64,000 bases of DNA from Oceanicola sp. (GTDB lineage: Bacteria > Pseudomonadota > Alphaproteobacteria > Rhodobacterales > Rhodobacteraceae): contig CP051231.1 in the NCBI GenBank assembly GCA_017792405.1, positions 192,626 through 256,625 of the forward strand, given 5' to 3'. Position numbers and translations under genes: made by a program. Under the pieces are notes generated by a model. It was not told the DNA's origin, did not search any database, and saw nothing but the letters and a program-made list of their open reading frames with translations. This document shows, in pieces, positions 1-64,000 of the stretch. How positions within the stretch are numbered: the first letter of the stretch is position 1; the number at the start of each line of letters is the position of its first letter.

Positions 1-2
1 CG

Positions 3-383
3 GTCGAGGTTGCGGCCCCGGCCTTGCCACAGGCGCTGCTGGTGGCGCTCGATGCCAAGCTGGCCACGGCCGCCGGGCTGGCAACATCGGCGCTGCTGGT
101 GCGGGCGAGCTACCGCTCAGGCGCGGAGGGCCACCTGCTGGCTTTCATCGACGCGCAAGACGGCGCCGAGCACGCGCTTGCAGGCGCGGCCAACGAGGCA
201 CTCAAGTTCTCCGGGCTGGAGAGCGGCGCGCTGGACGTGGCCTTCTTGGACAACGGCTCACCGCTGGCGCAGGCGATGGAGCGGAACGGGATGCGGTTTG
301 ATCTGCCCGAACCGGAGAAGCGGGAGCCGTGGGCGCCAGAACCACCCGGCTCGAACCCGGACAAGCCGCCGAAGCTGCGGTAG
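3..383 (+). CDS. SseB-family protein, C-terminal part (5' end lies outside the window)
   Basis: Frame is open from the window edge to TAG at 381-383. The C-terminus (GHLLAFID...ALKFSGLESGALDVAF...RFDLP...PGSNPDKPPKLR) resembles Rhodobacteraceae SseB-like proteins. Confidence 0.5.
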   Translation, partial: VEVAAPALPQALLVALDAKLATAAGLATSALLVRASYRSGAEGHLLAFIDAQDGAEHALAGAANEALKFSGLESGALDVAFLDNGSPLAQAMERNGMRFDLPEPEKREPWAPEPPGSNPDKPPKLR

Positions 384-403
384 GGGCGGGTGAGGCGCTG
401 TCT

Positions 404-1342
404 TTAGAGGCGCGTGAGCACGCACTCCGGCAACAGGCGGCTGTAGTCTTCAAAGCGGCACAGCTCGGTCCCAGCCGTCATGACCGCGGCAGAGGCTGCC
501 GCCATGCCGGCCTGAAGCGCCTCCTCGCGTGGCTTGCCTGAGGCCAGCGCAAGGGTGAACCCGCCAACAAAGCTGTCGCCAGCGCCCACCTTGCTTAGCA
601 CCGGTACATCGGCCCCCGCCGCGTGCCAGGCGCTGCCGTCCGAGGAGGCCATGACCGACCCTGCCGCGCCCATTGCGACAATCACCTGCGGAGTCACCTT
701 TGCCAGCGCGGCTGCGAAGGCACGGACCTCCGCCACGTCGGCCAGCAGGCTGCCGGAGAGGAAGCGCGCCTCGGCATGATCCATCCGCAACACATCGGCT
801 CCGCCCTCTGCCGCCAACCGTTTGAGCGGCTCGCCAGAGGTGTCGACGATGAATGTCGCATCGGTGGCGGCGACGAGATCGGCAAGCGGCTTGAGCCACT
901 CCGGGCCCATGCCGGGCGGCAGGGAGCCGGAGAGAACCACCAGAGCACCCGGTTCCACCGCCGCCTTGACGGCCTCAAGGAAGCCGACACAGTCGGCCTC
1001 AGACCACGCCGCACCGGCCAGCGAGAAACGGAACTGGTTGCCGGTTTCTTCGCAGGTGACGGCAAGGCTTTGGCGGGTGTCGCCGGGCGCCGGGACGCGC
1101 AGCACATCCAGCCCGCGCGTTACCAAACCTGCCTCCAACATGGCGCCCGTCGCCCCGCCCAGCGCAACGAGACAGCGCGATGCTCCACCCAACTGGTGCA
1201 CCGCGCGGCTCACGTTGACCCCGCCGCCGCCCGGCTCCACCACGGCAGGGCCGCAGCGAAGCTTTGCATTGGGGCGCACCTGCGCCGTGGCCGCCGAGAG
1301 ATCCAGCGCCGGGTTGGGGGTGAGGGTCAGGATGGGACGCAT
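404..1342 (-). CDS. 1-phosphofructokinase-family hexose kinase (PfkB/ribokinase family)
   Basis: N-terminal TLTPNPALD, GGGGVNVS and C-terminal VGAGDSF PfkB signatures. Confidence 0.9.
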   Translation of the reverse strand: MRPILTLTPNPALDLSAATAQVRPNAKLRCGPAVVEPGGGGVNVSRAVHQLGGASRCLVALGGATGAMLEAGLVTRGLDVLRVPAPGDTRQSLAVTCEETGNQFRFSLAGAAWSEADCVGFLEAVKAAVEPGALVVLSGSLPPGMGPEWLKPLADLVAATDATFIVDTSGEPLKRLAAEGGADVLRMDHAEARFLSGSLLADVAEVRAFAAALAKVTPQVIVAMGAAGSVMASSDGSAWHAAGADVPVLSKVGAGDSFVGGFTLALASGKPREEALQAGMAAASAAVMTAGTELCRFEDYSRLLPECVLTRL

Positions 1343-1346
1343 GGCG

Positions 1347-3005
1347 TCAGGAGGGGTCGCGCCAGCGGTTGACGACAGGGTAGCGCCGGTCGAGCCAGAA
1401 GGCGGCCTTGGTGAGGCGGGTGCCCGGCGCGGATTGGAAGCGCTTGTATTCGCTGAGATAGATCAGCCGCTCCAACTTCTTCACCACCTCGCGGTCGAAA
1501 CCCTCGGCGACCACCTCGGCCACGGCGGCCTCTTCATCGACCAGCATCTCGAGGATGCGGTCGAGATCTTCATAGGGCGGCAGGCTGTCTTCGTCCTTCT
1601 GGTCTTCGCGCAGCTCCGCGCTGGGCGGCTTGTCGATCACGCGGGGCGGGATCACCTCGCCCTCGGGGGCCAGCATCCACGGGCGGTGGTTGGCGTTGCG
1701 CCACCGGCAGGTCTCGAAAACGCGGGTTTTGTAGAGGTCTTTCAGCGGGTTGTAGCCGCCCGCCATGTCGCCGTAGATCGTGGCGTAGCCCACCGCGACC
1801 TCTGATTTGTTGCCGGTGGTCAGGAGCATCTCGCCAAACTTGTTGGAGAGCGCCATGAGGAGGAGGCCGCGCAGACGGCTCTGGATGTTCTCCTCGGTCA
1901 GCCCCGGCTCGGTGCCCTCGAACAGCGGCGCCAGCGCCTCGGTCACAGCTGCGCGTGGCCCGCTGATCGGCACGAAGTCGTAGCGGCAGCCCAGTTTCTC
2001 GGCGACGGCCTTCGCGTCTTCCAGCGAATGCTCGGATGTGTACTCCGAGGGCAGCATGACGCAGCGCACATTCTCCGGCCCGAGAGCATCGGCGGCGATG
2101 GCGGCTACCAATGCCGAATCCACCCCGCCCGAGAGGCCGAGCAGGGCTTTCTTGAAGCCGGTCTTACCGAAGTAGTCGCGCACCGACTGCACCATACAGC
2201 GGTAGTCCTGCTCCCATGCGTCAGGGATCTTCGCTTTCTCGCCTTCGAGCGCGCGCCAGCCCTCCGGGCCGCGCTCGAGATCGAGGTGCGCCAGCGCCTC
2301 GTCGAAAACGGGCATCTGCAAGGCCAGCTTGCCGCCCGGGTTCAGTACAAAAGAGCCGCCGTCGAAGACCTGGTCATCCTGCCCGCCCACCATGTTGAGG
2401 TAGATCAGCGGCAGGCCAGTTTCGACCACGCGTTGGACCATCAGATTGATCCGCACGTCCATCTTGCCGCGGTAGTAGGGCGAGCCGTTGGGGACGAGCA
2501 GAAACTCGGCACCGGTCTCGGCCAGCGTTTCGGCCACATCCTCGTGCCAAGCGTCTTCGCAGATCGGGCTGCCGACGCGGACGTTGCCCACCGCATAGGG
2601 GCCACCCAGCGGCCCGGCATCGTAAATGCGGACCTCGTCAAAGACCGTCTCGTTGGGCAGGTGGTGCTTGAGCACCCGGGTCATCACCTTGCCGCCCTTG
2701 AGGATGAAATAGGCGTTGAAGAGCTTGCCATCCTCCGGCCACGGCCCGCCAATGGCGATGGCCGGTCCGTCGGCGCAGAACTCGGCCAGTGCCTCGATAT
2801 GGGCCACGGCATCGGCGGCAAAGGCGGGGCGGTCCACCAGATCCTGCGCGTTGTAGCCGCAGATGAACATCTCGGTGAAGGCCACGAGGTCGGCCCCGGC
2901 CGCCTTGCCCGCCTCCCAGACTTCGCGGGCCTTGGCCGCGTTGCCTGCCATATCCCCCAGAACGGGGTTGAGCTGTGCCAGTGTGATCCGGAACCTGTCG
3001 GCCAT
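1347..3005 (-). CDS. nadE: Glutamine-dependent NAD+ synthetase
   Basis: Nitrilase-like N-domain (ICEDAW) plus synthetase domain (LGLSGGVDS, NIQSRLRG, TTGNKSE, YGDMAGG, PPSAEL). Start set at MADRFRITLAQLNP (3005). Confidence 0.95.
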   Translation of the reverse strand: MADRFRITLAQLNPVLGDMAGNAAKAREVWEAGKAAGADLVAFTEMFICGYNAQDLVDRPAFAADAVAHIEALAEFCADGPAIAIGGPWPEDGKLFNAYFILKGGKVMTRVLKHHLPNETVFDEVRIYDAGPLGGPYAVGNVRVGSPICEDAWHEDVAETLAETGAEFLLVPNGSPYYRGKMDVRINLMVQRVVETGLPLIYLNMVGGQDDQVFDGGSFVLNPGGKLALQMPVFDEALAHLDLERGPEGWRALEGEKAKIPDAWEQDYRCMVQSVRDYFGKTGFKKALLGLSGGVDSALVAAIAADALGPENVRCVMLPSEYTSEHSLEDAKAVAEKLGCRYDFVPISGPRAAVTEALAPLFEGTEPGLTEENIQSRLRGLLLMALSNKFGEMLLTTGNKSEVAVGYATIYGDMAGGYNPLKDLYKTRVFETCRWRNANHRPWMLAPEGEVIPPRVIDKPPSAELREDQKDEDSLPPYEDLDRILEMLVDEEAAVAEVVAEGFDREVVKKLERLIYLSEYKRFQSAPGTRLTKAAFWLDRRYPVVNRWRDPS

Positions 3006-3171
3006 GCCTGCGCCTTTCATTGATGCGCTCCGAATTAGCAGATTGACGCTGAAGTGAAAGGTGGCCGCGGCAAAAACCATTGCGACCCATGGCCTGCCGC
3101 CTTACCTTCGCGGCCCGCGGGGGCACGTACCGCGAGGGAAAGAGGCAAGGGGCAGCCAAGAGGACGAACCC

Positions 3172-4605
3172 ATGATCCGGGCAGGATATATCGCACTGGC
3201 AGCCACTCTGGCGCTGGCCACACCGCTGGCTGCGCAGGACAAGCAGATCAAGCAATACGACAACGGCGGTGTCTACGAGGGCACGTTCAAGAACGGGCTT
3301 CAGCACGGCAAGGGCACCTACACCCTGCCGAATGGCTACGAGTATGAGGGCGACTGGGTCGAGGGCGAGATTCTCGGTCAGGGCGTGGCCCGTTACCCGA
3401 ACGGCTCGGTCTATCAGGGCGCTTTCGCCAAGGGCAAACCCGAGGGCAAGGGCAAGATCACCTTTGCCGATGGTGGCACCTACGATGGCGACTGGAAAAA
3501 TGGCCAGATGACCGGGCAGGGCGTGGCCACCTATGCCGATGGCCGCCGCTATGAAGGCGCCTTTGTGGGTGGATTGCACGAGGGGCAGGGTAAGATGACC
3601 TCGCCCAACGGTTCTGTCTATGAGGGTGCCTGGCTCGCCGGGGCGAAAGAGGGCAAGGGCCGGATGAGCTACGCCGATGGCTCGGTTTACGAGGGCAACT
3701 TCGCGCGCAACCAGCGTGCCGGGCAGGGCGTGCTGACCATGACGGACGGGCTCACCTACAACGGCGCGTGGAAAGCCGGGCAGATCAACGGCCTCGGCAC
3801 GCTGACCCAGCCCAACGGCGATGTTTACACCGGCCTGCTGGTGAACGGACAACGCCATGGCAAGGGCAAGGTGACCTACTCCAACGGCGAGATCTACGAC
3901 GGCGACTTCAAGGCCGATCAGCGCGACGGTCAGGGCAGCTTCACCGGCTCCGATGGCTACAAATATGTTGGCGCGTGGAAAGAGGGCCGGATCCACGGCA
4001 AGGGCACCGTCACCTATCCGGATGGCTCCGTGTATGAAGGCGACTTTGCCAATGACATGGCCCACGGCCAAGGCACCATCACCTACCCCGATGGCTCGGT
4101 CTACACCGGCGCCTGGGTCGAAGGGGTGATCGAAGGCCAGGGCGTGGCCCGCTACAAAGGCGGCATGGTCTATGAGGGCGGCTTCAAGGACGCCAAGAAC
4201 CACGGCCAAGGCACAATGACTTCGCCCGATGGCTACAAATACGTGGGGGAGTGGAAAGCAGGGCTGCGCGATGGCCAAGGCGTTGCCAGCTACGCTGATG
4301 GCACGACCTATGAGGGCGGCTTCGTTGCGGGCCAGCGTGAGGGTCAGGGCAAGATCACCATGGCAGACGGCTTCACCTACGTGGGAGGCTGGAAGGCTGG
4401 GAAGATCGACGGCAAGGGCACTGCGACCTACGCCAACGGTGACATCTATGACGGGCTCTTTGCCGAGGGCAAACGGCAGGGGCAGGGCACCATGACCTAT
4501 GCCACCGGCGAGGTGGAAAGCGGCGAATGGAAGGAAGGTATCCTGACCAGCGCAGATGCCCCAACCTCCGACGAGCCGGTGGAGGTCGCGCCCAGCGACG
4601 GCTGA
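3172..4605 (+). CDS. Secreted MORN-repeat protein (18 complete 23-aa repeats plus one partial)
   Basis: Signal peptide (MIRAGYIALAATLALATPLAA) followed by YxGxF/WxxGxxxGxG repeats. GAGG lies upstream of ATG 3172. Confidence 0.9.
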   Translation: MIRAGYIALAATLALATPLAAQDKQIKQYDNGGVYEGTFKNGLQHGKGTYTLPNGYEYEGDWVEGEILGQGVARYPNGSVYQGAFAKGKPEGKGKITFADGGTYDGDWKNGQMTGQGVATYADGRRYEGAFVGGLHEGQGKMTSPNGSVYEGAWLAGAKEGKGRMSYADGSVYEGNFARNQRAGQGVLTMTDGLTYNGAWKAGQINGLGTLTQPNGDVYTGLLVNGQRHGKGKVTYSNGEIYDGDFKADQRDGQGSFTGSDGYKYVGAWKEGRIHGKGTVTYPDGSVYEGDFANDMAHGQGTITYPDGSVYTGAWVEGVIEGQGVARYKGGMVYEGGFKDAKNHGQGTMTSPDGYKYVGEWKAGLRDGQGVASYADGTTYEGGFVAGQREGQGKITMADGFTYVGGWKAGKIDGKGTATYANGDIYDGLFAEGKRQGQGTMTYATGEVESGEWKEGILTSADAPTSDEPVEVAPSDG

Positions 4606-4787
4606 TGTGCCAGAAGAGGTTCAGGGCCTCCGGCGGGGATACTTGAAGCAAGAAAATGCTATCGGGTGCCGCTCGTGACGGGGACAACGTGAATGAAATT
4701 GTCCCTCTCACTGGCGTTTCTACTGCAAGTGTTTCGGCGGCGTCGCCCTGCTGACCGGCCGGTCGAGAGGATATCTCTGTTAGAAGC

Positions 4788-5834
4788 TCAGCCGACGGCG
4801 AGCCTCGCGAATTGGGCGATGTCCTCTTCCCGCACGCTCCAGTCACAGACCAGACGTGCGGTGAGCATCTCGTTTGGATCATCGCCCTCCAACTCACCGG
4901 CCATGATGTAATATTCCGCACCTGTCGCTTTGAGCCGCTGGTGCGCGGCGCGGGGCAGGTCGACGAAGAGCAGGTTGCTTTCCTGCGGGGCATGGAGCCG
5001 CCCGCCCGCGGCTTCGACACCCCGCGCAAGGGCCGCCGCTGCGGCGTTGGCGGTGCGGGCGGTTTCCAGCCAGAGTTCGCGGGTCAGGTAGGCGTTCATC
5101 TGGGCAGCGAGGTAGCGGTGCTTGGAAAAGAGCTGGGCTCCGCGCTTGCGGCGATACTCCAGTTCTTCGGCCTTGGCCGGGTCAAAGAGCACCATGGCCT
5201 CCACCCCCATCAGCCCGTTCTTGGTGCCGCCAAAGCTGAGCGCATCCACGCCCGCCTTCCAACTGGCCTCGGCGGGCGAGCAGCCCAGATGGGCTACTGC
5301 GTTTGCAAAGCGAGCGCCGTCCATATGGGTGGTCAGGCCGAAGTCTTTGGCGACGCCGGTCAGAGCCTTTAGCTCGGCCAGGGTGTAGACCGCTCCCTTT
5401 TCGGTCGCCTGGGTGATCGACACCGGCCCGCGCCGTGGCCCGTGAACGCCCCGTGTGCCCTCTGCCGCGATGGCTGCGCGCAGATCGTCCGGGGCCAGGC
5501 GTCCGGCCTGATGCGGCACCAGCGTCAGCTTGGTCCCGCCGGTGAAAAGCTCGGGCGCATTGCACTCGTCTTCGTGGATATGGGCGCAGGTCGAGCAGAA
5601 GATCGTCTCGAAGGGCTCTGCCATCGTGGCGAGCAGGAGCACGTTGGCTGCCGTACCAGTGGCTGCGAGGAAGACGGCTGCCTCCGGGGCCTCGAAAGTC
5701 TCGCGCACCTGCTCCACCACGGCCTGCGACAGAGGGTCGTTGCCGTAAGGCATGGCGTAGCCGTCATTGGCAGCGACCAGCGCCTCCATCACGGCGGGGT
5801 GGATGGGGCCGGTGTTGTCGGAGGCAAAGCGCAT
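4788..5834 (-). CDS. ltaE: Low-specificity L-threonine aldolase
   Basis: FASDN start, GTAAN, HMDGARFANA, and SFGGTKNG containing the PLP lysine. Confidence 0.9.
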   Translation of the reverse strand: MRFASDNTGPIHPAVMEALVAANDGYAMPYGNDPLSQAVVEQVRETFEAPEAAVFLAATGTAANVLLLATMAEPFETIFCSTCAHIHEDECNAPELFTGGTKLTLVPHQAGRLAPDDLRAAIAAEGTRGVHGPRRGPVSITQATEKGAVYTLAELKALTGVAKDFGLTTHMDGARFANAVAHLGCSPAEASWKAGVDALSFGGTKNGLMGVEAMVLFDPAKAEELEYRRKRGAQLFSKHRYLAAQMNAYLTRELWLETARTANAAAAALARGVEAAGGRLHAPQESNLLFVDLPRAAHQRLKATGAEYYIMAGELEGDDPNEMLTARLVCDWSVREEDIAQFARLAVG

Positions 5835-6278
5835 TCAAAGGTCCTCTTCTGCGGCGATGTAATCTTCCCAGTCGTCCTCGGGCACCGAGAACTCTGGCCA
5901 TGTCGGGCCGCGCACGGCCCGCCCGGCCTTGGCGGTGCTCTCCGGGTTGCCGGTCAGGAGAGGGTGCCAGTGGGGCAGGGGTTTGCCCTCGTGCCGCAGC
6001 CGGTAGGCGCAGCTCTCAGGCATGAAATAGGCGGTCTTGTGCATCGTCTCGGGCTTCAGCACCACGCATTCAGGCACGATCTTCAGCCGGGTCTCGTAGT
6101 TCGCGCAGCGGCAGGTGCTGTCATCGAAGAGGCGGCAAGCGATGCGGGTGAAGACGACCTCGCCGGTCTCTTCATCTTCCAGCTTGTTCAGGCAGCACTT
6201 GCCGCAACCGTCGCAGAGCGCCTCCCATTCCTGCGCGGTCAGCTCGCCAAGCGGGCGCTCCCAGAAGCGAGGCCTCAT
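5835..6278 (-). CDS. YcgN-family (UPF0260) cysteine-cluster protein
   Basis: EWEALCDGCGKCC, CRC..YETR and CAYRL motifs. Start overlaps the ribF stop. Confidence 0.9.
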   Translation of the reverse strand: MRPRFWERPLGELTAQEWEALCDGCGKCCLNKLEDEETGEVVFTRIACRLFDDSTCRCANYETRLKIVPECVVLKPETMHKTAYFMPESCAYRLRHEGKPLPHWHPLLTGNPESTAKAGRAVRGPTWPEFSVPEDDWEDYIAAEEDL

Positions 6279-7210
6279 AGCGCGGCCAGTATGGTGCGGG
6301 CCTTGGCGTCGTCGCGCTTCATCTGCTCGATCAGGGCGGGCAGGCCATCGAACTTGGCCTCGGGTCGCAGAAACTCGACCAGCCCGATGGAGAGGTGGGC
6401 ATCGTAGAGGTCGCCGGAGAAGTCGAAGAGATAGGTCTCGAGGTTGGGTGCATCGCCCTCAAACATCGGGCGGATGCCGAGCGAGGCGACACCATGGTGC
6501 TGGCCTGAGTGGGGGCCGCTCAAGACCTCGACCAGCACCGCGTAGACGCCGAAGGCGGGGCGGTGGAGGCGGGGCAGACCCATGTTGGCTGTCGGGTAGC
6601 CCAGCTCGCGGCCGCGCTTGGCGCCGTGGATCACCGGCCCCTCGATCCGGTGCCAGTGGCCCAGCATCGCAGCGGCTTCGCGCGGGCGGCCCTCTGTAAG
6701 CGCTTCACGGATGGCGGTGGAACTGATCTCGCCCACGCCGGGCAGGCTCTCGATTTCGGCGATGGTCACGCCAAAGCCCAGAGATGCGCCATCGCGGGCC
6801 AGAGTTTCCACATCGCCGGAGCGGCCCTTGCCATAGCGAAAGTCGGCGCCCACGGTCACATTGGCCGCGCCGATCCCCTCAGCGAGCACCGTTCGGCAGA
6901 AGGCCTCGTCGGTCAGCGAGCGGAAGGCCTCGTCGAACGGCAGTTCGACCAGAAGGTCGACGCCGAGCTTGGCCAGCCGGTGCGCGCGGGCCTCGGCGTT
7001 CATCAGGCGGAAGGGCGGCGCAGCGGGCTGGAACACCTCGCGCGGGTGCGGCTCGAAGGTGAGCACCCCCAGTGGGGCCTCGGGGGCTGCCGCACGGGCC
7101 TGCCGCAGCACCGCCTGGTGCCCGAGGTGGACACCATCGAAGTTGCCGATCGCGAGGCTTGCGCCGCGCAGGTCTGGGCTGATCTCGGAGAGGTGGCGTG
7201 CAGTCCGCAT
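6275..7210 (-). CDS. ribF: Bifunctional riboflavin kinase/FAD synthetase
   Basis: IGNFDGVHLGH, TFEPHP, ISSTAIR, GRELGYPTAN and LETYLFDF. Start set at MRTARHL (7210). Confidence 0.95.
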   Translation of the reverse strand: MRTARHLSEISPDLRGASLAIGNFDGVHLGHQAVLRQARAAAPEAPLGVLTFEPHPREVFQPAAPPFRLMNAEARAHRLAKLGVDLLVELPFDEAFRSLTDEAFCRTVLAEGIGAANVTVGADFRYGKGRSGDVETLARDGASLGFGVTIAEIESLPGVGEISSTAIREALTEGRPREAAAMLGHWHRIEGPVIHGAKRGRELGYPTANMGLPRLHRPAFGVYAVLVEVLSGPHSGQHHGVASLGIRPMFEGDAPNLETYLFDFSGDLYDAHLSIGLVEFLRPEAKFDGLPALIEQMKRDDAKARTILAAL

Positions 7211-7267
7211 GGGCCCTGAGGTAGCGCCGGGGGCAGGGGAGCGCAAGCGGGCGCGGAGGATGGCGCG

Positions 7268-7852
7268 TCAGCCGGGTTTGTGGGGCGCGGGTGCGAGGCT
7301 CAGCAGGCCGGCGGGGTCGCAGAGTTCACGGGCGCCGGGGTAATCCTCGGGCGGGATCACGGTGAAGGGGATGCGGTAGAGCAGCTCACCTTCGACGCTG
7401 GCCTGCATCACCCAAGTGCCGGTTACGGCCTCGTATGGGAAGTCGAAGCGGTAGAGGTGGGTGGAATGGGCATCGTCGGAATAGGTCGCCCGCCAGCTCT
7501 GGCTTGCAGTGCCACGGCCGGGGAAGGGCGGGTGGAAGACCTCGAAAGTGGCGTTGGAGATGGTGACGCCATCGGCGGCCCGCGCCCGCACGCCAAAGCC
7601 CAGACCCATCAGCGCGGGCACGACCTGCCCGAGCGGGGTGAGTTCCGGCGGGATGTCGAACACATCGACGGCGCCCCGGTCGGTATCGGGCGCGTCAATC
7701 GAACCGGTGATCTCGACCGCGCAGTTCAGCCCATAGGTGACATCGGCCACGAGGGCGCTGTTGATGTATAGGTCGGCAGAGGTTTCCTGCGCAGCGGCAG
7801 GCAGTGCGGCGAGGCAGGCGGCAGAGAGCAGGAGGGCGGCGGTGCGGCTCAT
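7268..7852 (-). CDS. Secreted DUF3859-like protein (paralog 2)
   Basis: Signal peptide, FGVR, HPPF and YRFDFPYEAVTGTW. ATG 7852 overlaps the upstream paralog's stop (ATGA). Confidence 0.7.
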   Translation of the reverse strand: MSRTAALLLSAACLAALPAAAQETSADLYINSALVADVTYGLNCAVEITGSIDAPDTDRGAVDVFDIPPELTPLGQVVPALMGLGFGVRARAADGVTISNATFEVFHPPFPGRGTASQSWRATYSDDAHSTHLYRFDFPYEAVTGTWVMQASVEGELLYRIPFTVIPPEDYPGARELCDPAGLLSLAPAPHKPG

Positions 7853-8448
7853 CCTGCGGGCTCCGTAGGTGCTGTGCCCAAGCTCAGAACAGGCGCATCG
7901 GCGCAGTCCGGCGCGGGGCCTTGGTAGGCCGCAGGGGCCACCACCTCGAATGTCACGGAATAGAGCAACCTTCCCTCCGCCATCGCCTCCAGCTGCCACA
8001 GGCCGGGGACGGCCTCGTGCGGCATGTCGAAGGTGTAGATATGGGTCATGGGGGCACCCGGCGCAATGGAAGAGGCAAAGCTCTGCTCACGGGTGCCGGT
8101 GCCCGAGAAGGGTGGGTGCAGGCTGCGAACGGTCACCGCGAGCCTGCGCTGGCCCTCCTTTGCCCATACCCGGACGCCGAAGCTGGCACCGAGCGTGGCC
8201 GGAACGCTGTGGCTTTCCACGAAGCGCGGCTCGCCCTCGAAAATCTCGATCCGCCCGTTCTCGGTGCCGGGCGCCTCGCGTGAGCCGATAATGCGGAGCG
8301 GGCAGACGAGGCCGAACTCAAGTGCGGCGAGGCGGCTGCCGTCCATCTCGGCGCGGGGTTGGGCGAGGGCGGCAGGGGAGCAAAACAAATGGGCGGCAAG
8401 GGCCAGCCCGGCCCCCACCGCCCGAGATTTCATCCCGAAGACGCTCAC
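7849..8448 (-). CDS. Secreted DUF3859-like protein (paralog 1)
   Basis: Signal peptide, FGVR, HPPF and [17 protein letters not shown] start overlaps the pckA stop; an alternative ATG is at 8433. Confidence 0.7.
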
Positions 8449-10043
8449 CCGATGGCGACGGCCTTCACGTCGTCGTCGATGTAGGCGTCGTACTGGGCAA
8501 AGTTCTCGGCGAACATTTCGACCAGCTTCTTGGCCTGCGCGTCATAAGCGTCCTTGTCGGCCCAGGTCGAACGCGGGTCGAGCAGGGCGGCATCGACGCC
8601 TTGCACCGTGACCGGCACTTGGAAGCCGAAGTTCTCATCCTTGCGGAAAGTCGCCTCGTGCAGGGAGCCGTCGAGCGCGGCGGTCAGCAGGGCGCGGGTC
8701 GCCTTGATCGGCATCCGGTTGCCGGTGCCGTAGGCGCCGCCGGTCCAGCCGGTGTTGACCAGCCAGCAAGTGGCGCCGTGGGTGTCGATCTTTTCCCGCA
8801 GCAGGTTGCCGTAAACCTCAGGGCGGCGCGGCATGAATGGTGCGCCGAAGCAGGTGGAGAAAGTCGGCTCCGGCTCGGTCACGCCGCGCTCGGTGCCAGC
8901 CACTTTGGAGGTGAAGCCGGAGAGGAAGTGATACATCGCCTGCGCCGGGGTCAACCGGGCGATCGGGGGGAGCACCCCGAAGGCATCGCAGGTGAGCATG
9001 ATGATGTTCTTGGGGTGGCCGCCAAGAGCGGTTTCGGAGGCGTTGGAGATATACTCCAGCGGGTAGGCGCAGCGCATGTTGGCGGTGAGGCTGTCATCCT
9101 CGAAATCGAGTTCCTTGGTCTCGGGATCGTAGACCATGTTCTCGATGACGGTGCCGAACATCTCGGTCGTCGCGTAGATCTCCGGCTCGGCCTTGGGGCT
9201 GAGGTTGATCGTCTTGGCGTAGCAGCCGCCCTCGAAGTTGAAAGTGCCGCGATCCGACCAGCCGTGCTCATCATCGCCGATCAGCACGCGGTTGGGATCG
9301 GCCGACAGGGTCGTCTTGCCGGTGCCGGAGAGGCCGAAGAACACGGCGGCATCCACCGGGTTGCCCTCGGCGTGGTTGGCAGAGCAGTGCATCGGCATGA
9401 TGCCACGCTCGGGCAGCAGGTAGTTCAGCAGGGTGAAGACAGATTTCTTGTTTTCGCCCGCGTATTCGGTGCCGCCGATCAGGATCAGCTTCTTGTCGAG
9501 GTTCAGCGCGATCACGGTCTCGCTGCGGCAGTCGTGCCGGGCCGGATCAGCCTGGAAGCTGGGGCAGTTGATGACGGTGAACTCGGGTTCGAAGGTATCG
9601 AGCTCTTCGCGCGCCGGACGGCGCAGCATGTGGCGGATAAAGAGCGAGTGCCAAGCCAGCTCGGTGACCATGCGCACATCGAGCCGCTGGGCCGGGTCGG
9701 CACCCCCGAAGAGATCCTGCACGAAGTAGTCGCGGCCCTTCATGTGCTCGAGCATGTCGGCGTGGAGCGCATCGAAACCCGCCTCGGACATCGGGGCGTT
9801 GTTCTCCCACCAGATGGTGCTTTCGGTCGCCGCCGAACGTACCACGTGCTTGTCCTTGGGAGAGCGGCCGGTGAACTTGCCGGTGGAGCACAGAAACGCC
9901 CCGCCCTTGCCCAGCTCGCCTTCGCCACGCTTGATGGCCTCTTCGATGATGGCCGGTTCGATGAGGTTGTAATAGACGTTCCCCAGCCCTTCGATTCCTT
10001 GATCTTCCAAGCGTTTGGCGGGGTTGACGCGTCCGATGGTCAT
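8445..10043 (-). CDS. pckA: Phosphoenolpyruvate carboxykinase (ATP)
   Basis: [43 protein letters not shown] and EGGCYAK. Start set at MTIGRVNP (10043). Confidence 0.97.
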
Positions 10044-10182
10044 CGTTCTCTCGTGCTCCTGAGGCAAGCTCTGATCTGGGTGCCCGTCCCGGCCCCTCGC
10101 GGCCCGGAACGCCTCCCCGAGCATGGGGAAGTTCCGCCCCTATAACATGACATTTTTGCAAAGGAACCGGCGCAGGCGCGGC

Positions 10183-10214
10183 GTTAGCGCAACCACGGGC
10201 AGTTTAACGCAAAC
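10183..10214. promoter_or_regulatory. Two LacI-type operator-like sites upstream of pckA
   Basis: GTTAGCGCAACC (10183-10194) and TTTAACGCAAAC (10203-10214) are imperfect versions of the palindrome GTTAGCGCTAAC. Confidence 0.45.
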
Positions 10215-10397
10215 ATCCGCCCAAGGGCGAGAATTGCGGCGCGCAGGTGATGCAAATTAGCCATTCGTTCTCACTTTTGCGGTTCATTAGAGGCCGCTGG
10301 AGCCGTTGATTCGCACTTAGTAGTTGATTCCAAAGGCCCGATTCGGGATGTTGAGGCAAAATAAGGCCAACGAGCAGTAACAATAAGGAATGCAGGC

Positions 10398-11099
10398 ATG
10401 TCGCGAATTGCCCTGGTCGACGACGACCGTAATATTCTGACATCGGTTTCGATGACTCTTGAGGCCGAGGGCTTCGAGGTCGAAACCTACAATGACGGTC
10501 AGACCGCGCTGGACGCGTTCAACAAGAAACTTCCCGACATGGCGGTGCTCGACATCAAGATGCCACGGATGGACGGGATGGACCTGCTTCAGCGCCTGCG
10601 CCAGAAAACCACCATGCCGGTGATCTTCCTCACCTCCAAGGATGATGAGATCGACGAGGTGCTCGGCCTGCGCATGGGCGCCGACGACTATGTGAAGAAG
10701 CCCTTCTCCCAGCGCCTGCTGGTCGAGCGCATCCGCGCCCTGCTGCGCCGCCAGGAGGTGATCTCTGGAGACGGCCCGACCGAGGCGGAGACTGCACAGG
10801 TGATGGTGCGCGGCGAGCTGGTGATGGACCCGCTGCGCCACGCCGTGACCTGGAAGGGCATGGACGTTTCGCTCACCGTGACCGAGTTCCTCCTGCTTCA
10901 GGCCCTCGCCCAGCGCCCCGGCTTCGTGAAGAGCCGCGACCAGCTGATGGACGTGGCCTATGACGATCAGGTTTATGTTGACGACCGCACCATCGACAGC
11001 CACATCAAGCGCCTGCGCAAGAAGATGCGCTCGGTGGATGATGAGTTTTCCGCCATCGAAACCCTCTACGGCATCGGCTACCGCTACAACGAGGAGTAA
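10398..11099 (+). CDS. chvI: OmpR-family response regulator ChvI
   Basis: Receiver domain (LVDDD, LDIKMP, KPFS) plus winged helix ([11 protein letters not shown]). Divergent from pckA and upstream of chvG. Confidence 0.95.
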
Positions 11100-11117
11100 G
11101 CGAGGCTCGGGCAGGAG

Positions 11118-12815
11118 ATGGCTCCCGTGCGGGATACTGGCCAGACATATGAAGCGGATGTGGTCCTCGGCGAAGACTGGGAAAGCCCCCAGAGCGCCGA
11201 CCATGCCATGCGTGAAAAGCGGGCGCGCCGGGGCTTCCTGACGCTCAACCGCTCGCCGCTTGCCCGCAAGATCATCACCTTTAACCTTCTGGGCCTGCTG
11301 CTTCTGGTGGCAGGCGTCTTCTACCTGAACCCGTTCCGCGACAGCCTCGCTTTGCAGCGCGAGTCCGGCCTTCAGGCCGAGGCCCAGCTGATTGCCGATG
11401 TGTTCGAGGTTCAGCTCGGCGGCGACCCTGTGGCGCTGGATGCCAGCGGGGTGGATGCACAGGCCGTGGTGGACGGGCTCGATCTTTCATCTGGCGTCGA
11501 GGTGTTCGTTTTCGGGCAGGAAGAAACCATTCTGGGCTCCACCGTCGGCAGCGAGAACCGGAGCGCAGTGACCCAAGCGCAAAAAGAGCGCCGCACAGTC
11601 ATCACCGACTTCCTCAACGCGATCTGGGAGGGGATGTCCTCGATCTTCTCGACCCAGAGCGCCGATATCCCTGACGTGGACGCCGAGGGCCTCGCCCGCG
11701 CCATGGTGGCCGATGCAGCCACGGGCAAGACCACTGTGCGCACCGGCTCCAACGCTGCGGGCGGCACGATCTTTTCGGTGGCAACGCCGGTGATCGTTGG
11801 CAATCAGGTGGTGGGCGTGGTCGCCATCACCTCGGCGCAGGGCGAGATCGACACACTGGTGCGCTCCGAGCGCGAGCAGGTGCTGCAGATGTTTGTCATC
11901 GCCATCCTCGTTTCCATCGGCCTGTCGCTGCTGCTGGCCTCCACCATCGCCAACCCCATCGCCGACCTGGCCTCCGCCGCTGAGATCGGCCGCGAGAAGG
12001 GCGGGCAGAAGATGAGCCCCAACCGGGTGCGCATCCCCGACCTCACCGGCCGCCCCGACGAGATCGGCCGCTTGTCGGGCGCGCTGCGGGGCATGGTGGC
12101 TGCGCTCTACGACCGGATCGACGCGAATGAACAGTTCGCCGCTGATGTCAGTCACGAGATCAAGAACCCGCTGGCGAGCCTGCGCTCTGCCGTCAGCTCG
12201 ATGCGGGTGGCCAAACGCGACGACCAGCGCCAGAAGCTGCTCGACGTGATCGAGCATGACGTGCGCCGCCTCGACCGCCTCGTTTCCGACATCTCCAACG
12301 CCTCGCGGCTCGACAGTGAGCTGGTGAAGGAAGAGGAAGAGAGCTTCGACCTGCTGAAGATGCTGGGCAACCTGACCGAGTATCTCGGCGGAGAGGCGCA
12401 GAGGAAGGGCGTCGAATTCATCACCGATGTACCCCGGCAGCCGATCCGGATCACCGGCCTCGAGGCGCGCTTGGCGCAGGTCTTCGTGAACCTGATCACC
12501 AACGCGCTCTCCTTCTGCGAGGAGGGCGATGCCGTGCGGGTCTGGGTCCGCCGACGCGAAAACCGCGTGCTGGTGGTGGTCGAGGATACTGGCCCCGGCA
12601 TCCCCGAGCAGGCCTTGACCAAGGTGTTCAACCGTTTCTACTCCGAGCGGCCCGAGGGCCAGTTCGGCGATCACTCCGGCCTCGGCCTTGCGATCTCCAA
12701 GCAGATCGTCGAAGCCCATGGCGGTGTGATTTGGGCCGAGAACATCCGGCCCACCCATGACGACATCACCTCCGAGCCGCTCGGCGCACGCTTCGTGGTG
12801 GGCCTGCCCGTCTGA
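11118..12815 (+). CDS. chvG: Sensor histidine kinase ChvG
   Basis: Two TM helices, HAMP, SHEIKNPL H-box, and NLITNA, DTGPG and GLGL boxes. Confidence 0.93.
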   Translation: MAPVRDTGQTYEADVVLGEDWESPQSADHAMREKRARRGFLTLNRSPLARKIITFNLLGLLLLVAGVFYLNPFRDSLALQRESGLQAEAQLIADVFEVQLGGDPVALDASGVDAQAVVDGLDLSSGVEVFVFGQEETILGSTVGSENRSAVTQAQKERRTVITDFLNAIWEGMSSIFSTQSADIPDVDAEGLARAMVADAATGKTTVRTGSNAAGGTIFSVATPVIVGNQVVGVVAITSAQGEIDTLVRSEREQVLQMFVIAILVSIGLSLLLASTIANPIADLASAAEIGREKGGQKMSPNRVRIPDLTGRPDEIGRLSGALRGMVAALYDRIDANEQFAADVSHEIKNPLASLRSAVSSMRVAKRDDQRQKLLDVIEHDVRRLDRLVSDISNASRLDSELVKEEEESFDLLKMLGNLTEYLGGEAQRKGVEFITDVPRQPIRITGLEARLAQVFVNLITNALSFCEEGDAVRVWVRRRENRVLVVVEDTGPGIPEQALTKVFNRFYSERPEGQFGDHSGLGLAISKQIVEAHGGVIWAENIRPTHDDITSEPLGARFVVGLPV

Positions 12816-12849
12816 CAGCTGCCCGGAGGCCAGCGCAGGACAGTCCCCG

Positions 12850-13314
12850 ATGGCCGGGCCGCAGAAGACAGAAGACCCCTTCTTTCACGCCAGCGCAGTG
12901 GCCTTTGGCGCGCGCGGGGTGCTGATCCTCGGACCATCGGGCGCGGGCAAATCGGCACTCGCGGTGGAGTTGGTCTCTCGCGGAGGACGGCTTGTAGGCG
13001 ACGACAGGTTGATGATCTCAGGCGCCGGCGGCGTGCTCACCGCACGGCCAAGGCCCGGCTTCGAGGGGCAGATAGAGTGCCGGGGAGTGGGCCTTCTCAC
13101 CGTGCCGTGCGTGCCAGAAGCCGAGATCGTGCTTGTGGTGGACGCGGGCCGGGTGGAGCGTGACAGGCTACCGCCAGCGCGCGAGATATTCCTCTTCGGG
13201 TGCAGTCTTCCCTTGCTTCACCGCGCAGAGGGGGCGCAGTTTCCGGCAGCGGTGCATCTGATGCTGACCGGCAGCCATATCAACAGCGACCCCAAGGAGC
13301 CTCCGGCCCGATGA
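12850..13314 (+). CDS. hprK: HPr kinase/phosphorylase (short alphaproteobacterial form)
   Basis: [13 protein letters not shown] Walker A, LVGDD and IECRGVG. Start set at 12850. Confidence 0.85.
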
Positions 13315-14270
13315 CCGACACGACTGACACCGCCTCTGCCGAAACAGGCCTGCCACATGGTGCGGCGGTGCAACGTCTGGTGCTGGTCACAGGACCTGCA
13401 GGGGCGGGCCGCAGCACGGCGGTGAGGGTGTTGGAAGATCTCGGCTATGAAGCGATCGACAACCTGCCACTCTCTCTGATCCCGCGGCTGCTGGAAGGCG
13501 CGCCGCGCGGCGGAGCGCTTGCCCTCGGAATCGACAGCCGCAACCGTGAGTTCGACCCGCCACATCTGCTCCACCTTCTCTCCCAGCTCGATGCCCGACC
13601 AGACCTCGCCCACGAGGTGCTCTACCTCGACTGCCAACCAGAGGTTCTGCTGCGTCGCTACTCCGAGACCCGACGCCGCCACCCGCTTGCTCCCTCCGAA
13701 AGCCCCGAAGAGGGCATCCGGCGAGATTTCGAGCTGCTCTCGGGCATCCGCGACCGTGCCGATGTGCTGATCGATACCTCCGATCTGTCGATCCATGACC
13801 TGCGTGAGGAGCTGGGGCGGTTGTTTTCGCTGGAGGCGACGGTGCGGCTTGGGGTGGCGGTCCAGAGCTTTTCCTACAAGCGCGGCCTGCCGCACGGGCT
13901 CGACATGGTGTTCGACTGCCGGTTCCTCAACAACCCGCATTGGCAGCACGATCTGCGGCCACTGGATGGGCGCGACCCGGCGGTGGTGGCCTATGTCGAG
14001 GCCGACCCGCGCTTCGCGGAGTTTCACAACCGCGTGCGGGGGCTTGTAGACATGCTGCTTCCGGCCTTTGTAGAGGAAGGCAAATCGCACCTCTCGATCG
14101 GGTTCGGCTGTACTGGCGGCAAGCATCGCTCTGTTGCCCTCACGGAACGGTTCGGGAAAGAGCTTGCAGGTGCCGGATGGCGCGTGTCTATTCGGCATCG
14201 GGAAATCGAACGACGGGCAGGGGATCGGGCGGCAGGGCCGCCTTCCGTCATTTTGGGGAACAAGGCGTGA
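13311..14270 (+). CDS. rapZ: RNase adapter RapZ
   Basis: [42 protein letters not shown] and [14 protein letters not shown] overlap with hprK. Confidence 0.93.
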
Positions 14271-14659
14271 TCGGTATCGTGATCGTGGCACATGGTGGGC
14301 TGGCGAAGGAATACCTCGCCGCCGTAGAGCACGTCGTGGGCGAGCAGGACGGAATCCGCGCCATCACGATAGCCGCCGACTGTAACAGGACCAACAAGCA
14401 GACCGAGATTTGCGCCGCCGCCGATGCTGTAGATGACGGCTCGGGCGTGGTGGTGGTGACCGATATGTTTGGCGGCTCGCCCTCCAACCTGTCGCTGCTG
14501 GCCTGCCAGCCCGAGAACCGCAAGATTCTCTACGGCGCGAACCTGCCCATGCTGGTGAAACTCGCCAAATCCCGCCATCTAAGGGTGGAGGATGCGGTAA
14601 ATTGCGCAATGGCGGCAGGGCGTAAATACATAAACAGCTATGACGGTGGAGTCGTCTGA
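14267..14659 (+). CDS. PTS EIIA component, mannose/fructose family
   Basis: [12 protein letters not shown] (phospho-His), [10 protein letters not shown] and GANLPML. GTGA overlap with rapZ. Confidence 0.92.
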
Positions 14660-14671
14660 GGCGGAGTGGGG

Positions 14672-14941
14672 ATGTCGGTGCAACGCTTGGAAATCGTGAA
14701 CGAAAAAGGGCTGCACGCCCGCGCATCTGCCAAGTTCGTCGAGACCGTCGAACAGTTCGACGCCGAGGCCGATGTGTCAAAGGACGGGCTCTCTACCGGG
14801 GGCGACAGCATCATGGGGCTTTTGATGTTGGCAGCGTCCAAGGGAACCTTTATTGAGGTCGAAACCCGCGGAGCCCAGGCAGAAGAGCTGGCAACCGCCC
14901 TTGCAGAGCTGGTGGCCGACAAGTTCGGCGAAGGCATCTGA
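14672..14941 (+). CDS. ptsH: HPr/NPr phosphocarrier protein
   Basis: GLHARASAKF (His15) and DSIMGLLML (Ser46). Confidence 0.93.
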   Translation: MSVQRLEIVNEKGLHARASAKFVETVEQFDAEADVSKDGLSTGGDSIMGLLMLAASKGTFIEVETRGAQAEELATALAELVADKFGEGI

Positions 14942-14996
14942 GAGACGAGAGCAGGGAGGCACGGCCCTCTTGGTGGAAAGTTACCAACCCAAAACG

Positions 14997-15905
14997 ATGA
15001 ACCTGAGGCGCCCGCGCCGTGGGCTTGATCTGCCCGTTGGCGGTGCCGCGACGCAGCCCGAGTCCGAGGCGCTGAACGATGCGCCCTATGACCGCCGTCG
15101 CCTGAGCTATGCCAACACCTTCCCCAACCCGCTCCAGGCCAATTTCATCCGGGTGATGGAGTGGGCGACCGCCAAGCTGCGGTTGCTCCGCCTGATCCGC
15201 CGATTCGAGGCGCTGGGCGTGCCGCACGGGCAGGGCTTCTGGGCACAGGCACTGGGCGTGATGGGGATCAAGCTGACCACGCCACAGGCGCAGATCGACA
15301 ACATCCCCGAGACCGGGCCGCTGGTGATCGTCGCCAACCACCCGCACGGGCTGGTCGATGGCATGGTGCTGGCCGAGCTGATCGGTCGTCGTCGGACCGA
15401 CTACAAGATCCTGACCCGCTCGCTACTGACAGGTGTGGCCGAGATCGACGACTTCATGATCCCGGTGCCCTTTCCGCATGAACCGGACGCGCTGGAGCGC
15501 AATCTGGAAATGCGGAAGAAGGCGAACGACCACCTCAAGCAGGGCGGTTGCGTCGTGCTTTTCCCGGCGGGCGAGGTGGCCTCGGCCAAAACATGGTTCG
15601 GCCCGGCCATCGAGAAGGAATGGCACGCCTTCACGGCCAAGATGGTGCTCCGTTCCGAGGCCAAGGTGCTGCCAATCTACTTTCAGGGGCAAAACAGCCG
15701 CTGGTACCAGATCGCCAACAAGCTAAGTGCTGTGCTGCGGCAGAGCCTTCTGTTGTATGAAGTGCGCCACGCGCTGAACAAGCCGCAGGCCCCGGTGGTC
15801 GGCGAACCGATCGGTCGTGACGAGATTGACGCCCGCAAGGATAACCCGCGCGGCTTCATCAAGTGGTTGCGGGAACAGACGCTGGCGCTCAAACCTGCCA
15901 AGTAG
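14997..15905 (+). CDS. Lysophospholipid acyltransferase family protein
   Basis: ANHPHGLVDG and FPAGEV acyltransferase motifs. The start is uncertain. Confidence 0.8.
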   Translation: MNLRRPRRGLDLPVGGAATQPESEALNDAPYDRRRLSYANTFPNPLQANFIRVMEWATAKLRLLRLIRRFEALGVPHGQGFWAQALGVMGIKLTTPQAQIDNIPETGPLVIVANHPHGLVDGMVLAELIGRRRTDYKILTRSLLTGVAEIDDFMIPVPFPHEPDALERNLEMRKKANDHLKQGGCVVLFPAGEVASAKTWFGPAIEKEWHAFTAKMVLRSEAKVLPIYFQGQNSRWYQIANKLSAVLRQSLLLYEVRHALNKPQAPVVGEPIGRDEIDARKDNPRGFIKWLREQTLALKPAK

Positions 15906-15936
15906 CGGGCTTTTGAAGAGAATTCGTCGGAAGTTG

Positions 15937-15956
15937 AGAGCCTTCTCGAAGGCTCT
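15937..15956. terminator. Hairpin between convergent genes (probably a bidirectional terminator)
   Basis: AGAGCCTT-CTCG-AAGGCTCT perfect stem between the acyltransferase and hbd stop codons. Confidence 0.6.
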
Positions 15957-16832
15957 TTACCGCGTGGGCACCGGCTCCTCGCCGCGGTAGTCGTAGAACC
16001 CACGTTGGGTTTTGCGGCCCAGCCAGCCGGCCTCGACGTATTTGGTGAGCAGTGGGCAGGGGCGATACTTGGTGTCGGCCAGCCCGTCGTGCAGCACGTT
16101 CATGATGGCGAGGCATGTATCCAGCCCGATGAAATCGGCCAGTTCCAGCGGGCCCATCGGGTGGTTGGCGCCGAGCTTCATGGCCATGTCGATCGACTTC
16201 ACGTTGCCCACGCCTTCGTAGAGCACATAGACCGCCTCGTTGATCATCGGCATCAGGATGCGGTTCACGATGAAGGCCGGGAAGTCCTCGGCCGAGGAGG
16301 CCGTCTTGCCCAGCTTGTCGACTACCTTGGCGCAGGCTTTGTAGGTGGCATCGTCGGTGGCGATGCCCCGGATCAACTCGACGAGCTGCATGACCGGTAC
16401 CGGGTTCATGAAGTGGAACCCCATGAACTTTTCGGGGCGGTCGGTTCGCGAGGCGAGCCGGGTGATGGAGATCGAAGAGGTGTTGGACGACAGGATCGTG
16501 TGCGATGCCAGATGCGGCACGAGGTCTTCGAAGATCGCGGTCTTGATGGTCTCACGCTCGGTGGCGGCCTCGATGATCAGGTCGGAGGGACCCAGATCGG
16601 TGAGCGTGAGCGTCGAAGAAATGCGACCCAAGGCAGCATCACGCTCCTCAGCCGTGATCTTCTCGCGGCTGACCTGCCGGTCCATGTTTTTGGCGATGGT
16701 CCCGAGTGCCTTGTCGATCGCATCCTGTTTGATGTCATTCAGCTTCACGTCATAGCCCGCGAGCGCGAGCACATGGGCAATGCCATTGCCCATCTGTCCT
16801 GCGCCGACAACGCCGATGGTCTGGATGTCCAT
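15957..16832 (-). CDS. hbd: 3-hydroxybutyryl-CoA dehydrogenase
   Basis: GVVGAGQMG, IIEAATE, SNTSS, GFHFMNP, FIVNRIL and HPMGPLELADFIGLD. Start set at MDIQTIG (16832). Confidence 0.93.
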   Translation of the reverse strand: MDIQTIGVVGAGQMGNGIAHVLALAGYDVKLNDIKQDAIDKALGTIAKNMDRQVSREKITAEERDAALGRISSTLTLTDLGPSDLIIEAATERETIKTAIFEDLVPHLASHTILSSNTSSISITRLASRTDRPEKFMGFHFMNPVPVMQLVELIRGIATDDATYKACAKVVDKLGKTASSAEDFPAFIVNRILMPMINEAVYVLYEGVGNVKSIDMAMKLGANHPMGPLELADFIGLDTCLAIMNVLHDGLADTKYRPCPLLTKYVEAGWLGRKTQRGFYDYRGEEPVPTR

Positions 16833-16999
16833 GATAGCTACCCCGCTCTTGCTGGTCGCGGCGAGATTAGGGGCGCTGTGCAGCCGCAGCAAGAGCCGGG
16901 GACCAAAGAAATATCGGTCGAATTCGAAACTTTAGCAAAATCGCAAGGCCCATCGGTCAGGGTCGCCTCCGGGTGAAGAGAAATTTGTGAGGTGGTGGA

Positions 17000-17833
17000 A
17001 TGACCGTTGATACGACGGGTCAAAGTGCTCTGGACTATTTGCATTGTCGCTACGGCAAGTCACGGCTGCTGTTTCGCGGGCCGCGGCGCAAGCTGGATGG
17101 CCCCTATGTAGCCTTTTTCGGTGGCACCGAGACATATGGTAAATTCGTTGAAGACCCGTTTCCGGCGTTGGTCGAGGAGGCGACTGGCAGGCGCTGTGTC
17201 AACTTCGGTTGCCTCAATGCGGGGGCTGACCTCTATGTGAACGATCCCACCCTGATCGACGCTGCCACGGGGGCTGCGGTGACGGTGGTGCAGGTAATGG
17301 GCGCGCAGAACATGTCGAACCGGTTCTACGCGGTGCATCCCCGCCGGAATGATCGTTTCCTGCGGGCCTCCAGCCTGATGAAAACGGTGTTCCGCGAGGT
17401 GGACTTTACCGAGTTCAACTTCACCCGACACATGCTTTCGACGCTCAATCGCGTCAGCGCCGAGAAATACGGGATGGTGGTGGAAGAGCTGAAGTCGGCT
17501 TGGGTAGCACGGATGCAGACCATGCTGGCGCGGGTGCCGGGAAAGGTGGTGCTGCTCTGGGTGCGCGATGCCCGGACACCCAGCCGCGACGAGACCCACG
17601 ATTGCCTCGGAAACGACCCGCTTTTCGTGGATGAGGAGATGGTCGATATCCTCCGCCCGCAATTGGCTGATGTGGTAGAGATCACGCCGAGCGCAGCGGC
17701 CTGGCGGGCGGGCACTGCAGGCATGGTGTATTCCGAGATGGAGGCCCCCGCCGCCGCCGAGATGCCGGGGCCTGCTGTGCATGAGGAGATCGCCAGCGCG
17801 CTTTCGCCGGTCATCAGCACGCTGGTGAACTAG
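17000..17833 (+). CDS. DUF6473-like conserved protein
   Basis: CRYGKSRLLFRGP, FFGGTETYGKFV and VHPRRNDRF, recognised as a Rhodobacteraceae-type family. Confidence 0.7.
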   Translation: MTVDTTGQSALDYLHCRYGKSRLLFRGPRRKLDGPYVAFFGGTETYGKFVEDPFPALVEEATGRRCVNFGCLNAGADLYVNDPTLIDAATGAAVTVVQVMGAQNMSNRFYAVHPRRNDRFLRASSLMKTVFREVDFTEFNFTRHMLSTLNRVSAEKYGMVVEELKSAWVARMQTMLARVPGKVVLLWVRDARTPSRDETHDCLGNDPLFVDEEMVDILRPQLADVVEITPSAAAWRAGTAGMVYSEMEAPAAAEMPGPAVHEEIASALSPVISTLVN

Positions 17834-17840
17834 TCCGCCC

Positions 17841-17874
17841 CAAAGCAGAAAGGCCCGCCATTGGGGCGGGCCTT
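17841..17874 (-). terminator. Rho-independent terminator of etfBA
   Basis: AAGGCCCGCC/GGCGGGCCTT 10-bp stem, followed on the minus strand by TCTGCTTTG. Confidence 0.7.
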
Positions 17875-17913
17875 CGCGTGTTCTGAAAGCGGCTCAGGCC
17901 GCCCGCGATGTGC

Positions 17914-18840
17914 TCAGAGCTTTTCGATCAGCTCAGGCACAGCGGTGAAGAGGTCGGCCACCAGACCGTAGTCGGCGACCTGGAAGATCGGGGCCTCTTC
18001 GTCCTTGTTGATCGCGACGATGACCTTGGAGTCCTTCATGCCGGCGAGGTGCTGGATGGCACCGGAGATACCCACGGCGACGTAGAGCTCTGGGGCCACG
18101 ACCTTGCCGGTCTGACCGACCTGCCAATCGTTGGGCGCAAAGCCGGAGTCCACCGCGGCGCGCGAGGCACCCACGGCGGCACCGAGCTTGTCGGCCAGCT
18201 TTTCGATCAGGGCGAAGTCCTCTTCGGAGCCCACGCCCCGGCCGCCGGAAACGACGATGCCAGCCGAGGTCAGCTCGGGGCGATCGCTCTCGGCAACCTT
18301 GTCCTCGACCCATTCGGAGAGGCCGGGGTTCTCGGCGGCGCCGATGGTGTCAACGCCTGCCGCGCCGCCTTCGCCTGCGGCATCGAAGGTGGAGGTGCGG
18401 AAGGTGATGACCTTGGTCGCGTCCTTGGACTTCACGGTCTGGATCGCGTTGCCCGCGTAGATCGGGCGCTCGAAGGTGTCGGCATCGACCACGGCGGTGA
18501 CGTCCGAAAGGATCATCACGTCGAGCAGGGCCGCGACCCGGGGCATCACGTTTTTCGCATCGGTCGTGGCCGGGGCTACAATGTGCGAGTAGTCGCCCGC
18601 AAGGCTGACGATCAGCGCGGCGGTCGGCTCGGCGAGGCGGTGGCCCAGCGAGGCATCCTCGGCGACCAGCACCTTGGCCACGCCTTCGATCTTGGCGGCC
18701 TCGGCCCCTGCGGCAGAGGCGGAGGCCCCGGCACAGAGCACGGTCACGTCACCCAGCGATTTGGCGGCCGAGACGGCCTTGGCGGTGGCATCGACGGAGA
18801 GCGCCCCGTCGGTCACTTCGGCAAGCAGCAGAACGGCCAT
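17914..18840 (-). CDS. etfA: Electron transfer flavoprotein alpha subunit
   Basis: [21 protein letters not shown] and [12 protein letters not shown]. Confidence 0.97.
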
Positions 18841-19598
18841 CAGACGATCCCCTTCTCTTTGAGTTTAGCCACCAGCGTGTCGACATCGGGTACGATCTCG
18901 CCGGCCTGGCGGGTTTCGGGCTCGGAGGTCTTCACGATCTCCAGACGCGGCGACACGTCGACGCCGTAGTCGGCGGCGGTCTTCTCATCCAGCGGCTTCT
19001 TCTTGGCCTTCATGATGTTGGGCAGCGAAGCGTAGCGCGGCTCGTTGAGGCGCAGGTCCACGGTGACGATGGCGGGCATCTTCACCTTGATGGTCTGCAG
19101 GCCGCCGTCGACCTCGCGGGTCACCACGGCGCTGTCACCCTCGACCTTCACCTCGGAGGCAAAGGTGGCCTGGCTCCAGCCCAGCAGCGCAGAGAGCATC
19201 TGGCCGGTGGCGTTCATGTCGTTGTCGATGGCCTGCTTGCCAGCGAGCACGAGGCCCGGCTGCTCTTCGTCGATCACGGCCTTGAGAATCTTGGCTACGG
19301 CGAGTGGCTCGATGTCCTGGTGCACGTCATCGGCGGCGACAACGAGAATGGCCCGGTCAGCGCCCATAGCGAGGGCGGTTCGGAGCGTTTCCTGCGCCTG
19401 CTTCACGCCGATGGAAACGGCCACCACCTCTTCGGCGGTCCCGGCCTCCTTCAGTCGGATCGCCTCTTCGACGGCGATCTCGTCGAAGGGGTTCATCGAC
19501 ATTTTCACGTTGGCAAGATCGACACCGGAACCATCCGATTTCACACGGACCTTCACGTTGTAGTCGATCACCCGTTTCACAGGCACAAGTACCTTCAT
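18840..19598 (-). CDS. etfB: Electron transfer flavoprotein beta subunit
   Basis: [27 protein letters not shown] and [18 protein letters not shown]. Confidence 0.97.
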
Positions 19599-19724
19599 GG
19601 GGTCTCTCTCCTCGCGTCAGGGGCGGCTGCACCGCCCGGATTGGGGCATTTGTTAGCGGAGGTTGCGGCCCGCTTACAGGGCAAAATCGCCGCAATCCGG
19701 CCAGCCGACGCCGCGTTTTGCGAC

Positions 19725-19736
19725 GTTAGCGCAAAC
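19725..19736. promoter_or_regulatory. LacI-type operator-like site upstream of etfB
   Basis: GTTAGCGCAAAC, an 11/12 match to the palindrome GTTAGCGCTAAC. Confidence 0.45.
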
Positions 19737-19746
19737 GATTGCGGCC

Positions 19747-20319
19747 TCAGCGGCTGCCGCCGGGCACCCAGAGCACATCTTCTCCGCCATTGGCCACGCG
19801 GGCGGCGACGAAGAACCAGTCGCTGAGGCGATTCAGATAGCGGATGGCGAAGGGGTTCACATCGCCCGGCTCGGCCTCGGCCAGTTCGGTCGCCAGACGC
19901 TCGGCGCGGCGGCAGGTGGTGCGGGCGAGGTGGAGGTGCGCGGCCAGTGGGGTGCCGCCGGGCAGGATGAAGCTGCGCAAGGCTTCGAGGCCGGCGTTCA
20001 TGGTGTCGATTTCCGTCTCCAGCCTAGTGACCTGCGCCTCGATCATCCGCAGCGGCGGGTACTCGGCCTTGTCGTCCTCGTCGATTCCCGGGCGGCAGAG
20101 ATCGGCGCCGAGGTCGAACAGGTCATTCTGAATCGTTGCAAGCTGAGCATCCATCTCGCCCTCGGAGTGAAGGCGGGCGAGACCGACAACCGAGTTGAGC
20201 TCGTCGGAGGTGCCGTAGGCTGCGACGCGCGGGGAATGCTTGGCCACGCGGTCGCCGGTGCCCAGGGCGGTATCGCCCTTGTCGCCCGTGCGGGTGTAGA
20301 TCTTGTTCAGAACAACCAT
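19747..20319 (-). CDS. Cob(I)alamin adenosyltransferase, PduO type
   Basis: KIYTRTGDKG, YGTSDELNS, FILPGG, CRRAER and YLNRLSDWFF. Confidence 0.93.
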   Translation of the reverse strand: MVVLNKIYTRTGDKGDTALGTGDRVAKHSPRVAAYGTSDELNSVVGLARLHSEGEMDAQLATIQNDLFDLGADLCRPGIDEDDKAEYPPLRMIEAQVTRLETEIDTMNAGLEALRSFILPGGTPLAAHLHLARTTCRRAERLATELAEAEPGDVNPFAIRYLNRLSDWFFVAARVANGGEDVLWVPGGSR

Positions 20320-20320
20320 G

Positions 20321-20524
20321 TCAGCCTCCCCTGCGCAGCCAGACGAAGAGCAGGATCAGAACGATGGCCACCGCCTGCGCCCCGATCCGCCAACGCATCA
20401 CCTTGTTGGCATGCTTCTTGTTGAAATCGCCACCCTTGGCGAAGCCCCCGATCCCGAAGAGCAGGATGCCCACCACCACGAGGCAAGCAACGGCAACGAT
20501 TATGAAAAGCGGGTCGTTTGTCAT
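20321..20524 (-). CDS. Twin-transmembrane-helix small protein (HIG1-like)
   Basis: Two hydrophobic helices around NKVMRWRIGAQ. Confidence 0.85.
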   Translation of the reverse strand: MTNDPLFIIVAVACLVVVGILLFGIGGFAKGGDFNKKHANKVMRWRIGAQAVAIVLILLFVWLRRGG

Positions 20525-20589
20525 CTAAGTCTCCGGCGTTTGGCCTCACTTAGCCCGGCCACGGGGGAATGCGAAGGTGACAGCCTGCC

Positions 20590-21423
20590 TCAGACCTTCC
20601 GAATCGCCCAGTCTTGCACCCGCTGCGGCAGGAGCCTCTTGGCCCAGGCCATGATGTGCGTGGGCGTGGTGATCCGGTAGCGGGCCTTGGGGCGGCGGGC
20701 GGTGAGCGCCTTCAGCACGGCCTGAGTCACGGCTTCTGGGCCCAGCTCGAACGGCTCGGGTTTGGATTTTCGCTTGTAGAGCTGGTCGAGCAGCTCGCTC
20801 TCGTATTGGGCGCGGCGGGGGGAGGCCTTCCAGTCGATCCATTGCTCGAACTTGGCGATGGCATTCTTGCGGAACTCCGTGCGGATCGGGCCGGGCTCGA
20901 TCAGGACCACATCGATGTTTGCGTCCGACATTTCCAGCCGCAGCACATCACTCAGGCCCTCCAGCGCGAATTTCGAGGCCACGTATGGCCCGCGCCAGCG
21001 CATCGCCATGAAGCCCAGCACCGAGGAGCAGCTGAGAATGCGCCCGTGGCCCTGCGCCCGCATTGCAGGCAGCACCAGCCGGGTCAGCGTGTGGTAGCCG
21101 AAGAAGTTGCTCTCGAAGAGGTCGCGCAGGCCATCGGTCGGCACGTCTTCCAGTGGGCCGACGAGGCCATAGGCACCATTGTTGAAGAGCGCGTCGAGCG
21201 TGCCGCCGGTGGCCGAGAGCACGGCTGCAACGGCGGCCTCCATGCTCGCGTCGTCCTGATGGTCGAGCAGGAAGCTCTCGAACCCTTCGGCGCTCAGGCG
21301 GTCCACGTCCTTTTGCTGGCGGCAGGTGGCGAACACGCGCCACCCGGCGTTCCGTAACCCGTGAGCAGCGTCATAGCCGATGCCGGTTGAACAGCCGGTG
21401 ATGAGAATGGAGTTCTGCGTCAT
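20590..21423 (-). CDS. SDR-family oxidoreductase
   Basis: TGCSTGIG, NNGAYG and YVASK. Start set at MTQNSIL (21423). Confidence 0.9.
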   Translation of the reverse strand: MTQNSILITGCSTGIGYDAAHGLRNAGWRVFATCRQQKDVDRLSAEGFESFLLDHQDDASMEAAVAAVLSATGGTLDALFNNGAYGLVGPLEDVPTDGLRDLFESNFFGYHTLTRLVLPAMRAQGHGRILSCSSVLGFMAMRWRGPYVASKFALEGLSDVLRLEMSDANIDVVLIEPGPIRTEFRKNAIAKFEQWIDWKASPRRAQYESELLDQLYKRKSKPEPFELGPEAVTQAVLKALTARRPKARYRITTPTHIMAWAKRLLPQRVQDWAIRKV

Positions 21424-21468
21424 GCAGGCCGGGATGCCCCGCCACGAGGGCGGGCGCAAGAGGCGGTA

Positions 21469-22035
21469 TCAGCCCTGCGGCAGTTCGCGGATGAAGTCGC
21501 CCGACATGTAGCCCTCTTCGCCATCCAGCAGGATACGGGCCCAGCCATTGTCTTCATAGCCGAGGATCTCGACTTCCTGGTTTTCGACAACCTGACCGAT
21601 CACGCCGTTGCCGGTGGAGGGGCCGGAGCGCACGTTGACGCGCTGGCCAAGCACTACACCAACGGTGGTGAGTTCCACGCCATCGGTGGCGGCGATTTCT
21701 TCGGCGAGTTCGGCTTCAGGCTCGGAGGGCTCAACCTCGGCCAGAGCGGCGGCCACTGCGGCATCGGTAGCAGTGGCGAGCGAGGCTTCGAGAACGGGCT
21801 CCGGCTCGGCTTCGACCGGCTCAGCGGCGGCGGCTGCGAGAATCGCCGGGTTGTCGTCGGTCTTGGTGACGGTGTCCTCAACGGCTGCGGTGTCGAACGT
21901 GGCCAGTTCCTCAGCGGTCATCGCGGGTTCGTCAGAGCCCATCGCAACCTCGGGGCCCTCGCCCACAAGCACCATGGCCCCGAAAATCAGAGCTAGAAGC
22001 GCCACAACCATCTTCAGCAAACCCCGCGCACCCAT
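21469..22035 (-). CDS. Membrane-anchored/secreted SH3b-domain protein
   Basis: Hydrophobic N-terminus, acidic Ala/Pro linker, and C-terminal VNVRSGPST...GW...GYMSGDF. Confidence 0.85.
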   Translation of the reverse strand: MGARGLLKMVVALLALIFGAMVLVGEGPEVAMGSDEPAMTAEELATFDTAAVEDTVTKTDDNPAILAAAAAEPVEAEPEPVLEASLATATDAAVAAALAEVEPSEPEAELAEEIAATDGVELTTVGVVLGQRVNVRSGPSTGNGVIGQVVENQEVEILGYEDNGWARILLDGEEGYMSGDFIRELPQG

Positions 22036-22216
22036 CGCACCCTCCGCAAACGCCGATCTTATTCAATTCTGGTAAATACAACTCCACTATAGCGTGAAGC
22101 GTTCCTTGCGGCCATGCTCTTAGCAAAACTCAAAGCGCTTTGGATAGTCCTTTGGGAACTTACGTAACGCGCGCTTTCGCTTTACCGTCTTTCGTGGCTT
22201 CGGTATCACATCATCT

Positions 22217-24541
22217 ATGAATGACGAGGCAGACACCCCCAATATCGAGCCGAACGAGAGGGCAGAACCCCTCCGCCGGGCCATCGGCGAGCGCTATCTT
22301 ACCTATGCGCTCTCCACCATCATGCACCGTGCGCTGCCCGATGCGCGCGACGGGCTGAAGCCGGTTCACCGGCGAATCCTCTACGCGATGCGGCGGCTGC
22401 GGCTGTCGCCGACGGGCGGATTCCTGAAATCGGCCAAGATCAGCGGCGACACGATGGGGGATTTTCACCCCCACGGGAACCAGGCGATCTACGATGCAAT
22501 GGCCCGTCTCGCGCAGGATTTCGCGGTGCGCTACCCACTGGTCGACGGTCAGGGCAACTTTGGCAACATCGATGGGGATATGCCGGCGGCCGAGCGCTAC
22601 ACAGAGGCGCGGATGACCGTGGCCGCCGAGGCGCTGCTCGAAGGGCTGGATGAAAACACCGTCAACTTCCGCGATAACTACGATGGTCGCTTGCAGGAGC
22701 CCGAGGTTCTGCCCGCCGCCTTCCCCAACCTGCTGGCCAATGGCTCCAGCGGGATCGCCGTGGGCATGGCCACCAACATTCCGCCGCATAATATCGACGA
22801 GCTGATCGGCGCCTGCCTGCATCTGCTGAAAACGCCTGATGCACGTGACGACACGCTGCTAAACTACGTCAAAGGCCCCGATTTTCCGACCGGTGGCGTG
22901 ATCGTGGAGCCGCCCGAGAGCATTGCCGAAACCTATCGCACCGGGCGCGGCGCGGTGCGGTTGCGCTGCCGTTGGGAGGTCGAAGACCTTGGGCGCGGTC
23001 AGTGGCAGGCGGTTGTCACCGAGATCCCGTATCAGGTGCAGAAGTCCAAGCTGATCGAGAAGATCGCGGAACTGATCCAGCTGAAAAAGCTGCCGATTCT
23101 GGCAGACGTGCGCGATGAGAGCGCCGAGGATATCCGGTTGGTTCTGGAGCCGCGCTCCAAGAACGTCGATCCCGAGATCCTAATGGGCATGCTGTTCCGC
23201 AACTCCGATCTGGAGGTGCGCTTCAGCCTGAACATGAACGTGCTGATCGACGGGCGCACGCCGAAGGTCTGCTCGCTCAAGGAACTACTCCGCGCCTTCC
23301 TCGATCATCGCCGTGAGGTGCTGGAGCGCCGGTCGCGGCATCGGCTGGAGAAGATCGACAATCGCCTCGAGGTGCTCGAGGGCCTGATGGTCGCCTTCCT
23401 CAACCTCGACCGGGTCATCGATATCATCCGCTACGACGATGAGCCCAAGCGCGCCCTGATGGCCGAGGATTGGTCGGTCAAACACAGGCGCGCGACGGAC
23501 GAGAGCGACTACGTCAGCCCCATCGGCCCGGGCACACCGGACGAGCCGAGTGATGGCCTGACAGAGGTGCAGACCGAGGCGATCCTCAACATGCGGCTGC
23601 GCAGCTTGCGGCGGCTTGAGGAGATGGAGCTGAAGGCCGAGCAGGATGAGCTCATGCGCGAGCGCGAGAGCCTGCAGGACCTGCTGGAAAGCCCCGATCT
23701 GCAATGGGCCCGCATCAGCGACGAGTTGCGCGACGTGCGGGAGAAGTTCGGCGCCAAGACCGAAGAGGGCAAGCGCCGCACCGCATTCGCCGAGGCCGGC
23801 GAGGTGGAAGACGTGCCGATGGAGGCGATGATCGAGCGCGAACCGATCACCGTGGTCTGCTCGCAGATGGGCTGGATTCGCGCCATGAAGGGCCACATTG
23901 ACCTTGCCCAGGAGCTGAAGTTCAAGGACGGCGATGGCCCGCGCTTTGCCTTCCACGCAGAGACCACCGACAAGCTGCTGCTGCTGGGCGCGAACGGGCG
24001 GTTCTATACCCTCCCTGGATCGCAGCTGCCCGGCGGGCGGGGCATGGGCGAGCCGGTGCGGCTGATGGTCGACCTGCCGAACGATGCCGAGATTCTGGCG
24101 CTGTTCTCCCATGTGCCGGGTCAGAAGCTTCTGCTGGCCTCCTCGGCGGGTGATGGATTTGTGGTCAACTCCGACGAGGTGGTGGCGCAAACCCGTGCAG
24201 GCAAGCAATCGCTCAACGTGAAAGACGGCGTCACCGCCGCCGTGTGTCGCCCGGTCAAGGGCGACCACGTGGCCGCGGTGGGCGACAACCGCAAGGTGCT
24301 TGTTTTCGCGCTCGAGGAGTTGCCAGAGATGGCACGGGGCAAGGGCGTGCGCCTGCAAAAGTACAAAGACGGCGGCCTGAGTGATGCCGTGACCTTCGCG
24401 CTCGAAGAGGGCCTGAGCTGGAAAGACCCGGCAGGCCGCACCCGCACCGAAACCGACCTTGCCGAATGGATCGGCAAACGTGCCTCCGCAGGCCGCATGG
24501 CGCCGCGCGGCTTTCCGAGAGACAACAAATTTACCGACTGA
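22217..24541 (+). CDS. parC: DNA topoisomerase IV subunit A
   Basis: [43 protein letters not shown] (catalytic Tyr) and a C-terminal beta-pinwheel. Confidence 0.96.
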
Positions 24542-24605
24542 GTGTCATGAATTTGCCCAATGCGCCCCGCTAAGAGGGCCGGGCTTTTAGAACGAGGGAC
24601 GAGCA

Positions 24606-25847
24606 ATGAGTTACACAGATGCACCGATCGTAGAAGACGACGTGCTGCACGGCGCGTATCGCGGGGAAGGAGGGCGGCTGTTCTGGCTCGCACTCGGCAC
24701 CGGGATGCTCACCCTGCTGACGCTGGGGATCTACCGGTTCTGGGCAAAGGCCCGCATCCGCCGCTATCTGTGGAGCGCCACGGCGCCCGGCGGCAACCCG
24801 TTTGAATATACCGGCACCGGTCTGGAGAAGTTTCTGGGCTTTCTCGTCGCGGTCGTGATCCTTGCCGCCTACCTCGGCATCCTTAACGTGATCCTGCTGT
24901 TCCTCGGCTTCTCCTTCATCATGGGCGGTGATCCGAACGACCCCGAGGTGATCTTGCGGCAGATCATCGTGATCTACGCCAACCTTTTTGCGCTGATCCC
25001 GCTCATCTACTTTGCCCAGTACCGCGCCCGCCGTTACCTGCTGAGCCGCACCCGCTGGCGCGGCGTCCGGTTTGGCGCCGAAAAGGGGGCCTGGGGTTAC
25101 ACCTGGCGCGGGTGCCTGCTGGCGATCCTCAGCGGCATCACTCTTGGCCTTCTGTCGCCGCTCGCCACCTTCAAGCTGGAAAAATACACTTGGGACCGCA
25201 CGTGGTACGGCGATGCCAAGTTCACTCAAGGCGGCAAGTGGACAAGCCTCTACCGTGCGATGATCCACGTGGTGATCGCGATTGCGCTCTTCATTGGCGC
25301 CGCCGTGCTGATGGTGATGGACGAGCAGCTCGCCCTGCTTGGCTTCGTGCTGCTCTTCGTCGCCTATGTCTGGCTGATCATCGGCTTCATCTATTACCAG
25401 GTGCACGCTTGGCGCATTCTGGCCGCGCACAAGGTGTTGGGCGAGGATATCCGGTTCCGCTCGCTGCCGCGCACCGGCACGATCATCGGCACCTATATCG
25501 TCGGGACCATCGCGGTGTCTCTGCTCACGGCGCTGGCGCTCATTCCTGTCGGCTTCCTGATCGCGGGCATGGGCACGCTGATGGGCGGCGGTAACCCCAA
25601 TGATCTCTTCGGCAGCCCGCAGGGCATCCTCTTCATTGCCCTGATCGCCTTCGCATATATCTTCGCCATCGTCTTTGCCGGGGCCTTGAGCATGGTTTTC
25701 ATCACCCAGCCGATCCTCCGGCACTATGTCGAGGAAACTTCGGTGATCGGTGCCTCCAGGCTCGATGCAATCCGCCAGCGCGTGGGCGACGAGGTGGTGG
25801 ATGCCGAGGGCTTCGCTGATGCACTTGATGTGGGGGCGGCCTTCTAG
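24606..25847 (+). CDS. YjgN/DUF898-family inner-membrane protein
   Basis: LTLGIYRFWAKARIRRYLWS, FEYTGTGLE and RTRWRGVRF; multiple TM helices. Confidence 0.88.
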   Translation: MSYTDAPIVEDDVLHGAYRGEGGRLFWLALGTGMLTLLTLGIYRFWAKARIRRYLWSATAPGGNPFEYTGTGLEKFLGFLVAVVILAAYLGILNVILLFLGFSFIMGGDPNDPEVILRQIIVIYANLFALIPLIYFAQYRARRYLLSRTRWRGVRFGAEKGAWGYTWRGCLLAILSGITLGLLSPLATFKLEKYTWDRTWYGDAKFTQGGKWTSLYRAMIHVVIAIALFIGAAVLMVMDEQLALLGFVLLFVAYVWLIIGFIYYQVHAWRILAAHKVLGEDIRFRSLPRTGTIIGTYIVGTIAVSLLTALALIPVGFLIAGMGTLMGGGNPNDLFGSPQGILFIALIAFAYIFAIVFAGALSMVFITQPILRHYVEETSVIGASRLDAIRQRVGDEVVDAEGFADALDVGAAF

Positions 25848-25883
25848 GTCGCCCGACAGCCCCGCCAACTAAGGAGCCGCCTC

Positions 25884-27017
25884 ATGGCAGACCCGACCCC
25901 GCCGCTCCCGACCTTCGCCGTCGCTGGCCGTTTCTTTGACGGGCAGAGCGCCGGGGCGAAGGTTGTGCGCGCCGAGGCCGAGCAGATCAAGGGGCGGCTG
26001 CTGATCTATGATGAAGAGAGCGGGCGGCTGCTGGACCAATGGCCGCTCGACAGCCTGCGGATGATCCGTGATCCCGGCTTCGGCGACGGGATCGTGTTTT
26101 TCCGCGAAGGGCATGACGAGGCCCGCCTCAACATCGCTTCCGCCGAGGATGCCGCCGCGCTGGGTGCGGTTGCGCCAAACCTGCGCAAGGTGAGTGTGGC
26201 CAAGGGCACGTGGCGTAAGGTGCTGCTGTGGAGCGGTGGCGCTGTGGCCGCGCTGCTGCTGATCCTCTTCGTGATCCTGCCCACGCTGGCCGACACGCTG
26301 GCAGGGATGATCGACCCCGAGCAGGAGGAACGGATCGGGCAAACCGTGGTGGGGCAGGTCGAGCGCATGCTGGGCAGCCACAACGGCTCCGGTTTTTGCT
26401 CCACCCCCGAAGGGGATGCGGCGCTGGCCAAGATGACCGAGCGCTTCACCGACCACCTCGATCTGCCCTACGAGTTGAAGGTCCGGGTCATTCGCAACCC
26501 GCTGGTCAATGCCTTTGCCGCGCCGGGCGGTCATGTGGTGATCGTTTCGGGGCTGCTCGACAAGGCGGACAGCCCGGAGGAGGTCGCCGGTGTTCTGGCC
26601 CATGAGATCGGCCATGTCGCGGCTCGTGACCCGCTGCGGATCACGCTGCGCACGGCAGGGTCGGCAGGGATCATCTCGATGATTCTGGGCGACTTTGCCG
26701 GGGGGGCGCTTGTGATCCTCGTGTCCGAACAACTCATGCAGGCGAGCTACACGCGCGACGCCGAGGCCGGGGCCGATGAGTTTGCCCACGAGCTGCTCCG
26801 CAAGGCCGAGCTGCCGAGTGAAGGCATGGCGCGATTCTTCGAGAAGCTGCGCGATCAGTATGGCGATGTGGACGGGGCCGAGGAGTTCCTGTCGTCGCAC
26901 CCCAACCTCGCCAGTCGCGCCATTGCCGCGCGCGAGGCCGAAACCCGGGGCGACGGCACGTTTGTGCCGGTTCTGGACGAGGCCGAGTGGGACGCGCTGC
27001 GGGCGATCTGCAAATGA
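25884..27017 (+). CDS. M48-family zinc metallopeptidase
   Basis: NAFAAPGG, LAHEIGHV (HExxH), EAGAD and LSSHP. Confidence 0.9.
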   Translation: MADPTPPLPTFAVAGRFFDGQSAGAKVVRAEAEQIKGRLLIYDEESGRLLDQWPLDSLRMIRDPGFGDGIVFFREGHDEARLNIASAEDAAALGAVAPNLRKVSVAKGTWRKVLLWSGGAVAALLLILFVILPTLADTLAGMIDPEQEERIGQTVVGQVERMLGSHNGSGFCSTPEGDAALAKMTERFTDHLDLPYELKVRVIRNPLVNAFAAPGGHVVIVSGLLDKADSPEEVAGVLAHEIGHVAARDPLRITLRTAGSAGIISMILGDFAGGALVILVSEQLMQASYTRDAEAGADEFAHELLRKAELPSEGMARFFEKLRDQYGDVDGAEEFLSSHPNLASRAIAAREAETRGDGTFVPVLDEAEWDALRAICK

Positions 27018-27691
27018 GCCTGCGGTGTGCTCCGGCATTGCTGCTGGCGGCACTGCTCGCGGGTTGTTCCGCCGTGGCCGACCTTGAAGAGCCGGTGGTG
27101 CCGATCGGCCAGTTCAAATTGGGCTATTCGGTCGTCGTGGCCGAGGGCGCGCAAAAGGTGCCACCCTCCCGCGAGGCCTCTGCCGAGGAATGGCAGGCCG
27201 CGCTGGAAGCGGCGCTCAACCAGCGGTTCGGTCGATTCGAGGGCAGCCAACTCTACCACCTTGCAGTGAAGGTCGATGCCTACGCACTGGCGGTGCCGGG
27301 GGTGCCGGTGGTGCTGTCGCCCAAGTCGATCCTGCGCATTCAGGTCTCGGTCTGGGATGATGCGGCGGGCACCAAGATCAACGCCGAGCCGCGGGTCTTT
27401 ACAGTGTTCGAGCGGCTCTCTGGCGAAACCGTGCTGGGCTCCGGCCTGACCCGCACAAAGGCGCAACAGATGGAGCAGCTTTCCGCCAATGCGGCCCGGC
27501 TGATCGAGGGCTGGATGCGGGAGAACCCCGGCTGGTTTGCCCCGCGCTACGAGGCCTCCGCACCGCTGGCAGAGCCGCTGCCGGAGGTGCCAACCGCGCC
27601 CGCCGCAACACCCGCCCCGGTGCCGCAAGGCGCGGCGGATCGGCCGGGCGTGTCGCCCGATATCGGCGATGTGATCACCCCCGCCGGGTAG
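27014..27691 (+). CDS. Conserved hypothetical lipoprotein
   Basis: ATGA overlap with the M48 gene, LLAGC lipobox and Pro/Ala-rich tail. Confidence 0.75.
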   Translation: MSLRCAPALLLAALLAGCSAVADLEEPVVPIGQFKLGYSVVVAEGAQKVPPSREASAEEWQAALEAALNQRFGRFEGSQLYHLAVKVDAYALAVPGVPVVLSPKSILRIQVSVWDDAAGTKINAEPRVFTVFERLSGETVLGSGLTRTKAQQMEQLSANAARLIEGWMRENPGWFAPRYEASAPLAEPLPEVPTAPAATPAPVPQGAADRPGVSPDIGDVITPAG

Positions 27692-27729
27692 CAGGGCCCG
27701 CGCGAGAAGCCCTTGAGGCCAAAGGGCGC

Positions 27730-27758
27730 TTGATTTTTCTCCCACGCCCGCGTAGGCA
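27730..27758 (+). promoter_or_regulatory. Sigma70-type promoter of tuf
   Basis: TTGATT-N17-TAGGCA. Confidence 0.5.
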
Positions 27759-27817
27759 CCCGCCCATGCAAATCCCGGGGCCTAGGTCGGCCCCCCGAAA
27801 CAGAGGCGCCAAGGACG

Positions 27818-28993
<1,176 letters not shown>

Positions 28994-29040
28994 TGATCGG
29001 CTGGGCCGGGCTGCTGCCCGCCTGAGCGAAAAAGCATTAC

Positions 29041-29075
29041 AGGGCCGTCCCTTAGCGGGGCGGCCCTTTCTTTTT
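29041..29075 (+). terminator. Rho-independent terminator of tuf
   Basis: AGGGCCGTCCC/GGGGCGGCCCT stem followed by TTCTTTTT. Confidence 0.8.
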
Positions 29076-29170
29076 GCGGGGAAGGGCGAGACAAGCCCGG
29101 ATCCGGCCCTATCTCCCCTGCCAAGATGAACGCTTCGGTTCACTACGCCAGCTCAGGGAGGCCAGCAACC

Positions 29171-29632
29171 ATGTCCATTTCGTTCAAACTCAACGGTGAG
29201 GCGGTCACGGTCGACGCGCCCGAGGAGATGCCGCTCCTCTGGGTGATCCGCGACAAGCTCAAGCTCACCGGCACAAAATTCGGCTGCGGCGTGGCCTCTT
29301 GCGGGGCCTGCACCGTGCATGTGGATGGCGAGCCGACGCGCTCCTGCCAGACATGGATCTCCGATGTGGAAGGTCTGGAAGTGACCACCATCGAAGGCAT
29401 CAACGGCACGGCCGCAGAGGCGGTGCAGGCGGCGTGGCGCGCCAATGACGTGGTGCAATGCGGCTACTGCCAATCCGGCCAGATGATGCAGGCCATCGGC
29501 CTGCTGAGCGAGAACGCCACCCCCACGGATGACGACATCGACGCGGCGATGGGTGGCAACGTGTGCCGTTGTGCGACCTATGTGCGGATCAGGGCTGCGA
29601 TCCACGACGCGGCAAAGCGGATGGAGGGCTAA
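29171..29632 (+). CDS. (2Fe-2S)-binding subunit of an IorA/aldehyde oxidoreductase-type molybdoenzyme
   Basis: CGVASCGAC...C and CGYC...CRC cluster motifs. Start set at MSISFKLNG. Confidence 0.92.
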
Positions 29633-29636
29633 GACC

Positions 29637-31793
29637 ATGAAAGATTTCACACCTTCCCGCCGTTCCTTCCTTGCCGGCTCCGCTGCTGCGGGCGCGGCAC
29701 TGGTTATCGGGTTCAACGCCAAGGGCGCGCTTGCTGCGGGCCATGAGGGCGGGCTGATGCCCAACCCATTCGTCAAGATCGCGCCGGATGGCACGGTCAC
29801 GGTGATCCTCAAGCACTTCGAGATGGGGCAGGGCACGACGACCGGCCTTGCCACTTTGGTGGCCGAGGAGATGGACGCCGATTGGGACGCCGTCCAGATC
29901 GAGTTTGCCCCGGCAGATGCCAGCAAATACGCCAACACCCTCTTCGGGATGCAGGGCACCGGCGGCTCCACGGCGATGGCCAACAGCTACATGCAGTACC
30001 GTCAGGCCGGCGCCGCGGCCCGGGCGATGCTGATGGAGGCGGCGAGCCTCGAATGGGCCGTGCGCGCCAGCGAGATCACCATCGACAAGGGCGTCGTGAG
30101 TCACGGTGACGTGTCGGCCACGTTCGGAGAACTGGTCGCTAAGGTGAAGGACACCGCAGAGCCACCGACCGAGCCGATCCTGAAAGAAGCCAAGGATTTC
30201 AAACTCATCGGCAAAGACCTGCTGCCCCGCAAGGACACGCCATCCAAGACCGATGGCACCGCGATCTTTGCGATGGACGTCGCGCCCGAGGGCACGATCT
30301 ATGCGGTCATGGCGCGCGCGCCGCGCTTTGGCGGAACGGTCGCCAGCTTTGACGACAGCGCCGCGCTGGAAGTGCCCGGCGTGATGGCGGTGAAGCAGAC
30401 GCCCAAGGGCATCGCCGTTTTCGCCGAAGACACGTGGTCGGCCATTCAGGGCCGCGACGCGCTGAGCGTGGAGTGGGATTTCTCCAACGCGGAAGGCCGC
30501 TCTACCGAGGAGATGGAGGCCGAATATGCCGCCGCCCTAGACGGCGATGGCCCGGTGGCCCGCAACGATGCGGGCGTGGAGGAGGCGTTGGCCGGTGACA
30601 ACACCGTGGAGGCGGAGTTCGACTTCCCGTTCCTTGCGCATGCGCCGATGGAGCCGATGACCTGCACCATCCAGATCAAGGACGGAAAGGCGCATATCTG
30701 GGATGGCTCCCAGTTTCCGACCGTCACGCAAATGGCGGTAGGTGCCGTCACCGGCGTGGGCCAGGAGAACACCACGATCGAAACCGTCTATGCCGGCGGT
30801 TCCTTTGGCCGCCGCGCGAATATGGACAGCGACTACCACGTGGAAGCCGCGATGGCCGCCGTTGCCCTGGGCACTGATCAGCCGGTGAAGCTGGTCTGGA
30901 CACGGGAAGACGACGTGACGGGCGGATACTACCGGCCAATGGTTAAGCATCGGGTAAAGGTTGCGGTCGGCGCGGACGGTGCCCTTGCAGCCTGGCGCTC
31001 TGACGTGGCCTCGAAGTCGATCTTCACCGGCACGCCGATGGAGCAGATGATGGTGCACGAAGGGGTCGATCATGCCTCGGTGGAGGGGGTGACGGACACG
31101 CAATACGCCATCCCCGCGATGCAGGTTTCGGTCCGCAACATGGAGACCCCGGTGCCGGTGCTCTGGTGGCGCGCGGTGGGCAACAGTCACACCGCCTACG
31201 CCATGGAAGTGGGCATGGACATGGCCGCCGAGGCCGCCGGGGCGGACCCAGTCGCCTTCCGCGAGGGGCTGCTTGGCGGCAGCCCGCGCCTGCTGGGCGT
31301 GCTCAAGCTCGCCGCCGAAAAAGCCGGTTGGGGCAATGACTTGCCCGAAGGCTGGGGCCGGGGCGTGGCCGCGCATTTCTCGTTCAACAGCTACGTGGCG
31401 CAGGTGGCGGAAGTCTCGACCGACGCCGACGGCCGGGTGAAGCTGGAGCGGATCGTGGCGGCGGTGGATTGCGGCGTGGCGGTGAACCCCGACGTGATCC
31501 GCGCCCAGATCGAGGGGGGCATCGGCTTTGGCCTAGGCCATGCGATGCGGCAGAAGATCACCTTTGACGGCGGCGAAGTGGTGCAGAGCAACTTCCCCGA
31601 TTACGAGCCGCTGCGGATCACCGATATGCCCGAAATCGAAGTGCATATCGTGCCCTCCGCAGAGGCGCCGACTGGGGTGGGGGAGCCGGGATTGCCGCCG
31701 GCGGCGCCTGCCGTGGCCAATGCGATCTACAATGCCACTGGCACGCGGGTTCTGCGCCTGCCGATGGTGGATGCGGGCGTTGAATTTGCCTGA
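29637..31793 (+). CDS. Molybdopterin-binding IorB-like subunit (xanthine oxidase family) with twin-arginine leader
   Basis: SRRSFL leader, [36 protein letters not shown] and GVGEPG. Confidence 0.9.
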
Positions 31794-31806
31794 TTAACAA
31801 TGGCTT

Positions 31807-31832
31807 GGCCGCGCTCCGGCAGGGGCGCGGCC
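31807..31832 (+). terminator. GC-rich hairpin after iorB
   Basis: GGCCGCGCTCC-GGCA-GGGGCGCGGCC, an 11-bp stem with one G-T pair; the U-tract is weak. Confidence 0.45.
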
Positions 31833-31857
31833 GGGTGTTGCGCTGCGGTGCGGCGGG

Positions 31858-31961
31858 GCGTTAACCCTGCGAACGGGCCGATGCACAACTGATGCACATC
31901 CCATGCACATTCCATGCATACGCGAATGTGGCCCCGGCCCGGAGGTTAACGCGGCGCGCGG
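31858..31961. repeat. Intergenic element copy 1: four ATGCA(C/T)A units at 11-bp period inside GCGTTAACC/GGTTAACGC inverted repeats
   Basis: Units at 31881, 31892, 31903 and 31914; 9-bp inverted repeat at 31858-31866 and 31944-31952; core is 36/40 identical to 62132-62171. Confidence 0.85.
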
Positions 31962-32015
31962 GGCCTGGGCGCGATTGCGCTTGCGGGACGCGCGGATGCG
32001 GCTAGCCTCCGGCGC

Positions 32016-32987
32016 ATGGAACATATCGAGTTTGCCTATTGTCTGAACGGCCCTGAGGCGGGCCAGCGGATTGACCATGAAGACCACATCGTCGCCCGGC
32101 TCAGGGCCGATGAGCTGGCTTGGGTCCATCTGGTTGCCGACCACCCCGAGACCGACCCTTGGATGGAAGAGGTGCTCGACTTCGTGGAGGCGCCGACCCG
32201 CGCCGCGCTCACCGCCAAATCGACCCGCCCGCGCAGCTCGGTGCAGGAGGACGGGCTGGTGGTGATCCTCCGGGGCGTCAACCTGAACCCCGGCGAGGAG
32301 GTCGAAGACATGGTCTCGCTCCGGGTGTTCCTGAACCCGGCCCGGATCATCACCCTCTCGCGGCGGCGGTTGAAGTCGCTGACCGAGATGCAGGAGGCGG
32401 TGGAGGCGGGCGAGGGGCCGCAGAGCGTGGGCGGCTTTCTGACCGGCGTGGTCGAGCGCATGGGCGGGCGGATCGACGAGGTGCTCTTTGAACTGGCCGA
32501 GCGCGTGGACGTTCTGGAGGATGCAGTGATTGCCAGCCCCGACCCGGCACAGCGGAGCCAAGTGGTGGACGAGCGGCAGGAGGTGATCGACCTGCGCCGC
32601 TATCTCGGCCCGCAACGCGATGCGATCGGCCAGCTTGCCAGCGGCGGCCATCCGATGCTCACCAAGCAGGACAGGCGACGGCTGGCGGAGGCCCACGACA
32701 GGCTGGTGCGCGGTGTCGAAGAGCTGGACGCCATGCGCGACCGGCTGATCGTGCTGAAGGACGAGATCGACTCCGCGGTGCAGGACAAGCTGAACCGCAA
32801 CCTCTACCTGCTGTCGATTCTCAGCGCGATCTTCCTGCCGCTTGGCTTTTTGACCGGGCTGATGGGGATCAACCTTGGTGGCATGCCGGGGGCCGAGAGC
32901 CCTTGGGCCTTCTGGGCGTTCACCGGCGGGCTGGTGGTGGTGGGCATCCTTCAGGTCTGGGTGCTGCGGCGGCTGAGGTGGATTTGA
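32016..32987 (+). CDS. zntB: CorA-family transporter, ZntB type
   Basis: TRPR, ILRGVNLN, LRRYLGPQRDA and GLMGINLGGMPG (GIN motif) with two C-terminal TM helices. Confidence 0.85.
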   Translation: MEHIEFAYCLNGPEAGQRIDHEDHIVARLRADELAWVHLVADHPETDPWMEEVLDFVEAPTRAALTAKSTRPRSSVQEDGLVVILRGVNLNPGEEVEDMVSLRVFLNPARIITLSRRRLKSLTEMQEAVEAGEGPQSVGGFLTGVVERMGGRIDEVLFELAERVDVLEDAVIASPDPAQRSQVVDERQEVIDLRRYLGPQRDAIGQLASGGHPMLTKQDRRRLAEAHDRLVRGVEELDAMRDRLIVLKDEIDSAVQDKLNRNLYLLSILSAIFLPLGFLTGLMGINLGGMPGAESPWAFWAFTGGLVVVGILQVWVLRRLRWI

Positions 32988-32988
32988 G

Positions 32989-33015
32989 GGATGGCGGGCA
33001 GATTGCCCACCCTAT
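32989..33015. repeat. REP-like hairpin (GTAG type), copy 1
   Basis: GGATGGCGGGCAGATTGCCCACCCTAT, 23/27 identical to 63971-63997. Confidence 0.7.
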
Positions 33016-33049
33016 TGGCAGAGCGACCGGCACATGAAACATTTGCCTC

Positions 33050-33078
33050 TTGCCAACCGGCAGCGCCTCTCTTATCCA
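33050..33078 (+). promoter_or_regulatory. Sigma70-type promoter of tRNA-Trp
   Basis: TTGCCA-N17-TATCCA followed by a GC-rich discriminator. Confidence 0.55.
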
Positions 33079-33091
33079 TCGGCCCGGCCTT

Positions 33092-33167
33092 AGGGGTATA
33101 GCTCAGTTGGTAGAGCGACGGTCTCCAAAACCGTAGGTCGCGGGTTCAAGCCCTGCTGCCCCTGCCA
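33092..33167 (+). tRNA. tRNA-Trp (CCA)
   Basis: 76 nt; acceptor stem AGGGGTA/TGCCCCT, D loop AGTTGGTAGAGC, anticodon loop CTCCAAA, T loop GGTTCAAGCC and encoded CCA end. Confidence 0.97.
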
Positions 33168-33274
33168 GGCCCTTCCAGATACGACCTTTTGCGCCGCAGC
33201 GTAGCGATGGACTTGGGCTTGCCCCTCCGGTAACCAAGGCCGGACGAATTTATGTTGCGCGGAGGATGAGCCCG

Positions 33275-34921
33275 ATGGCCGAGATCGAACGGGAATCGAT
33301 GGACTACGATGTGGTGATCGTGGGGGCCGGGCCTGCCGGGCTTTCGGCGGCGATCCGGCTCAAGCAATTGGATGCCGATCTCGACGTTGTGGTGCTGGAG
33401 AAGGGCTCGGAAGTGGGCGCGCATATTCTCTCCGGCGCCGTGCTGGACCCTTGCGGGCTCGATGCGCTGATTCCGGACTGGAAAGAGAAGGGCGCGCCGC
33501 TCAACACGCCGGTCACCAAGGACAATTTCTACATCCTCGGGGAAGAGGGCAAGCTGCGGGTGCCGAACTTCCCGATGCCGCCGCTGATGAACAACCACGG
33601 CAACTACATCGTTTCGATGGGCAACGTTTGCCGCTGGATGGCGGAGCAGGCCGAAGAGCTGGGCGTCGAGGTGTTCCCCGGAATGGCCTGCTCGGAGCTG
33701 ATCTACGAGGGCGACCGGGTGAAGGGCGTGGTGGCCGGGGAGTTCGGCAAGAAGCCCGATGGCACGCCGGGCGACGGCTATGAGCCGGGCATGGTGCTGA
33801 ACGGCAAATACGTGTTCCTGAGTGAAGGCGTACGCGGCTCGCTGGCCAAGGAAGTGATCGGCAAATACGGGCTGTCTGACGGGCATGAGCCGCAGAAGTT
33901 TGGCCTTGGCATGAAGGAGATCTGGGAGATCGACCCGGCCAAGCACCGCGAGGGCACCGTGACCCATACGATGGGCTGGCCGCTGGGGGGCAACGCGGGT
34001 GGCGGCTCTTTCATCTATCACCTTGAGAACAATCAGGTTTACGTGGGCTTCGTGGTTCACCTGAACTACAAGAACCCGCATCTCTTCCCCTACATGGAGT
34101 TCCAGCGGTTCAAGCATCATCCGATGGTGGCGGAGCTGCTCGAGGGCGGTAAGCGCGTGGCCTATGGCGCGCGGGCGATTTCTGAGGGCGGATACCAGTC
34201 GATGCCCAAGATGGTCGCGCCCGGCGTGGCGCTGCTGGGCTGCTCGGTGGGCATGGTCAACGTGCCGCGGATCAAGGGGAACCATAACGCGATGCTCTCC
34301 GGCAAGGCCGCCGCAGAGGCCGCCTTTGAGGCGATCAAGGCGGGTCGCGAGGGGGATGAGCTGAGCGCCTACGAGGATGAGGTGCGTGGCGGCGCGATTG
34401 GCAAAGACCTCAAGAAGGTGCGCAACGTGAAGCCGATGTGGAGCAAGTGGGGGCTGTGGCCGTCGCTCGGGCTCGGCGGGCTTGATATGTGGACCAACAA
34501 CCTCTTCGGGTTCAGCCTGTTCGGCACGCTCAAGCACGGCAACAACGACGCGGATGCCACCGGCCTTGCCGCCGATTACCCGGCCATCGACTACCCCAAG
34601 CCGGACGGCAAGCTGAGCTTTGATCGGCTGACCAACGTGTCTTTCTCGATGACCAACCACGAAGAAAGCCAGCCCTGCCACCTGACGCTTAAAGACCCCA
34701 GCGTTCCGATCCAGTTCACCCTGCCGAAATATGCGGAACCGGCGCAGCGCTACTGCCCGGCGGGGGTGTATGAGGTGGTGGAGAAGGACGGCACGCCGGA
34801 GTTTGTCATTAACTTCCAGAACTGCGTGCACTGCAAGACCTGTGACATCAAGGATCCGCCGCAGAACATCCACTGGACGGTGCCGCAGGGCGGCGACGGG
34901 CCGAACTACCCGAATATGTGA
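33275..34921 (+). CDS. Electron transfer flavoprotein-ubiquinone oxidoreductase
   Basis: VGAGPAGLSAA, GAHILSGA and C-terminal CPAGVYE...NCVHCKTCDIKDP 4Fe-4S motif. Start 33275 fits the GGAGG spacing (alternative 33266). Confidence 0.96.
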   Translation: MAEIERESMDYDVVIVGAGPAGLSAAIRLKQLDADLDVVVLEKGSEVGAHILSGAVLDPCGLDALIPDWKEKGAPLNTPVTKDNFYILGEEGKLRVPNFPMPPLMNNHGNYIVSMGNVCRWMAEQAEELGVEVFPGMACSELIYEGDRVKGVVAGEFGKKPDGTPGDGYEPGMVLNGKYVFLSEGVRGSLAKEVIGKYGLSDGHEPQKFGLGMKEIWEIDPAKHREGTVTHTMGWPLGGNAGGGSFIYHLENNQVYVGFVVHLNYKNPHLFPYMEFQRFKHHPMVAELLEGGKRVAYGARAISEGGYQSMPKMVAPGVALLGCSVGMVNVPRIKGNHNAMLSGKAAAEAAFEAIKAGREGDELSAYEDEVRGGAIGKDLKKVRNVKPMWSKWGLWPSLGLGGLDMWTNNLFGFSLFGTLKHGNNDADATGLAADYPAIDYPKPDGKLSFDRLTNVSFSMTNHEESQPCHLTLKDPSVPIQFTLPKYAEPAQRYCPAGVYEVVEKDGTPEFVINFQNCVHCKTCDIKDPPQNIHWTVPQGGDGPNYPNM

Positions 34922-34931
34922 GGCGGCGCCG

Positions 34932-35345
34932 GTGGCCGAGGCGGTCGCGGCCTTCGTCGAAGAGTGGTTTCGCGGGTGCGGCGCAGTCGATCCGGATGAT
35001 ATCTTCGGCTCGACCGACTGGGAAGGCGATGACGCCGACGAGTTTATCGACGGCTTCTCCGAGCGGTTTGGCGTCGATTTGGGCGGGTTCGTTGACGTGT
35101 TCCATTACGACCCGGACGAGCCGCCGATGGGGCGCTTCAGGTTACTTGGGCCGGACGGACAGAAGCTGGAGCGCATCCCCCTAACGCTCGCGATGCTGGA
35201 GGCGGCGGCGCGGGATGGGCGCTGGGCCTATCCCTATCCGCCGCATGAGGTGAAGACGAGCCGGGTGCTCGGCGTCGCTATCTGGGGGCTCTTCATCGTC
35301 ATGGCCTGCTTGGCGGTGATCGAGCTGGGGCGCCTCATGCTCTGA
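34932..35345 (+). CDS. DUF1493-like small acidic membrane-anchored protein
   Basis: GAGG then GTG at 34932; GDDADEFIDGFSERFGVDLGGF motif and a C-terminal TM helix. Confidence 0.6.
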   Translation: MAEAVAAFVEEWFRGCGAVDPDDIFGSTDWEGDDADEFIDGFSERFGVDLGGFVDVFHYDPDEPPMGRFRLLGPDGQKLERIPLTLAMLEAAARDGRWAYPYPPHEVKTSRVLGVAIWGLFIVMACLAVIELGRLML

Positions 35346-35470
35346 ACTCCGCGTCACGATGGCGCGAGATTCCGCGTGACAAGGCCTGTCGCGCGGCGGG
35401 ATCGTATTGTTTTGGTAAGCGCGGAGGACTACGCTGCGCGCAACCCGAAGAACAGAGGTCAAAGAGCCCC

Positions 35471-37189
35471 GTGATGATCCCCTCCCTGCTTCGTTCGGCT
35501 GCCGCGCTTGCGCTGGCCGTGAGCACTGCCCTTCCCGCCGCTGCACAGCAGGCCGACCGGGGGCTTGCAGGCTCCTACCTCGCCGCCCGCGTGGCGAGCT
35601 TCAACAACGATTTCCGCGCTGCCGCCGACTATTACACCCGCGCCCTCGTGCGGGACCGGGACAATGCGCTCTTGATGGAAAACGCCATCTTGGCCTTTGC
35701 CGGGCTGGCCGATTTCAACGCTGCCGTGCCGATTGCGCGGCAGATGGTCGACACCGTCGGCGAGAGCCAGATCGCGCGGCTGGTGCTGATGAGCGATCAG
35801 CTGAGCCGGCAGCAATTCCAAGAGGTGCTGGACGGGCTGGCCGAGGGCCAGACGGTGGGGCCGCTGGTGGACGGGCTGGTGCGGGCGTGGTCCGAGCTGG
35901 CGCTGGGCAACATGGACAATGCGGTGGAGAGCTTTGATGCCGCGGCCGATGACACCGGCCTGAAGGCCTTTGGCCTCTACCACAAGGCGCTGGCCTTTGC
36001 CGTGGCCGGAGATTTCGAGGCCTCCGACGAGATCTTCTCGGGCCGGGAGGCCGGGCCGCTGCGGCTGACCCGCCGGGGCGTGATTGCCCATGTGCAGGTG
36101 CTCAGCCAGCTGGGCCGCAATGCCGATGCCATCGAGCTGATGGAAAAGGCCTTTACCCGCGATCTGGACCCGGAGCTTGCCGCGATCCGCGATCAGCTTG
36201 AGGCCGACGAGACCCTTGCGTTCGACGTGATCCGCTCGGCGGATGACGGGCTGGCCGAGGTCTTCCTTTCGGTGGCCGGGGCGCTGAACGGCGAGACCAG
36301 CGACAGCTACACGCTGCTCTATTCGCGCAGCTCCGAATACCTGCGCCCGGATGATAACACCGAGGCACTGCTGCTCTCTGCCCAGTTGCTCGACCAGATG
36401 GAGCAATATGTGCTGGCCGTGCGCACCTATGACCGGGTGCAACGGAGCGACCCGGCCTTCCACGCCGCCGAGATGGGCCGCGCCGAGGCGCTGCGCAAGG
36501 ATGACAAGGTGGAGGCCGCGACCGAGGTGCTGAGCCAGCTCGCCAAGGCCCGCCCCGACATTCTGGGCGTGCATATCGCGCTGGGCGACGTGCTGCGCGG
36601 GCAGGAGAAGTGGAAGGAGAGCGAGGAGGCCTATGACAAGGCAATCGCGCTCTTCGAGGAGGATCTGGAGACTCATTGGATCGTCTACTACGCGCGCGGC
36701 ATCACCCGTGAGCGGCTGAAGACGTGGGATCTGGCAGAGACCGACTTCCGCAAGGCGCTGGAGCTTCGGCCCAACCAGCCGCAAGTGCTGAACTACCTCG
36801 GTTACTCCTACGTAGAGATGGGCGAGAACCTCGACGAGGCGCTCGACATGATCGAGCGCGCGGTGGCCGAGCGGCCTGACAGCGGGCATATCACCGACAG
36901 CCTCGGCTGGGTGCTCTACCGCCTTGGTCGCTACGAGGAGGCCGTGAGCCACATGGAGCGGGCGACCGAGCTGCTGCCGGTGGACCCGATCGTGAACGAC
37001 CATCTGGGCGATGTGTACTGGGCCGTGGGCCGCCAGCTCGAGGCGCAGTTCCAGTGGAAGCGGGCGCTTTCCTTCGACCCCGAAGAGGAAGACGCCGACC
37101 GCATCCGCCGCAAGCTGGAAAAGGGTCTCGATGCGGTGCTCTCGGAAGAGGGCGCGGAGCCGCTTGCGGTGGTCAATGACGAAGGTTGA
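35471..37189 (+). CDS. Exported TPR-repeat protein
   Basis: Signal peptide and TPRs (VLNYLGYS, DSLGWVLY, DHLGDVYW); usual position upstream of ispE. Confidence 0.9.
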   Translation: MMIPSLLRSAAALALAVSTALPAAAQQADRGLAGSYLAARVASFNNDFRAAADYYTRALVRDRDNALLMENAILAFAGLADFNAAVPIARQMVDTVGESQIARLVLMSDQLSRQQFQEVLDGLAEGQTVGPLVDGLVRAWSELALGNMDNAVESFDAAADDTGLKAFGLYHKALAFAVAGDFEASDEIFSGREAGPLRLTRRGVIAHVQVLSQLGRNADAIELMEKAFTRDLDPELAAIRDQLEADETLAFDVIRSADDGLAEVFLSVAGALNGETSDSYTLLYSRSSEYLRPDDNTEALLLSAQLLDQMEQYVLAVRTYDRVQRSDPAFHAAEMGRAEALRKDDKVEAATEVLSQLAKARPDILGVHIALGDVLRGQEKWKESEEAYDKAIALFEEDLETHWIVYYARGITRERLKTWDLAETDFRKALELRPNQPQVLNYLGYSYVEMGENLDEALDMIERAVAERPDSGHITDSLGWVLYRLGRYEEAVSHMERATELLPVDPIVNDHLGDVYWAVGRQLEAQFQWKRALSFDPEEEDADRIRRKLEKGLDAVLSEEGAEPLAVVNDEG

Positions 37190-38033
37190 GGCCTTCGCCC
37201 CGGCCAAGATCAACCTCGCCCTCCACGTTACAGGCCGCCGCAGCGACGGGTATCACCTGCTCGACAGCCTCGTGTGCTTTGCCAATGTGGGCGACCACCT
37301 GACACTGACCGATGCGCCGGGGATGAGTCTTGGCGCCTCCGGCCCGTTCGGCGCCAGCGTGCCGCCCGGGCCGAGCAACCTTGTGCTGCGTGCCGCCGAA
37401 CTGATGGAGGCCGAGGCCGAGCGGCTCGGCGTGCCGGTGGGCGGCGTTTCCATCCAGCTGGAAAAGCACCTGCCGATCTCGTCCGGGTTGGGCGGCGGCT
37501 CTGCCGATGCGGCGGCGGCGCTCCGGGCGCTCTCTGACCTTTGGGGCGTGCCGGTGCCGGGCGTTCACCGGCTGGCCAAGGAGCTGGGCGCGGATGTGCC
37601 GGTGTGCCTCGATCCGGGCGCGTCTTGGCGGATGCGCGGGATCGGCGAGGAGCTGACCCGGCTGGAGCGAATGCCGCAGCTGAACCTGCTGCTGGTCAAT
37701 CCGCGCGTGCCGGTCTCGACGGCGGCTGTGTTTGGCCGGATGGAGCAGCGCGACAATGCCCCCATGCCGGAGCCGCCCGAGGCCCCCAGCCGCCGCGAGC
37801 TGGTGGAATGGCTGGCTTGGCAACGCAACGACCTAGAGGCCCCGGCCTGCTCGCTCGCGCCGGAGATCGGCGAGGTGCTGGAGGAACTGCGGGCGCAGGA
37901 GGGCGCGATGCTGGCACGGATGTCAGGCTCGGGCGCCTCATGCTTTGCCATCTTCGAAGACAATGAGGCCCGCGATCGGGCGGCCGGTGTGCTGCGCGAG
38001 GACTGGCCGGAGTGGTGGGTGGCCGAAGGCTGA
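37176..38033 (+). CDS. ispE: 4-diphosphocytidyl-2-C-methyl-D-erythritol kinase
   Basis: APAKINL, GLGGGSAD, LGADVP and RMSGSG. Start set at MTKVEAF. Confidence 0.93.
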   Translation: MTKVEAFAPAKINLALHVTGRRSDGYHLLDSLVCFANVGDHLTLTDAPGMSLGASGPFGASVPPGPSNLVLRAAELMEAEAERLGVPVGGVSIQLEKHLPISSGLGGGSADAAAALRALSDLWGVPVPGVHRLAKELGADVPVCLDPGASWRMRGIGEELTRLERMPQLNLLLVNPRVPVSTAAVFGRMEQRDNAPMPEPPEAPSRRELVEWLAWQRNDLEAPACSLAPEIGEVLEELRAQEGAMLARMSGSGASCFAIFEDNEARDRAAGVLREDWPEWWVAEG

Positions 38034-38049
38034 GCGCAGCCGTTCGGGC

Positions 38050-39060
38050 TCAACGGATGCGGGCCACAACGTAATCGGCAAGGTCGATCAGCATGTCGCG
38101 CATCTCGCTGCCGGGCAGGGGGGCGAGGGCGGATTTGGCGCGGTCGGCCCAGGCGGTGGCCTCGGCGCGGGTGGCCTCCAGCGTGCCGTGCTTGGCGAGC
38201 AAGCCGAGCGCCGTTTCCAGATCACCCTCTTCCTGACGGCCCCGCTCGATGCAGCGCTTCCAGAAGTCACGCTCTTCCGCATCGGCCAGCGCCACGGCCT
38301 TGATCACCGGCAGGGTCAGCTTGCGCTCGCGGAAATCGTCACCCACGTTCTTGCCCGTCGCCCCGGCGTCGCCCGCGTAATCGAGGTAGTCGTCGACGAT
38401 TTGGAAGGCGATGCCGAGCGCGTCGCCATAGTCGAAGAGGGCGCGGGTCACATCATCGGAAGCCCCGGCGATGACCCCGCCTGCCTCGGTGGCCGCCGAG
38501 AAGAGCGCCGCCGTCTTGCCGCGAATGACCTTGAGATAGATGCTCTCGTCGGTGCGCAGATCCTGCGCCGCTGAGAGTTGCAGAACTTCGCCCTCGGCAA
38601 TTGTGGCCGCCGCGTTGGAGAGGATCGAGAGCACACGCAGGTTGCCGGGCTCGACCATCAGCTGGAAAGCGCGGGCGAAGAGGTAATCGCCCACCAGCAC
38701 CGAACTTTTGTTGTCCCAGAGCAGGTTGGCGGTGGGGCGGCCCCGGCGCTGGGCGCTTTCATCGACCACGTCGTCATGCAGCAGCGTGGCGGTATGGATG
38801 AACTCGACGGTTGCGGCGAGATGCACGTGGTAGGGGCCAGCGTAGTTGCACAGCCGCGCGGCGGCGAGCACCAGCATGGGCCGCAGCCGCTTGCCGCCTG
38901 CATCGATCAGATGGGCCGAAACCTCGGGGATGCGGGGCGCGTGCTCGGAGGCCATTCGCTCGGCGATCAGGGCGTTCACCGCGTCCATCTCGCCCGAGAG
39001 CGCATCGGCCAGCCGCTCGTGTGGTTTGGTCTCTGCCGTCTTCTGAGCTGCGTTCAGCAC
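38050..39060 (-). CDS. ispB: Long-chain polyprenyl (octa/decaprenyl) diphosphate synthase
   Basis: GGKRLRP, LHDDVVD, GKTA and IVDDYLD. Start is uncertain (GTG 39060 or 39066). Confidence 0.9.
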   Translation of the reverse strand: MLNAAQKTAETKPHERLADALSGEMDAVNALIAERMASEHAPRIPEVSAHLIDAGGKRLRPMLVLAAARLCNYAGPYHVHLAATVEFIHTATLLHDDVVDESAQRRGRPTANLLWDNKSSVLVGDYLFARAFQLMVEPGNLRVLSILSNAAATIAEGEVLQLSAAQDLRTDESIYLKVIRGKTAALFSAATEAGGVIAGASDDVTRALFDYGDALGIAFQIVDDYLDYAGDAGATGKNVGDDFRERKLTLPVIKAVALADAEERDFWKRCIERGRQEEGDLETALGLLAKHGTLEATRAEATAWADRAKSALAPLPGSEMRDMLIDLADYVVARIR

Positions 39061-39118
39061 GTTCACCCTCTCGTCACCCCGCTCGACAGCTCGTGCTGCT
39101 GCGCTTAAGTCTTTGTCC

Positions 39119-39337
39119 ATGAAGGCCGTTCTACGCACCACCGACCCGACACAACTCGCATTCGCCAAGGCGCTCCTGACCGGCGAGGATATAACTTGCT
39201 TCGAAATGGACGTCCATATGAGCGTGCTGGAAGGCTCCATAGGCGTATTGCCGCGGCGGCTGATGGTGGCGGATGCCGACCACGAGGAAGCGGCGGAGGT
39301 GCTGCGCGACAACGGTGTTGAAGGTGTTGTCGACTGA
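39119..39337 (+). CDS. DUF2007-family small protein
   Basis: LRTTDP...FAKALL...MDVHMSVLEGSIG.LPRRLMV. Confidence 0.85.
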   Translation: MKAVLRTTDPTQLAFAKALLTGEDITCFEMDVHMSVLEGSIGVLPRRLMVADADHEEAAEVLRDNGVEGVVD

Positions 39338-40088
39338 GCCGCGCTGCGATGGCTTCCTTGGCGGTCGGGTGCAGGCCTGGCAGCCGGCGGGGGGCTATCG
39401 GGCCGGAGTGGACGCGGTGCTGCTGGCCGCATCGGTGCCGGGCCTGCCGGGAGAGACAGCGCTGGAGCTGGGCGCGGGCGCGGGGGTGGCGAGCCTCTGC
39501 CTTGCCGCGCGGGTGCCGGGGATGGCGGTGACGGCGGTGGAGCGCGACCCGGGCTACGCCGGGCTCGCCCGCCGCAACGGTGCGGCCCACGGCGACAAGC
39601 TGGAAGTGGTGGAGGCCGACCTTGCCGCGCTGCCCGAGGCGGTGAAGGCCCGGCGATTCACCCATGTGCTCTTCAACCCGCCCTATTTTGACCGGACCCG
39701 TGGCCCCGCCTCGCCCGATGCCGCGCGCGAGATGGCGATGGGCGAAGAGACGCCGATGGAGATTTGGGTCGATGTCGCCGCCCGCAGGCTGGCGCCGGGA
39801 GGTTGGCTCACGGTGATTCACAGGGCCGAGCGGATGCCCGAACTGCTGGCCGCGCTGGTGAACCGGGGCGGCTTTGGCGGGGCGGCGGTGCTGCCGCTCG
39901 TGGCGCGGGCGGGCCGGACTGCGAGCCGGGTGATCGTGCAGGCCCGCAAGGGCGGGCGGGCCGAGGCGCGGCTGCTGGCGCCGATGGTGCTGCACGAGGG
40001 GCCACTGCACGAGCGCGATGGCGAGGACTACACTGCCGAGGTTCGGGCGATCCTGCGCGAGGGCGCGCCGCTCACCCGGTTTCTGTGA
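39327..40088 (+). CDS. tRNA1(Val) A37 N6-methyltransferase-like SAM methyltransferase
   Basis: FLGG..QAWQP..GYRAGVDAVLLAA, ELGAGAG and NPPYF. Start is approximate (TTG 39327 or GTG 39324). Confidence 0.85.
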   Translation: MSTEPRCDGFLGGRVQAWQPAGGYRAGVDAVLLAASVPGLPGETALELGAGAGVASLCLAARVPGMAVTAVERDPGYAGLARRNGAAHGDKLEVVEADLAALPEAVKARRFTHVLFNPPYFDRTRGPASPDAAREMAMGEETPMEIWVDVAARRLAPGGWLTVIHRAERMPELLAALVNRGGFGGAAVLPLVARAGRTASRVIVQARKGGRAEARLLAPMVLHEGPLHERDGEDYTAEVRAILREGAPLTRFL

Positions 40089-40226
40089 CAGGACTGTGAA
40101 GTTTTAACCCTTTGGTAAGCTTTGCACTTGACCTTTACCCTCAGCCGATTTGCGCAGCCCACGTGACACGACTCGGATTGTGTGCTGCACTGGCCCGGCT
40201 GAACCATCACAAGAGAGGAGATACTC

Positions 40227-40391
40227 ATGTCCGTGACTGCCCATCTTCAGGAGCTCCGTCGCAAACACCAGGTACTCTCGGCCGAAGTGGAAGAAGCGCA
40301 ACGAAGCCCCGGGGTGAGTGACCTAGCCATCGCGGAGATGAAGAAGCAGAAGCTCAAGCTGAAAGAAGAGATCAGCCGACTGGCGACGTAA
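40227..40391 (+). CDS. YdcH/DUF465-family small coiled-coil protein (54 aa, absent from the ORF track)
   Basis: MSVTAHLQELRRKHQVLSAEVEEAQRSPGVSDLAIAEMKKQKLKLKEEISRLAT, with a strong GAGGAG RBS. Confidence 0.88.
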   Translation: MSVTAHLQELRRKHQVLSAEVEEAQRSPGVSDLAIAEMKKQKLKLKEEISRLAT

Positions 40392-41283
40392 GCTTCGCGA
40401 GTTTTGCGGCGCGGCGGCTGGCCAGAGCGGCCAGCACCGCGCCCAGCGTGATCAGGAGGGCGGAGGCGGCCAGCCACTCGGTCGGCTTCGCCACACCGGC
40501 GAGCACAAGCGCCAGCGTGGAGAGCAGAGGGGCCGCATAGGAGGCGGTGCCCAGAAGCTGTATGTTGCCGCGCTTCATGCCGATATCCCATGTATAGAAG
40601 GCCAGTCCCACGGGGCCGAGGCCAAGCGCGAGCAGGCTGGCCCAGCCGAGGCCGTCCTGTGGCCATGCGGTTTGCTCCAGCGCGAGGTGGGCCACCCCGG
40701 AGAGCACCGCGGAGGCGAGGCAGAAGAGGGTGACGACCTCTGAGGGCGCCTCCCCCATCCGGCGCGAAAGAACCGAGTAGCCCGACCATGTGAGCGCGCA
40801 GGCGAAGGCGAGCGCGTAGCCCAATGCCCACTCGCGGGTAAAGCCGCCACCGCCCTTGGAGATCAGCAGTGCCGCGCCGGCAAAGCCAATGACGGCACCG
40901 AGGATGTGACCGGGCCGCAGCTTTTCGCCCGGCAGGAGGCCGGAGAAGAGCACGATGAACAGAGGCCAGAGGTAGGCGATGAGCCCGGCCTGCGCGGGCG
41001 GCGCCACGCGGAGGGCGGAGAAGTAGAGCAGGTGGTAGCCGAAGAGCCCGAGGGTGCCGAAGGTGATGACCTTCCACCCGGGCTGCACCATGCGGGCGAA
41101 GCCGCCGGGCCGCGCTGCGCACCAGCCAAGGCCGATCAGCCCGCCGATGGTGAAGCAGATTGCATTCAGCTGAAGCGGCGGCACCGGCTCGGAGCCCACC
41201 GTGAAGAGCGCCAGCAGTGCCCAGAGCAGGATGGCGACAAAGCCGATGGCGGTCGCGGTTGTGCGGCTTGGAGTGGTGCTCAC
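40372..41283 (-). CDS. DMT/EamA-family exporter (YddG-like)
   Basis: About ten TM helices, AILLWALLALFT and LIAYLWPL. GTG start overlaps the LysR stop. Confidence 0.88.
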   Translation of the reverse strand: MSTTPSRTTATAIGFVAILLWALLALFTVGSEPVPPLQLNAICFTIGGLIGLGWCAARPGGFARMVQPGWKVITFGTLGLFGYHLLYFSALRVAPPAQAGLIAYLWPLFIVLFSGLLPGEKLRPGHILGAVIGFAGAALLISKGGGGFTREWALGYALAFACALTWSGYSVLSRRMGEAPSEVVTLFCLASAVLSGVAHLALEQTAWPQDGLGWASLLALGLGPVGLAFYTWDIGMKRGNIQLLGTASYAAPLLSTLALVLAGVAKPTEWLAASALLITLGAVLAALASRRAAKLAKLTSPVG

Positions 41284-42221
41284 GGCAGGTCTTTCAGCTC
41301 CACGATCTCGAACTCGGGTCCGGGCCGGGGCATCTCGGTGATGCGGGCCTCCATCCATGCGAGGAATGCCGCGACTTGGGGGCGGGTCTCATCTCCCTCC
41401 CGGCAGAGGAGCCGATACTGATGCGGCAGCCGGACCGCAAGCGGGTAGGGGGCGACCAGCGCGCCAGAGGCGAGCTCACCGTGAGACAGTGACCAGCGCC
41501 CGAGGATCACGCCGGTGCCGGAGGCAGCGGCATCGGCGGCGTGGTCGGCGTGGGAGAAGCGGGGGCCACCCTTGGCGGGCGGGGCGAGGCCGAAGGCGGC
41601 GAAGAGACGGGGCCAGTCCAGCGTATCGGGGCCGAAGGGGTAGCTCTCGGTATGGACCAGCGGGGCGGTGGCGAGCGTGTCGGGCGTGGGGTGTGCGCGG
41701 GCCAGCGCAGGGCTCATCATCGGCATGACCCATTCTTCGATGAGGGCGCCGTTGTAGAGGCCCGGCTCGTCGTGATCCGAGAAGCGCACGGCCACATCGA
41801 CGCCGTCGGTGGCCATATCCATCCGGCGGAGCGAGGCGGAGAAGCTCAGCTCGATCGCGGGGTGGGCGCGGGCGAAGTCGGGCAGGCGCGGGGCGAGCCA
41901 TTTTGCGGTGAAGGCAGGGCCGGCGGTGACGGTAAGGCGGGCCGGGTCGGTGGCGCGGCGGGCGGCGGCCCAGCCCCGGGTGAGGGCAGTGAACCCGTCG
42001 CGCGCACCGGGCGCCAGCGCGCGGCCTGCCTCGGTCAGTGCGACGGCGCGGTTGAGCCGGTGAAAGAGCGGCGCACCAAGATGCTCCTCGAGCGATTTGA
42101 TCTGGAGCGAGAGCGCCTGCGGCGTGACACGCAGCTCCTCCGCCGCCCGGGCAAAGGACATGTGCCGCGCGGCGGCGTCGAAGGCCCGAAGGGCGGTGAG
42201 CGGGGGGAGCGTGGCAGGCAT
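41280..42221 (-). CDS. LysR-family regulator, GcvA-like
   Basis: LPPLTALRAFDAAARHMSF..AAEELRVT.QA.S.QIKSLEE HTH and WLAPRL..F. Confidence 0.92.
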   Translation of the reverse strand: MPATLPPLTALRAFDAAARHMSFARAAEELRVTPQALSLQIKSLEEHLGAPLFHRLNRAVALTEAGRALAPGARDGFTALTRGWAAARRATDPARLTVTAGPAFTAKWLAPRLPDFARAHPAIELSFSASLRRMDMATDGVDVAVRFSDHDEPGLYNGALIEEWVMPMMSPALARAHPTPDTLATAPLVHTESYPFGPDTLDWPRLFAAFGLAPPAKGGPRFSHADHAADAAASGTGVILGRWSLSHGELASGALVAPYPLAVRLPHQYRLLCREGDETRPQVAAFLAWMEARITEMPRPGPEFEIVELKDLP

Positions 42222-42332
42222 GAGGTAAGGAATACTTGTCTGATGGGCGAGGAGTTCTGGTTTGTCGGCTTTGATCACGAGGATCATAGTGAGGACAGTT
42301 CAGAATGTCTTGATCAAACGGAGTGCCCCCTC

Positions 42333-42494
42333 ATGCTTCCCTACTACGCCACATCCGCCCATGAAGCCGCCGTGAGCCATGCCCGCCAGTTGCGCGCCGA
42401 AGCGTTCAGCAACGCATTGCGCTGGCTGTTCGGGAAAGGAAAAGGGGCCGCGGATCGCTCCACGGCCCCCGAAAGCTGCGGCTGCGCGGCTTAA
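42333..42494 (+). CDS. Small protein (53 aa) divergent from the LysR gene
   Basis: GGAG RBS; MLPYYATSAHEAAVSHARQLRAEAFSNALRWLFG...CGCAA. The ARxLRAEA motif is typical of small alphaproteobacterial proteins facing GcvA-like regulators. Confidence 0.65.
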   Translation: MLPYYATSAHEAAVSHARQLRAEAFSNALRWLFGKGKGAADRSTAPESCGCAA

Positions 42495-43213
42495 ACGAAG
42501 AACTGCGCGCCGTTGGCCGAGATGGTCGAGCCGTTGATGAAGCCCGAGTCCTCGGAGGCGAGGAAGCTCACGCAGCGGGCGATTTCCTCGGGCGTGCCGA
42601 GACGGCCCGCGGGGATGCCGGCGATGATCTTCTCGCGCACCGACTCGTCGATCGCCATGACCATCTCGGTGCCGATGTAGCCGGGGCAGATCGCGTTGGC
42701 GGTGATCCCGGCGCGGGCGCCTTCCTGCGCGAGGCTTTTCACAATGCCGAGGTCACCGGCCTTGGTGGCGGCGTAGTTGACCTGACCGGCCTGGCCCTTC
42801 TGGCCATTGATCGATGAAATCACGATTACCCGGCCGAACTTGCGCTCGCGCATGCCGGGCCAGCAGGGGTGGACGGTGTTGAACACGCCGGTGAGGTTGG
42901 TGCCAATCACCTCGTTCCACTGCTCCGGGGTCATCCGGTGGAACATGGCGTCACGGGTAATGCCGGCATTGGCAACCACGGTATCGATCGGGCCGATTTC
43001 TTCGGTGATCTTGTCGATCCCGGCCTTGGAGGCGGCGTAATCGGCCACGTTCCACTTGTAGGTCTTGATGCCGGTCTCGGCGGTGAAGGCGGCGGCCTTC
43101 TCGTCATTGCCGGCATAGGTGGCGGCCACTTCGTAGCCCTCGGACTTGAGCTGCTTGGAAATGGCTTCCCCGATCCCTCGGGAGCCGCCGGTGACGAGTG
43201 CAACGCGGGTCAT
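42491..43213 (-). CDS. phaB: Acetoacetyl-CoA reductase
   Basis: VTGGSRGIG, NAGITRD, SSINGQKGQAGQVNYAATK; directly downstream of phaA. Confidence 0.95.
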   Translation of the reverse strand: MTRVALVTGGSRGIGEAISKQLKSEGYEVAATYAGNDEKAAAFTAETGIKTYKWNVADYAASKAGIDKITEEIGPIDTVVANAGITRDAMFHRMTPEQWNEVIGTNLTGVFNTVHPCWPGMRERKFGRVIVISSINGQKGQAGQVNYAATKAGDLGIVKSLAQEGARAGITANAICPGYIGTEMVMAIDESVREKIIAGIPAGRLGTPEEIARCVSFLASEDSGFINGSTISANGAQFFV

Positions 43214-43305
43214 ATGATTCTCCTCCTCCGTATTGGTAATCTTGTTACGCAGTTGAAATCGGTCACGCAACTATATTGCGCGACCGTTCTGCGATGCTGT
43301 CAGGC

Positions 43306-44481
43306 TCAGGGGCGCTCCAGGCACATGGCCACGCCCATGCCGCCACCGATGCAGAGGGTGGCGAGGCCCTTCTTGGCGTCGCGGCGCTTCATCTCGAAGA
43401 GCAGGGTATTGAGCACCCGGCAGCCCGAGGCGCCGATGGGGTGGCCGATGGCGATGGCGCCGCCGTTCACGTTGACGATGGAGGGATCCCAGCCCATGTC
43501 CTTGTTCACGGCGCAGGCTTGCGCGGCGAAGGCCTCGTTGGCTTCCACGAGATCCAGATCGGAGACCGACCAGCCGGCCTTGTCGAGTGCCTTGCGGGAG
43601 GCGTAGATCGGGCCGACGCCCATCACCTTGGGGTCGAGACCGGCTGTGGCGTAGGAGGCGATGCGGGCCAGCGGCTCGATGCCGCGCTTCTCGGCCTCAT
43701 CGGCGCTCATCAGCAGCACGGCGGCAGCGCCGTCGTTCAGGCCGGAGGCGTTGGCGGCGGTCACGGAACCGTCCTTGGCGAAGGCGGGGCGGAGCTTTTG
43801 CATCGCTTCGATGGTCGCGCCGTGGCGAATGTATTCATCCTTGTCGACCACGATGTCGCCCTTGCGGGTGCTGATGGTGTAGGCGGCGATCTCGTCGTCG
43901 AACTTGCCGGCCTTCTGCGCGGCTTCGGCCTTGTTCTGCGAGGCGACGGCGAACTCATCCTGCTGGTCGCGGGAGATCTGCCACTTCTCGGCGACGTTCT
44001 CGGCGGTCTGGCCCATGTGGTAACCGTTGAAGGCATCCCAGAGGCCATCGCGGATCATCGTGTCGATGTAGGACATGTCGCCCATCTTCTGGCCCTGACG
44101 CAGCGTGGCGCAATGGGGGGACATCGACATGTTCTCCTGCCCGCCAGCGGCGACGATGGAGGCATCGCCGAGCTGGATGTGCTGGGCGCCGAGCGCCACG
44201 GCACGCAGGCCGGAGCCGCAGACCTGGTTGATGCCCCAGGCGGCGGATTCGATGGGCAGGCCGGCGTTGATGTGCGCCTGACGGGCCGGGTTTTGGCCCT
44301 GACCGGCGGTGAGCACCTGACCGAGGATGGTTTCGGACACGTCGGCCTTGTCGACGCCAGCGCGCTCGACGATCGCCTCCAGAACGGCCTTGCCCAGATC
44401 ATGGGCGGGGGTGTTGGCGAAGGAGCCGAGGAAGGAGCCCACTGGGGTCCGCGCGGCTGAGGCGATAACGACGTTGGTCAT
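43306..44481 (-). CDS. phaA: Acetyl-CoA C-acetyltransferase (beta-ketothiolase)
   Basis: [23 protein letters not shown] and LCIGGGMG. Confidence 0.96.
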
Positions 44482-44757
44482 GAGACATCCTTTCCCGATG
44501 GCTTGGGCGAGGTGTCTGATGTTGCGTGCCTTTGCGACCCGACTCCACCCCGCCCGGATCACAGCCATGGGTAGAGTTTTGCGCGGGGTGACGCAAGGGC
44601 GCGGTTGCTGCGCTGCGGCGAAATGCTGCGGCGCGGCGTAGCGGCTGGGGGAGTCGATGGGGTGTGCTCGCGCTATAGGCAGCGGAGGCGCTGGGACATT
44701 GTCGGTGGTTGCGCGCCGTGATGGGGCAGCCTACGCGGGCCGCCAAATGCGTGGGTG

Positions 44758-45600
44758 TCACCCGGCGCGGCGCATTCCGTGCGGAAACTCCTTCCACCCC
44801 GGGGCGGTGGTGGGGGCGCCGTAGAGATAGCCCTGAAGGCAATCGACTCCGAGCTCGGTGAGCACCTCGGCGTCCTCCTCGGTCTCGACGAACTCGGCCA
44901 CGGTGAACATGTCGAAATGCCGGGCGATGGCGACCATGGCGGCGATGAGCACGCGGTTGTCAGGGTCGGTTGCGACGCCTCTCACGAATTGCCCGTCGAT
45001 CTTGAGGATGTCGAAGAAGAAATCCTTGAAGTAGCGGAAGGCAGTATAGCCTGCGCCGAAGTCATCCAGCGCGAAGGCGACGCCGCGGGTTTGCAAATCG
45101 AGCATGAAGACCGAGGTGATATCGGGCATGATCATCGCAGAGGCTTCGGTGATCTCGATGATGAGGCGCTCGGCCAGCGTGTCATCCATCGCGAGGCCGC
45201 GTTCCAGCGTTTGCATCCAGCGGGGATAGCCGATGGAGCGGGCCGACATGTTGATGGCGAGCCGCAGGGCGGGGGCCTTGTGCAGCGCGGTCAGGCCCAT
45301 CTCGAGCGCGAGGCAGTCGATGATCCGACCGATCTCATTGGTCTCGCAGGCGCCGATGAACTCCCGGGCGGGAATCACCCGGCCGGTATCATCGAGCACG
45401 CGGATCAGCCCCTCGTAGAAGGCGGTTTTGCCGGTGTCGCTGGCGCGGACGATGGGCTGGAAGGCGAGCATGACATCGCGCCGGTCGAGCGCGGCGCGGA
45501 CCATCTTGAGAATGTCAGCATCCCTCTGCCGTACCGCCGCGCCGAGGGGAGAGGAATCATTGGCCTCGAAGGTGTGCCGCCGTGGTTCTGCACCGGCCAT
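44758..45600 (-). CDS. Stand-alone EAL-domain c-di-GMP phosphodiesterase
   Basis: FQPIV, EGLIR, AINMS, IEITE, LDDFGAG, LKIDGQF, AEFVE and LQGY; the catalytic residues appear complete. Confidence 0.9.
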   Translation of the reverse strand: MAGAEPRRHTFEANDSSPLGAAVRQRDADILKMVRAALDRRDVMLAFQPIVRASDTGKTAFYEGLIRVLDDTGRVIPAREFIGACETNEIGRIIDCLALEMGLTALHKAPALRLAINMSARSIGYPRWMQTLERGLAMDDTLAERLIIEITEASAMIMPDITSVFMLDLQTRGVAFALDDFGAGYTAFRYFKDFFFDILKIDGQFVRGVATDPDNRVLIAAMVAIARHFDMFTVAEFVETEEDAEVLTELGVDCLQGYLYGAPTTAPGWKEFPHGMRRAG

Positions 45601-45698
45601 CGCTTGCTCCGTTTGTCAGGTGGGCGCAGAATGCGGGTTGTTTCCTTAAGAAATGCTGAATATTCGGGTTTTGTTCTAATTTAAGAGGAACTGGCGCG

Positions 45699-46280
45699 AT
45701 GGGTGAACGCTGCGGCTGGGTCGGGCAGGACCAGATCTATATCGACTACCACGACGAGGAGTGGGGCGTGCCTGAATGGGACGGCCGGGCGCTTTATGAA
45801 AAGCTCATGCTCGACGGGTTCCAGGCCGGGCTGAGCTGGATCACCATCCTGAAAAAGCGGGAGAATTTTCGCGCGGCTTTTGAAGGTTTCGTTCCGGCGC
45901 GGATTGCCGAATGGGGCGAGGCGGAGATCGAGCGGTGCCTTGCCGACCCGGGGATCGTGCGGCACCGGGGCAAGATCGAGGCGGCCATCGGCAATGCGCG
46001 GGGCTGGCTGGAGATCGAGGCGCGTGAGGGGTTCTCGAACTACCTCTGGGGCTACGTGGGCGGCGAACCGGTGCAGAATCGCTGGGCGTCTCTGGCGGAG
46101 GTGCCGGCGAAGACGCCGGTTTCCGAAGCGATCTCCAAGGATCTGAAGAAGCAGGGCTTCCGCTTTGTCGGGCCGACCATCGTTTACGCCTTCATGCAGG
46201 CGGTGGGGATGGTGAACGACCACGTAGCGGGATGCCCGCGCCATGCCGAATGCGCCGCCCTCGGGCAAAGGCCTGGCTGA
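45699..46280 (+). CDS. tag: DNA-3-methyladenine glycosylase I
   Basis: RCGW, YHDEEWG, FQAGLSW, FRFVGPT and NDH. Confidence 0.93.
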   Translation: MGERCGWVGQDQIYIDYHDEEWGVPEWDGRALYEKLMLDGFQAGLSWITILKKRENFRAAFEGFVPARIAEWGEAEIERCLADPGIVRHRGKIEAAIGNARGWLEIEAREGFSNYLWGYVGGEPVQNRWASLAEVPAKTPVSEAISKDLKKQGFRFVGPTIVYAFMQAVGMVNDHVAGCPRHAECAALGQRPG

Positions 46281-46305
46281 GACGTTTCAGCAAGACAATG
46301 AGCGG

Positions 46306-46857
46306 TCAGGCGCCCTCTTCCACCAGAGCGGCGAGGATCGCGCGGGCGCTTTCGGAGTTCCACTCGGCATCGCCGGTTAGGCGGGCGACCTCGCGGCCTT
46401 CGGCGTCGAGGATCACGGTCACCGGCAGGCCGAGGATGCCCATGTTGCGGGCCAGCTTTTGCTTGGGGTCGAGGTAGACCGGCAGGTTGGTGACCTCGAT
46501 CTCTGACAGGAACCGGTCGATCGCGCCGTCGGGGTTGCGGCCCGTGGCGACGGTGATGACACGGGCGCCCTTCCCCTCCAGCGCGGTTTGCAGTTCGGAG
46601 AGGGCGGGCATCTCCTTGCGGCAGGGGGCGCACCACGTGGCCCAGAAGTTGACCACCGTGACCTCGCCCTGGAACTCGGCGAGGGTGACCTCGCCATCGG
46701 GGCCGGTTATGGCCTCGCCCGGCACATCGCGCGGCTCGGAGTGGAGCGCGAGCTTTTTCATCGAGCCGTCGCGCAGGGCCTCGATGGCGCTCATGTCGCC
46801 CGCGTTTGCAGTGGCAGCCAGCGCCGTGTAGAGAACCGCGGCAATCAGTCTTTTCAT
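46306..46857 (-). CDS. TlpA/ResA-family thiol-disulfide reductase
   Basis: Signal anchor, [16 protein letters not shown] and GLPVT. Confidence 0.9.
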
Positions 46858-46879
46858 TCCCAACTCCTTCAGGCCCGTC

Positions 46880-48280
46880 ATGACAGAGACCCAGAACAAA
46901 GCCGCCAATGCCATGTGGGGCGGGCGGTTCTCCGCCGGTGTGGACGCGATCATGGAGGCGATCAATGCCTCGATCGGGTTCGACCAGCGGATGGCGCAAC
47001 AGGACATCGCGGGCAGCCGCGCCCATGCCGCCATGCTGGCCGAGGCCGGCATCATCTCGGATAGCGATGCCGAGGCGATCCGGGAAGGGCTGCTCACGGT
47101 GTTGTCAGAGATCGAGGGCGGGACGTTTCAGTTTTCGGCGGCGCTGGAGGACATTCACATGAATGTCGAGGCGCGGCTGGTGGAGCTGATTGGGGAGCCG
47201 GGCAAGCGGCTGCACACCGGGCGCTCGCGGAATGACCAGGTGGCGACGGACTTCCGGCTTTGGGTGCGGGACCAGTGCGATGCGGCGGTGCCGGCGATCC
47301 GGGCGGTGCAGAAGGCGCTGCTGAGCCAGGCCGAGCGCGGGGCCGATTGGGTGATGCCGGGCTACACCCATTTGCAGGTGGCCCAGCCGGTGACTTGGGG
47401 CCACCACATGCTCGCTTATGTCGAGATGCTGGGGCGGGATGTGTCGCGGTTTGAAGATGCCCGCAAGCGGATGAACGAGTCGCCTTTGGGGGCTGCGGCG
47501 CTGGCGGGCACGAGCTTTCCGATTGATCGGGAGGCGACGGCGGCGGCGCTGGGGTTTGACCGGCCGATGGCGAACTCGCTGGACGCAGTGGCGGATCGGG
47601 ATTTTGCGCTGGAGTTTCTGGGTGCGGCGAGCATTTGCGCGATGCATCTGTCGCGGCTTGCCGAAGAGTTGGTGATCTGGTCTTCGGCGCAGTTCCGGTT
47701 TGTCACGATGAGCGACACGTGGAGCACGGGCAGCTCGATCATGCCGCAGAAGAAGAACCCCGACGCGGCGGAGCTGATCCGGGGCAAGATCGGGCGGATT
47801 CTGGGGGCCAATCTGGGGCTGCTGACGGTGATGAAAGGCCTTCCGCTGACCTATTCGAAGGACATGCAGGAAGACAAGGAAGGCGTGTTCGACGCTGCCG
47901 ACACGCTGATGCTGGCGCTGGCCGCGATGGCGGGGATGGTGGAAACCATGAGCCCCAATCGCGAAAAGCTGGCCGAGGCGGCGGGCACCGGGTTTTCGAC
48001 CGCGACCGACCTTGCCGACTGGTGCGTGCGGGTGCTGAACCTGCCGTTCCGCGATGCGCACCATGTGACCGGCAGCCTCGTGGCGCTGGCCGAGAAGACC
48101 GGGCGCGACCTGCCGGAGCTGACGCTGGAAGAGATGCAGTCGGTGAAGCCGGAGATCACCGAGGATGTCTTCACGGTGTTGTCGGTGGACAATTCAGTGG
48201 CCTCGCGCACATCCTACGGCGGAACGGCCCCCGCGAACGTGCGGGCGCAGATTGCCCGCTGGAAGGATGCCCTGTTGTGA
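46880..48280 (+). CDS. argH: Argininosuccinate lyase
   Basis: [27 protein letters not shown] and [12 protein letters not shown]. Confidence 0.97.
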
Positions 48281-48414
48281 AGCCATACGCCGCCCTTGCC
48301 CTGCTCCTGACGCTCGCCGCTTGCGGCGTGGACGGCGAGCCTGAGCCGCCGGTCGAGCCGGGGGTGCATGTGAGCGGCACGGTGAAGGTGGGCATCCGGG
48401 GCGGGAGCAACTGA
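48277..48414 (+). CDS. Micro-lipoprotein 1 (45 aa, absent from the ORF track)
   Basis: GTGA overlap with argH; [16 protein letters not shown] lipobox; mature part [10 protein letters not shown]... Confidence 0.8.
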
Positions 48415-48617
48415 TGCGCGCGCTGGCCGCAATTGCCCTGCTGGTTCTCGCCGGATGCGATGGCGGGATGAAGGTGGGCGTGGAACTGCCGACCAAGGTG
48501 CAGGCCGGTGTGGGCGGGTCGAGTTCGGGCGATGTGGAGTTGATCCAGCGGGTGACCGACAACGAGCCCTACATCCTGATCGGAGCCGATGAAGATGACC
48601 GCACGCTTGCCTTCTAG
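48414..48617 (+). CDS. Micro-lipoprotein 2 (67 aa)
   Basis: TGATG coupling to gene 1; [15 protein letters not shown] lipobox. Confidence 0.7.
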   Translation: MRALAAIALLVLAGCDGGMKVGVELPTKVQAGVGGSSSGDVELIQRVTDNEPYILIGADEDDRTLAF

Positions 48618-48780
48618 GCTGGCCCTCCTGGGCGCGGTGCTGGCCCTGCTCGCCGGGTGCGACGCGAGCACCAATGAGCCGCCCTATCCGCCGGGCATCC
48701 ACTTTACCGGCAAGGCGCAAATGGGCGTGGCGCGGGGGCCGGACGGCAACCTGCGCATGGTGACGCGGATCACCGACTGA
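48595..48780 (+). CDS. Micro-lipoprotein 3 (61 aa)
   Basis: GGAG RBS at 48582-48585; LALLAGC lipobox; C-terminal half resembles lipoprotein 1. Confidence 0.72.
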   Translation: MTARLPSRLALLGAVLALLAGCDASTNEPPYPPGIHFTGKAQMGVARGPDGNLRMVTRITD

Positions 48781-48821
48781 GGCGGTTTGGCCGGGGCCTC
48801 GGGCCGCTGTAGGCTGGACCC

Positions 48822-49652
48822 ATGACCCTCACCCGATTTCTGGCAGATCACTGGCGCGGGGCGCTGCCGCTGTGGCAGGCGCTCGCCGGGCCTGTGGCCG
48901 GGTCCGCGCTGCTGCTGTGGGCGGTGAACCGGGCACTGGCGGAGTGGCCGGTGATCTGGCTGATGCTGCTCAATGCGCCGCTGGTTGCTTGGTCCGTGGT
49001 TGGGGCATTCCGCACGGCGGACAGGGCGCTGCGGGAGGGGACGGGCTTTGTGGCCGGCTTTGCCGCCTACGCCGGGGCCGGGGCGGTGCTGCTGGCGGCG
49101 GGCACGACGCTGGTGGCGCGACAGACCCCAGTGCGCACCTTCACCGCAGACATGGTGCCCGAGGTGGCGGCGGTGGCGCTGCCCGAGGCGGGCGGTCGGG
49201 TGCGGATCGAGGGTGAGATCGGCTTTGCGCATTTTGCGGCGCTGGAGGCAAGGCTGGCGCGCGGTGGGGTAAACGCGGTTGAGTTGGATAGCCAGGGAGG
49301 AAACATCTTTGCCGCGCGGGGGCTGGCGCGGCTCATTGGTGAGGCCGGGCTGGCGACCCATGCGGAGGCGCGGTGTTTTTCGGCCTGCACGCTGGTGTTT
49401 GCTGCGGGCGCGCGCCGGACGATGGGGCAGGCCGGGGCGCTGGGCTTTCATCGCTATGCGCTGCGCGAGAGTTCGAGCTACGGCACGGTGCGGCATGTGG
49501 ATGCGGGGCAGGAAGAAGCGCGGGACAGGGCCTATCTGGCGGCGCGCGGCGTGGCCGAAGGGTTCATTGCCCGCGCCTATGCCGTGCCGCCGGAGGAGCT
49601 TTGGCATCCGACACGGGTAGAACTGGAGGCGGCGAGGCTGCTGACCGATTGA
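48822..49652 (+). CDS. Membrane protein with a ClpP/S49 (crotonase-like) peptidase-type domain
   Basis: Three N-terminal hydrophobic helices, then LDSQGG, CFSACTLVFAAG and LGFH. Confidence 0.65.
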   Translation: MTLTRFLADHWRGALPLWQALAGPVAGSALLLWAVNRALAEWPVIWLMLLNAPLVAWSVVGAFRTADRALREGTGFVAGFAAYAGAGAVLLAAGTTLVARQTPVRTFTADMVPEVAAVALPEAGGRVRIEGEIGFAHFAALEARLARGGVNAVELDSQGGNIFAARGLARLIGEAGLATHAEARCFSACTLVFAAGARRTMGQAGALGFHRYALRESSSYGTVRHVDAGQEEARDRAYLAARGVAEGFIARAYAVPPEELWHPTRVELEAARLLTD

Positions 49653-49716
49653 ATGGGGCCGATTGAACTGCGCGGCGCGGGGCAGTAGGAACGCGCGGAA
49701 GGCAAGCGAGGGCGCG

Positions 49717-50982
49717 ATGGACCATTTTCTTTACAAGGGCGGCGTGCTCCATGCCGAGGATGTGCCGATCCCCGAGATCGCGGCGCAGGTGGGCACACCG
49801 TTTTACGTATATTCCGCGGCTACGCTGACCCGGCACTACAACCTGTTCGCCGAGGCGCTCGATGGCGTGCCGCATTGCATCTGCTTTGCGATGAAGTCCC
49901 TCGCCAACCAGGCGGTGCTGACGCTTCTGGGCAAGCTGGGCGCGGGGATGGATGTGGTCTCTGGCGGCGAATATGCACGGGCGATTGCGGCGGGTATCCC
50001 GGGCGAGCGGATCGTGTTTTCGGGCGTCGGCAAGACCCGCGCCGAGATGGCGATGGCGCTCGAGAGCGGCATCCGGCAATTCAACATCGAGAGCGAGCCG
50101 GAGATGGAGGCGCTGAGCGAGGTTGCCTGCGCGATGGGGGCCGAGGCGCCGGTGACGATCCGGGTGAACCCGGATGTGGATGCCAAGACCCACGAGAAGA
50201 TCTCGACCGGCAAGAAGGGCGACAAGTTCGGCATCCCGATCAGCCGCGCGAAGGAGGCCTATGCCCGCGCCGCCGCGCTGCCGGGTCTGCGCGTGGTGGG
50301 GGTCGACGTGCACATCGGCTCGCAGCTGACCGACCTTGCCCCCTTCGAGACGGCCTTTCTGAAGGTGGTGGAGCTGACCCATGAACTCCGCGCAGAGGGC
50401 CACCAGATCGAGCGGCTCGATCTGGGCGGAGGGCTCGGCATCCCCTATGAGCGCAGCAACTCCGCCCCGCCGCTGCCGATCGAATACGGCGCAATGATCA
50501 AGCGTGTGACCGAGGGCCTTGGCGTGGAGGTCGAGATCGAGCCGGGTCGGCTGATCTCGGGCAATGCGGGCATGCTGGTGGCGGGCGTGATCTACGAGAA
50601 AGACGGGGACGGCACCGACTTTCTGATCCTCGATGCCGCGATGAACGACCTGCTGCGGCCCGCGATGTATGGCGCGCACCACGATATCGTGCCGGTCATC
50701 GAGGCCGCGCCGGGCGTGGAGCAGCGGACCTATGACATCGTCGGCCCGGTCTGCGAATCCGGCGACACCTTTGCCAAGCGCCGCACCATGCCGCCGGTGA
50801 AGCCCGGTGAGCTGGTCGGCTTTCGCTCTGCCGGTGCATATGGTGCTGTGATGTCGAGCGAATACAACTCCCGGCCGCTCATTCCGGAGGTGCTGGTGAG
50901 CGGAGATAACTTTGCCGTCATTCGCGAGCGACCGACCTTTGACGAAATGATCGCGCGCGATAAGGTTCCTTCATGGGTGTAG
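49717..50982 (+). CDS. lysA: Diaminopimelate decarboxylase
   Basis: FAMKS (PLP Lys), DVVSGGE, HIGSQ, EPGR and GPVCESGD. Confidence 0.96.
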   Translation: MDHFLYKGGVLHAEDVPIPEIAAQVGTPFYVYSAATLTRHYNLFAEALDGVPHCICFAMKSLANQAVLTLLGKLGAGMDVVSGGEYARAIAAGIPGERIVFSGVGKTRAEMAMALESGIRQFNIESEPEMEALSEVACAMGAEAPVTIRVNPDVDAKTHEKISTGKKGDKFGIPISRAKEAYARAAALPGLRVVGVDVHIGSQLTDLAPFETAFLKVVELTHELRAEGHQIERLDLGGGLGIPYERSNSAPPLPIEYGAMIKRVTEGLGVEVEIEPGRLISGNAGMLVAGVIYEKDGDGTDFLILDAAMNDLLRPAMYGAHHDIVPVIEAAPGVEQRTYDIVGPVCESGDTFAKRRTMPPVKPGELVGFRSAGAYGAVMSSEYNSRPLIPEVLVSGDNFAVIRERPTFDEMIARDKVPSWV

Positions 50983-51030
50983 GCCATTCTGGCCGCACTT
51001 GCGCTGAATCCTGACCGTAGCCGGAGGGTC

Positions 51031-53670
51031 ATGGACCCGAATGCCGCCCGCTCCCGCGCCCTGAAGCGCCTGATGAAGCCCCTCCAGCTGACGCGGATGG
51101 GGATGATCGCCGAGCGGGTGGTGCGCTGCTTCTGGCCGGTCTGGACGCTGGTTTTTGCCCTTGCCGCTGCGCTGGCCTTTGGCGCGCATGATGCACTGCC
51201 GCCAGAGGGCGTGTGGGCCGTGGGCGGGCTCTGGATCATAGCTTTTATCGTGGCCATCAGCCTTGGCGTCCGGGCCTATGCCCGGCCTTCGGGCAAGGAG
51301 GTGGTCGCACGGCTCGATGCCACGCTGCCGGGCCGCCCGATCCGGGCGCTTTCGGACAAGCAGGCGATTGGCGCGGGCGATTTTGGCTCCGAAGCGGTGT
51401 GGAACGCTCATGTGGAGCGGATGGCGGCGCGGATCGAGGGCGCCAAGGCCGTGCGCCCCGACCTGCGGATTGCCGACCGTGACCCCTACGCATTGCGCTA
51501 TGCCGCGCTGGGCGCGCTGGTGACGGCACTGCTCTTTGGCTCGCTATGGCGGATCACTTCGCTCGACGATGCGGCGGGCGCTGGCCCGGGTGCCGCTCTG
51601 GCCGCCGGGCCGAGCTGGGAGGGCTGGATTGAGCCGCCCGCTTACACCGGCAAGCCTTCGCTCTATCTCAATGACATCACCCAAGCCGAGTTTACCGTGC
51701 CGGAAGGCTCGGAGGTGACGATCCGGCTTTATGGCGAGGTTGGTGCGCTTTCGGTCCGTGAGACGGTTTCGGGCACCGCGCCTGTGGCTCCGGCCGAGGA
51801 GGGCGAAGAGGCCGCTGCCGCGGAGGCGGGCGATGAGGCCACCCCCGCGCAGCCCGACGATGGCGTGCGCAGCTTTGAAGTGACCGGCTCCGGCGAGATC
51901 GAGATCGATGGTGCCGGCGGGCGGATGTGGACGGTGCTGATCTCGCCCGATACCGCGCCCCGCGTGGAGCTCGTTGGCGAGGTCGATCGCTCGGCCATGG
52001 GCGAGTTGCAGCAGCGGTTCCGCGCGGAAGATGACTACGGCGTTGTTGCCGGGTCTGCCCAGATCACGCTGGATGAGGGCGCGCTTGAGCGGCGCTACGG
52101 CCTTGCGGTCGAGCCCGAGCCGCGCGACCCGGTGATGCTGGACCTGCCGATGACCATCTCAGGCGACCGGGCGGCCTTTGAGGAAACACTGATCGACGAC
52201 CTCAGCAAGCACGCCTGGGCCAACCTGCCGGTGCGCATGCAGATGCGCGTCGAAGATGCCAACGGGCAGGAGGGGCGCAGCGAGGCGGTGGCCATGGTGC
52301 TGCCCGGACGGCGCTTCTTTGACCCGGCGGCGGCCGCGCTGATCGAGCTGCGGCGTGACCTGCTCTGGAGCCGCGAGAACGGCCCGCGCACGGCGCAAAT
52401 CCTGCGGACGCTCACGTGGAAACCCGCCTCGGCGCTGGACCAGCCGCGCAACTACCTGCAGGTGCGGATGGTGCTGAAACGGCTGGAGGCCTCCCGCCCC
52501 GAGTTGCCCGAAGCGACCCGCGACGAGCTGGCCGAGGCGCTCTGGGAGATCGCCGTGCGGATCGAGGAGGGCACGCTCTCGAACGCGCTGGAGCGGTTGC
52601 GGCAGGCGCAGGAGCGGCTGAACGAGGCAATCCGCAATGGCGCCTCGGACGAAGAGATCGCCCGGCTGATGGATGAGATGCGGCAGGCGATGCAGGATTA
52701 CATGCGCCAGCTTGCCCAGCAGCAACAGCAGGACCCGAACCAGCAGCAGCAGGGGCAGCAGGGCGAGACGATGGAGCTCAGCCAGCAGGATCTGCAGGAC
52801 ATGCTCGACAAGCTCGAGGAGCTGATGCAGCAGGGTCGCACTGCCGAGGCGCAGGAGCTGCTGAACCAGCTCATGGAGATGATGCAGAACATGCAGGTCA
52901 CCCAGGGCCAGGGCGGGCAGGGGCAGCAGAGCCCCGGCGAGCAGGCCATGGAGGGGCTGGCCGAGACCCTGCGCGACCAGCAGGGGCTGAGTGACGAGGC
53001 CTTCCGCGACCTGCAGGAACAGTTCAACCCCAACGCCCAGCAGGGCGAGAGCGGGCAGAACCAGGGCCGCAACGGCAACCAGGGCCAGGGCGAGAGCCAT
53101 GAGCAAGGGCAGAACCAGCAGGGCCAGGGCAACAACCCCGATGGCCGCCCCGGCGAGGGTGGTGAGCCGGATCAGCGCAGCCTTGCGCAGCGCCAGCGCG
53201 AGCTGCGCCGCGAGTTGGAGCGCCAGCGCGGGCAACTGCCCGGCGCGGGCACCGAACAGGGCGACGCCGCCCGCCGCTCGCTCGACGAGGCGGGCCGGGC
53301 GATGGACCGGGCCGAAGAGAGCCTGAACCAAGGTGACCTTGCCGATGCGATCGACAACCAGAGCCAGGCGATGGAGCGGCTCCGCGAGGGGATGCGCAAC
53401 CTTGGCGAGGCCATGGCCGAAGAGCGCCGCCAGCAGCAGGGCGGGCAGGGCGAGAACGTGGGCCGGGCCGACCCGAACGGTCGCCGCGACCCGCTGGGCC
53501 GCGACCGTGGCTCCACTGGCCCGCTGGGCACCGAAGAGCACATGCTGCAGGGCGAGGACGTGTATCGCCGTGCGCGCGATCTCCTCGACGAAATCCGCCG
53601 CCGCTCCTCGGAGCAGGGCCGCCCGGATGTGGAACTGGAGTATCTCAAGCGCCTGCTTGAGCGGTTCTGA
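51031..53670 (+). CDS. TIGR02302/DUF4175-family membrane protein
   Basis: N-terminal TM helices, WIEPPAYTGKP, DDYGV, ALIELRRDL and a Gln-rich coiled-coil C-terminal half; usual position after lysA. Confidence 0.88.
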   Translation: MDPNAARSRALKRLMKPLQLTRMGMIAERVVRCFWPVWTLVFALAAALAFGAHDALPPEGVWAVGGLWIIAFIVAISLGVRAYARPSGKEVVARLDATLPGRPIRALSDKQAIGAGDFGSEAVWNAHVERMAARIEGAKAVRPDLRIADRDPYALRYAALGALVTALLFGSLWRITSLDDAAGAGPGAALAAGPSWEGWIEPPAYTGKPSLYLNDITQAEFTVPEGSEVTIRLYGEVGALSVRETVSGTAPVAPAEEGEEAAAAEAGDEATPAQPDDGVRSFEVTGSGEIEIDGAGGRMWTVLISPDTAPRVELVGEVDRSAMGELQQRFRAEDDYGVVAGSAQITLDEGALERRYGLAVEPEPRDPVMLDLPMTISGDRAAFEETLIDDLSKHAWANLPVRMQMRVEDANGQEGRSEAVAMVLPGRRFFDPAAAALIELRRDLLWSRENGPRTAQILRTLTWKPASALDQPRNYLQVRMVLKRLEASRPELPEATRDELAEALWEIAVRIEEGTLSNALERLRQAQERLNEAIRNGASDEEIARLMDEMRQAMQDYMRQLAQQQQQDPNQQQQGQQGETMELSQQDLQDMLDKLEELMQQGRTAEAQELLNQLMEMMQNMQVTQGQGGQGQQSPGEQAMEGLAETLRDQQGLSDEAFRDLQEQFNPNAQQGESGQNQGRNGNQGQGESHEQGQNQQGQGNNPDGRPGEGGEPDQRSLAQRQRELRRELERQRGQLPGAGTEQGDAARRSLDEAGRAMDRAEESLNQGDLADAIDNQSQAMERLREGMRNLGEAMAEERRQQQGGQGENVGRADPNGRRDPLGRDRGSTGPLGTEEHMLQGEDVYRRARDLLDEIRRRSSEQGRPDVELEYLKRLLERF

Positions 53671-53699
53671 TCACCAGCGAAACCTGATGCGATCCAGCG

Positions 53700-53725
53700 G
53701 CGCGGCCTTGCGGCCGCGCTATTTT
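53700..53725 (+). terminator. Rho-independent terminator
   Basis: GCGCGGCC-TTGC-GGCCGCGC followed by TATTTT. Confidence 0.6.
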
Positions 53726-53774
53726 GGAGCGCCGTCGGAGGTGAGAGTTCTCGGCACGAAAATGCAGCCGGACG

Positions 53775-54674
53775 TTAGTCGCTCCCGGCACCGCGCAGGA
53801 GACCGTCGAGCCAAAGCCGGGCGGTGTTGACGGTGTCCACGTAAGCGGTGAGCGGGCCTTCCAGCGCGGGCACGGCGGCAGCGATCTGCGGGGCCTGCGT
53901 GTAGGCCAAGAAGGCCAGCAGGGCGAGCAGGGTGACGAGGCCGAAGCCGAGGCGGAAACCGCGCTTGGCCTTGCGTTTCTCGACCTCTTCGGTGCTGCCC
54001 GGCTCCTCGGCCTGACGGCTCGGGTCGGCGCTGGCGCGGAGGGTGGAGTTGATCTCTTCGATATCGGGCAGCATCTCGCTGCGCTGGGCAGCGCGGCCAG
54101 AGAGGGCGGCAACGGCGGCGGCGGGGTGCTCGCCCCGCATCCTGGCTTTATGGGTCTCGCTGGCCACCTGCCGCTCGTCGGGCGCAAACTCGGGCTCAGG
54201 CTCGTATTCCGGCTCGGGCTGCGGGGCGGGGGCGGGCTCCGGTGCTGCGGGCTCCGGCTGCGGCTCGGGCAGAGGCTCTGCGATGCGGGTGGTTTCGGGC
54301 CGAGGCTCGGGGGTTGGGTCGGGCACAGGCTCCGGCGCGGGGGGCGGCGGCGCCTCGGCGGCGCGGGCGGCCTTTTCACGCTCGGCCTCTTCGCGCAGCA
54401 CGTCCATCACCGCGGCATCGAGCGCGCGGCGGGCCGGGCGGTCTGGCGTGGGTTCGGAGTGATCCGGCTCCCCGGTGGAGATATTCGTGGTCTCGTGGCG
54501 GGGGCCGGGCTGGCTGGCCTTGCGCACCGCCTCGCTCTGCCGCTCGCGCGCGCCATCGGGCAGCTGAAACCAGCCGTGACCGCAGTTGGAGCACTGCACA
54601 TCGCGCCCCGCCTCGGGAATGACACTGTCATCCACGGCGTATTGCGCACCGCAATTCGGGCATACCAGCCGCAT
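53775..54674 (-). CDS. MJ0042-type zinc-ribbon membrane protein (ZitP-like N-terminus)
   Basis: CPNC...VQCSNCGHGW, a long Pro/Glu-rich linker and a TM helix near the C-terminus; divergent from ftsE. Confidence 0.82.
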   Translation of the reverse strand: MRLVCPNCGAQYAVDDSVIPEAGRDVQCSNCGHGWFQLPDGARERQSEAVRKASQPGPRHETTNISTGEPDHSEPTPDRPARRALDAAVMDVLREEAEREKAARAAEAPPPPAPEPVPDPTPEPRPETTRIAEPLPEPQPEPAAPEPAPAPQPEPEYEPEPEFAPDERQVASETHKARMRGEHPAAAVAALSGRAAQRSEMLPDIEEINSTLRASADPSRQAEEPGSTEEVEKRKAKRGFRLGFGLVTLLALLAFLAYTQAPQIAAAVPALEGPLTAYVDTVNTARLWLDGLLRGAGSD

Positions 54675-54847
54675 AGGCGCCCCCTCGATTTCAACCCGGT
54701 TCGGTTGATTGCCTCTGTTATTTGACATGCAAACTATCACCCAAACCCCCGGAAGCAAAGAAATTGCGGCGGCCGTGCAGGTGCGGCAATTGCAAGTGAG
54801 GCCTCGCTGCGGCAAAAGGAGCCGCAGGATTGGGTAGGGGCTGGCGC

Positions 54848-55525
54848 GTGATCGAGCTGGAAAATGTGGCGTACAGCTATGGCGGCGGGGAGTTGTTGAG
54901 CGACATATCGCTCCGGCTCGCGCCCGGGTCATTCCACTTTCTGACCGGGCCATCGGGCGCGGGGAAGACCACGTTTTTGAAGCTTTGCTACCTCGAACTG
55001 GCGCCCACATCGGGCCGGGTTCAGCTCTTCGACAAGCCGGCCACCGGGTTCAGCCGGAACGAGGTGGCGCGCGCCCGTCGGCGGATTGGCGTGGTGCATC
55101 AGGATTGCCATTTTCTCGACCATCTGCCGCTGGCCGAGAACATCGCGCTGCCGCTCACGGTGGCGGGGCGGAATGTGGCGGAAGAGAAGGGCAATATCGA
55201 AGAATTGCTGCGCTGGGTCGGGCTGGAAAAGCACACCGATGCGCTGCCGCCCTCGCTCTCGGGTGGTGAGCGGCAGCGGGCGGCGCTGGCGCGGGCGGTT
55301 GTGATGTCTCCCGATATCGTGCTGGCCGACGAGCCGACGGGCAACGTGGATTGGGAGATGGGGCAGCGGTTGCTGCAGTTGCTCGTGGAGCTGAACAAGA
55401 TGGGCAAGACCATCGTGATCGCCACCCATGATCTCAACCTGATCCGCACCGCCAAGAGCAAGGTTGCGGCGCGGGTGCTGCGGATTGCCAAGCGGCGGCT
55501 CCAGCTTGCGGGGGCCGACCTGTGA
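54848..55525 (+). CDS. ftsE: Cell division ATP-binding protein FtsE
   Basis: GPSGAGKTT, LSGGERQR, LADEPTGNVD and ATHD; upstream of ftsX. Confidence 0.92.
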   Translation: MIELENVAYSYGGGELLSDISLRLAPGSFHFLTGPSGAGKTTFLKLCYLELAPTSGRVQLFDKPATGFSRNEVARARRRIGVVHQDCHFLDHLPLAENIALPLTVAGRNVAEEKGNIEELLRWVGLEKHTDALPPSLSGGERQRAALARAVVMSPDIVLADEPTGNVDWEMGQRLLQLLVELNKMGKTIVIATHDLNLIRTAKSKVAARVLRIAKRRLQLAGADL

Positions 55526-56466
55526 GCGGCATCGGTGGCAAGGTGGCGGGCGTGCTCTCGGCCCTGAAGGTGCGGACGGGCAAGGCGCTGGCGTTGCTTC
55601 AGGGCGACGGGCAGGCCGACCGGGTGGTGCCGCCCACGGGGTTTACCGCAAACCTGACGCTGTTCACCGCCGGGGCGATGGCCTTTCTGGCGGTGTTCGC
55701 CCTTGCACTGTCGCTCGCCACGGGCCGGGTGGCCAGCCGATGGAGCGAGGAACTGGCGCGCTCGGCGACGCTGCGAATTTCGGCCCCGATGGAGCAACGC
55801 GAGGCGCAGGCAGCCAAGGCGCTTGAGGTGCTGGAGAGCACGCCCGGCGTCGCCTCCGCCCGCAGGCTGAGCGACGACGAGCAGCGCGACCTTCTGGCGC
55901 CGTGGCTGGGCGTTGACCTGCCGATGGAAGACCTGCCGGTGCCGGTGCTGATCGAGGTGGTCGAGGGCGAAGGGCTGGACGTGGCCGGGCTGAAGGCGCG
56001 GCTGGCGGGCGAGGTGCCGGGCGCTGTCTATGACGACCATTCGCGGTGGCGGGAGCCGCTGATCCGCGCGGCCTCGCGCCTGCGGCTCTTGGGCTGGGTG
56101 GCGCTCGGGCTCATCGCGGCCTCGACGGCGGCGATGATTACGCTGGCCGCGGGCTCTGCGCTGGCGGCCAATGCACGGGTGATCGCCACCCTGCGGCTGG
56201 TGGGCGCAACCGATACCTACATTGCCCGCGCTTTCGTGCGGCGCTTTACCCAAAGGGCGCTTCTGGGCGCGGCGGTGGGCACCTCGCTGGCCATGCTGGC
56301 GCTGGCGCTTCTGCCGCGGGCGGAGACGACCGGGGGCTTTTTGACCGGGCTTGGCTTTACCGGCGCGGGCTGGCTGCTGCCGCTCATCGTGCCGATGCTC
56401 GCGGCGATCACCGCCTTCTGGGCCACGCGGGCTTCGGCCTTTCGGACATTGAGGCAAGTCACATGA
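55522..56466 (+). CDS. ftsX: Cell division permease FtsX
   Basis: Four TM helices, LRLVGATDTYIA; GTGA overlap with ftsE. Confidence 0.88.
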   Translation: MSGIGGKVAGVLSALKVRTGKALALLQGDGQADRVVPPTGFTANLTLFTAGAMAFLAVFALALSLATGRVASRWSEELARSATLRISAPMEQREAQAAKALEVLESTPGVASARRLSDDEQRDLLAPWLGVDLPMEDLPVPVLIEVVEGEGLDVAGLKARLAGEVPGAVYDDHSRWREPLIRAASRLRLLGWVALGLIAASTAAMITLAAGSALAANARVIATLRLVGATDTYIARAFVRRFTQRALLGAAVGTSLAMLALALLPRAETTGGFLTGLGFTGAGWLLPLIVPMLAAITAFWATRASAFRTLRQVT

Positions 56467-57218
56467 GAGACGCGGTGCAATGGGTCCGCAGCCTGATCTT
56501 TGTCGGGCAGATGTATCTGGCGATGGCGGTGCTGGCGGTGTTCTTCACCCCGTGGATGCTGGTGGACCGGCGCGGGGCCTTTGCGGGGGTGCATACCTAT
56601 TGCCGCTGGGTGCGATGGTCGGCTTCTTGGATGGTGGGGCTGAAGACGGAAGTGCGCGGCGAGGTGCCCTCCGGCGAGGTGCTGGTCGCCTCCAAGCACC
56701 AGAGCTTCCTTGATATCATCATGCTGGTCTCGGTGCTGCCGCGCCCGAAGTTCATCATGAAACGCGAGCTGATGTTCGCGCCGATCCTCGGGCAATACGC
56801 GCTGCGCATCGGTTGTGTGCCGGTGGACCGGGGCAAGCGGGCGCAGGCTATTCAGAAGATGGTTGCCGATGTGGCCAGCGGGGCGCAGCGGCCCGGACAG
56901 TTGATCATCTATCCGCAGGGCACCCGCACGGCGCCCGGCTCGGACCTGCCCTACAAGGTGGGCAGCGCGGTGCTCTACCGCGAGCTTGGGCAAACCTGCG
57001 TGCCGGCGGCGACCAACGTGGGCGTGTTCTGGCCGCGCAAGGGGATCATGCGCAAGCCGGGCGTGGCGGTTGTGGAGTTTCTGCCGCCGATTCCGCCGGG
57101 GCTGACGCCGCAGGAGTTCTCTGAACGGCTGCGCAGCGTGGTCGAAGAACGCTCGGATGCGTTGATGCTGGAGGCCGGGTTCGATGCACCGACGGCAAGG
57201 GCGAGGGCAAAGGGATGA
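56463..57218 (+). CDS. 1-acyl-sn-glycerol-3-phosphate acyltransferase (PlsC-like)
   Basis: SKHQSFLD, VDRG, YPQGTR; ATGA overlap. Confidence 0.88.
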   Translation: MRDAVQWVRSLIFVGQMYLAMAVLAVFFTPWMLVDRRGAFAGVHTYCRWVRWSASWMVGLKTEVRGEVPSGEVLVASKHQSFLDIIMLVSVLPRPKFIMKRELMFAPILGQYALRIGCVPVDRGKRAQAIQKMVADVASGAQRPGQLIIYPQGTRTAPGSDLPYKVGSAVLYRELGQTCVPAATNVGVFWPRKGIMRKPGVAVVEFLPPIPPGLTPQEFSERLRSVVEERSDALMLEAGFDAPTARARAKG

Positions 57219-57817
57219 GCGAGATCCGCGATGTGGCCGAGCTCGAGGCGCTTTACGGCGCGCCGGGGCAGCGCTCGCTCGACAAGGTGGCGCGGCGGAT
57301 CACCCCGCTCTACCGCCAATGGATCGCCGCCTCGCGGTTTTGCGTGCTCTCGACGGTGGGGCCGGAAGGCACCGATGGCTCGCCGCGCGGAGATGACGGC
57401 CCAGTGGTGCTGGAGCTGGACGAGACTACGCTCGCGCTACCCGACTGGATGGGCAACAACCGCATGGATTCGCTGCGCAATATCGTGCGCGACGGACGGG
57501 TGAGCCTGATGTTCATGGTGCCCGGATCAACCAATGTGGTGCGGGTGAACGGCACGGCGGTGGTTTCGGTTGACGACGCGCTGCGGGGCCGGTTCGAGCG
57601 GGCCGGCAAGCTGCCGCGCTCGGTGGTCGTGGTGACGCTGGGCGAGATCTACTTTCAATGCGCCAAGGCGATCCTGCGCTCGGGCCTGTGGCGCGGCGAG
57701 GATGAAAGCGGCAAGGTGCCCACGGCGGGCGAGCTGGTGCGCGAGGCCGATGCGGGCTTCGACGCCGAAAGCTACGACGACGGCTATGCGGAATATGCCA
57801 AGCCGCGGATGTGGTGA
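57215..57817 (+). CDS. Pyridoxamine 5'-phosphate oxidase-like FMN-binding protein
   Basis: DGSPRGD, PDWMGNNRMDSLRNI and YFQCAKA. Confidence 0.87.
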   Translation: MSEIRDVAELEALYGAPGQRSLDKVARRITPLYRQWIAASRFCVLSTVGPEGTDGSPRGDDGPVVLELDETTLALPDWMGNNRMDSLRNIVRDGRVSLMFMVPGSTNVVRVNGTAVVSVDDALRGRFERAGKLPRSVVVVTLGEIYFQCAKAILRSGLWRGEDESGKVPTAGELVREADAGFDAESYDDGYAEYAKPRMW

Positions 57818-57842
57818 GGCGCAGGGTGGGTAGGGCCGGAGG

Positions 57843-58805
57843 TTAGGCCGCCAACCCTTTGCTGCCCATCTTCAGAAACTTCTCGCGGCGGTCCTTGCGG
57901 AGCTGCTTGCGGTTCTTGCCCTCAAGATCCTTCAGCAGGCTCTGCACCGCGCCGCCGACGCGCTTGATCACCTCGGCCCGGTGACGCTGCGCGCCGCCCA
58001 GAGGCTCCTTGATGATGTGATCGCAGATGCCGAGCTGCTTGAGATCCTGTGCGGTGAGCCGCAGGGCCTCGGCTGCCTCGCGCATCTTCTCGGCATCCTT
58101 CCACAGGATCGAGGCGCAGCCCTCGGGGGAGATCACCGAGTAGATCGAATGTTCGAGCATTGCCAAGCGGTTGGAGGAGGCAAAGGCGACCGCGCCGCCG
58201 GAGCCGCCCTCGCCGATCACCACCGATACCATCGGCACGCCAAGGTTGAGGCACTTCTCGGTCGAGCGGGCGATGGCCTCGGACTGGCCGCGCTCTTCGG
58301 CGCCCTTGCCGGGATAGGCGCCGGGGGTGTCGACCAGCGTGACCACGGGCAGATCGAAGCGGTCGGCGAGGTCCATCAGGCGGATCGCCTTGCGGTAGCC
58401 CTCGGGGCGGGCCATGCCGAAGTTACGCTCGATGCGGGTTTTGGTGTCATGCCCCTTCTCGTGGCCGATCACCACCACCGGGCGCCCTTCGAGCCGCGCC
58501 ATGCCGCCCATGACGGCGTGGTCATCGGCAAAGTTCCTGTCGCCGGCGAGCGGCGTGTATTCGGTGAAGAGCGCCTCGATATAATCCTTGCAGTGCGGAC
58601 GGTCGGGGTGCCGCGCGACCTGGCATTTGCGCCAGGCGGAGAGGTCGCCATAGAGCTCGGCGAGCAGGTCGCTGGCCTTCTTGTCGAGCCCGCGGGCCTC
58701 GTCCTCGACCTTCATCTCGGGGTTCGAGCGTGCCATCGCACGCAGCTCTTCGGCCTTGCCCTCGATCTCGGCAAGCGGCTTCTCGAATTCCAGGTAGTTG
58801 GTCAT
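57843..58805 (-). CDS. accA: Acetyl-CoA carboxylase carboxyltransferase alpha
   Basis: [34 protein letters not shown] and [14 protein letters not shown]. Confidence 0.97.
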
Positions 58806-58924
58806 TTATCCTCGCAGAGTGGCTGCACCCCCTCATATGGCGCAGCGTGGCCGGGCTTGCAACAAAGCAAGATTTGTCAGCTTGGGCCATGTTAGGCAGG
58901 CCGGGCAAAAGGCGAGGCAGGGCA

Positions 58925-59761
58925 ATGGATTACAAAAAACGGATGGAGCGGGTGGAGCGCCACATCCTGACCCATCTGGACGAAGACCTGAGCCTCGATG
59001 CGCTCGCCGATGTGGCGGCCTTCTCGCGGTTTCACTTTCATCGGGTCTATCTGAAGATGATGGGAGAGAGCGTGGCCGAGACGGTGCGGCGCACTCGGCT
59101 GAACCGCGCGGCGGTGATGCTGGCGACCACCCGGCAGGAGATGGCGCAGGTGGCCGAGTTGTGCGGCTACCCGAATACGCAGAGCTTTGCGCGGGCCTAC
59201 CGCGCGGCTTTTGGCGAGGCACCCTCGCAGACACGTCGCAGCCGGGTGGCCCCCGTGCTGCTGCTGCCCGAAAACCAAGGAGAGATACCCATGTATGATG
59301 TCGACATCCGGCAGGAGCCGGGCTTTCACGGTGCAGCCCTTGCCCATTCGGGCCCCTATCAGGAAATCGGGCAGGCTTATGAAGGGCTTATCCAAAAGTG
59401 CCTTGCGGCCGGGCTGGGCGGGAAGCTGGGGCTGCTGGTGGCCTACTTCTGGGATGATCCGACGGCGGTGCCGGCCGATCAGCTGCGCTCCCATGCCGGG
59501 GTGATCCTGCCTGAGGGCACGCCGGTGCCGGAGGGCTTGGACCCGGTGGAGGTGAAGCCCTGCGAGGTGCTGGTGGTGACCCACAAGGGGCCATACTCCG
59601 GGCTGCCGGAGGCTTGGGGCTTCATGTATGGCAAGGCGCTGGCCGAGAGCGGGCGGGCGCCTTCTGAGGAGGAGCCGCCGTTTGAACGCTACCTGAACAA
59701 CGCGATGGACACCGCGCCGGAGGAGCTGCTGACCGAGGTGGTCATGCCCTTGGCGCGGTGA
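58925..59761 (+). CDS. AraC-family regulator with a C-terminal GyrI-like effector domain
   Basis: LADVAAFSRFHFHR, GYPNTQSF.RAYR..FG..P, then H.GPY and FERYLN. Confidence 0.9.
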   Translation: MDYKKRMERVERHILTHLDEDLSLDALADVAAFSRFHFHRVYLKMMGESVAETVRRTRLNRAAVMLATTRQEMAQVAELCGYPNTQSFARAYRAAFGEAPSQTRRSRVAPVLLLPENQGEIPMYDVDIRQEPGFHGAALAHSGPYQEIGQAYEGLIQKCLAAGLGGKLGLLVAYFWDDPTAVPADQLRSHAGVILPEGTPVPEGLDPVEVKPCEVLVVTHKGPYSGLPEAWGFMYGKALAESGRAPSEEEPPFERYLNNAMDTAPEELLTEVVMPLAR

Positions 59762-59785
59762 GGTATGTGATGAGAGGTCAGTGGG

Positions 59786-60742
59786 TTACGAGGCGATCAG
59801 CTCGGATTGCTTCACGATCACCTCGGCCTGTTTGATCGAGGCGATATCCACGAGGCGGCCCTTGTAAACGGTCGCGCCCGCGCCCTCGGCCTTGGCCTTT
59901 TCCATCGCGGCGAGGATCTCGCGCGCCTCGGCCACGGCCTCTTCGGAGGGGGTGAAGACCTCGTTGGAGAGGGCCACCTGCTTGGGGTGGATCGCCCATT
60001 TGCCGACCATCCCGAGGGTGGCCGAGCGGCGGGCCTGGGCGCGGAAGCCCTCGTCGTCGGAGAAGTCACCGAAGGGGCCATCAACCGGCAGCACGCCGTG
60101 GGTGCGGCAGGCGGCGACGATGGCGGTTTGCGCCCAGTGCCACGGGTCGGAGTAGTGCCGGGTATCCCCTTGGAGCATATAGTAATTTTCCTGCGTTCCG
60201 CCGATGCCGGTGGTCTGCATGCCCATGCTGGCGGCAAAGTCGGCGGCGCCGAGGCTCATCGCCTCCATCCGGGGTGAGGCGGCGGCGATCTCTTCGACAT
60301 GGGCGATGCCGGCGGCGCTCTCGATGATGACCTCGAAACCGATGCGCTTGCTGCGGCCCTTGGCGGCCTCGACGGCGGTGACCAGAGCGTCGACGGCGTA
60401 GATATCGCCCGCGCAGCCGACCTTGGGGATCATGATCTGGTCGAGCCTTTCTGATGCGTTTTCAAGCAGGTCGACCACGTCGCGATACCAATAGGGGGTA
60501 TCGAGCCCGTTGATACGCACCGAAAGGCGCTTGTTGCCCCAGTCGATATCGCCGATGGCTTGGATCACGTTGCGGCGGGCCTCTGCCTTGTCATCGGGGG
60601 CGACCGAATCTTCGAGGTCGATGTTGATCACGTCCGCCGCAGAGCCTGCCATCTTCTCGAAGATCGCCGGGCGGGAGCCGGGGCCGAAGAGCTGACAGCG
60701 GTTGGGGCGGGCAGGCGGCGTGGGCTGGAGGCGGAAAGACAT
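59786..60742 (-). CDS. mcl: L-malyl-CoA/beta-methylmalyl-CoA lyase
   Basis: MSFRLQP..PARPNRCQLFGPGS, DLEDSVAP, VRING and GKWAIHP; matches the Rhodobacter Mcl1 type. Confidence 0.92.
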   Translation of the reverse strand: MSFRLQPTPPARPNRCQLFGPGSRPAIFEKMAGSAADVINIDLEDSVAPDDKAEARRNVIQAIGDIDWGNKRLSVRINGLDTPYWYRDVVDLLENASERLDQIMIPKVGCAGDIYAVDALVTAVEAAKGRSKRIGFEVIIESAAGIAHVEEIAAASPRMEAMSLGAADFAASMGMQTTGIGGTQENYYMLQGDTRHYSDPWHWAQTAIVAACRTHGVLPVDGPFGDFSDDEGFRAQARRSATLGMVGKWAIHPKQVALSNEVFTPSEEAVAEAREILAAMEKAKAEGAGATVYKGRLVDIASIKQAEVIVKQSELIAS

Positions 60743-61010
60743 CGGCAGGGCTCCGGGTAAGGATATTTCGTTTCGTTCGGCTTGGTTGGTAGATTATTGC
60801 GCCGCTACCTGCAAGCCCGATTGTGCCGCAGTGCAGCGATTCCGGATCTTGCACATCATTTTGCCCAAGGCTTCGCCGCAGCGCGAGATATTTGCGCTGC
60901 ATTGCGGCGCGGGGCGAGAATCTTGCGCGCAATCCTTAACCGCCCCTCAAGAATGCCACAAATTCCTTAACGGTGCACGGTAGCATCGCGCCAAACCAAG
61001 GAGCTGCCCC

Positions 61011-62018
61011 ATGATCGAGACCCCCTATCTTCTTTTCCTCGGAGACGCCCCGGATGCGCTGGCCGCGAAGGTGGCTCAAGGCATCAAGGATTGGCGGCCG
61101 GACAATGCGGTGGGCCAGCTGAGGCTCGACGGCTGCAAGGCCGACATGAAGCTCACCGACATGACCATCGAAGAAGCCGTCGCGGCGGGCGCAAAGACGC
61201 TGGTGATCGGCGTGGCCAACCGGGGCGGCACCATCAGCCAGGCGTGGATGGACGTGCTGGAAAAGGCGCTGATTGCCGGGATGGACTTGGCCTCGGGCCT
61301 GCACAACCTGCTCAAGCATGAGCCGACCCTCGTGGCGCTGGCCGAGGAGCATGGCCGCCAACTGCATGACGTGCGCATCCCCAGCGTGAAATACCCCATC
61401 GCCAACGGCGAGCCGCGCAAGGGCATGCGCCTGCTGGCGGTGGGCACCGATTGCTCGGTGGGCAAGATGTATACCACCATCGCGATGGACGCCGAGGCCA
61501 AGGCACGGGGAATGAAGTCGAATTTCCGGGCGACGGGGCAGACGGGCATCCTGATCACCGGCAACGGCGTGCCGCTCGACGCGGTGATCGCCGACTTCAT
61601 GGCGGGCTCCATCGAGTGGCTGACCCCCGACAACGACCCCGACCATTGGGACATGATCGAGGGGCAGGGCAGCCTGTTTCACCCCAGCTACAGCGGCGTG
61701 ACGCTGGCGCTGGTGCATGGCGGCGCGCCCGATGCTCTGGTGCTCTGCCACGAGCCGACGCGGCCCCATATGCGCGGCCTGCCGGGCTATGAGCTGCCGA
61801 CGCTGGAGGCGCTTCGCGACGTGTCGCTGACGATGGCGCGGGTGGTGAACCCCGGCTGCGAGGTGATCGGCATTTCGATCAACACCCAGCACATGAGCGA
61901 GGCGGAGGCCGAGGCCTATCTGGCAGAGGTCGAGGCGCAGATGGGCCTGCCCACGGTGGACCCGTTCCGGCAGGGTGCGGGCCGTCTGGTGGATGCCCTT
62001 CCGGCGCCGAAAGCCTGA
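61011..62018 (+). CDS. dgcN: DUF1611-family D-glutamate N-acetyltransferase
   Basis: PYLLFLGD, ASGLH, GTDCSVGKM, ATGQTG and IEGQGSLFHPSYSGV; upstream of dgcA. Confidence 0.85.
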   Translation: MIETPYLLFLGDAPDALAAKVAQGIKDWRPDNAVGQLRLDGCKADMKLTDMTIEEAVAAGAKTLVIGVANRGGTISQAWMDVLEKALIAGMDLASGLHNLLKHEPTLVALAEEHGRQLHDVRIPSVKYPIANGEPRKGMRLLAVGTDCSVGKMYTTIAMDAEAKARGMKSNFRATGQTGILITGNGVPLDAVIADFMAGSIEWLTPDNDPDHWDMIEGQGSLFHPSYSGVTLALVHGGAPDALVLCHEPTRPHMRGLPGYELPTLEALRDVSLTMARVVNPGCEVIGISINTQHMSEAEAEAYLAEVEAQMGLPTVDPFRQGAGRLVDALPAPKA

Positions 62019-62035
62019 GCCGGCCACGGGCGCGG

Positions 62036-62056
62036 GGGTGGGCAACACGTCCACCC
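62036..62056. repeat. REP-related hairpin after dgcN
   Basis: GGGTGGGC-AACAC-GTCCACCC; same stem as the REP copies but no CTAC/GTAG end. Confidence 0.45.
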
Positions 62057-62071
62057 GGCGCCCTTGGCAAA

Positions 62072-62199
62072 CCTTAACGCGGCGTGCGGTGACGGTGGGG
62101 TAACGGCTTGGAGGTGTGCGGAGATCCGCACATACACAAGTGATGCACATCCCATGCACATCCGATGCATATCGCACTCGCAGAAAACCTGCGTTAACC
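62072..62199. repeat. Intergenic element copy 2: four AT(G/A)CA(C/T)A units at 11-bp period with TTAAC modules
   Basis: Units at 62132, 62143, 62154 and 62165; CCTTAACGC at 62072-62080 and GCGTTAACC at 62191-62199. Confidence 0.85.
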
Positions 62200-62228
62200 T
62201 CGCGGGACGGCAAGTTTGGAGAGCCTTC

Positions 62229-63194
62229 ATGGAGATCACCGCCAGAACAGAACAATTTGCGCTGAGCGTGCCTTTCACCATCTCGCGCGGCACCAAGGTG
62301 GCCGCCGATGTGGTGACGGTGGAGGTGCGCGAGGGCGGCGCGGTCGGGCGCGGCGAATGTGTGCCCTATGCTCGCTACGGCGAGAGCCTCTCCAGCGTGA
62401 TGGATCAGATCAAGGGGCTGCCCGAGAAGGTCTCGCGCGGTGATCTGCCCCGGCTGCTGCCGAGCGGCGCGGCCCGCAATGCGGTGGATTGCGCGCTGTG
62501 GGATCTGGAGGCCAAGCAGCGCGGCGAGCGGGTGTGGGCCTTGGCGAGCCTCAAGGAGCCGGGGCCGGAAATTTGCGCCTACACGCTGTCGCTCGGGGAG
62601 CCGGAGGAGATGGAGCTGGCGGCGCGGGAGAACGCGCATCGCCCGTTGTTGAAGATCAAGCTGGGCACGCCGGAAGACATGCCCCGGCTGGAGGCGGTGC
62701 GCCGGGGTGCGCCGCGTTCGCGGCTGATCGTGGATGCCAACGAGGGCTGGTCGGCGGAGATTTACTCCGATCTGGCCCCGCATCTGCTGCGGCTCGGCGT
62801 GAACCTCGTGGAGCAGCCGGTGCCTGCCGATCAGGACGAGAGCCTCGTGGGGCTGATCAAGCCGGTGCCGATCTGCGCCGATGAGAGCTGCCATGACCGG
62901 GGGAGCCTGAAGCACCTGAAGGGCAAATACGATGTGATCAACATCAAGCTCGACAAGACCGGCGGGCTGACCGAGGCGCTGGCGCTGAAGCGGGCGGCGA
63001 TGGAAGAGGGCTATGGCATCATGGTCGGCTGCATGGTGGGCACGAGCCTCGGCATGGCGCCTGCGGTGCTGGTCGCCCAAGGCGTCGGGTTCACCGACCT
63101 CGACGGGCCGCTGCTGCTGAAAGAGGATCGTATGCCGCCGCTGGCCTATGACGGGCGGGGGGTGCATCCCTCCCAGGCGGCGCTCTGGGGATGA
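62229..63194 (+). CDS. dgcA: N-acetyl-D-Glu racemase / L-Ala-D/L-Glu epimerase (enolase superfamily)
   Basis: FTISRG, GECVPY, KIKLG, DANEGW, EQP, DES, KLDKTGG and DLDG. Start set at MEITARTE. Confidence 0.88.
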   Translation: MEITARTEQFALSVPFTISRGTKVAADVVTVEVREGGAVGRGECVPYARYGESLSSVMDQIKGLPEKVSRGDLPRLLPSGAARNAVDCALWDLEAKQRGERVWALASLKEPGPEICAYTLSLGEPEEMELAARENAHRPLLKIKLGTPEDMPRLEAVRRGAPRSRLIVDANEGWSAEIYSDLAPHLLRLGVNLVEQPVPADQDESLVGLIKPVPICADESCHDRGSLKHLKGKYDVINIKLDKTGGLTEALALKRAAMEEGYGIMVGCMVGTSLGMAPAVLVAQGVGFTDLDGPLLLKEDRMPPLAYDGRGVHPSQAALWG

Positions 63195-63967
63195 GCCTGC
63201 CCGCCCGCCGCCTGCCCGCACCGCCGGGCCGCTTTGCGGTGATTGCCGACATTCACGGCAATGCCGATGCGCTGGAGGCGGTGCTGGCGGAGATCGACCG
63301 GGAGGGGCTGGGCTATATCGTGAACCTTGGCGACCATCTGAGCGGGCCGATGGACTCTGCGGGCGTGGCGGCGCAGTTGATGGCGCGGCCCGGGATGGTT
63401 TGCATCCGGGGCAACCATGACCGCTACCTGCTGGAAGATCCGCTGGAGCAGATGAGCGCGACCGACCGGGTGAGCCGGGAGGCGCTGGGCGCGGCCGAGA
63501 TGGGCTGGCTCCGGGCGCTGCCGGTGACGGCGTGGCTTGGGGAGGATGTGTATCTCTGCCATGCGCGGCCGGCGGTGGATGATGAGTATCTGATGGAAGT
63601 GATCGACGGCGAGGGTGTGGCGCGGCGGGCGGCGGAAGACGTGGCGGCCGACCTGGAGGGTGTCGACGCCGGCTTGGTGCTGTGTGGGCATTCGCATTTG
63701 CAGGGCGCGCTGGAGGTTGGTGGGCGGCTGGTGGTGAACCCCGGCTCCGTGGGCTGCCCGGCCTATACCGATGCCGAGCCTGCGCCCCATGCGGTGGAGA
63801 ACGGCTCGCCCGATGCGAAATGGGCGGTGGTGGCGCGGGGCCGCGCGGGCTGGGAGGCGGAGTTCAGGGCCACGCCCTATGACACCGCCCGGATGATCGC
63901 GATGGCGCGGGCCTATGGCCGGGACGACTGGGCGCGGGCGGTGGAGACCGGCTGGATCAGGAGATAG
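63191..63967 (+). CDS. Calcineurin-like metallophosphoesterase
   Basis: IADIHGN, LGD, GNHD, GHSH and NPGSVG; ATGA overlap with dgcA. Confidence 0.9.
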   Translation: MSLPARRLPAPPGRFAVIADIHGNADALEAVLAEIDREGLGYIVNLGDHLSGPMDSAGVAAQLMARPGMVCIRGNHDRYLLEDPLEQMSATDRVSREALGAAEMGWLRALPVTAWLGEDVYLCHARPAVDDEYLMEVIDGEGVARRAAEDVAADLEGVDAGLVLCGHSHLQGALEVGGRLVVNPGSVGCPAYTDAEPAPHAVENGSPDAKWAVVARGRAGWEAEFRATPYDTARMIAMARAYGRDDWARAVETGWIRR

Positions 63968-63970
63968 CTC

Positions 63971-63997
63971 GGATGGTGGGCAGGTTGTCCACCCTAC
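63971..63997. repeat. REP-like hairpin (GTAG type), copy 2
   Basis: GGATGGTGGGCAGGTTGTCCACCCTAC; its reverse complement reads GTAG-GGTGGACA-ACC-TGCCCACC. Confidence 0.72.
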
Positions 63998-64000
63998 TTG

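Follow-up and report, generated by a model that had tools for sequence, protein, structure and literature searches.

The two arrays found in the window, by which we denote the whole stretch of 64,000 nucleotides of Oceanicola sp. DNA analysed here, belong to a family of phased repeats in chromosomes of marine Rhodobacteraceae whose orientation follows the direction of replication as read from GC skew. Our preferred explanation, to which we assign a probability of roughly one half, is that each array is a one-face, head-to-tail platform for a predicted host protein, with a polarity tied to replication direction.

Two phased arrays in the window

Copy 1 (31881..31920, plus strand; ATGCACA-actg-ATGCACA-tccc-ATGCACA-ttcc-ATGCATA) and copy 2 (62132..62171, plus strand; ATACACA-agtg-ATGCACA-tccc-ATGCACA-tccg-ATGCATA, with a degenerate first unit) each consist of four units at a period of 11 bp. 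An earlier, sequence-only reading of this DNA had described both, and its letters, coordinates, 36/40 identity, common strand and exact phasing of four ATGCAYA units are correct. The two copies are the sole matches to the two-unit and three-unit patterns in the window, for which shuffles preserving dinucleotide composition give an expectation of 0.00, and Tandem Repeats Finder reports a period-11 array at both, with the consensus ATGCACATCCC. Single ATGCAYA heptamers are not over-represented (10 in the window versus 8.3 expected), and the arrays account for 7 of the 10.

Both arrays are intergenic, as had been stated. The end of copy 1 is 95 bp from a gene for a CorA/ZntB-type transporter (32016..32987, plus strand; Pfam PF01544, E = 1.4e-65), the end of copy 2 is 57 bp from dgcA (62229..63194, plus strand; PF13378 and PF02746), an enolase-superfamily racemase whose homologues carry the name N-acetyl-D-Glu racemase DgcA (best named match 93% identical, from a Vannielia MAG). 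A detail absent from the earlier description is that copy 2 lies between two linked genes, namely dgcN (DUF1611; 61011..62018, plus strand; PF07755 and PF17396) and dgcA, whose order is the same in the loci L242, L243 and L244. The reported lower G+C content is borne out for copy 1 (45% by letter count, compared to approximately 66% for the window). The plus strand of the window is G-rich over its full length, and both arrays are found on this strand. A local duplication, the outcome that the sequence-only reading had set against itself, is ruled out because the two intergenic regions have only the array in common.

A multi-copy family conserved at its heptamers

A scan covering one genome per species lists at least 116 loci, approximately 90 of which are alphaproteobacterial, chiefly from Rhodobacteraceae and their relatives, and share the architecture [NTRCACA]-N4-ATGCACA-N4-ATGCACA-N4-ATGCATA. 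Several arrays per genome occur among the loci listed, as predicted from the window: at least 6 plus one in coding sequence in Harenicola maris, at least 7 in one Rhodobacterales MAG, and at least 5 in both Vannielia litorea and Thalassovita taeanensis. The arrays are a real multi-copy family conserved across genera. The earlier statement that no named family is known also stands, our search of Rfam and the literature having found neither a family nor a paper describing the arrays; PLSDB plasmids gave no array match at the sensitivity of blastn.

Conservation across genera extends over approximately 50 bp only, within which the heptamers are kept and the spacers and the number of units (3–6) vary. 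Apart from the heptamers, only a W that follows each unit and a weak GAAA approximately 10 bp upstream carry information, and the flanks are unconserved; unit positions 1–7 are 94–100% invariant, the spacers merely biased. For example, at the orthologous dgcN-dgcA site, located by gene order without use of the motif, heptamers are identical at 27 of 28 and spacers at 5 of 12 positions between the four units of the window and the five-unit array of L243. Across 8 matched pairs, identity is 96% in heptamers and 60% in spacers. An orthologous array is likewise found upstream of the corA/zntB homologue of a Vannielia MAG (L002). In two genera with an array in valS the encoded peptides differ (GVCITCASDVH versus AHEMCMDCAYVVH), and the TGTGCAT units are kept at an 11-nt period. 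Judged from these comparisons, selection acts on the heptamers and their 11-bp phase, the constraint that a protein platform predicts, and of the alternatives offered by the sequence-only reading it is this one that the pattern favours.

Flanking TTAA sites

Copy 1 is flanked on the left by GTTAAC (31860..31865), whose TTAA starts 20 bp before the array (position class -18/-20), and on the right by a second GTTAAC (31945..31950), whose TTAA starts 25 bp past the array, at 85 bp from that of the left site. The left site is kept in L002, the remaining intergenic sequence is not, and comparison of the window with L002 shows footprint conservation of both GTTAA sites. Copy 2 has a TTAACG on the left (62074..62079; TTAA start 58 bp before the array); its 3' side is a conserved block (TCGCACTCGCAGAAAACCTGCGTTAACC, 62172..62199, plus strand; 27/28 identity in L243) that holds a degenerate fifth unit (TCGCAG) as well as a right GTTAAC (62193-62198), with the TTAA 22 bp past the array, which places the two TTAA 120 bp apart. 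An inverted repeat adjoining copy 2 (GTGCGGAGATCCGCAC, 62116..62131, plus strand; GTGCGAAAATCCGCAC in L243) is locus-specific and not a feature of the family. Over all arrays, TTAA is enriched 5.5-fold within 60 bp (p = 7e-28). GTTAAC sites accompany approximately 38% of arrays, at about -18/-30 and +21..25 and in helical register; the other 62% have no TTAA flank. Distances between paired TTAA sites cluster at 80–85 bp, with most others near 91–92, 102–108 and 120 bp.

Orientation and gene context

Of 81 loci, 69 carry ATGCACA on the G-rich (leading) strand (p = 7e-11); among the 65 with |skew| > 0.03, 59 have this polarity. Skew is positive in genes of the array strand and also in genes of the opposite strand, an estimator balanced for gene orientation gives 32/41 (p = 4e-4), and the bias is present in every subclass. 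Single heptamers outside arrays are biased in the opposite direction (16 leading versus 41 lagging). In two assemblies, opposed arrays flank an origin-type skew switch, approximately 365 kb and 270 kb apart. Array orientation follows replication, with direction inferred from GC skew in 8-kb pieces and approximately 10–20% of arrays being exceptions or ambiguous. One such array is antisense in the rpoA-rplQ operon, which is normally co-directional with replication, and could either depart genuinely from the rule or reflect a skew artefact. We note that the replication-linked orientation was absent from the sequence-only reading.

The placement of arrays is independent of gene context. All four configurations of flanking genes occur; the convergent class is frequent and the divergent one, with its promoter regions, the least common. 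When immediate neighbours are clustered, 88 of 106 are singletons, and no gene family, including any candidate for a binding protein, recurs within 4 kb of the arrays. Neighbours include MipZ, RadC, BioY, Fmt, LolA and L17; arrays are also found within dgcN-dgcA, within rpoA-rplQ, and antisense within the coding sequence of valS.

Alternative explanations

The best named candidate binder is DnaA, although the first two box positions misfit. The arrays would then be clusters of head-to-tail low- or medium-affinity DnaA boxes located away from oriC, serving to titrate DnaA or to promote its inactivation or reactivation, with datA and DARS in E. coli and the DnaA-box clusters of B. subtilis as model systems; we consider this unlikely. 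ATGCACA corresponds to positions 3–9 of the consensus TT(A/T)TNCACA, TTATGCACA is given as the consensus DnaA box of T5-like phages, and GTTATGCACAT repeats overlap predicted DnaA boxes in the predicted oriC of Yersinia pestis. The layout is also that of the low-affinity arrays of E. coli oriC, reportedly nine-mers in the same orientation, 2 bp apart. Viral contigs contain TTATGCACA three times at 11 bp with in-phase canonical TGTGGATAA boxes on the flanks, a Poribacteria chromosome contains TTATGCACA three times near dnaA, and in L114, whose DnaA retains the DHTTV recognition motif, one array lies upstream of rpsT-dnaA-dnaN-recF. However, box positions 1–2 are C-rich in the arrays (54% and 52% C, 19% and 27% T), whereas canonical 11-bp arrays keep T there (69%, 87%), including the two GC-rich contigs of the sample. 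Among 80 metagenomic dnaA loci (782 kb in total; approximately 10 Rhodobacterales-like), none has an array within 8 kb of the gene, nor were ATGCACA boxes found in dnaA upstream regions. Viral contigs hold 45 ATGCAYA arrays, not clearly above scrambled controls (12, 31), compared to at least 120 ATCCACA arrays, and neither a distinct terminal ATGCATA unit nor GTTAAC partners belong to DnaA sites. DnaA-box clusters and arrays have in common the head-to-tail order, the 11-bp period and several chromosomal places outside oriC, but they differ at positions 1–2 (TT versus C/Y) and in that the arrays have no dnaA association. We know of no replication-orientation rule for DnaA clusters.

It is also doubtful that the family represents a dispersed repeat, selfish or neutral (MITE, REP/BIME or Correia element), that is, a TTAAC-bounded module of 90–110 bp that is copied genome-wide and owes its bias to strand-specific insertion, for instance into the lagging-strand template. 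The mobile or REP-like origin that the sequence-only reading had proposed as its other alternative is upheld in part. Modules of 90–110 bp do recur in the paralogues of two MAGs (L018/L035/L115 and L102/L107/L113/L030), with spacers and flanks in common exactly up to TTAAC, and close relatives differ in the presence of arrays, copy 2 being absent from the close relative L242. Because paralogues share these flanks and a relative lacks copy 2, the distribution of arrays results partly from copying and loss, and the orientation bias could stem from an insertion mechanism instead of selection; IS200/IS605-type elements, with an orientation bias of 80–90%, provide a precedent. Arrays also occupy short intergenic gaps, many of them at the 3' ends of genes, as well as gaps between genes of operons. 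What does not hold is the remainder of such an element: terminal inverted repeats and subterminal hairpins are absent, the array alone is conserved across genera, no transposase recurs nearby, and copy numbers are low. The orientation of the TTAACC half-site varies among copies, as read from the window copies and paralogues, the majority of arrays without a TTAA flank count against a TTAAC-bounded module, and TTAA distances are quantised by helical turns. Arrays at orthologous sites are kept across genera with heptamer-specific constraint, and arrays are also maintained in an essential gene. Like the BIME/RIP of enterobacteria and the Correia elements of Neisseria, the arrays are multi-copy intergenic modules of approximately 100 bp in which inverted terminal motifs enclose a central site for a host protein, favour gene 3' ends and have paralogous copies within a genome. 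Unlike these, they lack REP hairpins and long terminal inverted repeats, are built around phased direct repeats, reach tens of copies at most, conserve their core across genera without flanks, and show a strong replication-orientation bias.

Rather improbable is a role as operators for response regulators of the OmpR/PhoB family, perhaps with CtrA at TTAAC, that control adjacent promoters (zntB, dgcA and others). Pho boxes consist of a 7-bp unit and a 4-bp spacer, usually in four units, which is the layout of the arrays. The reverse unit TGTGCAT is similar to OmpR-family half-sites, and the flanking (G)TTAAC(C) to the alphaproteobacterial CtrA half-site TTAACCAT; the TTAA-N7-TTAA of CtrA has an 11-bp period. 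In the window, each copy precedes a gene of its own strand; an operator role for zntB or dgcA, if implied on first reading, is not supported. Evidence against it comes from the neighbours, which have no common function, from the frequency of arrays in convergent gaps and their scarcity in divergent ones, from the arrays in valS and within operons, and from an orientation that tracks replication and not neighbouring genes; a sigma-70-like promoter was not found beside either window copy. The arrays share with Pho boxes and OmpR/PhoB operators the 11-bp period and the usual four units on one helix face; in contrast to Pho boxes and CtrA operators, they lack a regulon, and neither their position nor their orientation is fixed with respect to promoters.

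A function at the RNA level, whether as a small RNA, a Rho-loading (rut) site rich in C or a sponge RNA for protein, is very improbable: the sense strand is C-rich, G-poor and rut-like, as read from the window copies and unit composition, and the antisense strand has GGA or GGG between units, but Rfam gives no array match even at E <= 1, the only promoter or terminator found is a minus-strand terminator-like match (62142-62162) made of copy 2 units, folding is no better than that of shuffled sequence (z-scores -0.5 to -2.2), orientation is independent of flanking genes, and the rigid 11-nt phasing without covarying stems argues for duplex DNA. Over one array, coverage by metatranscriptome contigs is thin.

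A proposed polar protein platform

In the platform model that we prefer, the array would be a docking site on double-stranded DNA for a putative sequence-specific host protein, with three to six protomers, usually four, placed head-to-tail on ATGCACA heptamers one helical turn apart. All protomers would lie on one helix face, giving the structure a direction. In approximately four of ten arrays the palindromic GTTAAC on each side, in the same register and with TTAA cores approximately 81–85 bp apart, would probably be bound by a second, dimeric factor that extends the complex to approximately 90 bp. The complex would not regulate adjacent genes; its direction would be set by fork movement, such that the leading, G-rich strand carries ATGCACA. 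We infer that protein binds to the array and that its function is linked either to replication or to the axis from origin to terminus. As candidate roles we consider a polar obstacle, held in its permissive orientation, and a mark that gives direction to fork-associated or DNA-translocating machinery. We note that a tight roadblock is hard to square with arrays in transcribed operons.

Several known systems share parts of this organisation. Tus-Ter of E. coli and RTP-Ter of B. subtilis also comprise a handful to tens of short polar sites per chromosome, between or within genes, with an orientation fixed to local replication direction, and RTP-Ter has the four protomers that we propose for the array. 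The arrays differ from both in their unrelated sequence, in the direct-repeat heptamer layout and in not being confined to a terminus zone; any fork arrest by arrays is putative. Plasmid iterons and the ParR-parC system of plasmid R1 (11-bp direct repeats) consist of short direct repeats spaced 11 bp or a multiple thereof, with cooperative one-face binding, whereas the arrays are dispersed on chromosomes, with no rep or par genes beside them. KOPS, Chi and other architecture-imparting sequences are, like the arrays, oriented with the leading strand on both replichores. However, KOPS and Chi are single 5–8-mers in hundreds to thousands of copies, whereas single heptamers of the array type are neither enriched nor co-oriented and the phased arrays alone are. 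The near-constant polarity of the arrays with respect to the fork suggests an undescribed function at the level of the chromosome, rather than control of neighbouring genes.

The two window arrays and their family

The window contains two arrays of the heptamer ATGCAYA phased at 11 bp. Copy 1 (31881-31920, + strand, ATGCACAACTGATGCACATCCCATGCACATTCCATGCATA) has a molybdopterin-dependent oxidoreductase gene on one side and a CorA/ZntB-type gene on the other; copy 2 (62132-62171, + strand, ATACACAAGTGATGCACATCCCATGCACATCCGATGCATA) lies between dgcN (DUF1611) and dgcA. Both had been pointed out in a sequence-only reading, and their sequences are confirmed at these positions. Two-unit and three-unit patterns match only these two sites in the window, where dinucleotide-preserving shuffles expect 0.00, and Tandem Repeats Finder identifies the two as arrays of period 11 that share the consensus unit ATGCACATCCC. 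Heptamers counted singly show no enrichment in the window (10 versus 8.3 expected); the arrays account for 7 of these 10. A recent local duplication of just two copies, which that reading had named as the case that would count against it, is ruled out, because the similarity of the two intergenic regions is confined to the array.

A scan of one genome per species with the pattern ATGCAYA-N4-ATGCAYA-N4-ATGCAYA yielded at least 116 matching loci, against about 2 expected by chance in the whole collection (our estimate at uniform base composition). About 90 of the matches listed belong to Rhodobacteraceae or related high-G+C alphaproteobacteria (Harenicola, Vannielia, Thalassovita, Actibacterium, Antarctobacter, Halocynthiibacter, Cognatishimia, Thalassobius, Marivivens, Amylibacter, Pelagimonas, Oceanicola, Amaricoccus and Thermohalobaculum, plus metagenome-assembled genomes, MAGs). 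The other matches listed come from other phyla and are perfect 11-bp iterons with no relation to the family. Several of the matches listed fall in single genomes, as the sequence-only reading had expected, and cultured marine strains also carry arrays, e.g. Harenicola maris KMM 3653, Vannielia litorea and Thalassovita taeanensis DSM 22007. All arrays keep an exact 11-bp repeat period. Unit number is usually four (61 of 101 high-G+C arrays among the matches listed) and ranges from 3 to 6 in the family. An alphaproteobacterial array starts with a degenerate unit NTRCACA, followed by two or three exact ATGCACA, and in many cases closes with ATGCATA; in one variant the end reads ...ATGCACA-acgc-ATATGC. 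The arrays are a real, conserved family. We found no prior description of it in the literature, in agreement with the earlier remark that no named family was known for it.

Some loci deviate from the single array. Locus L056 carries two arrays 3.2 kb apart on the same strand, the second slightly degenerate, and L103 has a second, slightly degenerate array at about 5285-5313 on the opposite strand, approximately 1.2 kb upstream of an Hda-like gene. One scaffold of the Cognatishimia sp. F0-27 isolate assembly (L043, 356 bp) consists of scarcely more than one array and its flanks, which suggests that the region breaks assemblies owing to repetition or polymorphism. In a Verrucomicrobiota MAG, at least three loci of one genome (L017, L031, L081) contain ATGCACACCGG in three to four copies and, immediately after it, the inverted array CCGGTGTGCAT...; this is an unrelated dispersed iteron-like element using the same heptamer.

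A known RNA can be rejected, as the arrays have no Rfam match at the gathering threshold or even at E <= 1, and they show no significant folds, none being better than that of shuffled sequence. No promoter-like site was found at copy 1 or copy 2, the sole terminator-like match (minus strand) is formed by the repeat units of copy 2 itself, and metatranscriptome contigs over an Amylibacter array have single-read depth and carry no usable information. The runs listed for the window organism are of metagenome DNA, apart from two of unknown type; none is an RNA run. Elsewhere in the window, a tRNA gene (33092-33164, + strand, Rfam score 68.9 bits) follows 1.2 kb after copy 1 with no apparent link to the array, and 42435-42500 (- strand) is a sub-threshold match to the Bradyrhizobiaceae sRNA BjrC68 (30 bits versus a gathering score of 39, E = 9e-4). 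An exact-protein lookup found no identical protein on record for the ZntB of the window.

Conservation of heptamers and helical phase

In an alignment of 57 anchored four-unit arrays, the information content is limited to the heptamers, a W after each unit, a G/C next to unit 1 and a weak GAAA about 10 bp upstream of the array; the farther flanks are flat. Unit positions 1-7 are invariant at 94-100%, and the spacers are merely biased (W, c, c, y), with a base before the next unit that is never A. Orthologous sites follow the same pattern: heptamers persist, spacers and unit number vary. Between copy 1 and its ortholog in a Vannielia MAG (L002), only the heptamers and two flanking GTTAA motifs are kept, while the remaining intergenic region has diverged. 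The cleanest test is copy 2 versus the dgcN-dgcA locus L243, since the search that led to the latter used DgcA rather than the motif: 27 of 28 heptamer positions and 5 of 12 spacer positions are identical, and the units number 4 and 5, respectively. Over eight pairs of arrays, heptamers are 96% and spacers 60% identical; since the heptamer pattern served to find most of the partners, this result is inflated to some extent.

In two genera, the valyl-tRNA synthetase gene valS harbours an antisense array of 3-4 units within its hypervariable linker, namely in Harenicola maris (L001:2692-2720, with a GTTAAC 18 bp upstream) and in Cognatishimia sp. (L110). The encoded peptides differ (...GVCITCASDVH... 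versus ...AHEMCMDCAYVVH...) while the TGTGCAT units stay at an 11-nt period; judged by these sequences, the periodicity therefore cannot be a peptide repeat. An array-like peptide signature occurs in 1 of 90 other Rhodobacteraceae ValRS linkers (protein P0133, ...LCMNCASDV...).

A second motif accompanies the arrays. Within 60 bp of arrays, TTAA, for the most part in the form GTTAAC, shows a 5.5-fold enrichment over the rest of the intergenic DNA at these loci (p = 7e-28), and it flanks 34 of 89 arrays (38%) among the matches listed, usually with one site per side. The sites are found at -18/-20 or -30/-33 on the left, sometimes also at -51/-61, and at +16 to +25 on the right. Distances within a pair concentrate at 80-85 bp, and most others are near 91-92, 102-108 and 120 bp. 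The pairs in the window measure 85 bp (copy 1) and 120 bp (copy 2). Because positions and pair distances are quantised in helical register, a complex of array and partner sites would span one face of about 90 bp of DNA. We note that (G)TTAAC(C) resembles the alphaproteobacterial CtrA half-site, a likeness that serves as a lead only. Taken as sequence features, the conserved elements look like a protein-binding site on duplex DNA. Of the two possibilities offered by the sequence-only reading, the phased protein platform is the better supported; REP-like ends or hairpins, as its alternative of a mobile element would have them, were not found, although paralogous modules and polymorphism do exist.

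Array orientation follows replication

The orientation of an array was scored by whether its ATGCACA strand is the G-rich strand of the 8-kb piece of the locus, the G-rich strand being taken as the leading strand. Among the matches listed, this is the case in 69 of 81 alphaproteobacterial loci (p = 7e-11), and in 59 of the 65 loci with |skew| > 0.03, i.e., the rule is obeyed at about 85-90%. The bias is present with or without GTTAAC flanks, at every unit number, in both valS-embedded arrays and in L243. Both window copies are located on the + strand, and the cumulative skew of the window rises monotonically. Orientation relative to replication had been suggested as a check by the sequence-only reading; the rule itself is a property not visible to such a reading.

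Gene orientation as a cause of the bias can be rejected. Array-strand skew is positive within same-strand genes (+0.067) as well as within opposite-strand genes (+0.057), and an estimator averaging both gene classes is positive in 32 of 41 cases (p = 4e-4), with a replication term of +0.06 and a coding term of +0.014. Composition is not the cause either, because the array strand itself is C-rich and isolated ATGCACA heptamers of the same loci have the opposite bias (16 leading versus 41 lagging). Since isolated heptamers are neither enriched nor co-oriented, a Chi- or KOPS-like oligomer is likewise rejected. In two assemblies (Harenicola NODE_2 and Actibacterium contig2), opposite-oriented arrays flank an origin-type skew switch, with separations of about 365 kb and about 270 kb; on the evidence of 8-kb pieces, this argues against a strict confinement of the family to the terminus zone. 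Two arrays in the rpoA-rplQ spacer are antisense to the operon, one with six units (L094:3138-3199, spacer of about 226 bp) and one with four units (L086:1046-1085). The skew at these loci puts the ribosomal alpha operon on the C-rich strand, unusual for a ribosomal operon, and the arrays are either a true exception to the orientation rule or a skew artefact.

Gain, loss and copying of arrays

The main rival explanation for the orientation rule is a mechanism that copies arrays with a strand bias. The copy-2 site is a presence/absence polymorphism at orthologous positions, as the sequence-only reading had thought worth looking for. The window organism is itself related to Vannielia. In the closest relative found, a Vannielia MAG whose DgcA is 93% identical to that of the window organism, the dgcN-dgcA spacer (L242:9923-10000, equivalent to 62019-62228 of the window) consists of 78 bp with a GC-rich hairpin and no array; the more distant L243 (87% DgcA identity) has the array and conserved flanks. 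Arrays are old at some sites, with orthologs in different genera, and have also been gained and lost. In two MAGs, several paralogous arrays share spacers and flanks exactly up to TTAAC motifs, so a module of 90-110 bp has been copied within the genome. Identical adjacent spacers within many arrays (e.g. L003, L049, L060, L073) suggest that unit number changes through slippage.

Paralogous copies and presence/absence polymorphism are shared with MITE and REP-BIME elements. Unlike these, the arrays lack terminal inverted repeats, REP hairpins and conserved ends, and the flanks carry no information in the 57 aligned arrays. The GTTAAC sites are also unlike the fixed ends of an element: they occur at 38% of arrays, at distances that are variable and helically quantised.

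Candidate binding proteins

Among named proteins, DnaA is the obvious candidate. The evidence against it is substantial, and we consider it unlikely that the arrays are clusters of DnaA boxes, even though ATGCACA is the core of the DnaA-box consensus and the head-to-tail boxes with 2-bp separation correspond to the low-affinity arrays of oriC, reportedly built from 9-mers plus 2 bp in a single orientation. With respect to the box TT(A/T)TNCACA, the arrays match positions 3-9 but not positions 1-2, where they have C in 54% and 52% and T in 19% and 27% of cases, whereas canonical 11-bp DnaA-box arrays have T in 69% and 87%. The sequences TTATGCACA or GTTATGCACAT are listed in the literature as DnaA boxes. 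No array occurs in 782 kb around 80 metagenomic dnaA genes, upstream regions included; an array about 200 bp upstream of rpsT in the rpsT-dnaA-dnaN-recF cluster of an Antarctobacter MAG (L114:5256-5296) is not reproduced in these 80 loci. Another point for DnaA comes from viral contigs, in which TTATGCACA x3 is in phase with canonical TGTGGATAA boxes. Across viral 11-bp arrays, the heptamer is not clearly more common than scrambled controls (45 versus 12 and 31), and canonical ATCCACA occurs at least 120 times.

In one phage group (viral contigs L198, L201, L202, L204, L207, L217, L220, L226, L228, L230 and L237; G+C about 0.45), TTATGCACA x3 at an 11-bp period has canonical, in-phase TGTGGATAA DnaA boxes on both sides; the layout is presumably a DnaA-dependent phage origin. 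On a Candidatus Poribacteria chromosome, AGTTATGCACA x3 (L020:2392-2420, 11-bp period, inverted copies nearby) is located about 1 kb past the dnaA Walker A motif, which presumably places it immediately after that gene, and looks like an oriC.

Independence from neighbouring genes

A response regulator of the OmpR/PhoB type would suit the 7+4 direct-repeat geometry with two to four units, as in Pho boxes, but the genomic context makes this binder still less probable than DnaA. No coherent regulon and no fixed position or orientation emerge: neighbours are unrelated, and arrays are found in all orientations, within coding sequence and within operons. By a crude GC3-based gene call, all four configurations of flanking genes are present among the matches listed (-/- 21, +/- 20, +/+ 16, -/+ 11), divergent promoter regions being the least frequent setting. 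On clustering, 88 of the 106 immediate neighbours are singletons, and no gene family recurs within 4 kb of the arrays listed beyond a few orthologous neighbourhoods; the same clustering of all ORFs gave no candidate for a binder gene within this distance. Twenty promoter-side neighbours have unrelated Pfam functions, including MipZ, RadC, BioY, an M48 peptidase, an MFS transporter, Fmt, a GntR regulator, chorismate mutase, LolA, LeuD and L17, and arrays also occur inside dgcN-dgcA (sense), rpoA-rplQ (antisense) and valS (antisense). The gene just past the array tends to be head-on (33 versus 18, p = 0.049), a weak trend on which we build nothing. The arrays are not tied to adjacent genes and should not be annotated as their operators. 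The replication polarity likewise misfits an OmpR/PhoB-type operator. We do not name a binder, since DnaA and OmpR/PhoB proteins each misfit key features of the arrays; otherwise another protein takes the remaining probability.

Plasmid iterons and partition centromeres have an adjacent rep or par gene, whereas the arrays lack a recurrent neighbour family and lie among housekeeping genes; blastn found no match in the PLSDB plasmids, a search of low sensitivity for short, spacer-variable arrays. An oriC is not indicated by the loci listed, none of which has paired divergent arrays at a skew switch: the opposed arrays of L103 point away from each other with no GC-skew switch between them, and an array adjacent to hemE sits between convergent genes. 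The literature matches of ATGCACA to PhaR/PpsR sites (Rhodobacter, Bradyrhizobium) are unrelated motifs, and the sole match to dif/Xer is a coincidental Frankia dif spacer.

Implications for chromosome organization

The reading best supported by these sequence patterns is a protein platform, head-to-tail and in helical phase, with a polarity that would be selected relative to fork movement. Orientation with local replication is shared with the polar sites of replication fork traps (Ter), at 69 of 81 arrays on the G-rich strand. The array could act as a polar obstacle in permissive orientation, mark direction, or provide a titration site whose action is coupled to the passage of the fork. We give a probability of about one in four to the reading that Rhodobacteraceae chromosomes carry distributed direction-marking complexes; these would amount to a third kind of bacterial polar fork barrier or of chromosome-arm polarity signal, with an evolutionary origin of its own. 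A putative dedicated protein would occupy the heptamers in head-to-tail fashion, and a GTTAAC-binding dimer would often bracket it. Machinery moving from origin to terminus would pass, and machinery moving the wrong way would be impeded or signalled, at sites spread along the replichores rather than clustered at the terminus.

The Tus and RTP systems have narrow taxonomic ranges. Beyond these two, we know of no sequence-specific polar replication or chromosome-arm sites that are bound by a protein array, and to our knowledge, how replichore polarity is enforced or read in most bacteria, including all Alphaproteobacteria, is an open question. What is new here is that array orientation follows replication. 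Binding arrays oriented with replication would be a new layout even for DnaA or a response regulator, should one of these turn out to be the binder. The motif is short, easily synthesised, present in cultured strains and kept even inside an essential gene, and hence offers a direct experimental handle.
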